DNA of 64,000 bases, taken from Thermoanaerobaculia bacterium. Its GTDB lineage: Bacteria; Acidobacteriota; Thermoanaerobaculia; Multivoradales; UBA5704. Shown here in pieces: positions 1-64,000 of this stretch. Under the pieces are notes generated by a model. That model had not been told where the DNA came from. It made no database searches and worked only from the letters and a program-made list of their open reading frames with translations. The translations under genes were made by a program, and so were the position numbers. Each line of letters begins with the position of its first letter. Positions within the stretch are counted from its first letter, which is position 1. The DNA is taken from NCBI GenBank assembly GCA_035644215.1, contig DASQPA010000125.1, forward strand, positions 1,472 to 65,471, given 5' to 3'.

Positions 1-2087
1 CCGTCGACGGCGCGGCCGCCCGGAAGGCCCCCGGGGTGCTCGTCGTCCTCACCCATGAGAACAGCCCCAAGCTCCAGAAGGCGGGGAGCCGTCAGCCGAC
101 TCAGGCCGGCAAGCTGGGCGAGGATCGGCTGCCGTTCTCGGATGACGTGATCCACTACGCCGGCCAGCATGTGGCGCTGGTGGTGGCAAACACCCTCGAT
201 CAGGCCCGCTACGCGGCCTCGCTGGTCAAGGTCCGCTACGAGGAGGAGAAGCCGGTCCTCACGATCGAGGAGGCGGAGCCCACCGCCTACTCCCCCAAGG
301 CGTCGTTCGGCCGCCCGCTCCAGCACGAACGCGGCGACGTCGCCGCGGCGCTGGCGGGGGCAGGGGGCAGCGGCGGAGCCAAGGTCGAGGCGACCTATAC
401 CACCCCGGTCGAGACCAACAACCCCATGGAACCCTCGGCGACCGTCGCAGTCTGGGACGGCGACCGGCTGACCGTGACCGACGCCACCCAGGCGGTGGTG
501 GGGACCCGCGCCGTGCTCGCCCAGTCTTTCGGCATCCCCAAGGAGAACGTCCGCGTGCTCTGCCCGTTCACCGGCGGCGGTTTCGGCTGCAAGGGATTCC
601 AGTGGGGGCACACGCTTCTGGCCGCCATGGCGGCGCGGGTGACGAAGCGCCCGGTGCAGCTGAACCTCTCCCGGCAGCAGATGTTCACCTCGGTGGGCCA
701 CCGCCCGCCGACGGTCCAGAAGCTGTCGCTCGCGGCGAAGAAGGACGGCACCCTGACCGCTCTCCGCCACGAGACCCTCCAGGCCACCTCGCCCACCACC
801 GAGTTCGTCGAGCCGTGCGGTCTCACCACGAGCAAGCTCCTCTATGCCTGCGACAACGTGGCCATCCCCCACCGGCTGGTGCGCGTCAACGTCGGCCCGC
901 CCACCCCCATGCGGGCGCCCGGCGACTGCCCGGGGACCTTCGCCCTGGAGTCGGCGATGGACGAGCTCGCGTACGCGTTGGAGATGGACCCCATCGTCCT
1001 CCGGGTGCGGAACCATGCGGACAAGGATCCGGGGGAGGGAAAGCCGTGGTCGTCCAAGCACCTCAAGGAGTGTTACTCGCGCGGCGCCGAGATGTTCGGT
1101 TGGAAAAAGCGCAATCCCAAGCCCGGCTCGATGAAGGACGGCGACCTCCTGGTCGGCTGGGGGATGGCGACCGCGGTCTACCCCGGCAACCGCCGGCCGG
1201 CCTCGGCCCGCATGCGCCTGACCCCGGACGGCCGCGCCCTCGTCCAGGTCGCGACCCAGGAGCTGGGCACCGGTTCCTACACGATCTTCACCCAGGTGGC
1301 GGCCGACGCGCTGGGCCTGCCGGTCGAGCGGGTGACCTTCGAGCTCGGCGACACCGAGTTCCCCGAGTCGGGGGTGTCCGGCGGCTCGACCACCGCGGCC
1401 TCGGTCAGCGAGGCGGTCGTCGGGGCGGCGGCGGCGATGAAGGCGAAGCTCGTGGCTCTGGCCGCCGCCGATCCGGAGTCGCCGCTCGGCGGCCTGCGGC
1501 CGGAGGAGGTGACGATGGCCGACGGCCGGCTGGCCGCGGTGGGGAACCCTTCTCGAAGCCTCTCCTACACCGACCTCCTGAAGCGGGGCCGGCTGGCGAA
1601 GATGGAGTCGGAGGCGACGGTCAAGCCCGACGACAAGAGCAAGGCCTACTCGATCCACTCCTGGGGCGCCCAGTTCTGCGAGGTGAAGATCGATCCCCTC
1701 CTGCCGCGCGTCCAGGTGACCCGCTGGGTCTCGGTCATCGACGTGGGGCGGGTGCTGAACGTCAAGCTCTCGAAGAGCCAGGTGATGGGCGGGATGACCA
1801 TGGGGATCGGCATGGCGCTCCTGGAGCACACGGTCTACGATCCCCGCACCGGTCTGCCGGTCAACGCGAACTTCGCGGACTACGCCATTCCGGTCAACGC
1901 CGACGTCCCCGTCGTCGAGGTCGATTTCGTCGGCTCGCCCGATCCGATCATCAACACCCTGGGCTGCCGCGGGGTCGGCGAGATCGGGATCACCGGGGTG
2001 GCGGCGGCGATCGCCAACGCCGTCTATCACGCCACGGGGAAGCGGGTGCGGGAGCTGCCGATCACGCCGGACAAGCTGCTGGCGTAG
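1..2087 (+). CDS. xanthine dehydrogenase/aldehyde oxidase family molybdopterin-binding subunit (5'-partial)
   Basis: The frame is open from base 3 with no upstream stop, so the gene enters the window already running. The 683 aa seen carry typical CoxL/XdhA C-terminal motifs (GGGFGCKG..., GVGEIG). Confidence 0.8.
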   Translation, partial: VDGAAARKAPGVLVVLTHENSPKLQKAGSRQPTQAGKLGEDRLPFSDDVIHYAGQHVALVVANTLDQARYAASLVKVRYEEEKPVLTIEEAEPTAYSPKASFGRPLQHERGDVAAALAGAGGSGGAKVEATYTTPVETNNPMEPSATVAVWDGDRLTVTDATQAVVGTRAVLAQSFGIPKENVRVLCPFTGGGFGCKGFQWGHTLLAAMAARVTKRPVQLNLSRQQMFTSVGHRPPTVQKLSLAAKKDGTLTALRHETLQATSPTTEFVEPCGLTTSKLLYACDNVAIPHRLVRVNVGPPTPMRAPGDCPGTFALESAMDELAYALEMDPIVLRVRNHADKDPGEGKPWSSKHLKECYSRGAEMFGWKKRNPKPGSMKDGDLLVGWGMATAVYPGNRRPASARMRLTPDGRALVQVATQELGTGSYTIFTQVAADALGLPVERVTFELGDTEFPESGVSGGSTTAASVSEAVVGAAAAMKAKLVALAAADPESPLGGLRPEEVTMADGRLAAVGNPSRSLSYTDLLKRGRLAKMESEATVKPDDKSKAYSIHSWGAQFCEVKIDPLLPRVQVTRWVSVIDVGRVLNVKLSKSQVMGGMTMGIGMALLEHTVYDPRTGLPVNANFADYAIPVNADVPVVEVDFVGSPDPIINTLGCRGVGEIGITGVAAAIANAVYHATGKRVRELPITPDKLLA

Positions 2088-2167
2088 GGGACGTCGCATC
2101 CGCACTGCTCGCAAAGGGAGGGGTGACGCACTGTAGAGAATAAGTAGCATAGACGAGGAGGAATCCT

Positions 2168-4633
2168 GTGGGGCAGGAACTTCTATTGACCTTGCGCGGA
2201 CTGGCGAAACGGCCGGCGTTCACTTTCGCCGTCCTACTCCTCCTGGTCCTGGGCATCGGGACCAACACGGCGATCTGGAGCCTCCTGACCGCGATCTTCC
2301 TGCATCCTCTGCCGGCGGTCGCCGCCCCCGGCGGGCTGGTGGCGATCTACCAGACGACGCTCGGGGAGAACGGCCTCCCCGCCGGCGGTTTCGAGAACGT
2401 CTCCTACCCGAACTACCGCGATTTCCGCGATCGCAACCGGTCTTTCTCCGATATCGCGCTCTACCAGTGGCTGAAGATGAACCTCGCGGGCGGCGCCATG
2501 CCGGAGCGCATCGTCGGCATGTTCGCGACCGCCAACTACTTCGACCTCCTGGGCGTCCACCCGGCGCTGGGCCGCTTCTTCCGGCCGGAGGAGGCGCGGG
2601 TACCGGGGGGGGAGGCGGTCGCCGTCCTCGGCCACGGCTGCTTCAGCCGCCTCTTCGGCGCCGATCCCAAGGTCGTGGGCAAGAGCATCCTCCTGGGCGG
2701 GCGCAAGTTCACGGTGGTCGGCGTCGCCCCCCCGAGGTTCCGTGGCACCGACGTAGACACCCAGGTCGACGTCTGGGTCCCGTTCACGATGTTCCCGGTG
2801 CTCTCCCCCTATCCGGCGTTCTTCGAGTCGCGCGACGACTGGCCGTTCCGCGCCTTCGGGCGATTGAAGCCCGGCGTCTCGCTCGCCGCGGCCGAGGCCG
2901 ACATGGCGGGGGTGGCCCGCGCGCTCGCGCGGCAGTTCCCCAAGGAGAACGAGAAGCTGGGAGTCCGCCTCCTGCCGCTCGTCGAGGGGGCGATCCAGCC
3001 CCGCGAGCGGGAGCGCTACGTGGGCTACGGCAGAACGCTGTCGTTCGCCGCCGTGCTGCTTCTGATCGTGGTCTCGACCAACGTCGCCAACCTGCTCCTG
3101 GCCCGGGGCGTCGAGCACGGTCCGGAGCTCGCCATCCGCCTGGCGGTGGGCGGCAACCTCGCCACCCTCGCCCGCCTGCTGTCGATCGAATCGCTGCTCC
3201 TCTTCTCGACCGCCGTCCTCCTGAGCCTGCCGGCCGGTGTCTGGAGCCTGCGACTGCTGTGGAGCTTCCGCCCGCCGGAGCTGGCGACCGGCGACCTCGA
3301 CCTCCACCTCGACCCCGCCCTCTTCGCGGGCACCGTCCTCTTCGCCCTGGCGACCGTTCTCTTCTTCGGGCTCGTCCCCGTCCTCCGCACCGCCCGGCGG
3401 GGCCTCGCCCGCTGCCTGGCGGACGCCCGGCTGCCAGAGCCGCGGCCGCGCCTGTGGCACCCCCGCCGCCTGGCCGTAGTCCTGCAGCTCGCCCTGACGC
3501 TCTTCGCGCTCATCGGGGCGAACCTCCTCGCCGCGGAGCTGTTGCGGACCCGGCATGCCGACCTCGGGTTCCAGCCGGAGGGCCTGCTCGCTCTCTCCGT
3601 CGCCCCCGGCGATCAGGGCTACGACGCGGCCCGCGCCCGCGGCTACTACCGCCAACTCCTGGAGCGGGTCGCCGCGCTCCCGGGTGTCCGGCGGGCGGCG
3701 CTGTCGGAGAACCGGCTGCTGCGCGGCGCCATCGTGTCGCGGGCGATCTACCCCGAAGGGCAGGCGAAGGGGATCAAAGCCGGCGGGCGCTCCTCCCACC
3801 GCACCAACATCGTGACTCCCGGCTTCTTCCGCGTCGCCGGCATTGCGCTCCTCCACGGCCGCGACTTCGCCGCGGTCGACTGCGCGGGTTGCCGGCGCGT
3901 GGCGATCGTCAACCAGACCCTGGCACGGCTCGCCTGGCCGGGCGAGGACCCGCTCGGCCGCCGCTTCCGCTTCGAGCGGGGCAAGCCGCTGATCGAGGTG
4001 ATCGGCGTCGCCAAGGATGCCAAGTACCGGAACGTCCGCGAAGACCCGCAACCCTTCGTCTACCTGCCGCTGACCCAGAACGATGCCGCCTCGATGACCC
4101 TCCACGTGCGCACGGCTACCCGGCCGGAGGCCGCCCTCCTGCCGGCCCTTCGCCAGGCCGCCCAGGCGATCGATCCGGGGATGCCCCTGGCCGAGATCGA
4201 CACCATGACGAATTTCGTCTCCGGCGCGCTCTGGATGGAGCGCGTCTCGGCCCTCCTCCTGGGGCTCTTCGGTCTCGTCGCGCTGCTCCTCTCCGGGATC
4301 GGGATCTACACCGTGATCACGCTCTCGATCGCCCGGCGGCGCCGGGAGATCGGTATCCGGCTCGCCCTGGGCGCCCGCCCCGCCCAGGTGACCGCCGCGG
4401 TGCTCGCCGAAGCCGCCGTCCTGGCGGGAGCCGGCCTGGTGCTCGGCTGGGTGGCCGCTCGGTTCTACCTCCATCCGATCCTCGCCAGCTATCTCCAGGG
4501 CGACGCCCTGCGGGACCCCAAAGCCTACGTCGCGCAGTCGCTGGTGCTGTTGATCACCGCCATCGCGGCGAGCGTCCTGCCCGCTCTCCAGGCGGCGCGG
4601 GTCCACCCGGCGACGCCGCTCCGCGAGGGCTGA
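2168..4633 (+). CDS. ABC transporter permease, FtsX-like (MacB/ADOP-type duplicated permease)
   Basis: 821-aa membrane protein. It has an N-terminal TM helix, a large periplasmic domain and a C-terminal FtsX-type 4-TM bundle, a pattern familiar from Acidobacteria ADOP permeases. It starts at GTG. Confidence 0.8.
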   Translation: MGQELLLTLRGLAKRPAFTFAVLLLLVLGIGTNTAIWSLLTAIFLHPLPAVAAPGGLVAIYQTTLGENGLPAGGFENVSYPNYRDFRDRNRSFSDIALYQWLKMNLAGGAMPERIVGMFATANYFDLLGVHPALGRFFRPEEARVPGGEAVAVLGHGCFSRLFGADPKVVGKSILLGGRKFTVVGVAPPRFRGTDVDTQVDVWVPFTMFPVLSPYPAFFESRDDWPFRAFGRLKPGVSLAAAEADMAGVARALARQFPKENEKLGVRLLPLVEGAIQPRERERYVGYGRTLSFAAVLLLIVVSTNVANLLLARGVEHGPELAIRLAVGGNLATLARLLSIESLLLFSTAVLLSLPAGVWSLRLLWSFRPPELATGDLDLHLDPALFAGTVLFALATVLFFGLVPVLRTARRGLARCLADARLPEPRPRLWHPRRLAVVLQLALTLFALIGANLLAAELLRTRHADLGFQPEGLLALSVAPGDQGYDAARARGYYRQLLERVAALPGVRRAALSENRLLRGAIVSRAIYPEGQAKGIKAGGRSSHRTNIVTPGFFRVAGIALLHGRDFAAVDCAGCRRVAIVNQTLARLAWPGEDPLGRRFRFERGKPLIEVIGVAKDAKYRNVREDPQPFVYLPLTQNDAASMTLHVRTATRPEAALLPALRQAAQAIDPGMPLAEIDTMTNFVSGALWMERVSALLLGLFGLVALLLSGIGIYTVITLSIARRRREIGIRLALGARPAQVTAAVLAEAAVLAGAGLVLGWVAARFYLHPILASYLQGDALRDPKAYVAQSLVLLITAIAASVLPALQAARVHPATPLREG

Positions 4634-4674
4634 CCGGAGGATGTGGACGTGGACTTCGCGGTAGGCTCCGCTCC

Positions 4675-4956
4675 ATGCCCACGCTCATCCTGACCCCGCG
4701 CCACACCGACGACTCCCAGGCGGAGGAGTACGCTGGCTCGCCGGAGGAAGAGGACGGTCTTCTCCGCTTCGTGCAGTCGATCCTCGCCGATCCTGCGATA
4801 GACTTTCCGGCAGCCATCGTTCTCGACGTGGGCCGGATCGAGGGGCGCGGCTGGGCGGTGGTCGAGCCCAACGGAGCCTGGGGTGCCGGCCTGTACGGCT
4901 GCGATCCACGAGAGGCGCTCTGGGTCATCCAAGCGGCGACGAGGAGAGATGCTTGA
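4675..4956 (+). pseudogene. remnant of an ATP-grasp (DUF4343-like) gene with a large in-frame internal deletion
   Basis: The 93-aa ORF begins MPTLILTPRHTDDSQA, the characteristic N-terminus of the roughly 300-aa ATP-grasp family. It then runs directly into the family's C-terminal block (AIVLDVGRIEGRGWAVVEPNGAWGAGLYGCDP). The middle roughly 200 aa are missing. The match is recalled from memory. Confidence 0.4.
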
Positions 4957-5525
4957 GGAATCGGAAGCTGGGTGTTCAAGCGACGACGGCCGCACTGCTG
5001 ACTCTGCTCTGGAGCGGAACCGCCTGGAGCTCTCCGGAGACGGCCGCCGCCGACACGAAGAAGCCCCCGGCGGTCGAGATCACGGCCGCTCAAATCACGA
5101 TCGGCACCGAGCACCTCGTCCTGCCGGCCGACTATTCGGCCGTGGTGAAGGCGCTCGGCAAGCCCAGTCGCACCCTTCCTCCCCAATACCCGAACCAGCT
5201 CGTCGTCTGGGACACGCTCGGCGTCGTCGGCTACCGTTTGACCGAATCGGGCAAGATCCACACCCTGATGTTCTATCTCACCCCCGTTCCCGACCGCGAC
5301 TGGGCTCCGCACCAGCCCTTCGCCGGGCCGATCCGGATCGGCAAGGACGTGCTCGACGTCCGGTCGACGCTCGCCGAAGCGGGCAAGGGCCTCCTCCAGC
5401 AGGGGGCCGAGCACCAGAGCCGCCTCGCCTTCGGGGTGTGGAACCTGCGCTTCGGGAGCTTCGTCCTCTCTTTCGAGCAGATCAAGGCCGACACCCTGCA
5501 GACCGTAACGGTCGATAGCCCATAA
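4953..5525 (+). CDS. hypothetical secreted protein (signal peptide)
   Basis: 190-aa ORF with an N-terminal hydrophobic signal-like segment (TAALLTLLWSGTAWSSPETAAA). Its start overlaps the upstream stop (ATGA). Confidence 0.45.
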   Translation: MRNRKLGVQATTAALLTLLWSGTAWSSPETAAADTKKPPAVEITAAQITIGTEHLVLPADYSAVVKALGKPSRTLPPQYPNQLVVWDTLGVVGYRLTESGKIHTLMFYLTPVPDRDWAPHQPFAGPIRIGKDVLDVRSTLAEAGKGLLQQGAEHQSRLAFGVWNLRFGSFVLSFEQIKADTLQTVTVDSP

Positions 5526-5538
5526 ACTGCTGCGGATC

Positions 5539-5925
5539 GTGCAATGGGGGTACACTTCCGCCATGACGACCAAGCCCACCCGTTCCCAGCGCCGCCCGCG
5601 CCTCGAAGGTCCCCCGTCCCAAACCGCTCTCCAGCCCCACCGGGTAAGCGAAGAGGTTCTTCCCAGTCCCGCCGCCGAAGAGAGCCACCCGGAGGCCGAG
5701 GCCAGGCACCAGTTCATCGAGGACGGGCTCCACGTGGCGGAGCAGTTGCGCAGTGCCGCCGACGCCGCGTGCGAGGCCGCCGAGCAGCTGCACCGCGCGA
5801 TGGGAGAGGCGCGGCAGGTGGCGGCGGAGGCCCGCGTGGCGATCCACGACCAGCGCCGCCTGCTGGCAGAGATGCGTGAAACGCTGAGCGAATACGAGCG
5901 CCTGCTTCAGGGCTACGTCAATTAG
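5539..5925 (+). CDS. hypothetical protein with a helical/coiled C-terminus (uncertain)
   Basis: 128-aa ORF. The opposite-strand ORF (5482-5847) is Gly/Arg-rich shadow sequence. The N-terminus is low complexity, so the true start may be the internal ATG near 5563. Confidence 0.25.
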   Translation: MQWGYTSAMTTKPTRSQRRPRLEGPPSQTALQPHRVSEEVLPSPAAEESHPEAEARHQFIEDGLHVAEQLRSAADAACEAAEQLHRAMGEARQVAAEARVAIHDQRRLLAEMRETLSEYERLLQGYVN

Positions 5926-5961
5926 CCGTCTGCCGGATGTCCCGGCGACCGGGGCCGGCCC

Positions 5962-6423
5962 CTACACCGAGTCGAGCACCGGCAGCGACTCGGCGTGGAC
6001 GGGGAGCCCCCCACAGGCGAGGAGAAGGTTGGCCTCCGCCGCCAGGGCGCGTTCGCGCAACTCCTCAAGGGCTGCCCGGCCACAGAGGCGGGCGCTCACC
6101 CGCGAGGCGATCAGGCGGGCGAGCCGCGCCAGACCGAAGGCGGTCGCGAGGTCGCTACGGGTCTCCTCCTTGGCCCGCTCCAGGGCATGGGCGGCCAGGG
6201 TATAGAGATGGAAGCGGCGCTCGCCCAAGGCTGCCCGACGCCGTTCGCGCAGGGGGAGGGCCAGGAGCTCGGCCAGGAGCTGCGGCGCCTGGGCTCGCTC
6301 TCCCGCCACGCGGGGCAGATGCTCGTTCAAAGACCGTTCGAGACGGTCGAAAATCCCCGTATAGTCGAGCCCGGGGACGGTGGCGGAAAGCGGGGTGGAC
6401 ATGATCATTTCCTCAGAATCCAT
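5962..6423 (-). CDS. hypothetical protein
   Basis: 153-aa ORF with protein-like composition. The overlapping + ORF (5937-6404) is R/G/P-rich shadow. An alternative start is ATGATCATG at about 6408, which has a GAGG 4 nt upstream. The gene begins about 60 nt from the 42-bp repeat array. Confidence 0.4.
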   Translation of the reverse strand: MDSEEMIMSTPLSATVPGLDYTGIFDRLERSLNEHLPRVAGERAQAPQLLAELLALPLRERRRAALGERRFHLYTLAAHALERAKEETRSDLATAFGLARLARLIASRVSARLCGRAALEELRERALAAEANLLLACGGLPVHAESLPVLDSV

Positions 6424-6483
6424 GTATGGGGACGCACCTTCGATACCGCTAAAGTGCAGGGAAAGGGGGAAAAGAGGGACACT

Positions 6484-6940
6484 TCCGGAACGACTTCGGG
6501 AGCGCCGGAACCGTTTCCGGAGCCTCCGGAACGACTTCGGGAGCGCCGGAACGGTTTCCGGAGCCTCCGGAACGACTTCGGGAACGTCCGGAACGGTTTC
6601 CGGAGCCTCCGGAACGACTTTGGGAGCGTCCGGAACCGTTTCCGGAGCCTCCGGAACGACTTCGGGAACGCCCGGAACCGTTTCCGGAGCCTCCGGAACG
6701 ACTTTGGGAATGCCCGGAACCGTTTCCGGAGCCTCCGGAACGACTTCGGGAACGCCCGGAATCGTTTCCGGAGCCTCCGGAACGACTTCGGGAGCGTCCG
6801 GAACGGTTTCCGGAGCCTCCGGAACGACTTTGGGAACGCCCGGAACCGTTTCCGGAGCCTCCGGAACGACTTTGGAAGCGTCCGGAACGGTTTCCGGAGC
6901 GTCCGGAACGACTTTGGAAGCGTCCGGAACGGTTTCCCGG
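6484..6940. repeat. tandem array, about 11 copies of a 41-42-bp unit built from two 21-nt half-units (TCCGGAACGACTTCGGGAGCG + TCCGGAACCGTTTCCGGAGCC)
   Basis: Read directly from the sequence. The first two copies are 41 nt (GCGCCGG) and later copies are 42 nt (GCGTCCGG). Each half-unit contains a CCGGAA-N4-TTCCGG inverted repeat. All six frames are open across the array. Confidence 0.9.
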
Positions 6941-6975
6941 AGGAGCGCCTCCGCCGCCGCTTGTCGCCCGCTCCG

Positions 6976-7005
6976 TTGACAGCGAGCGCTGCCCTTTGCT
7001 AGCCT
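6976..7005 (+). promoter_or_regulatory. possible sigma70-like promoter for the tRNA-Val pair (weak)
   Basis: TTGACA at 6976-6981. A poor -10 (TAGCCT, which keeps T1/A2/T6) lies 18 nt downstream. This is about 55 nt upstream of the tRNA. Confidence 0.2.
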
Positions 7006-7061
7006 TCCCCACTCTTAGAGGGGCGCGGAGGGGCGGCGGTCGAAGCCGAAGTCGGGAATAC

Positions 7062-7138
7062 AGGCCCGTAGCTCAGTTGGTTAGAGCGCTACGTTGACAT
7101 CGTAGAGGTCAGCGGTTCAAGTCCGCTCGGGCCTACCA
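7062..7138 (+). tRNA. tRNA-Val (anticodon GAC)
   Basis: Cloverleaf read by hand. The acceptor is AGGCCCG/CGGGCCT, the D arm GCTC..GAGC, and the anticodon stem CTACG/CGTAG with loop TTGACAT. The T arm is AGCGG-TTCAAGT-CCGCT, followed by discriminator A and an encoded CCA. Confidence 0.9.
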
Positions 7139-7294
7139 TTCACCGGGGTATTGGAGCCTAAGATCGTCGGCAGGCCGCAACCGAGAACGCAGCGGATAGA
7201 GAGACATCGGAGATACCAACCCAAGCCCGTGCTGCCTGCTTCCTACTCTCCCACTGTCCGATCGGCCGGAGCCCCCTTGTCCAGTTTCCTGTTC

Positions 7295-7371
7295 AGGCGC
7301 TTAGCTCAGCTGGTTAGAGCGCTACCTTCACACGGTAGAGGTCATCGGTTCGAGTCCGATAGCGCCTACCA
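7295..7371 (+). tRNA. tRNA-Val (anticodon CAC)
   Basis: Cloverleaf read by hand. The acceptor is AGGCGCT/AGCGCCT and the anticodon stem CTACC/GGTAG with loop TTCACAC. The T arm is ATCGG-TTCGAGT-CCGAT, with an encoded CCA. Confidence 0.9.
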
Positions 7372-7435
7372 TCCCCCCCGCTCGTGACCTGCCCTGCGGG
7401 CCCCGGCCCGAGCACGTCCGTCTTTTAGCAGTATT

Positions 7436-9391
7436 ATGGAGGCTATGCCCACGGCCCTGGAGGCCCTTCGACTGACCCTGCCCGACGGCTCCGTACGGGA
7501 GGTGGTGCCCGGCACCACCCCGCTCGCGGTGGCCGCCACCATCGGTCCACGCCTGGCGAAGGACGCGATCGGCGCCGAGCTCGACGGCAGGAAGGTCGAC
7601 CTGCGCCTGCCTCTCACCCAGGGCGGGGCGTTCCGCATCTTCACCGCCAAGAGCCCGGAGGCCGGCGAGTTCATCCGCCACAGCGCCGAGCACGTGCTGG
7701 CCGATGCCGTCAAGCGCCTGTGGCCCGAGACCGAGATCGACGTCGGGAGGAAGGACCACAGCGAGAAGTTCCAGTACGACTTCCGCTTCCCGCGCGCCTT
7801 CACCCCCGAGGACCTGACGGCCATCGAGGCCAAGATGCGCGAGATCCTGAAGGAGGAGGGGAGCTTCGAGCGCCAGGAGCTGTCGCGCCCCGAGGCCGAG
7901 GCGCTGTTCCGGGAGATGGGCGAGACCCTGAAGGTCGAGCGCCTGAAGGACATCCCCCCTGGCGAGCCGATCACCCTCTACCGGCACGGCTCCCCGGCGC
8001 GCTTCACCGACCTCTGCCGCGGCCCCCACGTCCAGCGGCTGTCCCAGATCGGCGCCGTCAAGCTGTTGGAGTCCTCGGGCGTCTTCTTCAAAGGCGACGA
8101 GGCCAACGAGCGGCTGCAGCGCATCTACGGCACCGCCTTCGCCACCCAGGAGGAGCTCGATCGCTACCTCGCCCAGATCGAGGAGGCGCGGGCGCGCGAC
8201 CACCGCCGGATCGGCCAGGACCTGGACCTCTTCAGCTTCGATCCGGTGGCGCCGGCCTCGCCGTTCTTCCACCCCAAGGGGGCGGCGATCTACAACGGCC
8301 TCGCCGACTACATCCGCGATCTCTACCGCCGCTATGGCTACGGCGAGGTGCTGACGCCGCAGATCCTGGACGTCGAGCTGTGGAAGACCTCGGGGCACTA
8401 CGCCAACTACAAGGACGCGATGTTCTTCACCGAGGTCGACGAGCGCCAGTTCGCCGCCAAGCCGATGAACTGCCCGACCCACTGCCTGATCTACGCCACC
8501 CGGATGCGCTCGTACCGCGACCTGCCCATCCGCTACGCCGACTTCGGCCGCCTCCACCGCTACGAGAAGAGCGGCGTCACCTCGGGCCTCTTCCGCGTCC
8601 GCTCGTTCGCCCAGGACGACGCCCACATCTTCTGCACCGACGACCAGGTCGAGCCGGAGGTGGTGGCGGTGGTCGAGATGATCCGCGAGGTCTACGAGAC
8701 CTTCTCCTTCGCGAGCTTCGAGATCGAGATCGGTACCCGGCCGGAGAAGTCGATCGGCACCGCCGAGGTGTGGGCGCGGGCCGAGGGCAACCTGCAAGCG
8801 GCGCTCACCAAGCGGGGCGTCCCGTTCAAAGTGAGCCCCGGCGAGGGCGCCTTCTACGGGCCGAAGATCGACTTTCACGTCCACGACGCCCTGGGGCGCA
8901 GCTGGCAGCTCGGCACCGTCCAGCTCGACTACCAGATGCCCGAGCGCTTCGCCCTCACCTACGTCGGGGCCGACGGCGCCGAGCACCGGCCGGTGATGAT
9001 CCACCGCGCCATGCTGGGATCGATCGAGCGTTTCATGGCGATCCTGCTCGAGAACACGGCGGGCGCCCTGCCGGTCTGGCTGGCGCCGGTGCAGGCGGAA
9101 GTGCTGCCGCTCTCCGAGAAGTTCCTGGGCTATGGCGAGGAGGTCCGCGCGGCTCTCGTGGCCGCCGGCCTGCGCGCCGAGCTCGACACCAGAAACGAGA
9201 AGCTCGGCTACAAGATCCGCGAGGCCCAGCTCCAGAAGGTCCCCTTCATGCTGGTGGTAGGGGGGCGCGAGGAGGAGGACCGCACGGTGTCGGTGCGACG
9301 GCGCTCCGGGCCGGACCTGGGGGCCATGCCGATCGAAACCTTCGTCACACGTGTACACGACCTCGCCAGGACCCGGAGCAATGAGCTCTAG
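7436..9391 (+). CDS. thrS: threonine--tRNA ligase
   Basis: 651 aa with an N-terminal TGS-like segment and class II aaRS core motifs. It sits at the conserved position ahead of infC. Confidence 0.95.
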   Translation: MEAMPTALEALRLTLPDGSVREVVPGTTPLAVAATIGPRLAKDAIGAELDGRKVDLRLPLTQGGAFRIFTAKSPEAGEFIRHSAEHVLADAVKRLWPETEIDVGRKDHSEKFQYDFRFPRAFTPEDLTAIEAKMREILKEEGSFERQELSRPEAEALFREMGETLKVERLKDIPPGEPITLYRHGSPARFTDLCRGPHVQRLSQIGAVKLLESSGVFFKGDEANERLQRIYGTAFATQEELDRYLAQIEEARARDHRRIGQDLDLFSFDPVAPASPFFHPKGAAIYNGLADYIRDLYRRYGYGEVLTPQILDVELWKTSGHYANYKDAMFFTEVDERQFAAKPMNCPTHCLIYATRMRSYRDLPIRYADFGRLHRYEKSGVTSGLFRVRSFAQDDAHIFCTDDQVEPEVVAVVEMIREVYETFSFASFEIEIGTRPEKSIGTAEVWARAEGNLQAALTKRGVPFKVSPGEGAFYGPKIDFHVHDALGRSWQLGTVQLDYQMPERFALTYVGADGAEHRPVMIHRAMLGSIERFMAILLENTAGALPVWLAPVQAEVLPLSEKFLGYGEEVRAALVAAGLRAELDTRNEKLGYKIREAQLQKVPFMLVVGGREEEDRTVSVRRRSGPDLGAMPIETFVTRVHDLARTRSNEL

Positions 9392-9430
9392 GCGCTGGGG
9401 CGGGGTTGCTCTCTAGGAGGTGAGCTCAAC

Positions 9431-9988
9431 CTGAGTATCGACAAAACGACGCGCGTCAATCACCGTATCCGGGTTCGGGAGGTCCGCCTCATCGAATCCG
9501 ACGGCAGCCAGGCTGGGATCGTGCCGATCGAGGACGCCTTGCGGCGGGCCACCGAGCAGGTGCTCGACCTGGTGGAGGTGGCCCCGGCCGCGGTGCCGCC
9601 GGTCTGCCGCATCATGGACTTCGGCAAGTTCCTCTACCAGCAGAAGAAGAAGGCGCACGAGTCGAAGAAGAAGCAGAAGATCGTGCACGTCAAGGAGGTC
9701 AAGTTCCGGCCCAACATCGACGAGCACGACTACGACTTCAAGCTGAAGAACGTGCTCCGCTTCCTGGAAGAGGGGGACAAGGTCAAGGCGACCGTCCAGT
9801 TCCGGGGACGCGAAATGGCGCGGACCGACCTCGGCCGCAAGCTGATCCAGCGGGTCACCCAGGACGTGGGGGAGCGAGGAGTGCTAGAATCGTCGCCCGA
9901 AATGACGGGGAACCGGATGCATGCCATTCTGGGTCCGCCAAGGCAGAAGTCTTCGAAGAAAGAGGGCTCGGAGTCGAGCCCCCAATGA
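9431..9988 (+). CDS. infC: translation initiation factor IF-3
   Basis: The ORF tool begins at an internal ATG (9521). The in-frame upstream sequence encodes the canonical IF3 N-terminus (..RVNHRIRVREVRLIESDGSQAGIVPIEDALRRA). AGGAGG sits at 9415-9420. The likely start is non-AUG (CTG at 9431 or ATC at 9437), as is usual for infC. Confidence 0.85.
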   Translation: MSIDKTTRVNHRIRVREVRLIESDGSQAGIVPIEDALRRATEQVLDLVEVAPAAVPPVCRIMDFGKFLYQQKKKAHESKKKQKIVHVKEVKFRPNIDEHDYDFKLKNVLRFLEEGDKVKATVQFRGREMARTDLGRKLIQRVTQDVGERGVLESSPEMTGNRMHAILGPPRQKSSKKEGSESSPQ

Positions 9989-10017
9989 CGTGAGAGGCTA
10001 AAAAAGGAGGGCAACCC

Positions 10018-10212
10018 GTGCCCAAGCAGAAGACGCACCGGGGTGCCGCGAAGCGGTTCAAGGTCACGGCGGGCGGCAAGGTGACGCGTCACCAGTCGAT
10101 GCACAGCCACATCCTGACCAAGAAGACCACCAAGCGGAAGCGCCACCTGCGCAAGTCCGTCGTGGTCTCGCCCGCGTTCGCCGGCATCATCAAGGAGATG
10201 CTGCACCTGTAG
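10018..10212 (+). CDS. rpmI: 50S ribosomal protein L35
   Basis: [22 protein letters not shown]... It starts at GTG with AGGAGG upstream. Confidence 0.95.
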
Positions 10213-10365
10213 AAACAGGGCAGAACACAAAAACGTCCGGCCACCGGTGGGAATGGACCTGTCCACCGGGGCCGCGGCTCCCGGCCGGCCCAGAAGGGTC
10301 CGGACGCGCGGGCCACTGATCGCTCCACCGCCCCATGGGCCGGGAGCAGAAACGAGGTTCCGAAG

Positions 10366-10758
10366 ATGGCACGTGTCAAGCGTGGCAATAAGAGGAAGGA
10401 ACGCCGCAAGAAGATCCTAGGCCTGGCCAAGGGCTTCTACGGCATGAAGTCGAAGGCCCACCGCATCGCCAAGCAGGCGGTGGACAAATCCCTGGCCTAC
10501 GCCTACCGCGACCGCCGGCAGAAGAAGCGCCAGCTGCGCTCCCTCTGGATCGTGCGGATCAACGCCGCGGCGCACCTCCACGGCCTCTCCTACAGCCGCC
10601 TGATCGCGGGTTTGAAGGCCGCCGGCTCCGAGCTCGACAGGAAGGTCCTGGCGGACATCGCCGTCCGCGACCCGCAGGCCTTCGCCGGCATCGCCGAGGC
10701 GGCCAAGCGCGCCTTGGGCTCGGAGAGCGCGGCTCCCGCGGCCCCCGCTGGTGCCTAG
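10366..10758 (+). CDS. rplT: 50S ribosomal protein L20
   Basis: [26 protein letters not shown]... with a 19-aa Ala-rich C-terminal tail. Confidence 0.95.
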
Positions 10759-11823
10759 GTGAGCGCAGAGGGAGCGCCGGAGACCCCGGGCACCCCCGGG
10801 ATCTCGGAAGCCCAGCAGCTCGCCCTGGATTTCGAGCGCCAGGCCGTGGCGGTTGCCGACCGCCCGGCCTGGGAGGAGCTGCGCCTGCGCTGGGCGGGGC
10901 GGAAGCAGGGGGTGGTGCGCACGCTCCTCGGCCGCATGGGCGCGGTGCCGGCGGCCGAGCGCAAGGCCTACGGGGCAGCGGTCAACACGCTCAAGGATCG
11001 GGTCGAGGCGCGGCTCGCCGAGCTCGACGCCGAGCTGCTGAGCCGCGAGCGCGACGCGGCACGGCGCCAGGCGGCGGTCGACGTCACCTTACCCGGAAGG
11101 CGGCCGCAACTGGGGGGCGTCCACCCGATCACCCGGGTGATGGACGAGCTCCAGGAGATCTTCTCAGAGCTCGGCTACAGCGTCGCCGAGGGGCCGGAGG
11201 TCGAGGACGACTACCACAACTTCGAGGCCCTGAACTTCCCCGCCGACCACCCGGCGCGCGATACCCAGGACACCTTCTTCCTGAAGAACGGCCTCCTGCT
11301 GCGCACCCATACCTCGCCGGTGCAGATCCGCACCATGCTGGCGCGGAAGCCGCCCATAAGGGTCATCTGCCCGGGGCGGGTCTTCCGCTTCGACAACGAT
11401 CTGCGGCACTCGCCGATGTTCCACCAGGTCGAGTGCCTGGCAGTCGCCGAGGGGATCACCTTCGGGCACTTGAAGGGGACGCTCGAGGCGTTCCTCAAGC
11501 GCCTCTTCTCCCCCGACACCGGGGTGCGCCTGCGCCCGAGCTTCTTCCCCTTCACCGAGCCCTCGGCGGAGGTCGACATCACCTGCCAGATCTGCGGCGG
11601 CAAGGGGTGCGACACCTGCTCGGGGACCGGCTGGATGGAGATCCTGGGCTGCGGCATGGTCGACCCGCGGGTGCTCACCAACTGTGGCATCGACCCCGAC
11701 CGCTACAGCGGCTTCGCCTTCGGCCTCGGGGTCGATCGGGTGGCGATGAACCGCTACGGCTTCCCCAACATCCGCGTCTTCTTCGAGAACGACGAGCGGC
11801 TCCTGCGGCAGGTGCGCGGCTGA
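10759..11823 (+). CDS. pheS: phenylalanine--tRNA ligase alpha subunit
   Basis: Carries the FPADHPARDTQDTFF and class II motifs. It starts at GTG immediately after the rplT stop. Confidence 0.95.
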   Translation: MSAEGAPETPGTPGISEAQQLALDFERQAVAVADRPAWEELRLRWAGRKQGVVRTLLGRMGAVPAAERKAYGAAVNTLKDRVEARLAELDAELLSRERDAARRQAAVDVTLPGRRPQLGGVHPITRVMDELQEIFSELGYSVAEGPEVEDDYHNFEALNFPADHPARDTQDTFFLKNGLLLRTHTSPVQIRTMLARKPPIRVICPGRVFRFDNDLRHSPMFHQVECLAVAEGITFGHLKGTLEAFLKRLFSPDTGVRLRPSFFPFTEPSAEVDITCQICGGKGCDTCSGTGWMEILGCGMVDPRVLTNCGIDPDRYSGFAFGLGVDRVAMNRYGFPNIRVFFENDERLLRQVRG

Positions 11824-13916
11824 TGCTCTTCTCGCGCGACTGGCTTAGCGTATACGTCGATCTGCCGGAGACCCCGGAGGCGATCGCCCGCCGCCTGACC
11901 TTCGCCGGCTTCAGCGTCGAGGGGATGACGGAGAGGGACGGAGAGCCGGCGGACACCGTCTTCGACGTCGACGTCACCACCAACCGGCCGGACGCCATGA
12001 ACCACGCCGGCCTGGCGCGGGAGCTCTCTGTGCTCTACGGCCGGGCGCTCCGGCTGCCGGTCCCGGCGATCTCAGAGAGTCCCGAGGGCTCCGAGACGGC
12101 GGCGGCCGCCGCCACGGTCGAGATCCTCGACGCGGACGGCTGCTCCCGCTTCGTCGGCCGGGTGGTGCGCGGGGTGAAGGTGGGCGACAGCCCGGAGTGG
12201 CTGAAGCGCCGGCTCGAATCGATCGGCAAGCGGCCGATCAACAACGTCGTCGACGTCACCAACTTCGTCCTCTGGGAGCTCGGCCAGCCGCTCCACGCCT
12301 ACGACCTGGCGCAGCTTCAGGGTGCGAAGCTCCTCGTCCGCCGGGCGCGCGAGGGGGAGCGGCTCACCACGCTCGACGGGGTGGACCGCGCCCTCGATCC
12401 GGAGATGCTGGTCATCGCCGATGCTGCCAGGCCGGTCGGCCTCGCCGGGGTGATGGGCGGCGCCGACAGCGAAGTGACCGCGGCGACCGTCGACGTCTTC
12501 CTGGAGGCCGCCCACTTCGATCGCCAGGCGGTGCGGCTGACCGCCAAGCGGCTCGGCCTCCACACCGATGCCAGCCACCGCTTCGAGCGCGGCGCCGACC
12601 TCGAAGCCTGCCGCATCGCGACGGACCAGGCGGCGGCGCTCCTCGTCGAGCTGGCGGGTGGGCGGGTTCTACCCGGGGCGATCGACGTGCGCGGGCCCGA
12701 GCGGCCGGCGCGCCGCGGCCGGCTCGACCTGGCCCGGCTCGACGTCTTCGCCGGCGCCACGATCCCGCCCGCCGACACTCACCGCTGGCTCGCCGGGCTC
12801 GGTTTCGCGCCGCAGGCCCTGGAGGAAGGGGTCCTGGCGGTCACCATCCCCTCCTGGCGCTATTACGACTTCGAGCCCCGGTCCGGCGGCGAGGTGTTTG
12901 CGCAGGACCTCTACGAAGAGGTGATCCGGGCCTTCGGCTTCGAGAACGTCCCCGCCGCCCTGCCCGCCCTCCCCGATCCGGACGGCCACCCCATCGCCGC
13001 GGTGGCGCGGCGGGGGAAGATCAGGCGCCATCTGGCGGCCAGCGGCTTCGTCGAGGCGGTCGATTTCGCCTTCATCGATCCGGCCGCCGACCGGGCCTAC
13101 CCGAGCCTGGCACCCGAGGCGAAGGCCCTGCCGCTCGAAAATCCGATCTCCAAGCGGGCCTCGGTGATGCGCCGCTCGCTGGTCCCCGGCCTCGTCGAGA
13201 GCGCCCGCTTCAACCAGCGCCGCGGCGCCTCCTCGGTCCGCCTGTTCGAGGTGGCGACCGTCTTCTTCGACAACCCCGACGCCACCCTCCCCGATCAGCC
13301 CGAGATGGTGGGGTTGGTCTGCGGCGGCCGGGTGGGGAATCCCTGGCAGCATCCCTCCGGGAGCGATCTCGATCTCTTCGACCTCAAAGGAGGGGTCGAG
13401 AGCCTGGCCGAGGAGATGGGGGTCCGGCTCCTCGCCCGCCCCGCCTCCGGTCTACCGGGTCTCCTCGCCGGAAGCGCGGCCGAGCTCTACCGGCCCGAGC
13501 ATCCAACCGAGATCGTGGGCTACCTCGGCCGGTTGGAGGCGGAGGAGGGCTACCCGCTCTACGTCGCCGAAATTTCTGCCGACGCCCTGACCCCGGAGAC
13601 GATCGACCTCTCGATCGATCCGCCCTCCCGTTTCCCCGGGATCGACGCCGACCTGACCCTGACTCACGCCCTGGATGTCCCCTGGGCGGAGATCGAAGCG
13701 GCGATCCGAGATCTGGCGGCGTCGGTGGCCCCGGACCTGGTCTCCTTCGAGCTCACCGTCCGCTACCGCGGCGAGGGGGTGCCGGCCGGGGCGGTCAACA
13801 CGACGATCCACTTCTTCTACAACTCGCGCCAGCGCTCGCTCACCCAGGACGAGGTGAACGGCGAGCAGCTGGCGCTCGCAGCCGAGCTGGAGCGCCGTTT
13901 CGGCTTTCGGGGGTAG
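11823..13916 (+). CDS. pheT: phenylalanine--tRNA ligase beta subunit (short form lacking the N-terminal OB-fold tRNA-binding domain)
   Basis: The ATG overlaps the pheS TGA (TGATG). MLFSRDWLSVYVDL aligns with the E. coli PheT N-terminus, then passes straight into the B3/4 region. The protein is about 697 aa, against about 795 in E. coli. Confidence 0.9.
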   Translation: MLFSRDWLSVYVDLPETPEAIARRLTFAGFSVEGMTERDGEPADTVFDVDVTTNRPDAMNHAGLARELSVLYGRALRLPVPAISESPEGSETAAAAATVEILDADGCSRFVGRVVRGVKVGDSPEWLKRRLESIGKRPINNVVDVTNFVLWELGQPLHAYDLAQLQGAKLLVRRAREGERLTTLDGVDRALDPEMLVIADAARPVGLAGVMGGADSEVTAATVDVFLEAAHFDRQAVRLTAKRLGLHTDASHRFERGADLEACRIATDQAAALLVELAGGRVLPGAIDVRGPERPARRGRLDLARLDVFAGATIPPADTHRWLAGLGFAPQALEEGVLAVTIPSWRYYDFEPRSGGEVFAQDLYEEVIRAFGFENVPAALPALPDPDGHPIAAVARRGKIRRHLAASGFVEAVDFAFIDPAADRAYPSLAPEAKALPLENPISKRASVMRRSLVPGLVESARFNQRRGASSVRLFEVATVFFDNPDATLPDQPEMVGLVCGGRVGNPWQHPSGSDLDLFDLKGGVESLAEEMGVRLLARPASGLPGLLAGSAAELYRPEHPTEIVGYLGRLEAEEGYPLYVAEISADALTPETIDLSIDPPSRFPGIDADLTLTHALDVPWAEIEAAIRDLAASVAPDLVSFELTVRYRGEGVPAGAVNTTIHFFYNSRQRSLTQDEVNGEQLALAAELERRFGFRG

Positions 13917-13920
13917 CGCG

Positions 13921-14163
13921 ATGGCGATCGACTGGTTGGACGGACTGGAGGAGAAGGTCCGGGAGGCGACGGAGAGGCTCAAGGAGCTGCGGGAGGAGAA
14001 CCAGGCCCTGGCCCAGAAGGTCGAGGCGCTGGAGACCCGCCTCGCCGCCGTTCAAGAAGGCCATGCGGACGACGCCTCCCAGGCCTGGGAGGCGGAACGC
14101 GAGGAGATCCGCCGGCGGGTGGAGAAGCTGACGCTGGGGCTGGAGGCGCTGGTCGCGGAGTGA
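13921..14163 (+). CDS. ZapB-like coiled-coil cell-division protein (DUF904-like)
   Basis: 80-aa all-helical heptad protein (LKELREENQALAQKVEALETRLAAVQE). It lies directly after pheT and near zapA. Confidence 0.5.
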   Translation: MAIDWLDGLEEKVREATERLKELREENQALAQKVEALETRLAAVQEGHADDASQAWEAEREEIRRRVEKLTLGLEALVAE

Positions 14164-14169
14164 GCCCCG

Positions 14170-14409
14170 TCAGCTGAAGTCGGTCCCGCAGCCGCCCATC
14201 CCCCGGCAGCAGCTGGGAGCCCCGCAGCTCGGGGCGCTCTCCATGGCGCCGCCGCCGGTCGCCGTACTGGCGCTGAACGTCGAGAACTGCTTTTCGAGGT
14301 GCGGCACGCCGCACTTGGGGCAGGCGAGCCCGTCGGCTCCCTGGCCGATCCGCTGCAGGATCTCGAAGCGGTGGTCGCAGTCGCTGCAGCGGTATTCGTA
14401 GAGTGGCAT
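14170..14409 (-). CDS. FmdB-family zinc-ribbon protein
   Basis: MPLYEYRCSDCDHRFEILQ...CPKCG, the classic FmdB CxxC...CxxC N-terminus, with a Cys/Gly-rich tail. Confidence 0.8.
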   Translation of the reverse strand: MPLYEYRCSDCDHRFEILQRIGQGADGLACPKCGVPHLEKQFSTFSASTATGGGAMESAPSCGAPSCCRGMGGCGTDFS

Positions 14410-14442
14410 GGGCGAAGACCTCCTACCTGGTAGGACTCGATT

Positions 14443-15519
14443 TTACCGCATCTGTCGGATGTCTGCCCCGATCAGCTCCCCCATGCCCCCCACCCCGTCC
14501 CGCTCCATGAGCCGCAGGATCTCCCGGTTGATCCGCCGCGGCAGCCCTGGCCCCTGGTAGACGAGGCCGGTGTAGATCTGGACCAGCGAGGCCCCTGCGC
14601 GCAGTCGCCGGTAGGCCTCCTCCCCGGAGTCGATGCCGCCCACCGAGACCAGCACCGTCTTCCCGAAAAGCCGCGCCGCCAGCGCCTGGAGCATCCGGAA
14701 GCTCTTCTCTTGCAGGACCTTCCCGCTCAAGCCACCGAAATCCCGGGCGTCCGGAACGAGGCCGTACTCGGTCGTCGTGTTGGTGGCGACGATCCCCGCC
14801 GCGCCGGATTCCACGGCGATCTCGGCGAGGTCGACCGCCGCCCCGGGATCGAGATCGGGGGAGAGCTTGACCAGGACCGGCTTCCTCGTGATCCCCGTCG
14901 CCATCTGGAGGATCGCCCGCACGAACGTCTCGTTCTGGAGGTCGCGCAGGCCGGGGGTGTTGGGAGAGGAGAGATTGACCACCAGGTAGTCGCCCAAGTC
15001 GGCCAGGCCGCGGACGAGGATCTCGTAGTCCTGTAGCGCTTCCTCCGGCGGCGTGGCCTTGTTCTTCCCCAGGTTGATCCCCAGGGGGAGCGGCGCCGGC
15101 TGCAGGCGAAGCAGCCGCCGCCGCAGAGTCTCCATCCCCCGGTTGTTGAAGCCCATGGCGTTCTGGACGCTCTTGGCGGCAGCGAGGCGGAAGAGGCGGG
15201 GCCGCGGATTGCCGGGCTGGGGCCGGGGAGTCACCGTCCCCACCTCGACGAAGCCGAATCCCAGGGCGGGCCAGGCGCGCACCGCGACGCCATCTTTGTC
15301 GAAACCGGCCGCCAGGCCCACCGGGTTGGGGAAGGTGCGGCCGAAGAGCGTCTGGGCGAGCCGCGGGTCGGTAGCCTGGTTGCGCGCCGCGAAGGCGGGC
15401 AGCCCCGGAACGCCCCCCAGCACCCGGAGCCCCGCCATGGCGAGCCCGTGGCTGGTCTCCGCATCCAGCCTGAAGAGAAGTTGCTTGAAAAATGCGTAAC
15501 CGACCGGGGAAGAGGGCAT
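14443..15519 (-). CDS. pyrD: dihydroorotate dehydrogenase (quinone), class 2
   Basis: 358 aa with FPNPVGLAAGFDKDG and GFGFVEVGTVTPRPQPGNPRPRLFRL motifs. The stop is TAA. Confidence 0.9.
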   Translation of the reverse strand: MPSSPVGYAFFKQLLFRLDAETSHGLAMAGLRVLGGVPGLPAFAARNQATDPRLAQTLFGRTFPNPVGLAAGFDKDGVAVRAWPALGFGFVEVGTVTPRPQPGNPRPRLFRLAAAKSVQNAMGFNNRGMETLRRRLLRLQPAPLPLGINLGKNKATPPEEALQDYEILVRGLADLGDYLVVNLSSPNTPGLRDLQNETFVRAILQMATGITRKPVLVKLSPDLDPGAAVDLAEIAVESGAAGIVATNTTTEYGLVPDARDFGGLSGKVLQEKSFRMLQALAARLFGKTVLVSVGGIDSGEEAYRRLRAGASLVQIYTGLVYQGPGLPRRINREILRLMERDGVGGMGELIGADIRQMR

Positions 15520-15554
15520 GGGCAGGAGGATTCTAGCCCCTCGACCCCCAGCCC

Positions 15555-15581
15555 TGGACAGTTTTTCACCTGTGCTATAGT
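15555..15581 (+). promoter_or_regulatory. candidate sigma70 promoter for zapA (extended -10)
   Basis: TGGACA (15555-15560), then a 15-nt spacer, then TGcTATAGT (15576-15581). This is about 60 nt upstream of the zapA ATG. Confidence 0.3.
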
Positions 15582-15644
15582 CAGCCTAGCCAAACCCCTG
15601 GCACGACGGAACTTGCTGCCTGGGAAGGCAATGGGACCTGGGAC

Positions 15645-15941
15645 TTGAGCGCCACGACTCCGAGCCATACCGAGGTTCGAATCTTCGGTGCCACGTACCA
15701 CGTCCGAGGGAGCGACGAGAGCGGGTATCTCCAGGAGCTGGCGGACCTCGTGGACGGCAAGATGCACGAGGTCGCCCGGCATGTGGCGACGACCGACATG
15801 GCCCGGATCGCCATCCTGGCGGCCCTTAATTTAGCTGACGAACTGTTCCAAGCTCAGAAACGACAGGAAGGGGAACGGGACGAGATCAAGGAGAAGGCGG
15901 CGGAGCTGGCGGAGGAATTAACCCAGGCCCTCAAAGGTTGA
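15645..15941 (+). CDS. zapA: cell division protein ZapA
   Basis: 98 aa. The N-terminus (VRIFGATYHVRGSDESGYLQELADLVDGKMHEV...IAILAALNLADELFQ) matches the ZapA fold pattern. Confidence 0.8.
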   Translation: MSATTPSHTEVRIFGATYHVRGSDESGYLQELADLVDGKMHEVARHVATTDMARIAILAALNLADELFQAQKRQEGERDEIKEKAAELAEELTQALKG

Positions 15942-16004
15942 CGAAGCGGGCGCCATGGTGATTCCGGCAGCCTACCCACCTCGAAATATGACGGAAATAG
16001 AGTT

Positions 16005-16190
16005 TGCATCCCCTGTGCGGTTCGTGTTGGGTCCCTCGATTGTAGAACCAACATTCAACACTAGGGAGTCTTCTACGCACGTGGCCCGTGCCTGCCTCGC
16101 ATCGACGAGGACGCTAAAGGCTCGTGGGGCGGACACCCACCTGGAGCGTTTCAGGTTCTAAACGCACACCCGCACGGCCGCGCGGGGGGT
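16005..16190 (+). ncRNA. candidate 6S RNA (ssrS-like) in the zapA-rny gap
   Basis: A 325-nt non-coding gap lies downstream of zapA, matching the zapA-ssrS synteny known in E. coli. The 5' GTGCGG...TAGAACC can pair with the 3' GGTTCTA...CCGCAC, giving a long irregular hairpin of about 170 nt with internal bulges. Confidence 0.3.
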
Positions 16191-16266
16191 GTAGTTTCAC
16201 CCTCTCTTTTAGAGGGCTTCTCCCCGATCCGCCCGGACCCCCTGTTGCTGGACAGGGGGTAAACCG

Positions 16267-17838
16267 GTGAAGAGCACCGAGACGATAGCGGCCCTGGCCG
16301 TGGCGCTGGCCATTGGAGGCGGAGCTCTCCTCCTCTGGTGGCTGGGCCTGCGCCGGAGCGGCAAGCGCATCCTGGAACAGGCCCGTCTCCAGGCGGCGAA
16401 AGCCGTCGAGGACGCCGAGCGGCAGGCGGAGAACCGCATGCGCGAGGCCGAGATCGCGGCCAAGGAGAAGCTCCTCCAGGCGCGGAGCGAATTCGAGTCC
16501 GTGTCGAGGAAGCGCCGCTCCGAGCTCGAAAGCATGGAGCGGCGGCTCACCCAGAAAGAGGACTCGCTCGACAAGCGCGTCGAGGAGGTCTTAGACCGCG
16601 AGAAGGAGACCTCCCAGAAGGACAAGTCGCTCGCCGGCCGCGAGAAGGTGCTGGAGAAGCGCGAGGCGGAGCTCGAGCGCATGTTCGAGGAGGAGCGGGG
16701 GAAGCTCGAGCAGATCGCCGGTTTGACCGCCCAGCAGGCGCGCGAGGAGCTGGTCCGCGGGATGGAGAACGAGGCCCGCATCGAGGCCGCCCACATCGTC
16801 AAGCGGATCGAGGACGAGGCGCGCGAGCAGGGCCACAAGCAGGCTCAGCGGATCATCGGCATGGCGGTCCAGCGCTCCGCCTCCGACTACGTCTCCGAGG
16901 CCACGGTCTCGGTCGTCATGCTGCCCAACGACGAGATGAAGGGGCGGATCATCGGCCGCGAGGGGCGGAACATCCGCACCCTGGAGATGGCGACCGGCGT
17001 CGACCTGATCGTCGACGACACCCCCGAGGCGGTCATCCTCTCCGGTTTCGACCCCTTCCGCCGCGAGGTGGCGCGGGTCGCCCTGGAACGGCTGATCACC
17101 GACGGCCGCATCCACCCGGCGCGCATCGAAGAGGTGGTCGAGAAGGTCAAGGCGGAGTTCGAACAGAAGATCCTCCAGGAGGGGGAGGCGGCGCTCCTGG
17201 AGCTCTCCATTCCCGGCATGCACCCCGAGCTGGTCAAGCTCCTGGGGCGCCTGCGCTACCGCACCTCCTACGGTCAGAACGTCCTCCAGCACAGCAAGGA
17301 GGTCGCCTTCCTGGCCGGTACCATGGCGGCCGAGCTCAAGGCCAACGTCCAGGTCTCCCGAAGGGGCGGCATCCTGCACGACATCGGCAAGGCCATCGAC
17401 CGCGAGATGGACGGCACCCACCTACAGATCGGCATCGACCTGCTGCGGAAATACGGCGAGACCGAGGAGGTCGTCCACTCCATGGCCTGCCATCACGGCG
17501 ACTACGACCCGCAGACGGTCGAGGCCGTCCTGGTCACCGCCGCCGACGCCCTCTCCGCCGCCCGCCCGGGCGCCCGGCGGGAGATCCTGGAGACCTACGT
17601 CAAGCGCCTGGAGAAGCTGGAGGAGATCGCCTCCAGCTTCAAGGGGGTGCAGAAGACCTTCGCCATCCAGGCCGGTCGCGAGGTCCGCATCATCGTCGAC
17701 AGCGGCAAGATCAGCGACGAGCAGGCGCTCTGGCTGTCGAAGGACATCGCGCGGCGGATCGAGGGGGAGCTCACCTACCCCGGCCAGATCAAGGTGACGG
17801 TGATCCGCGAGACGCGCTCGATCGAGTTCGCCCGCTGA
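16267..17838 (+). CDS. rny: ribonuclease Y
   Basis: It has an N-terminal TM segment, a coiled coil, a KH domain ([12 protein letters not shown]) and an HD domain ([16 protein letters not shown]...HDIGKA). It starts at GTG. Confidence 0.95.
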
Positions 17839-17854
17839 TCGGCGGGGAGATCGG

Positions 17855-18643
17855 ATGAAGCTCCTCTTCGTCGGCGACATCATCGGCAAGCCCGGCCGCC
17901 GGGTGCTGCGCAACCTGCTGCCGCGGCTCATCGACCGCCACCAGGTCGACTACGTGGTGGTCAACGTCGAGAACTCGGCCGGCGGTTTCGGGGTGACGCC
18001 GGAGATCCTGACCGAGCTCGACGACCTGCCCATCGACTGCTACACGACGGGCAACCACGTCTGGGACAAGAAGGAGGGCGTCGAGATCCTCGACCGCGAG
18101 CCCCGCCTCCTGCGCCCCGCCAACTACCCGGAGGGCAACCCGGGCAAGGGCCTCCACGTGGGGGAGACGGCGGCCGGGATCCAGGTGGCGACGATCAACC
18201 TCGAAGGGCGGGTCTTCATGCACAGTCTGGAGTCGCCCTTCCGGGTGGCCGACCGGCTGCTGGCGAGCCTCGACCCCAAGGTCAAGGTCGTCCTCGTCGA
18301 CTTCCACTGCGAGGCCACCTCCGAGAAGCAGGCCCTGGCCTTCTACCTGGACGGCCGGGTGAGCGCCGTTCTGGGCACCCACACCCATGTCCCCACGGCG
18401 GACGAGCGGGTCCTTCCCCAGGGCACGGCGATGGTGACCGACGTCGGCATGACCGGGCCCTATGAGTCGATCATCGGCATGCGGGTGGACAAGGTACTGA
18501 AACGCTTTCTCCTCCAGACCCCGTCCTCCTTCGAGGTCGCCAAGCGCGACGTGCGCCTGGCCGCCGCGGTGGTCGACGTGGACGAGGCGACCGGCCGGGC
18601 GCGGGGCATCGAGCGGCTGCTCCTCCCCGACCCCTCGGCCTGA
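17855..18643 (+). CDS. YmdB-like metallophosphoesterase (TIGR00282 family, 2',3'-cNMP phosphodiesterase)
   Basis: MKLLFVGDIIGKPGRR...VVVNVENSAGGFG. The rny-ymdB synteny is conserved. Confidence 0.9.
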   Translation: MKLLFVGDIIGKPGRRVLRNLLPRLIDRHQVDYVVVNVENSAGGFGVTPEILTELDDLPIDCYTTGNHVWDKKEGVEILDREPRLLRPANYPEGNPGKGLHVGETAAGIQVATINLEGRVFMHSLESPFRVADRLLASLDPKVKVVLVDFHCEATSEKQALAFYLDGRVSAVLGTHTHVPTADERVLPQGTAMVTDVGMTGPYESIIGMRVDKVLKRFLLQTPSSFEVAKRDVRLAAAVVDVDEATGRARGIERLLLPDPSA

Positions 18644-18651
18644 GGCGACCG

Positions 18652-19653
18652 ATGGCGACGGAGCGGCAGCGCGAAGACCTCAACCGGGACTTGGGCTTCG
18701 GCGCCGTCGTCGCCCGCGACAGCGCGAGACGGCTGCTCAACCGGGACGGCAGCTTCAACGTCGTCCGCGAGGGCCTGCGGTTCTTCGCCTCCTGGAGCCC
18801 CTACCACTACCTGCTGACCGTCTCCTGGCCGCGCTTCCTGGGCCTGGTCTCCGCCGCCTACCTGGCGGCGAACGCCTTCTTCGGCTGCCTCTTCTGCGCC
18901 CTCGGGCCGGGCGCCCTCTCCGGGGTCGACGGCACCGGCATGGGCTCGCGCTTCCTCCAGTCCTTCTTCTTCAGCGTCCAGACCTTCGCCACCATCGGCT
19001 ACGGCTCGGTCTCGCCGGTGGGGATCGCCGCCAACCTGGTCGTCACCCTGGAGTCGCTGGTCGGCCTCTTGGGCTTCGCCCTGGCGACCGGCCTCCTCTT
19101 CGCCCGCTTCTCGCGGCCCACCGCCCACATCCTGTTCAGCGAGCCGGCGATCGTCGCCCCCTACCGCGGTATCACCGCCTTCGAGTTCCGTATCGCCAAC
19201 GCGCGGCAGAACCAGCTGATCGAGGTCCAGGCCAAGCTCCTCTACGCCGGCTTCCGAGACGGCCGGGGGACGCGCGACTTCGTCCCCTTGAACCTGGAGC
19301 GCGATCGGGTGACCTTCTTTCCCCTCGCCTGGACGATCGTCCACCCGATCGACTCCGAGAGCCCGCTCTTCGGCCTCACCCGGGAGGACCTGCTCGCCGC
19401 CGACGCCGAGTTCCTCATCCTCCTCTCCGGCATCGACGAGACCTTCGCCCAGACCGTGCACGCCCGCTCCTCCTACAAGGCGAACGAGATCGTCTGGGGA
19501 GCGCGCTTCACCAACCTGTTCAAACCGCCCAAGGGCGGCGTCCTCTCGATCGACATCGGCCGCCTGCACGAGATCGAGCGCGCCGCCCTGCCGGAGGCGC
19601 TGGCTCCTCCCCCGCCCGGACCACGGCGGATCGGCCCGGGCGAGGGCGCCTGA
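18652..19653 (+). CDS. inward-rectifier-type potassium channel (KirBac-like)
   Basis: It has a TIGYG selectivity filter between two TM helices and a cytoplasmic Ig-like C-domain, in the KirBac arrangement. Confidence 0.8.
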   Translation: MATERQREDLNRDLGFGAVVARDSARRLLNRDGSFNVVREGLRFFASWSPYHYLLTVSWPRFLGLVSAAYLAANAFFGCLFCALGPGALSGVDGTGMGSRFLQSFFFSVQTFATIGYGSVSPVGIAANLVVTLESLVGLLGFALATGLLFARFSRPTAHILFSEPAIVAPYRGITAFEFRIANARQNQLIEVQAKLLYAGFRDGRGTRDFVPLNLERDRVTFFPLAWTIVHPIDSESPLFGLTREDLLAADAEFLILLSGIDETFAQTVHARSSYKANEIVWGARFTNLFKPPKGGVLSIDIGRLHEIERAALPEALAPPPPGPRRIGPGEGA

Positions 19654-19665
19654 CGGCGCGGCGGG

Positions 19666-19935
19666 TCACTCGCCGCCGCCCCCCCGGTGCAGGTACCAGA
19701 GATTGCGCGAGTAAATACAGAGCCCGGTCGCCTGGCCGGCGATGAACACCGGGTCCTTCTGGTGGATCGAATAGAGGAGGAGGACGGCGCCGCCGCCGAG
19801 CGAGAGGAACCAGAAGGCGCGCGGGATCACGCTCTTCTTCTGCCGCTCGGTGGCGATCCACTGGACGAAGAAGCGGCCAAAGAAGAGAGATTGTCCGAGG
19901 AAGCCGACGAGGAGCCAGAAGTGCTTGAGGTCCAA
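19666..19935 (-). CDS. lipid-A-disaccharide synthase N-terminal (LAB_N) domain 2-TM protein; probably the C-terminal part of a frameshifted GT2 fusion
   Basis: (M)DLKHFWLLVGFLGQSLFFGRFFVQWIATERQKKSVIPRAFWFLSLGG... is the typical LAB_N sequence. The only possible start (TTG) lies 109 nt inside the GT2 ORF, in a different frame. Confidence 0.6.
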   Translation of the reverse strand: MDLKHFWLLVGFLGQSLFFGRFFVQWIATERQKKSVIPRAFWFLSLGGGAVLLLYSIHQKDPVFIAGQATGLCIYSRNLWYLHRGGGGE

Positions 19936-20696
19936 TCGGTGATCTCCACCGCGAGGCGCCGGTCGATCCAGCGCCGCTGCATCCAGCGCACCGCCAGCAG
20001 ATCGGCGAGCGCCCGGAAGAGGCGGTTGCGGATACTGTACTTGGTCTTGCCGTGGAGCCGCGGCCGGTGGTGGACCGGCAGCTCGGTGATCCGCCCGCCG
20101 TCCAGACGGACGAGGGTGGGGAGGAAGCGGTGCATGCCGGCGAACATGGGCACCCGCTTCATGGACTCGGCGCGGCCGGCGCGAAGCGAGCAGCCGACGT
20201 CCTCGACCCGCTCGTCGGTCGCCCAGTTGCGGACCCGGTTGGCGATGCGCGAGGAGAGTCGCCGCAGCCAGTCGTCGCGACGGTGGGTGCGGACGCCGGA
20301 GACCAGGTCCCAGCCGGGGGGAGTGGCGAGCTCCGCCAGCAGGCGCGGGATGTCGGCGGGATCGTTCTGGAGGTCGGCGTCCAGGGTCACCACGATCTCG
20401 CCCCAGGCGCTCCGGAAGCCGGCGGCGAGGGCCGCCGACTGGCCGGCGTTCTTGGCGAGATGGAGCACCCGCATCCGGGGGTCCTGGCCGGCCAGGTGCC
20501 GGAGCACCGCCAGGCTGCCGTCGGTCGAACCGTCGTCCACCCAGAGCACCTCGTAGCTCCGGCCGGTGGGACCTAAGGCGGCGCGGATCTCCACCGCCAG
20601 GAGCGGCAGGTTCTCCGCCTCGTCGTGGACCGGGATGACCAGGGAGACCTCGGGGGTCCAGGCGGGGGTCCGGGGAGATTGGCCGACCATTTGCAT
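19827..20696 (-). CDS. family 2 glycosyltransferase (polyprenyl-phosphate sugar transferase, ArnC/DPM1-like)
   Basis: It has a VSLVIPVHDEAENL...DDGSTDGS...DADLQNDP (DXD) core. The last roughly 35 aa are low-complexity Ser/Gly (TSSTSGSSSASS...), which looks like read-through in the wrong frame. Confidence 0.8.
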   Translation of the reverse strand: MQMVGQSPRTPAWTPEVSLVIPVHDEAENLPLLAVEIRAALGPTGRSYEVLWVDDGSTDGSLAVLRHLAGQDPRMRVLHLAKNAGQSAALAAGFRSAWGEIVVTLDADLQNDPADIPRLLAELATPPGWDLVSGVRTHRRDDWLRRLSSRIANRVRNWATDERVEDVGCSLRAGRAESMKRVPMFAGMHRFLPTLVRLDGGRITELPVHHRPRLHGKTKYSIRNRLFRALADLLAVRWMQRRWIDRRLAVEITDWTSSTSGSSSASSDNLSSLAASSSSGSPPSGRRRA

Positions 20697-20751
20697 CGTA
20701 ATATGTCACTCTTGCCGGCCGAAAGGGACCGGAGGTTGGGCGGAGGGGCCC

Positions 20752-22536
20752 TTGCAGACGTCCGGATTCGACTCCATCCCGGATTCAATCTCCGTGCCTG
20801 CGCTCGCGCGCCGGTCGTACGGACGGGGGAGAGCCCTGTCCGCCCTGCTCCTCGCCTGGTTCGGCCTGCTCCTCGCCGGGCTCGCTTTCCAGCTCGGCGG
20901 CTATCCCCTGCTCGACCCGGACGAGGGGAGGAACGCCGAGGTCGCCCGCGAGATGGTGGCGACCGGCGACTACCTCGTGCCGCGGCTCGACGGCCTGCCC
21001 TACCTCGACAAGCCGGTCCTCTTCTTCGCCGTCGACGCCCTCTCGATGCGGCTCCTGGGAGCGAACGAGCTGGCGGCGCGGCTCCCCGCGCTTCTCTTCG
21101 CCCTCGCCACCGCCGGCCTGACCGCCGCCTTCGCCGCCCGGCTCTTCGGCCGAGAATCGGCCTGGATCGCCGGGACGGCGGCGGCCGCGACGCCGCTCGT
21201 CGTGGTCTTCTCGCGTACCGTCATCTTCGACAGCATGCTGACCTTCTTCCTCACCCTCGCCCTCGTCGCCTTCTACCTGGCGATCGAGAGCGCTGCCGAA
21301 CGGCGGTCGCCTCTCGGCTGGAGTCTCCTGGGCTGGGGGGCGATGGGGCTGGGGGTGCTCACCAAGGGGCCGGTCGCCCTCGCCGTGCCGCTCCTCGTCG
21401 CCGTCCCGTACGCTCTCTGGCGAGGCGGGCGGGGTGACCGCCGGGGTTGGCGGGCCATCGCCTCCCCACTCGGGCCAGCCCTTCTCCTCGCTCTGGTCCT
21501 CCCCTGGCTCTGGGCGATGTCGCGGCAGGTGCCGGAGTTCCTCCACTACGCCCTGGTCTCCGAGACCTGGAAGCGGATGACGACCGACCAGTTCGCGCGC
21601 ACCGGTCCGCTCTGGTTCTTCGTCCCCTGCCTGCTGCTCGGCGCCCTGCCCTGGTCGTTCGTCGCCCTGGGCGCCCGGCGGCAGCTGCGGGATCTGCGGC
21701 AGGGGGAGGACGGCCGACTCGACCGGCGGCTCGTCTTCCTCTTCCTCTGGATCGGCCTGCCGTTCCTCCTCTTCTCGCTCTCCCACTCGAAGCGCCCGCA
21801 GTACATCCTGCCGCTCCTGCCGGCGGTGGCCCTGCTGGTCGCCGCGGCCTGGCGGGAGAGTGATCCCTCGCGCCCCCTTCCCGGCGCCCGGGCGGGGGCG
21901 GTCGCCTGGATCAGCTTCGGGAGCCTGTTGCTCGCCGCCGGGCTCGCCCTGCCGCGGCTCACCGCCGCGGCGGTCGTGGCCCTCCCGGCCCACCAGACCG
22001 GACCGCTGGCGCGGACCGCCCTGGCCGCCGGCCTCGCGGCTCTCCTGGGCGGCATCGCGGCCTGGCTCGGCGCGGCGCGCCGGGAGTCGGCCCTGATCGC
22101 CCTCGCCCTCCCCGCCGCGGTGCTGCCCTTCTTCCTCGCCCCCGCGCTGCGGGCGGTGGGCGACGATTTCTCCTCCCGCGACCTGGCGGCGGCGGTCGCG
22201 CCCTATCTCGCGCCCGGAGTTCAAGTGGTGGGGGTGCGGGCCTACCCCACCTCGCTGCCGTTCTACCTCGGGCGCACCGTGCTGGTGGTCGGGCCGCGCG
22301 GCCGGGAGCTCACCAGCAACTACATCATCGACTCCTTCCCCAAGTGGCTGGCCGCCCCCGAGACCCCGCTGCGCCCCTTGAGCTGGTGGCGCGGCGCCCT
22401 GGCCACCTGCGCCCGGCCGATGCTCTTCGTCGCCCACAGCGAGGACCGGGAGAACCGGTCTGTCCTCGCCCGGGCGGGCCTGCCCCTGCGCTTCGTGGAC
22501 AACGACTTCGCCGCCTACGGACCGTGCACCCCCTAG
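20752..22536 (+). CDS. ArnT/PMT-like glycosyltransferase (GT39/GT83 family, lipid-linked sugar to acceptor)
   Basis: It has the YPLLDPDEGRNAEVAREMVATGDYLVPRLDGLPYLDKPVLFF motif (DE..R...A.EM) followed by many TM helices. The start is uncertain: TTG at 20752 or GTG at 20794. Confidence 0.8.
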   Translation: MQTSGFDSIPDSISVPALARRSYGRGRALSALLLAWFGLLLAGLAFQLGGYPLLDPDEGRNAEVAREMVATGDYLVPRLDGLPYLDKPVLFFAVDALSMRLLGANELAARLPALLFALATAGLTAAFAARLFGRESAWIAGTAAAATPLVVVFSRTVIFDSMLTFFLTLALVAFYLAIESAAERRSPLGWSLLGWGAMGLGVLTKGPVALAVPLLVAVPYALWRGGRGDRRGWRAIASPLGPALLLALVLPWLWAMSRQVPEFLHYALVSETWKRMTTDQFARTGPLWFFVPCLLLGALPWSFVALGARRQLRDLRQGEDGRLDRRLVFLFLWIGLPFLLFSLSHSKRPQYILPLLPAVALLVAAAWRESDPSRPLPGARAGAVAWISFGSLLLAAGLALPRLTAAAVVALPAHQTGPLARTALAAGLAALLGGIAAWLGAARRESALIALALPAAVLPFFLAPALRAVGDDFSSRDLAAAVAPYLAPGVQVVGVRAYPTSLPFYLGRTVLVVGPRGRELTSNYIIDSFPKWLAAPETPLRPLSWWRGALATCARPMLFVAHSEDRENRSVLARAGLPLRFVDNDFAAYGPCTP

Positions 22537-22537
22537 C

Positions 22538-24406
22538 ATGTGCGGAATCTATGGCGCGGTAGCCCCCGGGCACCGGTCCGGCCAAGCTCCCGGTCCTCCC
22601 ACGGCGCTCGAAGGAATGGGCCAGGCCCTCCATCACCGCGGGCCGGACGGCCACTCCCTCCTGCTCGACGCGGAGTCCGGCTTCGGCACCGAGCGCCTGC
22701 GCATCGTCGACCTCGACCCGCGCGCCGACCAGCCCTTCGTCAGCCCGAACGGCCGCCTGCGGCTCGCCTGCAATGGTGAAATTTACAACGCCCCGGAGCT
22801 GCGCCGGCGCTACCGGGACTACCCGTTCGTCTCCCGCTCGGACGTCGAGACGATCCTCCCTCTCTACTTGGACCGCGGGCTCCCCGGGTTGGCCGACCTC
22901 GACGGCATGTTCGGCCTCGCCCTCTGGGACGGGGTGGCGGAGCAGCTGATCCTCGCCCGCGACCGGGCGGGCGAGAAACCGCTGTTCTATGTCCGGCTGG
23001 GGCGGGAGGTCTGGTTCGCCTCCGAGGTCCAGGCGCTCCTCGGGGTGCCGCGGCTGTCCCGAGAGCTGGACGAGGTGGCCCTGGCCCAGTTCCTCGCCCT
23101 GGGCTACGTCCTCGAGCCACGCACCCTCTTTTCCGCCATCCGCAGGGTCGAGGCCGGCACCTTCCTCTGTTTCGGCGTGGATGGCCGGGAGCAGGCGGTC
23201 CGCTACTGGGACCCGGCGAAGATCGCCGCCGGCTCCCCGGATGCCGGTCCGGTGGCCGATGCGGTCCCCCGCCTGCGCTCGCTCCTCGAAACCGCGGTCG
23301 GCAAGCAGGTCCAGGCGGACGTGCCGATCGGGGTCTTCACCAGCGGCGGGCTCGACTCCTCGATCCTCGCCGCCCTGACCGCCCGCACCCTGGGGGCGGA
23401 CCGGGTGCACACCTACTCCGCCCGTTTCACCGCCGCCTCCTACGACGAGTCGGCCTGGTCGGCGCGGGTCGCGGCGCGTCTCGGCACCCGCCACGTCGAG
23501 GTGGACTGCGGCGAGCCGGCCCTCCACGAGGCCTGGACCGCGGTGACCGACCAGCTGGCCGAGCCGCTCGCCGATCCCGCCATCCTTCCCGTCTATCTGC
23601 TGGCGCGGGCGGCGCGGCGGGAGGTCAAGGTCATCCTCTCCGGCGAAGGGGCGGACGAGCTGTTCGGCGGCTATCCCACCTACCTCGGGCACCGGCTCGC
23701 CCCCTGGCTCCTGCGGCTCCCCGTCCCCCTCCGGCGGCTTCTCTCCACCGGCCTCCACCGGCTCCCCGCCTCCGGCCGCAAGGTGACGATCGAGTACCTG
23801 CTGAAACGTTTCCTCGCCGAGATCGACCGGCCCTGGGCCGAGCGCCACCTCTGCTGGTTCGGGACCGGCCTGGTGCGCGACCGGGAGGGCTGGGAGCGGG
23901 CGGGCCTCGACGCCCTGCTCGCCGCGGCGGGACCCGACCCGGCGGGCGCCCTGCTTCTCGACTACCGGACCTACCTGCGCGACGGCCTCCTGGTCAAGGT
24001 CGACCGCGCCACCATGCTCCAATCGGTCGAGGCCCGGGCGCCCTACCTCGACCGTGACGTGACCGCCTTCGCCCTCGCCCTGCCGATCGAGGAGAAGATC
24101 CGCGGCCTCACCGGCAAGCGGGTCCTCAAGCGGGCGGCCCGGGCCTGGCTGCCGCGCGCCGTCGTCGAGCGCCGCAAGCGCGGGCTCTCGGTGCCGGTGG
24201 CGGGCTGGATCAACAACGGCCTGGGGCCGGAGGTCGACCGCCTGCTCGCCCCCGAGCGCCTGCGGCGCCAGGAGATCCTCGACGCTGGAAGAATCGGCCA
24301 GCTCCTCGCCGAGCACCGCGCCGGCCGCGCCAACCACGCCCGGCCGTTGTGGGCGGCTTTGGTGCTGGAGCGCTGGCTGGAACGCTGGCTGCCGGAACGG
24401 GCGTGA
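22538..24406 (+). CDS. asparagine synthase (glutamine-hydrolysing) family amidotransferase
   Basis: It has the MCGIYG N-terminal Cys, the SGGLDSS PP-loop and the EGADELFGGY motif, 622 aa in all. It sits 2 nt after the ArnT-like stop. Confidence 0.9.
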   Translation: MCGIYGAVAPGHRSGQAPGPPTALEGMGQALHHRGPDGHSLLLDAESGFGTERLRIVDLDPRADQPFVSPNGRLRLACNGEIYNAPELRRRYRDYPFVSRSDVETILPLYLDRGLPGLADLDGMFGLALWDGVAEQLILARDRAGEKPLFYVRLGREVWFASEVQALLGVPRLSRELDEVALAQFLALGYVLEPRTLFSAIRRVEAGTFLCFGVDGREQAVRYWDPAKIAAGSPDAGPVADAVPRLRSLLETAVGKQVQADVPIGVFTSGGLDSSILAALTARTLGADRVHTYSARFTAASYDESAWSARVAARLGTRHVEVDCGEPALHEAWTAVTDQLAEPLADPAILPVYLLARAARREVKVILSGEGADELFGGYPTYLGHRLAPWLLRLPVPLRRLLSTGLHRLPASGRKVTIEYLLKRFLAEIDRPWAERHLCWFGTGLVRDREGWERAGLDALLAAAGPDPAGALLLDYRTYLRDGLLVKVDRATMLQSVEARAPYLDRDVTAFALALPIEEKIRGLTGKRVLKRAARAWLPRAVVERRKRGLSVPVAGWINNGLGPEVDRLLAPERLRRQEILDAGRIGQLLAEHRAGRANHARPLWAALVLERWLERWLPERA

Positions 24407-24486
24407 GGAGCGTCCGATTCCTGTCCCGATTGGCCCTGCGGTGTGGGGGCGCTCGCAGGGATTCGACCAACGTTTCGGCGAAGGCG

Positions 24487-24551
24487 TAGAGACGTCCCAG
24501 GTCCTGAACGATACCCTTCGCAGTCCACGGGGACCGCGGGACGTCTCCGCA
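24487..24551. repeat. roughly 65-nt palindromic hairpin (GAGACGTCCC-A-GGTCC ... GGACC-GC-GGGACGTCTC) related to the 50130 element
   Basis: An inverted repeat read from the sequence. It shares CGTAGAGACGYCC and GGGMCGTCTCCGCA with the element at 50130-50288. Confidence 0.6.
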
Positions 24552-25057
24552 TAGGGTTGTCGCCCCCTACGCGCGTCATTCCCTCTCTGGGCGGCCCCGC
24601 AAGTCGCGATCCCAAACAACGCCGCGAGCGATGCTTTCGCGGATCGTATTCATGTCGTGTCGCGTCACGGCATGAGCGGTTTTTCCCAGGATCCCAAACC
24701 AGGAAGGAATCGGTCTGAGCTCATCTGGAACTTCGATCGTCGCCTTCATAGAGCCAATAAACCGTATTACCGGCTTCCCGTCAAGTCACCGGCCGTCCGC
24801 GGTAGACCGGCGGCGTTGCCGGAACCGACCGCAGGCCGAGCTTGGTCGCCACCTGTGGCAAGCCCACGGCGAGGCGGGGAAACCTTGCCAGAGAAGCAGC
24901 CTCCAAGACCGGCACAGCGCCTCCTACCGCGTCCCTCCCCCCGGGGCGGGGGAGGGTTGGGCCTGGGGGGAGGACAGGAGGGGGGGATCGCGTGGGAGGC
25001 GGGAGAGGCGGGAGGTCCAGCGGAGTTCTCCTGGTCCGCGGCTCCACCTCCCTTGCG

Positions 25058-25320
25058 CGGTGAGCGTGTGCCTGCGCGCAGTGACCGCGTACCTGTACGC
25101 GATAGCCGTGTGCCTGCGCGCGACGATCGCGCGCCTGTACACAGTGACCGTGTGCAGACACGCAATCACCGAGCGCCTGCACGCGTTGACCGCGCGCCTG
25201 TACGCAGTGACTGTGTGCCAGCACGCGATGACTGCGCGACTGTACGCGATCACCGTGTGCCTGCGCGCCGTGATCGCGTACCTGCGCGTGATGACCGCGC
25301 GCCTGTACGCAGAGGCCGCG
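25058..25320. repeat. tandem array, about 12.5 copies of a 21-nt unit (consensus GCGATGACCGCGCGCCTGTAC, alternating with GCGATAGCCGTGTGCCTGCGC)
   Basis: Read directly. The CGCG-rich units carry local palindromes (CGCGTAC-CT-GTACGCG, GCGCGACGATCGCGCGC). All frames are open and the array is intergenic. Confidence 0.9.
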
Positions 25321-25562
25321 TGCAGGGCTCCTTCCCGCGCACCCGCATACCCTGGAGACGTCCTGGTGTCTTAGACCCTACCACGTCGAGAAGGGGTGAC
25401 TGCGCCCGAACAGCTGCCCGGAGAGAGACCGGGCCCCCCTGCGGTACAATCCCCGGACCGCTATGAATCCACCCTTTGCCTGGCCCGAACCCAGAAGTGC
25501 CGCTCACGACAAGCTCCTCTCCGACGTCCAGGGAACAGCGCGTGAGCTGAAGGAGGACGATC

Positions 25563-26936
25563 ATGAAGGATATCGTTTTCTCCAGCACCCTCCAGCTGGC
25601 CGCCGCCCTCCGGGCCGGGCGTGTTTCCGCCCGGGAAGCGCTGGACGCACACCTGGCGCAGATCGAGCGGCACAACCCGGTTTTGAACGCTGTCATCACT
25701 CTGGATGCGGAGCGGGCGCAAAACCGGGCGCGGGAAGCGGATGCAGCCTTGGCGCGCGGTGAGATCTGGGGGCCGCTCCATGGCGTGCCCTTCACGCTGA
25801 AGGATGCCCATGCGACGGCGGGCGTACGCACCACGACCGGGTCCCCAGAGCTCGCCGACCAGGTGCCGCAAGAGGATGGCACCGTGGCCTCTCGCCTCAA
25901 GGCGGCGGGCGGCATTCTCGTCGGCAAGACGAACGTGCCTTCCATGCTGGCCGATTTTCAGTCCAGCAATCCCATCTTTGGCCGCACGAACAACCCTTGG
26001 AACGTCCTGCGCACGCCGGGGGGTTCGAGCGGCGGCGCCGCCGCGGCGCTGGCGGCCGGGATGACGCCGTTTGAAGTGGGCACCGACCTCTCCGGTTCGC
26101 TCCGTCTCCCGGCTCACTTCTGTGGTCTGTTCGGGCTGAAGCCCACCGAGCACCGGGTGTCCCTGGTCGGACTGATCCCGGGTCTTCCCGGGCCGCGGAG
26201 CGTCCGCATCATGTCCTGTATCGGTCCGCTGGCCCGCACCGTCGAGGATCTGGCGCTCCTCTACCCGATCCTGGCGGGGCCGGATGGACGCGACACCGAC
26301 GTTCCTCCCGTGCCTGTCGACGAGGTACCGAGGCTCGCGCTCAGCGACCTGCGGATCGCTTTTTCTCCGACCTTTCCGGGATTTCCGGTCGCGGCAGACG
26401 TTCGCGAGGCGGTGGAACGGCTGGCCCGGCAACTCCAACCCTTGTGCGCAGCCGTTGCAGAAGCGACCCTGCCAGGGCTGGATTTCCAGCGGGATCTCTC
26501 GGACGCCGGTGCGCTCATCGGGATGGCGATCGGAGCCTTCCAGCCGGAAAAGTCTGGAAAGCCTGCGACTCTCGCGCAGTATCTGGAAGCGCTCGACCGC
26601 CGGGACCGGTCCATTCTCGCGTGGGAGGAGCTCTTCCAGTCCTGGGACGTCCTTCTCTGCCCTCCGTCCATGGTCACCGCGTTTCCACACTGTGAAGCCG
26701 GAACGCCCCTCTGCGTCGATGGCCAGGACGTCGAGTATGGGAAGGTCAGCGCCCACTGCGCCTTGTTCAATTATTCGGGCCACCCCGGAGTCGTGCTGCC
26801 GTATGGGCTCGATCGAGAGGGCTTGCCCGTGGGGGTGCAGCTGGTCGGGAAACGCTGGGGCGAATCGCGGCTGCTGGCGATCGCCCAGGCCGTCTCGGAA
26901 GTGAGCGGCGAATTCCGACGGCCGCCGGGCTATTGA
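25563..26936 (+). CDS. amidase (amidase-signature family, GatA-like)
   Basis: It has GGSSGGAAAALAAG and the Ser-cisSer-Lys signature region, 457 aa in all. Confidence 0.85.
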   Translation: MKDIVFSSTLQLAAALRAGRVSAREALDAHLAQIERHNPVLNAVITLDAERAQNRAREADAALARGEIWGPLHGVPFTLKDAHATAGVRTTTGSPELADQVPQEDGTVASRLKAAGGILVGKTNVPSMLADFQSSNPIFGRTNNPWNVLRTPGGSSGGAAAALAAGMTPFEVGTDLSGSLRLPAHFCGLFGLKPTEHRVSLVGLIPGLPGPRSVRIMSCIGPLARTVEDLALLYPILAGPDGRDTDVPPVPVDEVPRLALSDLRIAFSPTFPGFPVAADVREAVERLARQLQPLCAAVAEATLPGLDFQRDLSDAGALIGMAIGAFQPEKSGKPATLAQYLEALDRRDRSILAWEELFQSWDVLLCPPSMVTAFPHCEAGTPLCVDGQDVEYGKVSAHCALFNYSGHPGVVLPYGLDREGLPVGVQLVGKRWGESRLLAIAQAVSEVSGEFRRPPGY

Positions 26937-27017
26937 CCGATTTCGTCCTCGCCGCGGGTCTGCCGCGAGTCCCGCCACCGTTCCCCGGGTCGAGCGCTCG
27001 GCGCGGGTCGCCGGGGG

Positions 27018-27036
27018 GGGAGAGCGGTCGCTCTCC
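27018..27036 (+). terminator. possible terminator hairpin after the amidase (GGAGAGC-GGTC-GCTCTCC), with no U-tract
   Basis: A 7-bp GC-rich stem flanked by G-runs and no T-run, so this is weak. Confidence 0.2.
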
Positions 27037-27121
27037 GGCCTGGGGGACGTGACGGTCACCGCTGGAATGCCCGGATCGAGGCACGGTATGCCTTTTAACT
27101 GATGTAGAATAGCTTTCCTTC

Positions 27122-29275
27122 ATGACCCTGCTCTGGCGTCGGCTGGGCCGGCTCGCGGTGATCCTACCTCTCACCGCGACGTTGGGCGTCTCCGTCCTCC
27201 TGTTTGTGTATGCAAGCCGGCAGGAGGAGGAGACTGTGCGCAAAGCCTTCGAGGACCGCGCCCGGACCCTGGCCTCAGCCATCCGGGAGAGCTGTGACAG
27301 TCACCTGGAGGTCCTGCGCTCCCTGAACGCGCTGTTCTCGAGCGTCCCCAAGATCCGCCGAGAAGAGTTCGTCGGGTTCGTGGCCAAGCCTTTGCGCCTG
27401 CACCCGGGCATCCGGGGCCTGTCGTGGGACCCCGTCGTCAAGGCCGCCGACCGCGCGCGCTTCGAGGCCGAGGTCGGAGTTCCCATCACCCAGGTCGATC
27501 CGCAGGGACGGCGCATACCGGCGGCGCCGACGGCAGAGTATGTGGTGGTGCACTATATCGCGCCGGCCTCGGACCTCCCGGCCCTGGCCTTCGACGTGGC
27601 TTCGGAGCCCGTGCGGCGCGAAGCCCAATTCAAGGCCCGCGACACGGGAGAGATTGCGGCGACGGGGCCGATCCGCCTGATCAACGATAGCAGCGAGCAG
27701 CGCTCCGTCCTCCTTTTCGCTCCCGTCTACGGTGTCGGCACGGTGCCTGCGACCCTCGAACGCCGCCGCCAGGAGATCCGCGGCTACGCCACCGGAGCTT
27801 TCCGCTTGAGCGACCTGGTGGAAACCGCGATCCGGAGCCTGCCACGGAAAGACCTGACGGTCGCCCTCTTCGACAACCGAAACCCGGCGGCCCCCGAGCG
27901 GCTGTACAACGATGCCGAATGGGCACACCAGAGTGACGAGGCCGCCGGGGGCCTGGTGCAGCGGGAGCCTTTCGTCTTCGGAGGGCGCCCGTATGAGGTG
28001 CGCGTGGCGACGACCCACGCCTTCCAGGGCGACTATCGGTCGGGGTACGCCTGGCTGATCCTCCTGGGCGGTGTCCTGTTCACCGGGTTGGTCGGCGCCC
28101 TCCTCCTCGTCGTCACCTCGCGGGCGGCCAAGGTCGAGGAGCTGGTGGTCCACCGCACCGCCGAGCTCGAGAACGAGCTCAAAGAGCGGCAGCGGGCCGA
28201 GGCTGTCGTGCGGGTGAGCGAGGCGCGGAACCGGGACCTCCTGGAGCACATGCTGGGAGGGATGATCACCTTCAACGAGCGGAGCCAGATCGAGTCGGTG
28301 AATCCGGCCGCCGAGCGGATGTTCGGCTATCTGGAGGACGAGCTGCTCGGTCAGAACGTGGCCCTCCTCCTCGCCGACGCTCCAGACTCCGGCGCGGAGT
28401 CGTACCTCAAGAAAGCTCACCGGGATTCGATCGGCCGGGTGACGGAGACCTGGGGACGCCGCAAGAACGGCGAGCTCTTCTGCGTCGACGCGGCGCTGTT
28501 CGAGTTCGCCGCTCCCGAGGGCCGCCGGTTCGCCTGCAATTTCCAGGACATCACGGAACGGCGGGAGATGGACCGGCTGAAGTCGGAATTCGTCTCCACG
28601 GTAAGCCACGAGCTGCGCACGCCGCTGACCTCGATCCGTGGCTCCCTGGGCCTCCTCTCGGCCGGGGTGCTGGGGGACCTCTCACCCGAGGTGCAGGAGA
28701 TGCTCCGCCTGGCCGAGCGCAATTCGGTCCGACTCACCGCCCTGATCAACGACATCCTCGATTTCGAGCGCCTGGACAGCGGCCGGATCACCCTGCAGAT
28801 CGCCGACGTCGACCTCCAGCCGCTGTTCGAGCAGTCGCTGGAGGCGGTGCGCCCGGTGGCCGACGGGCAGCAGATCGCCCTCGTCGCCGTGCCGACGGCG
28901 CTGCGGGTGCGGGCGGATGGGACGCGCATCGTCCAGGTCCTCATCAACCTGCTCTCGAACGCCATCAAATTCTCGCCCGCGGGGCGGGAGGTCCGGGTGT
29001 GGGCCTTGGAGACGGAGAACGGCTGGGTGCGGAGCCTGGTGGAAGACCAGGGACAGGGCGTCCCCGCCAGCTACCAACAGAAGATCTTCGAACGCTTCGT
29101 CCACGTCGAGACCGCGGACAAACGCGACACGGCAGGGACCGGGCTCGGCCTCGCGATCTGCAAGGCGATCGTGGAGCACCACGGAGGGTCCATCGACGTC
29201 GACAGCGAGCCCGGGGTGGGAAGCACCTTCTGGTTCGACCTCCCCCGGGCGGCCGGGCCAAGCGCGGCGCCGTAG
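27122..29275 (+). CDS. sensor histidine kinase with periplasmic CHASE domain, PAS, HisKA and HATPase
   Basis: It has two TM helices flanking a CHASE-like block (GLSWDPVV...ARDTGEIAATGPIRLINDS). A PAS domain, an H-box (STVSHELRTPLTSI) and N/G boxes follow. Confidence 0.85.
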   Translation: MTLLWRRLGRLAVILPLTATLGVSVLLFVYASRQEEETVRKAFEDRARTLASAIRESCDSHLEVLRSLNALFSSVPKIRREEFVGFVAKPLRLHPGIRGLSWDPVVKAADRARFEAEVGVPITQVDPQGRRIPAAPTAEYVVVHYIAPASDLPALAFDVASEPVRREAQFKARDTGEIAATGPIRLINDSSEQRSVLLFAPVYGVGTVPATLERRRQEIRGYATGAFRLSDLVETAIRSLPRKDLTVALFDNRNPAAPERLYNDAEWAHQSDEAAGGLVQREPFVFGGRPYEVRVATTHAFQGDYRSGYAWLILLGGVLFTGLVGALLLVVTSRAAKVEELVVHRTAELENELKERQRAEAVVRVSEARNRDLLEHMLGGMITFNERSQIESVNPAAERMFGYLEDELLGQNVALLLADAPDSGAESYLKKAHRDSIGRVTETWGRRKNGELFCVDAALFEFAAPEGRRFACNFQDITERREMDRLKSEFVSTVSHELRTPLTSIRGSLGLLSAGVLGDLSPEVQEMLRLAERNSVRLTALINDILDFERLDSGRITLQIADVDLQPLFEQSLEAVRPVADGQQIALVAVPTALRVRADGTRIVQVLINLLSNAIKFSPAGREVRVWALETENGWVRSLVEDQGQGVPASYQQKIFERFVHVETADKRDTAGTGLGLAICKAIVEHHGGSIDVDSEPGVGSTFWFDLPRAAGPSAAP

Positions 29276-29291
29276 CGGACGGTCAGGCGTT

Positions 29292-29987
29292 TTAGGAAAG
29301 TACGCCCTCTTCGCAGGGGTCCGCCCCGCAAGGGCGAAGGTTTGTAGCCTCGCTCTCGCGACGGTTCACGAACTCGTCATGCACCTGTCGCATCATCTGG
29401 GGCTCGAACTCGCAGGCGGCGATGACGTCGTTGTCGCGGCACGGTCCTTCCTCGTCACGCACGGAGTTGCGCAGGGACCAGGAGACGACGTACCGCGAGT
29501 CCAGTGTCGCGCGGATCCCTTGCTTGCGCAGCTCGTTGGCGGCCCATCGGTCCTCGGCGACGTCGCGATCCCAAGGCACGTCCAACAGGGCCTCGATCGC
29601 TCGCCGGCTCATCCAATAGCAGAAGCCGGAGTTGTAGCGTGCCGGCTTGTTGCCGCTCGGTCCACGGGTACGACCGACGTAGTCGAGGCCGACCGGCACC
29701 GCGGCGAGAAGACGCTCGGGTCGTACGTAGCAGTCGTCGTCGATTTTGCACACCGCCTCGTAACCGCGGTCGTAGGCCCAGCGCCGCATGGCTTGGACCT
29801 TCAAAGTGAAGTGGCGATAATCGTCCGGCACGTCGAGCACGATCGTGTCGGCCGCAGCCGGTCCGCCCTGGCCGACGAAGAACCTGTAGCCCTGACCGGC
29901 CGGGATGTCCTTCACCCAGGTCGCACGCTGCGCATCCGCCCGATCGCGGTACGCGGCGCAGGTCATGACGGCGATGAGCGTCTCCAT
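29292..29987 (-). CDS. putative glycosyltransferase-like protein (fringe/GT31-like fold, DXD motif)
   Basis: The ORF track shows a 472-aa ORF. Only the last 231 aa, from METLIAVMTCAAYRDRADAQRATW, look protein-like (VLDVPDDY...KIDDDCYV). The upstream 241 codons are shadow sequence. The family assignment is from memory. Confidence 0.55.
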   Translation of the reverse strand: METLIAVMTCAAYRDRADAQRATWVKDIPAGQGYRFFVGQGGPAAADTIVLDVPDDYRHFTLKVQAMRRWAYDRGYEAVCKIDDDCYVRPERLLAAVPVGLDYVGRTRGPSGNKPARYNSGFCYWMSRRAIEALLDVPWDRDVAEDRWAANELRKQGIRATLDSRYVVSWSLRNSVRDEEGPCRDNDVIAACEFEPQMMRQVHDEFVNRRESEATNLRPCGADPCEEGVLS

Positions 29988-30166
29988 GGGCTGGCGGATC
30001 GTGTCACAAGCCGACGAGTGGCGTCGATCCAGCGGGCCGGGTCTGACCCGGCGAGGCGGTCGTCCTTGATGCCTTTTTCGCTGATGTCGCGGCCGATCAG
30101 GAGAGCTCGGATCGGCGCCTGGAGGTTCCCTGCTGGCTGCCGAGAACCTCAGCGAGCACTTCAACT

Positions 30167-30199
30167 GGGCAGATTGAAAATCCAGTTTTGAATCTGCCC
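30167..30199. promoter_or_regulatory. inverted repeat / operator-like site, GGGCAGATT-N15-AATCTGCCC, 22 nt upstream of the ATPase start
   Basis: Perfect 9-bp arms. The 15-nt spacer contains TTGAAAAT/TTTTGAAT. Confidence 0.3.
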
Positions 30200-30221
30200 A
30201 TCTCCTGCTATCCTGGCCCCC

Positions 30222-31421
30222 ATGATCGAGCGGCTCCTCCAGCCCCGCCTCATGGACCTCGCGACGCGCTACCCGGTTCTCACCCTGACCGGACCGCGCC
30301 AGTCCGGCAAGACGACCTTGAGCCGGATGGCGTTTCCCGATCACCCGTACGTGTCGCTGGAGAACCCGGCGCAGCGGGGGTTCGCTGAGGAAGACCCCCT
30401 CGCCTTCCTCGCTCGCTACCCACACGGCGCCATCCTCGACGAGGTGCAGCGGGTGCCGCAGATCTTCTCCTATCTCCAGGGCCTGGTGGACGAGGACCCC
30501 CGGCCCGGCCGCTTTCTGCTCACCGGCTCCCAGAACCTGGCCCTGGTCGGCGCCGTGACCCAATCGCTGGCCGGCCGTACCACCCTGACCGAGCTCCTGC
30601 CGCTCTCGCTGGCGGAGATCCGCCGCTTTCCCGAGCCACCGGCGGATCTCGACACGCTGTTGTGGCAGGGCGGCTATCCGCGGATCTACGAGCGGCACCT
30701 CCCGGCGCACGAATGGCTCGCCGACTACACCGCCACCTATGTCGAGCGCGACGTGCGGCAGCTCATCAAGGTCGGCGACCTCCTGCTCTTCCAGACCTTC
30801 CTCCGCCTCTGTGCCAGCCGCACCGGACAGATCCTGAACCTCTCATCCCTGGCCAACGATTGCGGCGTCTCGCAACCCACGGCGCGCTCCTGGCTGTCGG
30901 TCCTGGAGGCGAGCTATATCGTCTTCCGGCTGCCGCCGTTTTTCGCCAACCTGGGCAAGCGGCTCATCAAAGCGCCCAAGCTCTACTTCTACGACGCGGG
31001 CCTGGCCGCCAGCCTCCTCAACCTCGAGAGCCCGGGCCAGCTCGCGACCCACCCCCTACGGGGTGCCCTTTTCGAGACCTGGGTCGTCGCCGAGGTAACC
31101 AAGGCGCACCTCCATCGCGGGCACCGGCCGCGGCTCTCCTACTATCGCGACCGGAGCGGCCTGGAAATCGACCTGATCCTGGAGAAGGGGAGCGATCTCG
31201 TGCTGGTCGAGATCAAGTCCGCCCAGACCCCGTCGAGCTATCCGTTTGCCGCCTTCGAGCGTTTCGGCGCGGCCCTGGCCGGGGAGGAGGCGCCGCGGAT
31301 CGCCGGTCGCATCGTGGTCTACGGCGGCGAGGAATCGCAGGAGCGCAGCCACGGCCAACTCCTCTCCTGGCGGGACCTCGACCGCTACGATTGGGAGGCG
31401 GGCGGGGGCGGCGGGGGCTGA
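30222..31421 (+). CDS. AAA-family ATPase with DUF4143 C-domain
   Basis: Walker A (LTGPRQSGKTTL) and Walker B (HGAILDEVQ). The C-terminal region is typical of the DUF4143 'ATP-binding protein' family. Confidence 0.85.
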   Translation: MIERLLQPRLMDLATRYPVLTLTGPRQSGKTTLSRMAFPDHPYVSLENPAQRGFAEEDPLAFLARYPHGAILDEVQRVPQIFSYLQGLVDEDPRPGRFLLTGSQNLALVGAVTQSLAGRTTLTELLPLSLAEIRRFPEPPADLDTLLWQGGYPRIYERHLPAHEWLADYTATYVERDVRQLIKVGDLLLFQTFLRLCASRTGQILNLSSLANDCGVSQPTARSWLSVLEASYIVFRLPPFFANLGKRLIKAPKLYFYDAGLAASLLNLESPGQLATHPLRGALFETWVVAEVTKAHLHRGHRPRLSYYRDRSGLEIDLILEKGSDLVLVEIKSAQTPSSYPFAAFERFGAALAGEEAPRIAGRIVVYGGEESQERSHGQLLSWRDLDRYDWEAGGGGGG

Positions 31422-31490
31422 GGGGCCAGCCCCAGGGGCCGGCCCCCCTCTCCCGCCCTGTGCTATCCTCGCGGCGTCGGGAGGGACGCC

Positions 31491-31742
31491 ATGGCCGTAG
31501 ATCCTGAGCTCCTGGAAATCCTGGTCTGTCCCAAGACCAAGGGCGAGCTGACGCTCATCGAGCTGCCGGGGGAGATCCGTTCGACCCTGGCCGAGAAGTA
31601 CCGTGAACACTTCCGGGACGAAGAGCCGGTGGTCGAGCAGGGGCTCTACTGCGCCGACTCGGGGCTCGTCTATCCGATCGTCTCGGACATCCCCATCATG
31701 CTCATCGAGGAGGCGCTTCCGGCATCGGCCGTGGGGCGCTGA
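31491..31742 (+). CDS. Trm112-family protein (UPF0434/YcaR-like)
   Basis: LLEILVCPKTKGEL...YPIVSDIPIMLIEEAL, 83 aa. Confidence 0.8.
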   Translation: MAVDPELLEILVCPKTKGELTLIELPGEIRSTLAEKYREHFRDEEPVVEQGLYCADSGLVYPIVSDIPIMLIEEALPASAVGR

Positions 31743-31759
31743 CCGTAAGCCCGCGAGGC

Positions 31760-32515
31760 TTGGGGTGCGCGTCCTTGCGCCTTGACCAGCTGCTGGTCGA
31801 GCGCGGCCTCTTCGCCAGCCGGGAACAGGCGCGGCGTGCCGTCATGGCGGGGATCGTGGAGGTCGACGGCCGACGGGTGGACAAGGCGGGGACCGCGGTG
31901 CCCGAGGCGGCCCGGCTCGCCGTCCTGGCGCCGCGCGAGCCGTTCGTCTCCCGCGCCGGCCGCAAGCTCGCCGCGGCGCTCGACCATTTCGGCGTCGATC
32001 CGGCGGGCCGGGTCTGCCTCGACGTGGGGGCCTCGACCGGCGGCTTCACCGACTGCCTGCTGCAACGCGGCGCCGCCCGGGTCTATGCCCTGGACGTCGG
32101 CTATGGCCAGCTCGACGCCCGCCTGCGCCAGGACCCGCGCGTGGTGGTCCTGGAACGGGTCAACGCCCGCCACCTGTCGCCGGGAGACCTGCCGGAGCCC
32201 ATGCACCTCATGACCGTCGACGTCTCCTTCATCTCGCTCGCCAAGGTGGTGCCGGCGCTCCTGCCCCACCTCGCGCCGGGCGGCCGGCTGCTGCCGATGA
32301 TCAAGCCGCAGTTCGAGGCCGGCCGCGGGCAGGTCGGCAAGGGGGGGATCCTGCGCGACGAGGCCCGCCGCGAGCAGGTCATCCAGGCCGCGGCGGAGAG
32401 CCTGACCGGGCTCGGCCTGACCCTCCTCGGCCGCTTCGACTCGCCGGTCGCCGGGATGGGCGGCAACCGCGAGGCCTTCGTGCTCCTCTGCCGGCCGGAG
32501 GGGCACCCGGAATGA
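31760..32515 (+). CDS. tlyA: TlyA-family rRNA 2'-O-methyltransferase
   Basis: An S4-like N-terminus (LRLDQLLVERGLFASREQARRAVMAG.V) and an FtsJ-like MTase motif (CLDVGASTGGFTDCLL). Confidence 0.9.
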   Translation: MGCASLRLDQLLVERGLFASREQARRAVMAGIVEVDGRRVDKAGTAVPEAARLAVLAPREPFVSRAGRKLAAALDHFGVDPAGRVCLDVGASTGGFTDCLLQRGAARVYALDVGYGQLDARLRQDPRVVVLERVNARHLSPGDLPEPMHLMTVDVSFISLAKVVPALLPHLAPGGRLLPMIKPQFEAGRGQVGKGGILRDEARREQVIQAAAESLTGLGLTLLGRFDSPVAGMGGNREAFVLLCRPEGHPE

Positions 32516-33408
32516 GCCGCAAGCGCCAGCGCTGGCAGCGCATCGGGGTGGTCGCCAAGGTGGCGAGCCGGGAGGCCGTCCATACCGCCCACGAGCTGGC
32601 CGAATGGCTCCGCCGGCGCGGCCTTGAGGCGGTGCTCGACGAGGCCACCCTGCGCGCCCGGGGGATGACCGGCGAGCCCCCCTTCCGCCCGGAGGAGCCC
32701 TACGACCTGGTGATCGCCCTCGGCGGCGACGGGACGCTCCTCGCCACCGCCCGCCACCTGGCCCCCGGCACCCCGATCATGGGCGTCAACCTGGGGAATC
32801 TGGGCTTCCTCACTGAGGTCGGCCGCGGCGGCCTCTACCCGGCCCTGGTGCAGGTGCTGGCCGGAAATTTCGCGACCGAGGAGCGCTCGCTGCTGGACGT
32901 CGAGCTGCGGCGGAGCGGCGGCGGCGTCCTCTCCTTCAAGGTGCTGAACGACGCGGTGGTCACCAAGAGCGCCCTGGCGCGGATCATCGAGCTGACCCTC
33001 CAGGTCGACGGCCACCTGATCGCCCGCTACCGCTCGGACGGCGTCATCATCTCGACCCCCACCGGCTCGACGGCCTACAACCTCTCGGCCGGCGGCCCCA
33101 TCGTCCACCCCCTCCTGCCGGTCATCGTGCTCACCCCGATCTGCCCGCACACCCTGTCGCTGCGCCCCATCGTGGTGCCCGACAGCGGCTCGATCGAGGT
33201 GACGCTCGAAACCCAGCGCGAGGAGGTCTACCTGACCTGCGACGGCCAGGAGGGGACCTCGCTCGGCCACCGCGACACCGTGCGGGTGACGCGGAGCTCC
33301 GCCGTCGTCCGCCTGGTCAAGGTCCTGACCCCGAGCTTCTACGACAACCTGCGGGCCAAGCTGCGCTGGGGCGGCCTGGAGAGCCGGCCGCCGGACGAGA
33401 CGACGTGA
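32512..33408 (+). CDS. nadK: NAD(+) kinase
   Basis: Carries the DLVIALGGDGTLL and NDAVV motifs. The start overlaps the tlyA stop. Confidence 0.9.
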   Translation: MSRKRQRWQRIGVVAKVASREAVHTAHELAEWLRRRGLEAVLDEATLRARGMTGEPPFRPEEPYDLVIALGGDGTLLATARHLAPGTPIMGVNLGNLGFLTEVGRGGLYPALVQVLAGNFATEERSLLDVELRRSGGGVLSFKVLNDAVVTKSALARIIELTLQVDGHLIARYRSDGVIISTPTGSTAYNLSAGGPIVHPLLPVIVLTPICPHTLSLRPIVVPDSGSIEVTLETQREEVYLTCDGQEGTSLGHRDTVRVTRSSAVVRLVKVLTPSFYDNLRAKLRWGGLESRPPDETT

Positions 33409-36400
33409 GCGCCCCCGAGCCTCCCCCGCCTCCGGCACCGCCGGCGTCCCCGTCCGGGCCGGCCCGGCCGGGCCGGCTGCGCCGCTTCGTGGTGCGGCCG
33501 TTCGTCTGGGGCCTCGTCCTCCTGGTGGCCCTCGTCGTCGGCCTCTACTATCTGATCGGCAGCCGGCTCATCCAGGAGCGCTTCACCGCCTTCGCCATCG
33601 CCCAGGCCACGGACTTCTTCAATCGCCCGGTGAAGGTCGCGGGCCTCGAATACAGCCTCTTCCCCTTGGCCGTCGAGCTGCGCGGCGTGGTCATCCCCGG
33701 CCCCACCCCCAAGGACCCGCCCTTCGCCACCGCCGAGCTGCTCCGCATCCAGATCCCCTGGGGCTATCTGCGCCAGCGGATCGTGCGGCTCGACCAGGTG
33801 GACGCCATCCATCCCACCCTGTTCCTCGAATTCCGGCCCGACGGCAGCACCAACCTGCCCCACTTCCGCAGCCAGGGGGGCGGCGGCCAGAGCCGCTTCC
33901 AGCTGCAGATCGGCCGGCTCCTCGTGCAGCGCGGCGAGTTTCGCCTGAACCAGCGCCGGGTGGCCTTCGACCTCGCCGCCCGCTCGATCTGGGGGCGCCT
34001 CAACGGGCCGCGCCCGACCCATCTGGACGGCCTGGTCACCGCCCAGGAGGTCGTCACCTCGCTCCCCGACGGCCATCCCTACCCGGCGACGGTCTCGGGC
34101 AAGGTGATCCTCCTCGCCGACCGCGGTCTCCTGCGCATCCCCGCCGTCCGGCTGGCCGGGGCCGACCTCAAGGCGAACGCCAGCGGCTGGGTGAGCTGGA
34201 AGGGCGCCACCCGGGTCGAGATCCAGTTCGACGCCACCGGCGACGCCCGGCTGGTCAACCACCTGGGCTACCTGGACGCGCCGCTCGTCGGCCCTTTCCA
34301 GGTCGCCGGCGGCCGTTTCTCGCTGACCAACGAGGACTGGAGCTTCGCCGGGACGGCGACCGCCCCGCGGGTCGACTTCCTCGGCCGCACCGCCACCGCC
34401 GTCGCCGGCCGCGCCCGGGGCGACGCCAAGCGGGTGCACGTCGACGTCCAGCGGGCGACCTATGCCGGCGGGGCGGCCCAGGGGACGGTCGAGGTGGACC
34501 TGGCGACGGTGGCGACCCCCACCCATCCCGGACGGCCGGTCGACCTCGCCTTCGACTTCCGCGGGGTGTCGATCGAGACGGCCTTGGCCGCCGAGCAGGT
34601 GCCCATCGCCGGCCTGTCGGGCGAGGGGAGCGGCCGCTTCACCTATCGCTTCAATTCCGCCGCCCCGCTCGCCGGCAGCGGCCGGGCGAACGTCACCCTG
34701 GCCGGCCGCTACCCGGCGACCGGCCTGCCCCTCTCGGGCGAGGTCCCCCTGGTCTTCGAGCGCGGGGTGCTGACCAGCCCGGCGATCCAGCTCACCGCCC
34801 CCGGCCAGAACGCCACCGGCACCCTCTCGGTCGACGTCGCGGCGAAGACCGGCCGCATCGATTTCCAGCTCGCCAGCCAGGACGCCGGGCCGGTGATGCG
34901 GATGATCCCGGCCGATCCGGGACCGCCCGCCTTCTGGCGGGTGACCGCCGGCCACGGCCAGGCCACCGGGAGCTTCGGCTTCTCGCCCGCCGGCCTGGTC
35001 ATCGACCTCGGGCTCGACCTGGCGGACGTCCGGAGCCCCGACCCGGCGATCGTCGCCGACACCGTGCGCGGCACTCTGCGGGTGGCGCCGCGGGCGGTCG
35101 AGAACCTGAGGCTCGAGCTGACCCAAGGCCGCGGCCGGCTCGCCGTGGCGGGCCGGGTCCCGATCCCCGGCGACCGGCCGAAGGTCCCCCTGGACGACCC
35201 GCTCACCCTGGTCGTCGACACCGTGGACTGGCCGGCGGCGAGCATCGCCGGCTACCTCTACCCCGGCCTGCCGCTCTCCATCTCCGGCCTCGTGACCTGC
35301 CGGATCGACCTGAGTGGCTCGGCCAAGAGCTTGAGCAGCGACCACACCGCCCGGGTCACCGACCTTGTCCTCGGTGGTTTCCCCCTGGGCCAGGCGAGAA
35401 CCGACGTGATCTTCGACGGCACCGTCGTCCGGCTCGAAAACGGTGTGGTCGAGACGCCGGCCGGCAAGGCCCTGGTCCAGGGGACCTTCGACACCGCGGC
35501 CAAGGCCTTCTCCTTCACCCTCGACGCCCCGGCCCTTTCGCTCACCGCCCCGCCACTCCGCGACCTGCTGCCGGGTATCGGCGGCGAGGTCTCGCTCGCC
35601 GCCTCGCTCGACGGCAGCCCCGACCACCCGCAGGCGATGGTCTCGGCGCGCGGCCAGGGGCTGGAAATCGCCGGGCGCACCCTGGGCGACGAGGGGCGGG
35701 CTGAGCTCTCCGCCACCTGGGACTTCGCCGCGGTGCGCGCCGCCGGCTCGCTCCTCGGCCTCGTCACCTTCGACGGCGGCGGCCGGCTCGACTCCGACGG
35801 CGCCGCCGTCTCCTTCAACCTGAAGAGCGACAACCTCCCGGGCCTCGCCCAGCTCGCCGCGCAACGCCCGCTCCCCGCCTTCACCGGCGCCCTCGCCGGG
35901 CAGGTGACGGCGGCGGCCGACTTCGCGGCGAAGAGCTACCGGGCGGAGCTCACCCTCTCCGACCTCACGGCCCGGATGGAAGGCCATGAGATCAAGAACG
36001 TCGAGCCGGTCGTCGTCGTCCTCGATCCCGAGCGGATCACCCTGCGCTCCTTCTACCTGCGCGAGGCCGATCACGGGACCGAGCTCTTCGCCGGCGGCAC
36101 CGTCGGCCTCGCCGGCCGGCGTCCGCTCGACCTCCACCTGCAGAGCACGATCTGGGCGGGCTGGAGCAAGCTCTTCAGCTCCGACTTCGACCTCGACGGC
36201 TATGTCGACACCCTGGTCACCGTGCGCGGCACCCTCGCCGACCCGGCGGCCTCCGGCGAGGCGGTGCTGCGCGACGCCCGGCTGATCGTGCCGGGGCTCC
36301 CCTCCACCTTCGACCACCTGGAGGGCGAGGCCCGCTTCTCCGGCGACCGGATCGAGCTGGAGACCTTGACCGCCACCTTCGCCGGCGGAACGGTGCGCGC

Positions 36401-37448
36401 CAGCGGCTGGATGAACCTGCCGGAGCCCCGGAAGCCCTTGGACTACAATGCCTCGCTCTTTGCGCGCGGCGTCTCGATCCGCTACCCCGAGGGGTTCGTC
36501 AACCACGGCAACGCCGACCTCTTCCTGGCCCCCACGGAAGGGGGCGGGCGGAGCCTGCGCGGCTCGGTCGACCTCGACCGCATCTACTACCTGGAAGACG
36601 TGCAGGTCGAGACCCTGGACCTGGTCAAGAAGCTCTTCCAGCGCAGCCGGCTGCAGGTGACGCCGACCAACGGCTTCCTCGCCGCAACCCAGGTCAACGT
36701 CGCGGTCAACGGCAAGGGCGCCCTGCGCGTCCACGACAACGTCGCCGACCTCCACGGCGACGTCGGCCTGACCGTGCGCGGCAGCCTCGCCCGGCCGGTG
36801 GTTCTGGGCAGCGTCCAGATCGATACCGGCGGCAAGCTGGTCTATGCCGACAACCAGTACCGGGTCGAGCGCGGCCAGCTGACCTTCGACAACGCCTACA
36901 AGATCGACCCGGTGCTCGACTTCGTGGTGCGCACGAGGGTGCGCGACTTCGAGATCACGGTCAACTTCTCGGGCACCCTGGAGCGCCCGGTCGCCAATTT
37001 CTCGTCGAACGCCAACCTGGCCGACCTGGAGATCGTGGCCCTCCTCGCCACCGGCCAGGAGCTGCGCGAGGAGGACCGGCTGCGGGCGCTCACCGCCGCC
37101 CCGGGGCAGATCCCGCAGTCGACTCAGCCCAACGTCTCGGCCGGCTCCATTTTAGCCGGCCAGGCGGCCTCGGCTCTCGGCCAGCGGGTGAGCACCCTCT
37201 TCGGCTTCGACCGCTTCCGGATCAACCCGATCGCCGCCGAGACCGGCCAGTCGGTGGGCGGCGTCGGCGTCACCGTCGGCAAGCGCCTGTCGAAGGACGT
37301 CTTCGTCACCTATTCGACCGATCCCACCGCCAGCCGGCAGAACGTGCTCCAGGTCGAGTGGCAGGTGGCGAGCAACGTCACCCTCCTGCTCACCCAGACC
37401 ACCAACAAGGGCTATGCCGTGGACGCGCGCTGGGAGCGGCGCTTTTGA
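33405..37448 (+). CDS. translocation/assembly module TamB-like protein (AsmA/DUF490 family)
   Basis: 1347 aa with an N-terminal TM anchor and a long beta-rich body. The C-terminal DUF490-type end is ...VLQVEWQVASNVTLLLTQTTNKGYAVDARWERRF. Confidence 0.85.
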   Translation: MSAPEPPPPPAPPASPSGPARPGRLRRFVVRPFVWGLVLLVALVVGLYYLIGSRLIQERFTAFAIAQATDFFNRPVKVAGLEYSLFPLAVELRGVVIPGPTPKDPPFATAELLRIQIPWGYLRQRIVRLDQVDAIHPTLFLEFRPDGSTNLPHFRSQGGGGQSRFQLQIGRLLVQRGEFRLNQRRVAFDLAARSIWGRLNGPRPTHLDGLVTAQEVVTSLPDGHPYPATVSGKVILLADRGLLRIPAVRLAGADLKANASGWVSWKGATRVEIQFDATGDARLVNHLGYLDAPLVGPFQVAGGRFSLTNEDWSFAGTATAPRVDFLGRTATAVAGRARGDAKRVHVDVQRATYAGGAAQGTVEVDLATVATPTHPGRPVDLAFDFRGVSIETALAAEQVPIAGLSGEGSGRFTYRFNSAAPLAGSGRANVTLAGRYPATGLPLSGEVPLVFERGVLTSPAIQLTAPGQNATGTLSVDVAAKTGRIDFQLASQDAGPVMRMIPADPGPPAFWRVTAGHGQATGSFGFSPAGLVIDLGLDLADVRSPDPAIVADTVRGTLRVAPRAVENLRLELTQGRGRLAVAGRVPIPGDRPKVPLDDPLTLVVDTVDWPAASIAGYLYPGLPLSISGLVTCRIDLSGSAKSLSSDHTARVTDLVLGGFPLGQARTDVIFDGTVVRLENGVVETPAGKALVQGTFDTAAKAFSFTLDAPALSLTAPPLRDLLPGIGGEVSLAASLDGSPDHPQAMVSARGQGLEIAGRTLGDEGRAELSATWDFAAVRAAGSLLGLVTFDGGGRLDSDGAAVSFNLKSDNLPGLAQLAAQRPLPAFTGALAGQVTAAADFAAKSYRAELTLSDLTARMEGHEIKNVEPVVVVLDPERITLRSFYLREADHGTELFAGGTVGLAGRRPLDLHLQSTIWAGWSKLFSSDFDLDGYVDTLVTVRGTLADPAASGEAVLRDARLIVPGLPSTFDHLEGEARFSGDRIELETLTATFAGGTVRASGWMNLPEPRKPLDYNASLFARGVSIRYPEGFVNHGNADLFLAPTEGGGRSLRGSVDLDRIYYLEDVQVETLDLVKKLFQRSRLQVTPTNGFLAATQVNVAVNGKGALRVHDNVADLHGDVGLTVRGSLARPVVLGSVQIDTGGKLVYADNQYRVERGQLTFDNAYKIDPVLDFVVRTRVRDFEITVNFSGTLERPVANFSSNANLADLEIVALLATGQELREEDRLRALTAAPGQIPQSTQPNVSAGSILAGQAASALGQRVSTLFGFDRFRINPIAAETGQSVGGVGVTVGKRLSKDVFVTYSTDPTASRQNVLQVEWQVASNVTLLLTQTTNKGYAVDARWERRF

Positions 37449-40375
37449 GGTACGGGCGGGTCCTGCTCGCCGGGCTGTGGATCGCGTTCTCGGCGAGCAC
37501 GCGTGCCGCTTGGCCGCAGCCGCCGACCCCGACGCCGGCGATCGACGCCGAGGAGCCGCCGCCCAGCGCCCTGGAGGCCGCGGCGGCCCCCATCGTCGCC
37601 GCGATCGAGGTGCGGAGCGACGCGCCGCTCGCCGACGATCGGGATTTCGACTCGCTCTTGGACTTCACCGTCGGCGAGCCGCTCACCGACCTCCGGGTGC
37701 GGCGCACCCTGCGCAACCTCCAGGCGAGCGGCCGCGGCACCGAGGTCGAGCTCTACACCCGGCCGGCCGGCGAAACGGGGGTGGTGGCCGTCATCGTGCT
37801 GCGCGCCGCCGTCCAGGTCGCCGCGGTCGAGATCGTCGGGATGGCCGCCCCCACCGCCGCCAATACCGCCAATACCGCCACTGCCCCAACCCCCGCCGCC
37901 GGCTCGCTCGGCCTGTCCAGGGACGACCTCTACGACGCCCTCGCCCAGCGCGCCGGCCAGCCGCTCTCGGAGGACCAGGTGCTCTCCGGCGTCCACAACC
38001 TGGAGAAGCTCTACGACGAGCGCGGCTTCCTGGACGCCAAGGTGCGGGTGCAGGTCGCGGTCGATCCGGCGACCCGGCGGGCGACGGTCACCTACCAGGT
38101 CGACAGCGGCCCCCAGGCGGTCGTCGACCGCATCGAGTTCGCGGGAGCGATCGCCCCCTTCCCCCCCCAGGACCTGGAAAAGGCGCTGGCCCTGAAGAAG
38201 GGCTCGACCTTCACCCGTGGCAGCGCCGAGGGGAGCGCCGAAAAGCTCCAGCGCTGGCTCATCTCCCAGCACTACAACCTGGCCCGGGTCCAGCCGCCGC
38301 GGGTCGACTCCGCGTCGGCCGGCAAGGTCCACCTCACCTATCCGGTCGATCTCGGCGCCCGCCTGGAGGTCGAGGTCAAGGGCGCCGCGTTCGACCGGCT
38401 GCAGAAGGACGGCCTCCTCTCCTTCCTGGGACCCGAGGGTTACGACGAGGCCCTGGTGCAGCAGGCGCTGGGCAAGATCAAGGACGCCTACCAGAAGGAC
38501 GGCTACTATTACGTCCAGGCCGACGCGGTGAAGACCCTGGCGGGCGGCGTCCTCCACCTGACCCTGACTGTTCAGCCGGGGGGGCGCTACACCCTGGAGG
38601 GCATCCACTTCCAGGGCAACCAGGGGGTCTCCGACAACGACCTCGCCCATCTCATGGCGGTCTCCGAGAAGCGGCTCCTCTCGCTGGGGAGCGGCCGGCT
38701 GGTGGACTCGGTGCTCGTCCAGGACCTCGACAACATCCGCTCCTACTACGCGAGCCAGGGCTACACCGAGGCCAAGGTCGGCCCGCCGCGGGTCGAGGAA
38801 AAGGGCGACCGGCTGGACCTCACCATCCCGATCGTCGAGGGGGCGCGCCAGCAGGTGGGGCAGATGAAGTTCGAAGGCATCGACGCCCTCGATCTCAATG
38901 CGCTCAAGGCCCAGCTGCCGCTCCACGCCGGCGGCCCCTTCCACCCCGCGCTCCTGGACCTCACCCTGGACGCCGTGCGCTCGGCCTACGCCGACCGCGG
39001 CTTCGACGCCGCCCAGGTCTCGGCGACGCCCGACTGGGATTCGGCCCACACCCGGGTCGACCTCACCATCTCGGTCATCGAGGGGCCGCAGGCGGTGGTC
39101 GACCGCATCATCGTGCGCGGCAACCAGCGCACCCACACCGACGTCATCGTGCGCACCGCCGGCCTGGCGCGTGGCAAGCCGGTCTCCCGGAGCCGCCTCC
39201 TGGAGGCCGAGCGCAGCCTCTATCGCCTGGGGATCTTCTCGCGCGTCAGCGTCGATCTGACCCGTGCCGGGCTCGGGGTTTCGGGGCGCGACGTGATCAT
39301 CCGGGTCGAGGAGGGCAAGTCGAAGACCCTGACCTACGGCCTCGGCTATGCCACCGACGAAGGGATCCGCGCCACCGTCGGCTACACCTACGGCAACGTC
39401 GGCGGCCTGGCCTACAGCCTGTCGACCGACCTCCGCTACTCCCAGCGCCAGGACCGGATCGCCCGCATCCTCTTCGACCAGCCCACCTTCTTCCAGTTCC
39501 CGGTCCCGGTCACCTCGTCGCTCTTCTACATCGTGACCGACGACCCGAACAAGGGTTTCACGGTGACCAAGTACGGGGCGCGCACCCAGGCGAACAAGAG
39601 GATCGGCCACTTGCACTACAGCCTGGGCCTCGACTACCGGGTGGACAAGGTGAAGCTGGACCAGGGCGTGCCGTTGAACAACCTGGAGCGGCAGGACCGC
39701 CCGTACTCCATCGCGAGCGTCATCCCGAGCGTCCTCCTCGACTACCGCGACGACCCGCTGGTGCCGACCCGCGGCTGGAGCTCGCTCCTCCAGCCCCAGT
39801 TCTCGGGCCCCATCCTGGGCTCGGACGCCAAGTTCCTGAAGGTCTTCTTCCAGCAGACGCAGCTCGTGAACCTCGGCCGGCCGGGGGTGCTCGCGGGGGG
39901 CCTGCGGCTGGGGGCGATCGAGCCCTTCCGCACCCTGCCGACCTCCGATCCGGAAGTCGCGGGGCTGCCGTCGAGCAACGTCTTCGTCGACGAGCGCTTC
40001 TTCGCCGGTGGCCCGACCACCCACCGAGCCTACGACCCGGACCTCCTGGGCCTCCTGGGCAAGACTCTCTTCCCCACTCCCGGCAAGACCAACCAGTTTT
40101 CGCCGGTGGGCGGCGACGGGCTGATGCTGGTCAACCTCGACTACCGTTTCCCCATCGCCGGCAGCTTCGGTGGCACCCTCTTCTTCGACAGCGGCAACGT
40201 CTGGGCCGACTGGCGGGACATCAACACCCGCGACCTGAAATCCGGGGTCGGCATCGGCGCGCGCTACGTCTCCCCCATCGGCCCCCTGCGCTTCGACATC
40301 GGCTGGAAGCTCAACCGCGAGCGCGGCGAGAAGGCCTCGCCGGTGCTTTCGTTCTCGTTCGGGAATCCATTCTAG
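37445..40375 (+). CDS. Omp85-family outer-membrane protein assembly factor (BamA/TamA-like) with POTRA repeats
   Basis: The likely TTG start overlaps the tamB TGA and gives the signal peptide MRYGRVLLAGLWIAFSASTRA. A Pro/Ala-rich linker, multiple POTRA-like repeats and a C-terminal beta-barrel ending ...SFGNPF follow. Confidence 0.85.
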   Translation: MRYGRVLLAGLWIAFSASTRAAWPQPPTPTPAIDAEEPPPSALEAAAAPIVAAIEVRSDAPLADDRDFDSLLDFTVGEPLTDLRVRRTLRNLQASGRGTEVELYTRPAGETGVVAVIVLRAAVQVAAVEIVGMAAPTAANTANTATAPTPAAGSLGLSRDDLYDALAQRAGQPLSEDQVLSGVHNLEKLYDERGFLDAKVRVQVAVDPATRRATVTYQVDSGPQAVVDRIEFAGAIAPFPPQDLEKALALKKGSTFTRGSAEGSAEKLQRWLISQHYNLARVQPPRVDSASAGKVHLTYPVDLGARLEVEVKGAAFDRLQKDGLLSFLGPEGYDEALVQQALGKIKDAYQKDGYYYVQADAVKTLAGGVLHLTLTVQPGGRYTLEGIHFQGNQGVSDNDLAHLMAVSEKRLLSLGSGRLVDSVLVQDLDNIRSYYASQGYTEAKVGPPRVEEKGDRLDLTIPIVEGARQQVGQMKFEGIDALDLNALKAQLPLHAGGPFHPALLDLTLDAVRSAYADRGFDAAQVSATPDWDSAHTRVDLTISVIEGPQAVVDRIIVRGNQRTHTDVIVRTAGLARGKPVSRSRLLEAERSLYRLGIFSRVSVDLTRAGLGVSGRDVIIRVEEGKSKTLTYGLGYATDEGIRATVGYTYGNVGGLAYSLSTDLRYSQRQDRIARILFDQPTFFQFPVPVTSSLFYIVTDDPNKGFTVTKYGARTQANKRIGHLHYSLGLDYRVDKVKLDQGVPLNNLERQDRPYSIASVIPSVLLDYRDDPLVPTRGWSSLLQPQFSGPILGSDAKFLKVFFQQTQLVNLGRPGVLAGGLRLGAIEPFRTLPTSDPEVAGLPSSNVFVDERFFAGGPTTHRAYDPDLLGLLGKTLFPTPGKTNQFSPVGGDGLMLVNLDYRFPIAGSFGGTLFFDSGNVWADWRDINTRDLKSGVGIGARYVSPIGPLRFDIGWKLNRERGEKASPVLSFSFGNPF

Positions 40376-40395
40376 GGCAGGAGGGGGCCAGCAGG

Positions 40396-40413
40396 GCCGG
40401 CACCCGATCCGCG
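40396..40413. repeat. 18-bp direct repeat copy 1 (GCCGGCACCCGATCCGCG) flanking brnA
   Basis: A perfect match to 40780-40797. Confidence 0.85.
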
Positions 40414-40464
40414 GGCGCCTCGGCGGCAGCGGTTCCAGGGTTTTCGTGCACGGGTAGGATCGAT

Positions 40465-40716
40465 CTACCCCGTCCGAAGCTCTTCCCGGATCACTCGCCG
40501 CAGAGTCTCTTCCAGCGGCTCGCGCTCCTTCTTGACGTACTCCTGGAGCGCAGCGTTGATCAAGGTCTGGTAGTTGCCGCCGCCAGCAGCATGTACCTTG
40601 TCCTTGAACCACTGCAGCACCTCGTCATCGAGGCGAATGGTGATCCGCGTTTTCCCTGGAGTGGGCGAAACGACGGGGCCGCGCTTTGCCTTGCTGAAGT
40701 CGTATTCTTTCCTCAT
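40465..40716 (-). CDS. BrnA-family antitoxin (type II TA), with no adjacent BrnT
   Basis: MRKEYDFSKAKRGPV...RITIRLDDEVLQWFK...GYQTLINAALQEYV is the typical BrnA sequence. Confidence 0.75.
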   Translation of the reverse strand: MRKEYDFSKAKRGPVVSPTPGKTRITIRLDDEVLQWFKDKVHAAGGGNYQTLINAALQEYVKKEREPLEETLRRVIREELRTG

Positions 40717-40779
40717 CTGCCTACCTCATACTCTCGGCGTTCCCGGCTGGTGGCATTCCGGGGTATAGACCGAACCACC

Positions 40780-40797
40780 GCCGGCACCCGATCCGCG
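40780..40797. repeat. 18-bp direct repeat copy 2 (GCCGGCACCCGATCCGCG)
   Basis: A perfect match to 40396-40413. The pair brackets a 366-bp segment that holds only brnA. Confidence 0.85.
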
Positions 40798-40804
40798 AGA
40801 CAGG

Positions 40805-41041
40805 CTACAACTCGTCGCCGGGGTCCGGAGCGATATCGGGCACCTTTGCGAGCGCGGCCAAGAATTTCTCGCGGCTGCCTTGTCGGGCCCTCTCCTCGAG
40901 GTAGTCGACGGTCATCAAGGCCGCCATCTTCTCCGCGACGGCCGAACTGATGAACTGATTGATCGAGATACCCTCATGCTGGGCGAGATCCCGAACCCGC
41001 TTATGCAAAGAGTCCGGCAACCTGAGACTGAGAGTGCTCAT
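40805..41041 (-). CDS. ribbon-helix-helix (CopG/Arc/HicB-C-like) antitoxin-like DNA-binding protein
   Basis: MSTLSLRLPDSLHKRVRDLAQHEGISINQFISSAVAEKMAAL matches the RHH pattern. Its start overlaps the upstream gene's stop (ATGA). Confidence 0.6.
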   Translation of the reverse strand: MSTLSLRLPDSLHKRVRDLAQHEGISINQFISSAVAEKMAALMTVDYLEERARQGSREKFLAALAKVPDIAPDPGDEL

Positions 41042-41286
41042 CGCTGCTCCTCTACCTCCTCTTCACGCTGCTTCAGATTGGTTTCGACGGCAACCGTCTC
41101 AAAAGCATCCAAGTAATCCGCAGTACCGTGTGTCTCCCAGAATTCGGCCGCCTCTCCGTAACTGGCGAATTCATCCGGCAGCGGTTCAACCTGCTTTTTC
41201 TTGCTCAAGGCGCGCTCTCCCTCTTCCATTAACGCCCCACTTCTGCTACTCTTTCCCACCTTGGGAGGAGCGTCCTCCCAACCCAA
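41038..41286 (-). CDS. CopG_antitoxin-family protein (EFWETH motif; BrnA-related antitoxin class)
   Basis: ...ASYGEAAEFWETHGTADYLDAFETV... is the motif recalled for the PF12441-type antitoxin family. A GGGAGG SD lies upstream. Confidence 0.55.
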   Translation of the reverse strand: MGWEDAPPKVGKSSRSGALMEEGERALSKKKQVEPLPDEFASYGEAAEFWETHGTADYLDAFETVAVETNLKQREEEVEEQR

Positions 41287-41351
41287 TCAAGCGGGGCCGG
41301 CCCGAGCTCGCAACTCGAACCGACCCCTGACCACGCAGAGGAGGCAACCTC

Positions 41352-41879
41352 ATGCGCAGCTCCCACGATGTTACCAGTGTCCCCGCCCCACCCCTCGACA
41401 ACGCCTTCGCCCCTGCCTACCTGGCCCGCCTGCGCGAGCAGGACGACGTCCTGACCGCCGCCGAGGCCGAGCTTGCCGGTCCCTGGAAGATCGAGCCTGT
41501 CCCCGGCAAACCGGGAGCGGTCGCCATTCTTCGTCTGTGGGAGGACCTGGCAATCGGCGATGCTCCCGTCGCCGTCCTCTGGCACCTGGAGACGGCGCGA
41601 CTTCTCTCCGTGCTCCTCCCGGTGCTCGACCGTGAGCCGCTCTTCTATATAGAGGAAGGGGCGGCTTCGGAGGGCTACCCCCTGGTCGCGGTGTTCGGCG
41701 AGCAGGGTCCCCAGGTCGCCGGCTGGCTCGACCGCCACGAGCCGCGGTGGTCCGAGGGACTCCACCTGCTGGAGGCGATCGTCCGCTCGCCTCTCGCCCT
41801 CGCCACCCTGCTCGAAGCGGCCGGGCCGGGCGCCGAGGAGCAGGTCGGGCGCATCCGTGCTCGGCGGCAACGAGCGTAA
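41352..41879 (+). CDS. hypothetical protein
   Basis: 175-aa ORF with GAGGAGG 6 nt upstream and protein-like composition. No recognisable domain. Confidence 0.5.
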   Translation: MRSSHDVTSVPAPPLDNAFAPAYLARLREQDDVLTAAEAELAGPWKIEPVPGKPGAVAILRLWEDLAIGDAPVAVLWHLETARLLSVLLPVLDREPLFYIEEGAASEGYPLVAVFGEQGPQVAGWLDRHEPRWSEGLHLLEAIVRSPLALATLLEAAGPGAEEQVGRIRARRQRA

Positions 41880-42121
41880 GGTCGCTGGAAGCGATTCGAG
41901 AAACAGGGGCGGCGCTCCAAACGCCGCCCCATCGCATTCCTGGCAAGTTGCAGACGGCGGAAGCCGTTCCGCAACCGTCGCGGACATCGCCGCAGCCCCC
42001 GAGAACCCTCCCGCAGTGACCGCCGAACCCTCCAGGATCCTTGGGAAGCCTGATTTCGCGCCCGCGGAGCCCGGCGCGAGCGTCGCGGAGCGCGCCGAGC
42101 GGCCGGAGAGTCGTCCCCAGG

Positions 42122-42426
42122 GCTTCGGGAACGATGGGGAAGACTCCCCTCAAATTGGGGAAGCGTCGCCTGATTTTGGGGAAGGGCTGCCCAATTTCGG
42201 GGGAGTGTTCCCCAATTTCGGGGAACCGCTCCCCGAAGTTGGGGAAGAGTTCCCCAAGATTGGGGAAGTGTTCCCCGAAATCGGGGAGGTCTTCCCCAAT
42301 TTCGGGGAGAGGCTGCCCAATTTGGGGGAAGGCTTCCCTCAAATTGGGGAAGCGTCGCCCAATTTCGGGGAACCCTTCCCCGATTTGGGGGGAGACTTCC
42401 CCAATTTCGGGGGAGGTTTCCCCCGG
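42122..42426. repeat. tandem array, about 15 copies of a 21-nt unit (consensus sTTCCCCAATTTCGGGGAAGn)
   Basis: Read directly. Each unit is a TTCCCC-N6-GGGGAA inverted repeat. The array is intergenic, about 145 nt upstream of the 42572 gene. Confidence 0.9.
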
Positions 42427-42571
42427 CTCGCGGCGACACTCCAGCGGTGGGGGTGGACCGGCAAGCATCCGGCGTCCCTCGGAACCGCCCGCCGACGGTA
42501 GCACAGCCGGTGCCGTCCGGTGCCGACCCCTTATATAGTATTGGGCAGGTCCATCCCGGCGACAGGAGAGA

Positions 42572-43978
42572 GTGCCCATGCGTGCCCAGAAGCAGGCTCA
42601 ACTCCAGGAATCCTCGGCCTCCCCGCTGAAGCCGAGCGCCCCGGCCGCGGGGACGAGCCGGGACGAGCACCCGATCCTCAGCCTGCAGCGCACGGTGGGG
42701 AACCAGGCCGTGCAGCGGCGGCTCCAGATCCGCCAGCCCCTCCCCGCCACCACGCTCGCCCGGGACGACCCCAAGCCGGCGACGCCGGCCAAGCCGACGA
42801 CGCCGACGGATACCGAGCTGTGCAAGAACCCCTTCACCATCGACGAGAAGATCCGCTGCGAGCTCTTGAAGAAGCCGCCGGAGACCGACGCGGCGGCGAC
42901 CGAGACGTGGAAGCAGAACCTGCGCGACCTGTTCAAGAGCGCCTCCCCGGCCCAGACCGCGCAGGACCTCCATACCCGGCTGACCGCCAAGCTCGACGAC
43001 GCGTTCACCCTCTACTTCCGGGAGCAGTTCGGCCTCGCCGACCGGACCGAGATGCTGACCCTCCTGGCCGCCAACTTCCTCCCCGCGCCGGGGACCAAGC
43101 CGAAGGCCGTCACCAGCGAGACGATCGGCGACAAGACCGCCGCGGCCGCCGGGTCGTTCCCCCCCAGCATCCAGTTCGGGGTGGCGATGGGGAACGACCT
43201 CCAGGGGGACGGCGTGCTGTTCAACCCGGAATTCTGGGTCGTCGAGTACATCGCGAAGTTCGGGCAGCAGGAGAAGGTGTTCCGCTCGTCGAAGAGTCAG
43301 GCCGCGGTCCTCCCCCAGCTGCACGACTTCATCGAGAAGAACCCGACCTGGGGCACCGCGGACACCTCGGTGTGGATCCGGGTGAAGGTCGGCGGGCACG
43401 GGGCGTCGGCGGCGATCGAGGACCTGTGGAACCCCGGCTCCACCCAGCACTATGCCTTCGAGTGCTACACGGCGGCCACCCTCATCCAGCTGCGCGGGTT
43501 CTACCTCTCCTATACCAGCGCGGCGAGCGAGGTCACGATCGGCCGGGCGGCCTTCAACCGGGATTACGATGCCTTCCAGCTCGAGCGGCAGCCCAACCTA
43601 CCTCCCACCAGCAGCCTGAACCCCAAGCTGGAGATCAAGAAGCTCAGCCGGAAGTACCTCATCTCGGAGACCAGCGCCTTCCAGGGCGAGCTCAAGAAAG
43701 GGGACGAGGTCCCTATCCAGAACCCCTACCTGGGCTCGCCTTGGGGGGTGGAGAACTCGATCTACCTGGGCGGCGACGAGTTCTTCGCCTTCCCGAAGGG
43801 GAAGCTCACGGTCGACGAGTACGTCAACTGGGTCGCCAACATCGCCCCCTCCTATGTCACCGCCGCCGCGGCGAAGGAGCTGCCGAAGGACCTGGAGGCG
43901 CGCAAGGAGTACGTCCGCAAAAACTCCTATCTCGAGACCTGCAGCCGGCCCAAGGCGCAGAACGTCGACCTCCCGTAA
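42572..43978 (+). CDS. hypothetical protein with a DUF4157-type N-terminal leader motif (LQRTVGNQAVQRRLQ) but no HExxH; the C-terminal roughly 380 aa are unassigned
   Basis: 468 aa. Residues about 35-50 match the conserved N-terminal motif of DUF4157-family proteins (recalled). A Pro/Thr/Lys-rich linker follows, then a globular region (..HYAFECYTAATL..) that matches nothing known. Confidence 0.6.
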   Translation: MPMRAQKQAQLQESSASPLKPSAPAAGTSRDEHPILSLQRTVGNQAVQRRLQIRQPLPATTLARDDPKPATPAKPTTPTDTELCKNPFTIDEKIRCELLKKPPETDAAATETWKQNLRDLFKSASPAQTAQDLHTRLTAKLDDAFTLYFREQFGLADRTEMLTLLAANFLPAPGTKPKAVTSETIGDKTAAAAGSFPPSIQFGVAMGNDLQGDGVLFNPEFWVVEYIAKFGQQEKVFRSSKSQAAVLPQLHDFIEKNPTWGTADTSVWIRVKVGGHGASAAIEDLWNPGSTQHYAFECYTAATLIQLRGFYLSYTSAASEVTIGRAAFNRDYDAFQLERQPNLPPTSSLNPKLEIKKLSRKYLISETSAFQGELKKGDEVPIQNPYLGSPWGVENSIYLGGDEFFAFPKGKLTVDEYVNWVANIAPSYVTAAAAKELPKDLEARKEYVRKNSYLETCSRPKAQNVDLP

Positions 43979-43999
43979 GCCGGCGGTCGACCCGGCTCG

Positions 44000-45283
44000 C
44001 TACGGCAGAAACGGCCGCGTCACCCCCGGCCGGGCCTGCCGCCGGATCTCCTCCTCCACCCGCTTGCGGCCGTGGAGGCCGACCTCGCGCAGGTCGGCGC
44101 GCGGGTGGGCGGCGAGGGCGGCGTAGGCGCGGTCCCGCTCCTGCCAGCGGTCGGTCCCGACGGTGCTGCGGAAGAGCGAGGCCTCGGCCACCTCGCGCGG
44201 CCCGTGGCCGCTGTCCAAGGCGGCCAGGGCCAGCTCCTCCCAGATCGCCTCGGGGGTGCGGCGCAGGGGGGCCAGGTGGTAGGCCGCGAGGGCCGGCAGG
44301 GCGAGGAGCCGGCGGAAGAGGTCGGCGTCCCCCCCCACCAGGTGCGGCAGGAGCGACTGGAGGAAGGGGGCCTCGTGGAGAACCCCGAGGAGCCGCTCCC
44401 GGCGCTCGCGGTCGAGCGCCTCGACCGCCTTGGCGAAAGGGCTGTCGGCGGAGAAGTAGACCGGCAGATCGGCGTCGGCGAGCCGGGCGGTGAGCCAGGC
44501 GTAGGCGAGGTCCGGATTCCCGCCGAGGACGAGCCGCAGGCCGAACTGGAGACCGACCGTCTCCGGCGTCTCCTCGTACTCGGCGGTGCGCGCCCGCAAG
44601 ACCGCGGCGGTCCAGTCGTCCTCGAGCTCCGGGCGCACCTCCCCCTGCGGCAGCGAGCTCCACTCGCCCAAGGCGGCGGCGAGCGCCGTCTGCCAGCGCC
44701 GGCTGGCGAGGAGCGCCCGCAGGCTGGGCAGGGGGAGCGACCGGCGGAGGGCCAGGGCCTCGGCCAGGAGGGGGGTGCGGGCCGCCTCCTCCAGGGCGCG
44801 TTCGAGCAGGTTGGGCGGCGCCGCCGCGAGCTCCAGGACCAGGGTCGCCGCTGTCTCGGCCAGGGGGTCCAGGGCCATCGCGCTCTCCAGCCGCCGCTCC
44901 CAGCCCGACCGCCGGCGCGCCACGTCCGCGGCGAGGAAGGCGGTCGCCGGTTCGTAGAGGCCCTGGGTGAGGAAGGCGTCGAGCCAGGCCTCCGGCCGTT
45001 CGACGGCGTCCGCCAGGGCCTGGGCGAACGCGCTGCGCTGGCGGCTCCCCGGCCGGCCCCAGAGCGCCGCCTTCTGGGCGTAGCCGGCAAGCCGGGTGGC
45101 GACCTCCTGGGGCGAGCGCTGGGCCCAGGCCGCCGCCAGCTCCGGCAGCGGCGCGGCGCCGGTCGGCGAGGCCGGCGCGGCCGGCGTGGCCGCACCCGCC
45201 CGCTCCTGGCCCGGCGGGTAGAGCAGATCGAAGACGGTATCCTCAGACGGTTTCAGATCGTTCCCTTCTGGTGGGGCGGACAT
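44000..45283 (-). CDS. hypothetical Ala/Leu-rich helical protein
   Basis: 427-aa ORF. The overlapping + ORF is G/R/E/Q-rich shadow. It is transcribed divergently from lanC-like 1, with a 72-nt gap. Confidence 0.55.
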   Translation of the reverse strand: MSAPPEGNDLKPSEDTVFDLLYPPGQERAGAATPAAPASPTGAAPLPELAAAWAQRSPQEVATRLAGYAQKAALWGRPGSRQRSAFAQALADAVERPEAWLDAFLTQGLYEPATAFLAADVARRRSGWERRLESAMALDPLAETAATLVLELAAAPPNLLERALEEAARTPLLAEALALRRSLPLPSLRALLASRRWQTALAAALGEWSSLPQGEVRPELEDDWTAAVLRARTAEYEETPETVGLQFGLRLVLGGNPDLAYAWLTARLADADLPVYFSADSPFAKAVEALDRERRERLLGVLHEAPFLQSLLPHLVGGDADLFRRLLALPALAAYHLAPLRRTPEAIWEELALAALDSGHGPREVAEASLFRSTVGTDRWQERDRAYAALAAHPRADLREVGLHGRKRVEEEIRRQARPGVTRPFLP

Positions 45284-45354
45284 TCTAACTCCGCGTCGAG
45301 TCGGCTAAGCTACGCCCTCAACGCTCTCGACCAGGAGCGCCGCGAGGATATGCC

Positions 45355-54676: not shown

Positions 54677-57379
54677 ATGCGCCGTAGGGTCCCCCTGCTC
54701 GTCCTCCTGGCCTGTCTGGCCGGGTTCCCTCTCCGTCTCTCCGCGGCATCCGCCGCCGCCATGCCCGAACCGTCCGCGGCCGGCGAGGTCTCTGCCGCCG
54801 CCGCCAAAACACCGCGGCTCCTCGCCCCACTCTCCTTCGGCGAGCTCCCCGAGCTGCCTCCCTTAGACGAGCGCCTGCCGCGGCCGGAGGCCTTCCTCGG
54901 CTACCCCCTGGGCGAGCGTTTCACCTCGTGGGACCGCATCCAGGCCTACCTCGACGCCCTGGCCGCCGCCTCGAACCGGGTCAAGGTCGTAAGCTACGGC
55001 GAGACCTACGAGGGGCGGCCGCTCAAGCTGGTGGCGATCAGCTCGCCCGACAACCTGGCGCACCTCGACGCGCTGCGCCAGGAGCACCTCCGGCTGGCCG
55101 ACCCCGGTACCCTCTCCCGCGGCGACCGCGAGCGGCTGGTCGAGCGCCAGCCGCTGGTCGTCTGGCTGGCCTACGGCATCCACGGCAACGAGTCCTCCTC
55201 CTCCGAGGCGGCGATGGCCGTCGCCTACGTGCTGGCGGCCGGCCAGGGCGAGATCCCCGGCCTCCTGCGCAACACCATCCTCCTCATCGATCCGCTGGTC
55301 AATCCGGACGGCCGGGAGCGCTACGTCCACGCCTTCGAGGAGCGGCGGGGGGGCGAGCCCAACCCGCGGAGCGCCGCCGCCGAGCACTGGGAGCCCTGGC
55401 CCGGCGGGCGGCAGAACCACTACCTGGTCGACCTCAACCGCGACTGGGCCTGGGTCTCCCAGCAGGAGACCCGACAGCGCCTGGTCGCCTACCGCGCCTG
55501 GGAGCCGCAGGTCTACGTCGACTTCCACGAGATGGGGACCGAGGCGAGCTACTTCTTTCCGCCGCCGGCCGAGCCGGTCCACCCGCAGATCGCCCATCGC
55601 GTCGTCTCCTGGCTCGACACCTTCGGCCGGGCCAACGCCCAGGCCTTCGACCACCAGGGCTGGGTCTATTTCAAGGGGCAGAACTACGACCTCTTCTATC
55701 CCGGCTACGGCGATTCCTATCCCAGCTTGCGCGGCGCGGTGGGGATGACCTACGAGATGGCGGGCGGCGGGCGCGGCGGCCTCTCCCTCACCTTGGCCGA
55801 CGGCAGCCCGCTCACCCTGCCCGACCGCATCGCCCGGCACTTCACCACCTCGCTCACCACGGTGCGGACGGCGGTGGCCCACAGCCGGAAGCTCCTCGCC
55901 GATTTCGCCGAGACCCGCGAGGGCCCCCCGGGGCCGGGGCGCACCTACCTCTGGCCGGCCGACCGGCAGGAGGCGAAGGCCCTGGCCGACCTCCTCACCC
56001 TCCACGGCATTCGCGTCCGCCAGCTCGGGGAGACGGCGACGGTCAAGGCGCGGCGGCTCGCCCACACCCCCGGCACCGAGGAGGAGCGGCGTTTCCCGGC
56101 CGGCACCTACGCGGTGTCGACCACCCAGCCGCTGGGCACTCTCGCCCAGGTCCTCCTCGACTACGACGCCCCGATGAGCGAGGCGTTTCTGAACCGCCAG
56201 CGCCGGCGCCTGGAGGACAACCTGGCGGGCGAGTTCTACGACATCACCGCCTGGTCGCTCCCCCTGGCCTTCAACCTCGACACCTGGGTGGTGGCCGGGG
56301 AGCCCGGCGGCCTGAAAGCCCCGGCGCCGCCAGCCCCCGGGATGCACGGCGCGTCCACCTTGGGCTTCCTCGTTCGCCCGCAGGGGCTCGGCAGCTACCG
56401 CCTCGCCGCGGCCCTCCAGAAGCGGGGGTTCCACTACCGGTTGGCCCTCACCGGCTTTTCGGCGGAGGGGGTGGACTACCCCTCCGGCACCCTCTTCATC
56501 CCCCGCCACGCCAACCCGGCGGAGCTCGACAAGACCCTCTCCGGCCTGCTCGCCGAGGACGGCCTCACGGCCCAGGGGCTCGCCGCCTCCTACGAGATCA
56601 AGGGGGTCTCCCTGGGCTCGCGGGACATGGCGGCGGTCCGCCCGGTGCAGGTCGGCCTGGTGAGCGGCGAAGGCGTCGATCCCACCTCCTTCGGCTTCCT
56701 CTGGTCGCTCCTCGACCGCCAGATCGGGGTGCGCCACGACCGGCTCGACCTGGCGCGCCTGGCCGACGTCGACCTGGGAGAGATCGACGTCCTGCTCCTC
56801 CCGGACGGCGACTACGACCGGGTGCCGGACAAGACCCGCGAGGCCCTGGACGCCTGGATCAAGGCGGGCGGCGAGCTGGTGGCGATCGGCGACGCGACGG
56901 TCTGGCTCTCGGCGCACGAGATGACGACGATCAAGAAGTGGGAGCCGCCCAAGGAGGGAGGGGACCCGGAGATCTCCGTCGCCGATCAGCCGCCCCCATC
57001 CGGGCTCGCCCTGCGCCCGATCGTCACCCCCGGGGCTGCCGTGGCGACCCGAATGCAGCCCAATCACCCGCTGACCGTGGGGCTGGAGTCCTCCCCGGCG
57101 GTGCTGGTCGAGGGCTCGCTCGTCTTGAAGACCACCGGCGATCCCCGAAAAGACGTCCTCGTCGCCGCCACCGAGCATCCGGTGGTGGCCGGCTTCGCCT
57201 TCCCCGAAGCCGAGGAGCGCCTCGCCGGCTCGCTCCTGGTGGGCGCCGAGACCCGCGGCAAGGGGAGCGTCATCCTCTTCGCCCACGACCCCGCCTTCCG
57301 CCTCTTCTGGCGGGCGACGACGCCGATCCTGCTGAACGCGATCCTCTACGGGCCGAGCGCGGGGATGGGGGGGCGGTAG
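54677..57379 (+). CDS. M14-family zinc carboxypeptidase domain protein (secreted)
   Basis: A signal peptide and an M14 catalytic block (YGIHGNESSSSEA...). 900 aa. Confidence 0.8.
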   Translation: MRRRVPLLVLLACLAGFPLRLSAASAAAMPEPSAAGEVSAAAAKTPRLLAPLSFGELPELPPLDERLPRPEAFLGYPLGERFTSWDRIQAYLDALAAASNRVKVVSYGETYEGRPLKLVAISSPDNLAHLDALRQEHLRLADPGTLSRGDRERLVERQPLVVWLAYGIHGNESSSSEAAMAVAYVLAAGQGEIPGLLRNTILLIDPLVNPDGRERYVHAFEERRGGEPNPRSAAAEHWEPWPGGRQNHYLVDLNRDWAWVSQQETRQRLVAYRAWEPQVYVDFHEMGTEASYFFPPPAEPVHPQIAHRVVSWLDTFGRANAQAFDHQGWVYFKGQNYDLFYPGYGDSYPSLRGAVGMTYEMAGGGRGGLSLTLADGSPLTLPDRIARHFTTSLTTVRTAVAHSRKLLADFAETREGPPGPGRTYLWPADRQEAKALADLLTLHGIRVRQLGETATVKARRLAHTPGTEEERRFPAGTYAVSTTQPLGTLAQVLLDYDAPMSEAFLNRQRRRLEDNLAGEFYDITAWSLPLAFNLDTWVVAGEPGGLKAPAPPAPGMHGASTLGFLVRPQGLGSYRLAAALQKRGFHYRLALTGFSAEGVDYPSGTLFIPRHANPAELDKTLSGLLAEDGLTAQGLAASYEIKGVSLGSRDMAAVRPVQVGLVSGEGVDPTSFGFLWSLLDRQIGVRHDRLDLARLADVDLGEIDVLLLPDGDYDRVPDKTREALDAWIKAGGELVAIGDATVWLSAHEMTTIKKWEPPKEGGDPEISVADQPPPSGLALRPIVTPGAAVATRMQPNHPLTVGLESSPAVLVEGSLVLKTTGDPRKDVLVAATEHPVVAGFAFPEAEERLAGSLLVGAETRGKGSVILFAHDPAFRLFWRATTPILLNAILYGPSAGMGGR

Positions 57380-57757
57380 GGGGGACGTGTCACGGCAGGG
57401 CCTTCGTAGTCTCTGTAGGCCGGAAGCGCCTGTGGTTCTGGTGACGTTGGAGGCGCCTGGGTGTCAACGACGGTCCGACGCGCGGCGTTGCGCATCGCCT
57501 GCGGCGACGGAGCGTCCCGGGACTCAGGGAGGAGCAAGCGGAGTCAGCCCGGGGTCCCGAGACTCTGGTCCGAGTCACGGAACTCTGGCCAGAGGAAGCG
57601 GACTCCAGCTCGGTGCCCCGGGCCCCACCCGGAAAGTTGCGTCTCCAGCTATGTTCTGCAACAATTAGCGCTGAACCGCAACGTGCATCGAGGTCGCCGT
57701 ACGGACGTGCCCATTCTCCGGTCCGAAGTAGCTCTATCTCCGCCAGATCTCTTTGAT

Positions 57758-58279
57758 TTGGACCTGACGTCGCCCTGGCGCGTGGCCTATGTGCGCAGCC
57801 GCCAGGAGAAGGAGCTGGCGCGCCACCTCCTCCAGCACAGGGTGCCGTTCTACCTGCCCCTGGCGGAGAAGCGGGTGCGCCGGGCCGGACGGCAGTTCGT
57901 GTCGCACCTGCCGCTCTTCCCCGGCTACGTCTTCTTCCGCGGCGCCGCCGGGGAGCGCCGGACGGCCGTCGAGAGCGACCGCGTCGTCTCCATCCTGGAG
58001 GTCGCCGATCAGCCGCTCCTCGCAGCCGAGCTCGCGAGCCTCTGGCGGTTGCAGGAGAGCGGCGCCCCCTTGGTCCCCGTTCCTTACCTGGGACCGGGAG
58101 ATGCGGTCAAGGTGACCGAGGGGCCGTTCCGGGGATTCTCCGGGACGGTCCTGCGCGAGAAGGGCCGGACGCGGCTGGTGGTCTCGGTGACCTTCCTGCG
58201 CCAGTCGGTGGCCGCGGAGATCGAACGCGAGGCGCTCGCTCCGCTGGCGAGGCCGCAGCAGGCGCGGCGGGCGGTCTAA
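57758..58279 (+). CDS. NusG-paralogue transcription antiterminator (UpxY/RfaH/LoaP-like)
   Basis: An NGN domain (WRVAYVRSRQEKELARHL..VPFYLP..FPGYVFFRG) and a KOW (GDAVKVTEGPFRGFSGTV). The likely start is TTG, after a roughly 380-nt leader. Confidence 0.7.
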   Translation: MDLTSPWRVAYVRSRQEKELARHLLQHRVPFYLPLAEKRVRRAGRQFVSHLPLFPGYVFFRGAAGERRTAVESDRVVSILEVADQPLLAAELASLWRLQESGAPLVPVPYLGPGDAVKVTEGPFRGFSGTVLREKGRTRLVVSVTFLRQSVAAEIEREALAPLARPQQARRAV

Positions 58280-58369
58280 GAAGGCGCTTCCGCAAGGAGC
58301 GCCAGAGCCCCCTTTCGTCGGTGCATGTACACCGAAGGGGGCGGAGCCCGCCCGGACCCTCCCACCACC

Positions 58370-59476
58370 ATGCGCGACCTGATCTTCGTCTCCGCCGGTT
58401 TCGAGCTCACGGGCGGCGGCCGTGCGGCCGCGGCGCGGCTGTTCGCCGCGAGCTGCGCCGCCTACGCCGAGGAACGCCGGATCGGCTTCTCGCTCCTGTC
58501 GCTGGGCAGCAACGGCGTCCCGGCCGGGGGCGTCCCGGTCCGCAGCTTCGGCGGCCGGCAGGGGGCGATGGCGCTCGCCGTCTGGCGGCGGCAGCTCGCG
58601 AGGCCGCCGGCCGCCTATGTCTACGATCTTCTGGGGCTTGCCCGGATCGCCGCCTGGCTGCCGGGGCCGCTCCGCGCCCCCTACCTCGTCCCCCTCTATG
58701 GGATCGAGGGCTGGCAGCCCTTGCGCGGCGACCGCTTCCGGGCTCTGCGCAACGCGACCGTGCGGCTCGCCATCTCCACCTATACCGCCGAGCGGACGCG
58801 GGAGGTCAATCCCGGCCTCGGGGAGATCGCCGTCCTCCCCCTCTGCCTGGAGGAGCGGCAGGCCGCCGGGATCGTCGACCTGGAGATCCTCGCCCGCGCC
58901 GGAGAGGGCTACGTCCTGATCGTCGGGCGGATGGCGGCGAGCGAGCGTTACAAGGGACACGACCAGCTTCTGGCCGCGATCGCAGGCCGGCCGGATCTCC
59001 GGCTGGTCGTGGTCGGCGACGGCGACGACCGGCCCCGTCTCGAACGGGCGGCCGCGGCCCTGGGGCTCTCGCCGGAGCGGGCGTTCTTCACCGGCTTCGT
59101 GAGCGAGGCGACCCGGGCCGAGCTCTACCGGCGGGCCGCCCTCTTCGCCATGCCCAGCCGCGGCGAGGGGTTCGGGCTCGTCTACCTGGAGGCCATGCGG
59201 GCCGGCAAGCCCTGTCTCGCGGCCCGCGGCGGCGCCGCGGCGGAGGTGGTGGCGGACGGCGAGACCGGTCTCCTCGTCGATCCCGACGACCCCGCGGAGC
59301 TCGCCGCCGCCCTCTCCCGCCTGCTCGACGACCCGGAGGTCGCCCGGCGGCTGGGCGAGGCCGGCCGGCGGCGCTGCGAGACCGTCTTCACCCCGGAGTG
59401 CTTCCGCGCCGGCCTCAGGCCCTACCTCGACCAGCTGACCGGCGCCGACACCAGCGATCCCCATGTGCGGCATTAA
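58370..59476 (+). CDS. GT4-family glycosyltransferase
   Basis: Carries the C-terminal GT4 motif (PSRGEGFGLVYLEAMRAGKPCLA...E...G.LVDP). The alternative start is 58325. Confidence 0.85.
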   Translation: MRDLIFVSAGFELTGGGRAAAARLFAASCAAYAEERRIGFSLLSLGSNGVPAGGVPVRSFGGRQGAMALAVWRRQLARPPAAYVYDLLGLARIAAWLPGPLRAPYLVPLYGIEGWQPLRGDRFRALRNATVRLAISTYTAERTREVNPGLGEIAVLPLCLEERQAAGIVDLEILARAGEGYVLIVGRMAASERYKGHDQLLAAIAGRPDLRLVVVGDGDDRPRLERAAAALGLSPERAFFTGFVSEATRAELYRRAALFAMPSRGEGFGLVYLEAMRAGKPCLAARGGAAAEVVADGETGLLVDPDDPAELAAALSRLLDDPEVARRLGEAGRRRCETVFTPECFRAGLRPYLDQLTGADTSDPHVRH

Positions 59477-61250
59477 CGGCATCGTGAGCCTCGGCCCCGA
59501 GGCAGGTCCGATCGACCGCGAGGAGCTTCTGCGGACGCGGGAGGCCATGGCCCTGCGCGGCCCGGACGGGGCGGGGACCTGGGTCGCGGACGACGGCCGG
59601 GCCGGCCTCGCCAGCCGCCGGCTCGCCATCCTCGACCTCTCGCCGGCCGGCGCCCAGCCGATGGCCGATCCGAACGATGGCGCGGTCCAGATCGTCATCA
59701 ACGGCGAGATCTACAACTTCCGCGCCCTGCGGGCCGGGCTCGAAGCGGCAGGGCAACGCTTCCGGAGCGACAGCGACACCGAGGTCGTCCTCGCCCTCTA
59801 TCTGCGGCATGGGGAAGCCTTCCTCCCCCTCCTCCGCGGCATGTTCGGCCTGGCGATCTGGGATGGGCGCGCCCGCTGCCTCCTCCTCGCCCGTGATCCG
59901 CTGGGAATCAAGCCGCTCTACTACGCGGAAGGCGGCGGCCACCTCCGTTTCGCCTCCCAGGTGAAAGCGCTCGAAGCCGGAGGGACAATCTCCCCCGAGG
60001 TCGACCCGGCCGGGCTCGCCGGCTTCCTCCTCTGGGGATCGGTGCCCGAGCCGTGGACGATCCGCCGCGCCATCCGCGCCCTCCCCGCCGGGCACCTGCT
60101 GACCGTCGAGGACGGCCGCCCGAGCGCGCCGCGGCCCTTCGCCGCGCCCGAGCCCGCGCCCCTATCTCCGGAATTGGCGATCGAGGAATCGGTCGCGGCC
60201 CACCTGGTCTCCGACGTGCCGGTCGCCGTCTTCCTCTCGGCGGGGCTCGACTCGGGGCTGATCGCGGCCCTCGCCCGCCGCCACCTGCCCGAGCCGCCGG
60301 CCACCTTCACCCTGGGCTTCGACCTCTTCGCCGGCACCGCGGCGGACGAGGCGCCGCTCGCCGCCCAGGTGGCGCGGACCCTGGGCACCCGGCACGTCGA
60401 GCGCCGGCTGGGTCGGGACGACTTCGCCCGTCTCTGGCCGGCCGCCCTCGCCGCCATGGACCAACCCTCGATCGACGGCTTCAACACCTTCGTGGTCAGC
60501 CGCGCGGCGCACGAGGCGGGGCTCAAGGTGGTCCTCTCCGGCCTGGGCGGGGACGAGATCTTCGGCAGCTACCCCTCCTTCCGCGACGTGCCGAAGGGTG
60601 TCCGGGCGGCGCGCTGGGGTCGCCTCCTGCCCGGGCTCCAGGCGGCCTGGCCGGCCCTCGCCGCGCGCCTCGTTCCGGGGCGGCCCAAGCTCCCGGGGCT
60701 CCTCGCCCACGGCGCCACCCTCCCCGGCAGCTACTTCCTGCGCCGCGGCCTCTTCCTGCCCGCCGAGCTGCCGGGCCTCCTGGGGAAGGAACGGGCGGCC
60801 GAGGCCCTCGCCCTCTACGACCCGATCGCCGACGCGGCGAAAAGCCTCGCCCCCTGCTCCGGCAATGGCCACGGCCGGCTCGACCCCTGGGTCGCCGTCC
60901 ACGCCATGGAAACGGCGCAATACATGCGGAACCAGCTCCTCCGCGACTCCGACTGGGCCTCCATGGCCAGCTCGGTCGAGCTGCGCGTCCCCCTGGTCGA
61001 CGCCTGGCTCTGCCATCACCTGGCGGCGCACGGCTTCGCGCCCGCCCGCGGCGAGGGCAAGGCCGCCCTCGTCCGCCGGCTCGCCCCCGAGCTGCCGGAG
61101 GCTCTCTTCCGCCGGAAGAAAAGCGGCTTCTATATTCCTGTCGCCGAATGGATGCTCCCCGGCACGGCGGCGGTCCCCCCCGCCGGTCGCTCCCGCGCCC
61201 TCGCCCGCCGGGTGCTCCAGGAGATCGGGATTGAGCTCACGGGCACCTGA
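59463..61250 (+). CDS. asparagine synthase family amidotransferase (EPS-locus paralogue)
   Basis: MCGINGI N-terminal Cys and the FLSAGLDSG PP-loop, 595 aa. Confidence 0.9.
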   Translation: MCGINGIVSLGPEAGPIDREELLRTREAMALRGPDGAGTWVADDGRAGLASRRLAILDLSPAGAQPMADPNDGAVQIVINGEIYNFRALRAGLEAAGQRFRSDSDTEVVLALYLRHGEAFLPLLRGMFGLAIWDGRARCLLLARDPLGIKPLYYAEGGGHLRFASQVKALEAGGTISPEVDPAGLAGFLLWGSVPEPWTIRRAIRALPAGHLLTVEDGRPSAPRPFAAPEPAPLSPELAIEESVAAHLVSDVPVAVFLSAGLDSGLIAALARRHLPEPPATFTLGFDLFAGTAADEAPLAAQVARTLGTRHVERRLGRDDFARLWPAALAAMDQPSIDGFNTFVVSRAAHEAGLKVVLSGLGGDEIFGSYPSFRDVPKGVRAARWGRLLPGLQAAWPALAARLVPGRPKLPGLLAHGATLPGSYFLRRGLFLPAELPGLLGKERAAEALALYDPIADAAKSLAPCSGNGHGRLDPWVAVHAMETAQYMRNQLLRDSDWASMASSVELRVPLVDAWLCHHLAAHGFAPARGEGKAALVRRLAPELPEALFRRKKSGFYIPVAEWMLPGTAAVPPAGRSRALARRVLQEIGIELTGT

Positions 61251-61255
61251 ACGAT

Positions 61256-62590
61256 ATGGACCCTCTTCCCCAGCCCATTCCGACTCCGGACACCCTCGGG
61301 ACGGCCGTTCCCGCCCTCCTGCCACACCTCAAGGGCTGGGCCAAGATCCTCTCCGCCTACTTCTCGACACAGAGTCTCACCCAGCTCGCCGGGATCGGCG
61401 CCGGCCTCCTGTTCATCAACTTCATGCCGGTGCGGGAGTTCGCGCTCTATACCCTGGCCTTCTCGGTCATCACCTTCTTCACCTTCCTCTCGGATCTGGG
61501 CAGCACCAGCTCGCTCCTCCACTTCTTCCGCCGCTCGGCGACCGAGGATGGCGACTTCGCGAGCTACTTCGCGGCGGTCCTCTCCCTGCGGCGGGCGGTC
61601 TTCCTGCTCGGTGCGGCGAGCGTCGCCGTGATCTTTCCCGTGATTGCCGCCGCCAAGGGGTTCGCGTGGACCGAGTCGCTACCGGCCACCGCCGGCATCG
61701 TTCTCTGCGTCTGGTTCCAGATCAACTCGTCCCTCCGGGTTTTGGCCCTGCGGCTCCACAACCGTTACGGCCAGTCCTACCGGGCGGAGATCGCGGGTGG
61801 TCTGTCGCGGCTTCTCCTCGCTCTGGGTATCGTCGTCTCCGGCCTGCTCAAGGCCTGGCTCGGGGTGCTCACCTCAGCCTTTGCCGCGGCCTTGACGACC
61901 CGGTTGGCGCGCGACCCGAAAGCGCCGCCAGGGCCTGGGGTCCATCCCCGTTTCGACCTCCGGCCCTACCGACAGAGGGTCGTGCGCTACCTCCTGCCGA
62001 CCCTGCCGAGCGCCCTCTACTTCTCGATCCAGGGTCCGCTCGTCATCTGGCTCTCCGCCACCTTCGGCTCGACCCGGACCATCGCGGAAGTCGGCGCGCT
62101 CGGCCGTCTGAGCCTGGTCGTCGGCATGTTTTCGAGCCTGACTGGCGTGGTGTTCCTCCCCCGCCTTGCCCGCATCACCGACGACCGCCGGTACCGCGCA
62201 CGCTACCTCCAGTGCTTCGCCTTCCTGGTGCTCATCGTCGCCGCTCTGCTCGCCGCCGCGGCCCTCCTCCCCGGCGCCTTTCTATTCGTCCTGGGGCCCA
62301 AATACCACGGCCTCCACCGCGAGCTCTTCCTGATCGTCCTTTCCTCCGGGCTCGCCCTGCTCGACGGGTACGCGTTGGGCATCAACACCGCCCGTTCGTG
62401 GAACCGGTGGCAGGCGGCGGCCCTGGTCTCGCTCTTCGCCGTCCAGGCGCTCGCCATCGCCTTCCTCCCGCTGTCGACGACCTGGAACGTCCTCCTCTTC
62501 AACGTCTTCACCGCTGCGGTCGGCCTGCTCTCCCAGGCGGTGATGAATCTCCTCGGTTTCTTGCGGCCACAATGGGTGCACTGGGCATGA
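61256..62590 (+). CDS. polysaccharide biosynthesis protein / Wzx-like oligosaccharide flippase
   Basis: 444 aa with about 12-14 TM helices in a MOP-flippase-like layout. Confidence 0.8.
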   Translation: MDPLPQPIPTPDTLGTAVPALLPHLKGWAKILSAYFSTQSLTQLAGIGAGLLFINFMPVREFALYTLAFSVITFFTFLSDLGSTSSLLHFFRRSATEDGDFASYFAAVLSLRRAVFLLGAASVAVIFPVIAAAKGFAWTESLPATAGIVLCVWFQINSSLRVLALRLHNRYGQSYRAEIAGGLSRLLLALGIVVSGLLKAWLGVLTSAFAAALTTRLARDPKAPPGPGVHPRFDLRPYRQRVVRYLLPTLPSALYFSIQGPLVIWLSATFGSTRTIAEVGALGRLSLVVGMFSSLTGVVFLPRLARITDDRRYRARYLQCFAFLVLIVAALLAAAALLPGAFLFVLGPKYHGLHRELFLIVLSSGLALLDGYALGINTARSWNRWQAAALVSLFAVQALAIAFLPLSTTWNVLLFNVFTAAVGLLSQAVMNLLGFLRPQWVHWA

Positions 62591-63690
62591 GCAGCGAGAA
62601 ACTCGTTTCACCCCGGGTCGCCGTGGTCTATCCCACCCCCTTCGGGGAGGATGGAATTTTCGGTGGCGGCGAGCGCTATGCCCTGGAGCTCGCGAGGGCG
62701 CTCTCCCGGCGGGTGCCCACCCGACTCGTTACCTTCGGAAGCCACCCCAGGACGCGATTCGAGGGCGAGCTCGAGATCCGCACTTTTGAGGCGATGACCT
62801 ATCTACGCGAGGAGCGGAACAACCCCCTCTCCTTCGAGCTATTCGGCGACCTCCGGGACGTTGACGTGATCCACTGCGTTTCCTGGAACACTCTGGTCAC
62901 AGATTTCTCCATCCTCGCCGCCAGGGTTTTCGGCAAGCGTGTCTTCATCACCGATGTGGGCGGAGGGGCGAGCCTGACGCTGTCCGGCCGGTTGCCCCTC
63001 GCCCGCTGGGTCGACGGCTTCCTGCTGATCGCAGCGCAGGGAGGCACTCAGTTCAGGGCTTTCCAGGAGAAGTGGAGCATCCTCTACGCTGGCATCGACG
63101 TCGACCGCTACCGTCCCGCGCCCGAGGTGTCGCGCCGGGGCGTGCTCTTCGTCGGCCGGCTCCTGCCCCACAAGGGGATCAACTACCTGGTCGAGGCGGT
63201 CGACCCCGGGATCCCGCTGCGCATCGTCGGCCGTCCTTATCACGAGGAGTACCTGAGGCTGCTCCATCAGCTGGCTCAGGGCAAGGACGTGACCTTCGTC
63301 ACCGATGCCTCCGACGACGACATCCTCCGCGAGTACCGCTCCGCTGAGATATCGGTTCTACCTTCGGTCAACACCACCGTCTACGGCGAGACCACGGCGC
63401 TGCCGGAGCTCCTCGGCTTCACCGCCATGGAGGCGATGGCGTGCGGCACCCCGGTCCTCTGCAGCGACGTGGGCGCCCTTTCCGAGGTCGTCGTCGACGG
63501 TGTCACCGGCTTTCTCGTTCCGCCGAACGACCCCGAAGCCCTGCGCGCCCGTATCCGCCTCCTTCTGGACGACCCCGACCACGCGGCGCAACTCGGCGCC
63601 GCGGCCCGAAAGCGGATCGTCGAGCGCTTCACCTGGGGTGCCGTCGCCGAACGCTGCCTTGCGGCCTACGGGAAGGCGGCCCGGCGATGA
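62572..63690 (+). CDS. GT4-family glycosyltransferase
   Basis: ...FVGRLLPHKGINYLVEA...PSVNTTVYGETTALPELLGFTAMEAMACGTPVLCSD...G.LVPP. The alternative start is 62587 (ATGA overlap). Confidence 0.85.
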   Translation: MGALGMSSEKLVSPRVAVVYPTPFGEDGIFGGGERYALELARALSRRVPTRLVTFGSHPRTRFEGELEIRTFEAMTYLREERNNPLSFELFGDLRDVDVIHCVSWNTLVTDFSILAARVFGKRVFITDVGGGASLTLSGRLPLARWVDGFLLIAAQGGTQFRAFQEKWSILYAGIDVDRYRPAPEVSRRGVLFVGRLLPHKGINYLVEAVDPGIPLRIVGRPYHEEYLRLLHQLAQGKDVTFVTDASDDDILREYRSAEISVLPSVNTTVYGETTALPELLGFTAMEAMACGTPVLCSDVGALSEVVVDGVTGFLVPPNDPEALRARIRLLLDDPDHAAQLGAAARKRIVERFTWGAVAERCLAAYGKAARR

Positions 63691-64000
63691 GGAGCGCAGG
63701 GGCGAGAGGGAAAACCGTGGTGATCGGCGGTGGCGGACATGCCAAGGTGGTGATCGACGTGCTGCTCGCCGCCGGTTGGGAAGTCGCCGGCTACACAGAT
63801 CCCTCCCCGGTCGCAGGTGCCACGATCGCCGGCACTCCCTGTCTGGGAGACGATGCGGTCCTCTCCGGCCTCTACACCGCCGGCATCCGCTGGGCGATCG
63901 TCGCCCTGGGCGACAACGTACGGCGCACCCGGATGGCGGAGAGCGCGCGCGCCCTGGGGTTCACCCTGGCGAGCGCCGTCCACCCCTCAGCCCAGATTTC
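63687..64000 (+). CDS. NeuD/PglD-like sugar O-acyltransferase (3'-partial, runs off the window)
   Basis: MRSAGARGKTVVIGGGGHAKVVIDVLLAAGWEVAGYTDPSP is the NeuD-family Rossmann-like N-terminus. The ORF tool did not list it because it has no stop in the window. Confidence 0.7.
   Translation, partial: MRSAGARGKTVVIGGGGHAKVVIDVLLAAGWEVAGYTDPSPVAGATIAGTPCLGDDAVLSGLYTAGIRWAIVALGDNVRRTRMAESARALGFTLASAVHPSAQI

Follow-up and report, generated by a model that had tools for sequence, protein, structure and literature searches.

The three large tandem arrays in the window, the 64,000-nt stretch of Thermoanaerobaculia DNA analysed here, are non-coding members of a class of repeat that is defined by the length of its unit, two turns of the helix or about 21 bp, and not by its sequence. 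The class is previously undescribed and is found in one group of soil Acidobacteria, the Thermoanaerobaculia lineage, where its members often adjoin a multi-copy, uncharacterised gene. Lag autocorrelation of all 64 kb, a check that the initial annotation of this DNA had proposed for the whole genome, found no further substantial tandem array beyond the following three:

6484..6942, no strand: array A, 11 copies of a 42-nt (2 x 21) unit, TCCGGAACGACTTCGGGAGCG followed by TCCGGAACCGTTTCCGGAGCC; TRF score 727, 93% matches, 0 indels
25054..25326, no strand: array B, 13 units of 21 nt, consensus CACGCG-GTGAC-CGCGTG-CCTG, no indels
42122..42426, no strand: array C, about 14 units of 21 nt, GGGGAAG-N-CTTCCCC-AATTTC; TRF x13.8

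All three are identical across three or four independent assemblies of the same population and are therefore not assembly artefacts. They share a base period of 21 nt and dyad-symmetric units, and their unit sequences are mutually unrelated. Reverse-complement symmetry reaches significance in A (z 4.5) and C (z 4.6), and single strands of B and C fold far better than shuffles (z -10.6 and -11.0 respectively). In array A, TRF reports 11.0 copies of the 42-nt unit, the first two units are 41 nt by register reading, and the motif TYCSGGA [T(C/T)C(C/G)GGA] recurs at offsets 0/11/21/32, about every 10.5 bp. The best 21-nt TRF row for array B covers 25065-25305 (x11.5, 0 indels), the wider span coming from register reading, which places about 12-13 copies over about 25054-25326. 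Variation in array B is mostly CG to TG/CA transitions in either direction; its hand-derived consensus is self-complementary at 18 of 21 positions, and the automatic TRF consensus is not significantly symmetric (z 0.1). The apparent adjacent 20- and 22-nt units of array C result from a boundary substitution and not an indel. Base composition of the arrays ranges from 49 to 74% G+C. The neighbours are, for A, B and C in turn, tRNA-Val genes and thrS; an asnB-like gene and an amidase gene, with B in a 1.1-kb gap between operons; and a 175-aa gene and a DUF4157-leader gene, the last with a Pfam match to TGL.

The period extends well beyond the window. In a census of 1.5 Mb of related DNA with period classes of 20-22 or 41-43 nt, intergenic two-turn arrays occur at about 31/Mb inside the clade, a figure inflated by the thrS loci, which over-sample one recurrent site, compared with 1.3/Mb outside it (P about 9e-7). 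This class accounts for 23 of the 27 in-clade intergenic arrays with a period above 12 nt (P about 2e-14). A second contig of the same population (L207-210) holds another array, of 8.3 copies of 42 nt. The shared 21-nt period noted in the initial annotation is thus real and meaningful by TRF, autocorrelation and the census of relatives; its reading as two helical turns is reinforced by periods of 20, 21, 22, 41, 42 and 43 nt, which over 37 arrays imply a helical repeat of 10.45 +/- 0.19 bp per turn, and the family it had suspected beyond the window exists at the above density. Its description of the arrays as hairpin-forming holds for A, B and C and not for the wider class, as about half of the relatives' arrays lack dyad symmetry. 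The suggestion that each lies just upstream of a gene is not supported: members of the class are also found directly 3′ of ymdB (L085, L109), in the gap between two convergent genes (L112) and, as with array C itself, behind the terminator-like hairpin of a 175-aa gene.

Across more than 30 related arrays the units are unrelated between loci, and only B-type and C-type units were seen at a second, non-homologous locus (L166 and L165, the latter with flanks that are not homologous to those of array C). Positions, on the other hand, recur beside core genes, at tRNA-Val/thrS and at rny-ymdB, and the same intergenic sites are re-occupied by unrelated units in different genomes. The surroundings of the arrays are variable and rich in toxin-antitoxin genes. 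Relative to adjacent genes, neither purine nor GC skew is consistent. The 10.5-bp harmonic of A/T versus G/C content is not enriched (mean rank 6.1 against 5.5 expected over 23 arrays, p = 0.87) and ranks first only in C, L010 and one L109 array; intrinsic curvature is therefore not the general signal, and A-tract-phased curved DNA was rejected as a general explanation. Some members do show a binding-site-like architecture. In L166, whose half-arrays are arranged head-to-head, 25 units carry an invariant TGKAGACAC core at exact 21-nt spacing with free spacers (P = 0.0004), core and spacer amounting to only about 10 + 11 nt, and a conserved core is significant in L010 and L007 as well; in A, B and C it is without significance.

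Arrays change by whole units. The comparison of conservation and copy number in relatives that the initial annotation had called for shows that homologous arrays differ by whole 21-nt units only: each of the three indels found within homologous arrays measures exactly 21 nt, L021 and L022 accounting for two and window array B and L166 for one. Higher-order repeats of 42, 63 or 84 nt are present. An array may be present in one and absent from another of two sister genomes with 88-92% ThrRS identity, meaning that any function it has is dispensable, and comparison of sister genomes places arrays at synteny breakpoints.

A conserved transcription unit lies downstream of array A:

6976..7005, plus strand: sigma-70-like promoter of the tRNA-Val/thrS unit, TTGACA at 6976-6981 and extended -10 TGCTAGCCT at 6997-7005
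7062-7138, plus strand: tRNA-Val(GAC), by ARAGORN and Rfam
7295-7371, plus strand: tRNA-Val(CAC), by ARAGORN and Rfam
7436-9391, plus strand: thrS, downstream of both tRNA-Val genes

Synteny of tRNA-Val and thrS is kept in 18 of the 18 related loci scanned for tRNAs. The promoter element upstream of tRNA-Val(GAC), missed by a simple consensus scan, is conserved in the 15 relatives displayed. Upstream of it, about 30 nt separate the end of array A from the -35 element; the array spans roughly -65 to -530 relative to the promoter, in a divergent region; homology between sister genomes ends just upstream of the -35. The gene to which the array had been assigned, 5962-6423 on the minus strand, has no homolog in any relative, and the conserved neighbour is instead the tRNA-Val/thrS promoter on the other side. 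Arrays upstream of tRNA-Val recur in 7 genomes, array A having counterparts in L007, L008, L010, L021, L022 and L052. The copy of array A in L004 is identical. Array A had no match in the plasmids searched. Viral contigs searched contained no arrays of A or C units, all C-unit matches there being single occurrences.

Array B does not travel alone but as one module with an adjoining tract:

24929..25053, no strand: G-rich tract with array B, from blastn and alignment of window 24929-25358 with L166 184-630

The tract is also found upstream of the B-type array in L166, which is homologous to window array B, 82% identical and a single 21-nt indel apart. Between the two there are 49 substitutions and no small indel in the array, against three small indels in the adjacent 125-nt leader (P about 6e-4). 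Substitutions are equal in dyad arms and loops; the arms are thus not conserved above the loops, and among 21 changed pairs only one is compensatory.

Array C adjoins a gene module, lying between a terminator-like hairpin and the next gene:

41222..41351, plus strand: conserved promoter-like element (TGCTACTCT, 41244-41252) with the structured leader, about 95 nt, of the 175-aa gene; boundaries from a 10-copy alignment and nhmmer
41352..41879, plus strand: 175-aa gene, of a multi-copy, lineage-specific acidic protein family
41906..41930, no strand: GC-rich terminator-like hairpin, GGGGCGGCG-ctccaaa-CGCCGCCCC, between the 175-aa gene and array C

The consensus fold of the leader contains seven pairs with changes on both sides. 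The six close copies with a downstream array each have an equivalent hairpin after the stop codon; a scan flags the window hairpin as a minus-strand terminator, because its T-rich tail sits on that strand. In a permissive Rfam scan of 41150-42600 the only matches were sub-threshold ones to hairpin models. The family has more than 210 close homologs, several per genome, and 593 clusters at 50% identity. An array lies 20-260 nt downstream of 8 of 11 gene copies (P <= 2e-7); these copies, with proteins up to 85% identical, each carry their own different array outside the conserved module. Most arrays have no copy of the gene nearby. The protein has a pI of about 4.9, and searches gave no family or fold match and specifically no ribbon-helix-helix, helix-turn-helix, nuclease, recombinase, polymerase or rep-like fold.

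We tentatively favour a model in which A, B and C are clade-specific non-coding tandem arrays acting at the level of DNA, as helically phased, one-face protein-binding or boundary elements. The defining constraint would be unit length, two turns of B-DNA (about 21 bp) or a double unit of 41-43 bp. Arrays would grow, shrink and turn over by gain and loss of whole units, through slippage or unequal exchange, which would yield the higher-order repeats. As every unit is in helical register, the same features would recur along one face of the helix, and in the dyad-symmetric window arrays a half-site would be presented every 10.5 bp. We infer that such an array could serve as a cooperative one-sided platform for an abundant nucleoid-type architectural protein of weak sequence specificity, and that the array, lying where transcription units adjoin, may act as a boundary or insulator or as an upstream scaffold. 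The model draws on the two-turn period and its confinement to the clade, on phase being kept while sequence drifts, and on the recurrence of unit types at non-homologous loci and of arrays at the same boundary sites. Action on DNA rather than RNA is supported by the lack of strand bias in mismatches and of consistent skew, by the position of array A upstream of its promoter and by the lack of an Rfam match, and the invariant cores of L166, L010 and L007 argue for binding sites in some members. Counting against this model, no binding protein was identified, and the only associated gene encodes an acidic protein without a DNA-binding fold; the diversity of units would call for many specificities or for a protein that reads shape. 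The unenriched 10.5-bp harmonic, the absence of the array from some sister genomes and the lack of a significant core in A, B and C also count against it. The comparison with iterons, operators or nucleoid-protein platforms made in the initial annotation is reasonable as an analogy of how the arrays may work. Neither a binding protein as partner nor a rep or par gene turned up.

The main rival, which we consider unlikely on the whole, sees in the arrays minisatellites of no adaptive value, either neutral or selfish: a mutational process peculiar to the lineage, with a ruler of two turns, would repeatedly duplicate about 21 bp of local sequence, by slippage or mis-repair on protein-wrapped DNA or by fill-in of two-turn-staggered nicks, and the arrays would expand and then decay. 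Unit sequences that are arbitrary and unique to each locus, presence or absence between sister genomes as a sign of fast turnover, location at synteny breakpoints and in every kind of intergenic context, arms of array B that evolve as fast as its loops, higher-order structure typical of satellite DNA and confinement to the clade all agree with this. In a variant, the 175-aa family or a product encoded alongside it might be preferentially cis-acting, as would suit the different arrays just outside the module in 8 of 11 copies; the protein, however, lacks a nuclease, recombinase or polymerase fold and most arrays have no such gene nearby. Furthermore, we know of no bacterial mechanism that produces 21-bp duplications, array B is depleted of small indels, one unit type can occur at non-homologous loci, and the invariant cores flanked by free spacers suggest that sites are under selection. 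A related view, more doubtful again, takes the arrays as a new prokaryotic repeat defined by geometry and with no described counterpart, in which clade-specific two-turn-ruler machinery linked to the 175-aa module (promoter, structured leader, acidic protein and hairpin) would create or maintain arrays of arbitrary local sequence that serve as boundary or landmark elements.

Chains of hairpins in a transcribed structured RNA, whether REP/BIME-like 3′-end stabilisers, CsrB-like protein sponges or small-RNA precursors, seem improbable. The strong self-complementarity of A, B and C and the location of several arrays just downstream of genes would suit them, as would the GGA motifs frequent in the units on a direct reading, yet chance alone would yield such motifs at this base composition. 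Nothing in an RNA would hold the period at 10.45 bp per turn, about half of the class is not palindromic, and G.U and A.C mismatches show no strand bias (plus versus minus strand, 30:20 in B and 14:11 in C). Compensatory change is nearly absent in B, and skew is inconsistent. Array A sits upstream of a promoter, arrays behind the 175-aa gene come after a terminator-like hairpin, and Rfam, run on the whole window at gathering threshold, matched only 6S RNA and the two tRNAs. Still less probable are REP/BIME elements spread by a RAYT (Y1) transposase, or iteron or centromere remnants of integrated plasmids or phages, possibly acting as decoys that titrate replication or partition proteins. Tandem palindromic units, a period of 21-22 bp, which is typical of iterons, the parC-like half-arrays of L166, the toxin-antitoxin-rich surroundings, B-type and C-type units at non-homologous loci and a Y1_Tnp gene near one 175-aa module (L204/205) speak for them. 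Against them, the units are unique per locus and not one high-copy family, no rep, par or RAYT gene was found among the called and Pfam-scanned genes adjoining A, B or C, the plasmid search with array A and the viral-contig searches with A and C units found no array, and positions recur beside core genes. Finally, translation as heptad-repeat peptides (21 nt = 7 codons) is very hard to credit. Window periods are multiples of three without net indels, reading frames are open in several frames, and one frame of array B looks coding-like (GC3 0.89) and is called as a 104-aa ORF in three assemblies; the mirror-image ORFs on both strands, however, follow from the palindromic units, the two 41-nt units of array A shift the frame, and 10 of the 37 class periods (20, 22, 41 or 43 nt) are not multiples of three. 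No array has a mod-3 variability signature, the high-GC "third" position of array B being its least variable, and each such peptide has two database relatives that are themselves arrays. A translated repeat protein, one of the circumstances that would have refuted the initial annotation, was thus rejected.

That the arrays are intergenic and neither CRISPR nor REP, as first annotated, was borne out: CRISPR, in which identical 23-47-nt repeats alternate with unique spacers of similar length, was rejected as TRF and register reading show contiguous units with no spacers, and there was no cas gene among the few neighbouring genes scanned with Pfam. The iterons of R6K, P1, F, pPS10 and lambda ori are tandem units of 17-22 bp spaced by about 21-22 bp, with sites on one helix face; their sequences differ between replicons while the period is conserved, and some combine a conserved core with a variable remainder, as L166 does. 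The arrays have the two-turn spacing, but iterons number 3-9 copies beside a rep gene, an A+T-rich unwinding region and DnaA boxes, whereas the arrays have 11-25 copies at the density given above, beside core chromosomal genes and without plasmid or phage match; replication-origin iterons were rejected in that the spacing fits but neither a rep gene nor a rep-like fold was found beside the window arrays. Among plasmid centromeres, sopC of F has 12 x 43 bp, each with an inverted repeat, and parC is known from R1 and, with 20-bp repeats, from pSK41. Array A, with 11 x 42 bp and inverted repeats in each unit, is architecturally very close to sopC, the head-to-head halves of L166 recall parC, and in both systems helical phasing may allow cooperative coating of one face by protein. 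Unlike centromeres, the arrays are many per chromosome, differ in their units and neighbour an acidic protein; a sopC/parC-type centromere was rejected, as no partition gene (parA/parB/parR/parM) or operon was found among the called and Pfam-scanned neighbours of the window arrays or of the 11 module loci.

REP/BIME elements are thought to affect supercoiling and mRNA ends. Like the arrays, these elements (REPINs) are intergenic palindromic tandem units, often at operon ends and clustered at the same sites. REP families are defined by sequence and occur in high copy, with units of 20-40 nt that carry GTAG or CGTC tags (PMC3733652). The arrays, by contrast, are defined by period, differ in sequence at nearly every locus, are half non-palindromic and have no RAYT gene adjoining A, B or C; a single dispersed REP/BIME unit was rejected on the three unrelated window units and the differing arrays of relatives. 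The arrays qualify as minisatellites or VNTRs, being intergenic tandem repeats with whole-unit indels, and share higher-order repeats with mycobacterial MIRU/VNTR loci. MIRUs are 40-100 bp, form sequence-related families and are often in frame with flanking ORFs. To our knowledge no account of them describes unrelated sequences whose shared period is tied to the helical repeat, and full-text literature searches found nothing comparable. The Fis dimer occupies about 21 bp, and Fis upstream regions have 3-5 sites within about 150 bp. Array A and its six relatives, but not B, C and most others, likewise have helically phased dyad sites, weakly conserved, immediately upstream of a strong tRNA promoter; these tRNA-Val arrays have 7-22 units over 150-460 bp and may be absent from sister genomes, and arrays also occur where there is no promoter. 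Borg extrachromosomal elements reportedly carry lineage-specific, abundant intergenic and genic tandem repeats that turn over rapidly by a proposed active mechanism and are said to be near-perfect, A-rich and of many unit lengths. The arrays share the abundance and turnover, but Borg repeats show neither quantisation by the helical repeat nor a link to a specific small gene.

Bacterial repeat families such as REP, CRISPR, MIRU and iterons are normally defined by sequence; the present class is defined by its period, and the 10.45 bp per turn that it implies matches the helical repeat of B-DNA. Should the period be selected, a major and poorly studied soil phylum offers a natural experiment on DNA recognition or chromosome organisation that depends on phase and not on sequence. 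Should it be mutational, the arrays reveal a way of duplicating DNA, measured in steps of two turns, that is so far unknown. In either case the 175-aa family gains its first genomic handle. In practice the arrays break short-read assemblies, trigger false tRNA and hairpin-RNA calls and give rise to spurious ORFs, such as the 104-aa "protein" called on array B.

The arrays belong to a family that is defined by its period and not by its sequence. The initial annotation had reported three intergenic arrays with a 21-nt period in the window, and Tandem Repeats Finder (TRF), autocorrelation and identical copies in other, independent assemblies of this population show that these are real. They are the only substantial tandem arrays in the 64 kb, and lag-autocorrelation over the whole window gives its strongest signals at multiples of 21:

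Array A, 6484-6942: 42-nt unit, 11.0 copies, 93% matches, 0 indels (TRF).
Array B, approximately 25054-25326: TRF rows of 21, 42 and 63 nt, 0 indels.
Array C, 42122-42426: TRF rows of 21, 42, 63 and 84 nt.

When its units are laid in register the 42-mer of array A splits into two 21-nt halves, with T(C/T)C(C/G)GGA at offsets 0, 11, 21 and 32, and its units 1 and 2 are 41 nt each. The array B unit, by our own consensus, is CACGCG-GTGAC-CGCGTG-CCTG and the array C unit is GGGGAAG-N-CTTCCCC-AATTTC. Reverse-complement symmetry is significant for array A (z 4.5) and array C (z 4.6), while that of array B, 18/21 on our own consensus, is not significant on the automatic TRF consensus. Single-strand folding of arrays B and C is well above that of shuffles (z -10.6 and -11.0, respectively).

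Exact matches to window proteins come from soil metagenomes, and loci anchored on ThrRS assign the lineage to Acidobacteriota, class Thermoanaerobaculia. We ran TRF and autocorrelation over some 80 loci around thrS and 80 metagenome loci anchored on RNase Y (with the window, 1.54 Mb in all), which adds many intergenic arrays of unrelated units with periods of 20, 21, 41, 42 or 43 nt. Within the clade, for which we required an identity to the window of 73% or more in ThrRS or 82% or more in RNase Y, arrays with a period of 20-22 nt, about two turns of B-DNA, or of 41-43 nt, a double unit, account for 23 of the 27 intergenic arrays with a period above 12 nt (P ~2e-14, census). The in-clade density of ~31 per Mb, against 1.3 per Mb outside (P ~9e-7), is probably an overestimate, since one recurrent site is sampled too often through the thrS loci. 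Taken together 37 arrays imply a helical repeat of 10.45 +/- 0.19 bp, and the periods of 10 of them are indivisible by 3. The suggestion of a genome-wide family is thus supported across the related loci in a stronger form, with the period and not the sequence as the defining trait. Two further traits proposed for the family do not generalize: dyad symmetry is significant in arrays A and C and in L052, L011 and L013 (and in array B on our own consensus), but among the relatives about half of the arrays fall short, and placement ahead of a start codon is contradicted by arrays that directly abut the 3′ end of ymdB (L085 and L109) or sit between convergent genes (L112). Full-text literature searches brought up neither a repeat class that is defined by its period and locked to the helical repeat nor a link to the 175-aa gene family described below.

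In the homologous arrays that could be aligned, all internal indels measure exactly 21 nt. Between L021 and L022 there are two internal indels, both of exactly 21 nt, and between array B and its homolog in L166, a locus from the same soil at ~80% identity, there is a single one, again of exactly 21 nt. The two B arrays are 82% identical, their 49 substitutions hit arms and loops equally, and of their dyad pairs 8 were lost and 6 gained with 1 compensatory change. Small indels number 0 in the B arrays versus 3 in the adjacent 125-nt G-rich leader (P ~6e-4), a leader that is homopolymer-rich and so indel-prone. From the whole-unit indels, the equal change of arms and loops and the lack of small indels in B, we conclude that the sequence drifts and the phase is kept. 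Higher-order repeats are seen in identity-by-lag profiles at 42 nt in array A and L025 and at 63 nt in L010, and the 21-mers inside them are only 64-73% alike. Array B units differ from one another, and array B from its L166 homolog, mainly by CG<->TG/CA transitions (31 transitions, 18 transversions), a pattern that looks like CpG decay of a unit that was once rich in (CG)n, with alternating purines and pyrimidines and the potential to form Z-DNA.

Certain unit types do recur. L166 is a mosaic of window modules 50132-50290, 24929-25358 and 41233-41880, in which a B-type array is inherited jointly with the G-rich tract and stands beside a different gene; the asnB-amidase neighbourhood of array B is itself not conserved among the RNase-Y-anchored loci. 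In the window this tract (24929-25025, directly upstream of array B) is G-quadruplex-like with runs of G5-G7. A C-type array, GGGGAA-N3-TTCCCC-AATTTC in ~14 units, is present in a different soil sample, where its flanks are not homologous. Past the mosaic, L166 carries 12 forward and 13 reverse units of TG(G/T)AGACAC plus ~12 variable nt at exact 21-nt spacing, and their conservation clusters sharply in the core (P = 0.0004). Core/spacer clustering is likewise significant in L010 and L007, and is not significant in arrays A, B and C.

A coding origin, which the initial annotation had named as a finding that would refute its reading, was checked and rejected. Every array is open in several frames on both strands, as expected at 70% G+C, and one frame of array B has coding-like GC3, with a 102-104-aa ORF called by gene callers (window 25060-25374; L001-L003). 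The 41-nt units of array A shift the reading frame, periods of 20, 22, 41 and 43 nt among relatives' arrays of the same kind argue against translation, and the mod-3 variability expected of codons is absent from all arrays tested; the least variable position in array B is the high-GC 'third' position. Four array-derived pseudo-proteins (P0001-P0004) sit in the protein database, annotation artefacts that are nevertheless usable handles for finding arrays.

An RNA-level function is also disfavoured. There is no strand bias in G.U versus A.C mismatches, compensation is nearly absent, and measured against the neighbouring genes neither purine nor GC skew is consistent, the sign at the shared tRNA-Val site being opposite in L007 to that in L021/22. 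The position of array A, upstream of a promoter, counts against such a function as well. Known RNA families were rejected as the identity of the arrays: across the whole window Rfam finds only a 6S RNA and two tRNA-Val genes, and a permissive scan around array C returns hairpin models only, all sub-threshold. The 6S RNA gene (16007-16192, 72.1 bits) lies just upstream of the RNase Y-ymdB operon. An ARAGORN call of tRNA-Leu(GAG) inside a 21-nt array (L025 943-1025) is almost certainly spurious, a product of the repeated hairpins.

Array A had been assigned to the minus-strand 153-aa gene (5962-6423), an assignment we revise, since this gene has no homolog in any relative and the conserved side of the array is the tRNA-Val promoter:

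6976-7005: sigma-70-like promoter with extended -10 (TTGACA-N-TGCTAGCCT) of tRNA-Val-tRNA-Val-thrS, strongly conserved in the relatives displayed.

Its conserved form is TTGACA-N17/18-TGCTA(G/C)CCT, ~50-85 nt upstream of tRNA-Val(GAC)-tRNA-Val(CAC)-thrS, and two-turn arrays end a few tens of nt upstream of the -35 in the window, L007, L008, L010, L021, L022 and L052. Their units differ and are shared by L021 and L022 only, and only one clade has arrays at this site. Between sister genomes with 88-92% identical ThrRS the array differs in presence or in unit sequence, and homology ends just upstream of the -35, which places the arrays at synteny breakpoints. The 153-aa gene has no Pfam domain and no relation to the 175-aa family; the small array-adjacent genes do not form one family, as the 153-, 156- and 175-aa proteins are unrelated.

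A gene association is seen with a lineage-specific family of acidic proteins, the window member of which lies directly upstream of array C:

41222-41351: leader of the 175-aa gene.
41352-41879, plus strand: 175-aa gene.

The family has no Pfam, NCBIfam, PHROG, PDB or fold match. There are more than 210 close homologs, all source-named ones from Thermoanaerobaculia or Acidobacteriota, and clustering at 50% identity divides the wider family into 593 clusters. One homolog, P0005, is 94% identical to the window protein and is encoded on a 72-kb contig. Single genomes hold several copies each, only 67-75% identical in DNA, so that these are old copies and not recent transpositions. In 8 of 11 distinct copies a 21-, 22- or 42-nt array with a different unit lies within 20-260 nt downstream (P <= 2e-7, even versus a conservative intergenic background):

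Window copy: array C downstream.
L166 copy: array unit TGKAGACAC.
L200 copy: array unit GGCTCGCGAAAGGAGCCAAGA.
L201 copy: array AGGGCACTTCTACAGCCGAAGT x12.5.
L203 copy: array with 42/84-nt unit.
L204/205 copy: array unit TTTCGGAGTCCGAAATGATCA.
L052 copy, a divergent family member: its tRNA-Val-upstream array.
L010 copy, a gene fragment: arrays on both sides.

Two of the three remaining copies have arrays within 2 kb upstream. A tandem pair of 175-aa genes in L206 (1224-1832 and 2998-3543) has no array after either, and the contig of L211, a distant family member, ends 41 nt past the gene, short of any downstream view. The conserved module consists of a promoter-like TGCTAnnnT, a ~95-nt structured leader in which 7 pairs have changed at both positions, the ORF and, past the stop codon, a GC-rich hairpin; the arrays lie just outside it. 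The association is asymmetric: nhmmer and hmmsearch find no module remnants near arrays A and B or near the remaining arrays of the tRNA-Val and ymdB sites. The TGCTAnnnT -10 type is common to the tRNA-Val promoter and this promoter-like element. Just upstream of the window module are three antitoxin-like genes (40465-41286; BrnA, HicB/CopG-type and CopG-type), with no toxin partners recognised among the ORFs scanned, and toxin-antitoxin genes flank the module in L202, L203 and L206 too. A 150-aa Y1_Tnp gene (IS200/IS605 or RAYT-type) ~500 nt upstream of the module in L204 (2032-2484) and L205 (2031-2483) is the sole transposase-like neighbour seen.

We tentatively propose a model in which the helical register is selected because identical features then line one DNA face, a reading we consider possible though somewhat short of probable. 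A/T-phased intrinsic curvature was rejected as a general signal, as the 10.5-bp harmonic is without enrichment, and a mobile-element origin was rejected in that IMG/VR holds no arrays of the A or C unit and PLSDB no match for array A. With these and an RNA role disfavoured, a DNA-level constraint on phase remains. Arrays phased in this way would let an architectural protein with little sequence specificity assemble cooperatively at the borders of operons, and it is the register that suggests the arrays may bind protein. Array A would be UAS-like, and array C would act past a terminator-like hairpin, ahead of the next gene. The main rival is a putative, non-adaptive and lineage-specific duplication mechanism that uses two turns as its ruler and may work in cis around the 175-aa module. 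It would account well for the arbitrary unit sequences, for how fast arrays turn over and for the association with the 175-aa gene, and less well for invariant cores, for the scarcity of small indels and for unit types that recur; we regard it as less likely than selection of the register.

Among known systems, the arrays would work most like iterons and repeat-array centromeres (sopC, parC), and array A like Fis-type upstream regions, but they differ from all of these in having no rep or par gene, far more copies and a chromosome-wide distribution. Membership tests place them outside both CRISPR and REP/BIME, and they fall within the definition of bacterial minisatellites. That they are a categorically new, geometry-defined repeat system with its own machinery we find doubtful.

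Two further elements were noted in the window. The long asnB-amidase gap holds a 57-aa ORF (24576-24749, minus strand; MKATIEVPDELRPIPSWFG...) with no Pfam hit, which by eye looks like an AbrB/antitoxin-type small protein. A compound palindromic element at 50129-50289, homologous to L166 1-155, ends in perfect 21-nt inverted repeats (TCGTAGAGACGCCCAGCCGCT) and contains about five GAGACGCC-like cores in both orientations, with four exact matches to GAGACRC, and this core resembles the TGKAGACAC core of L166.
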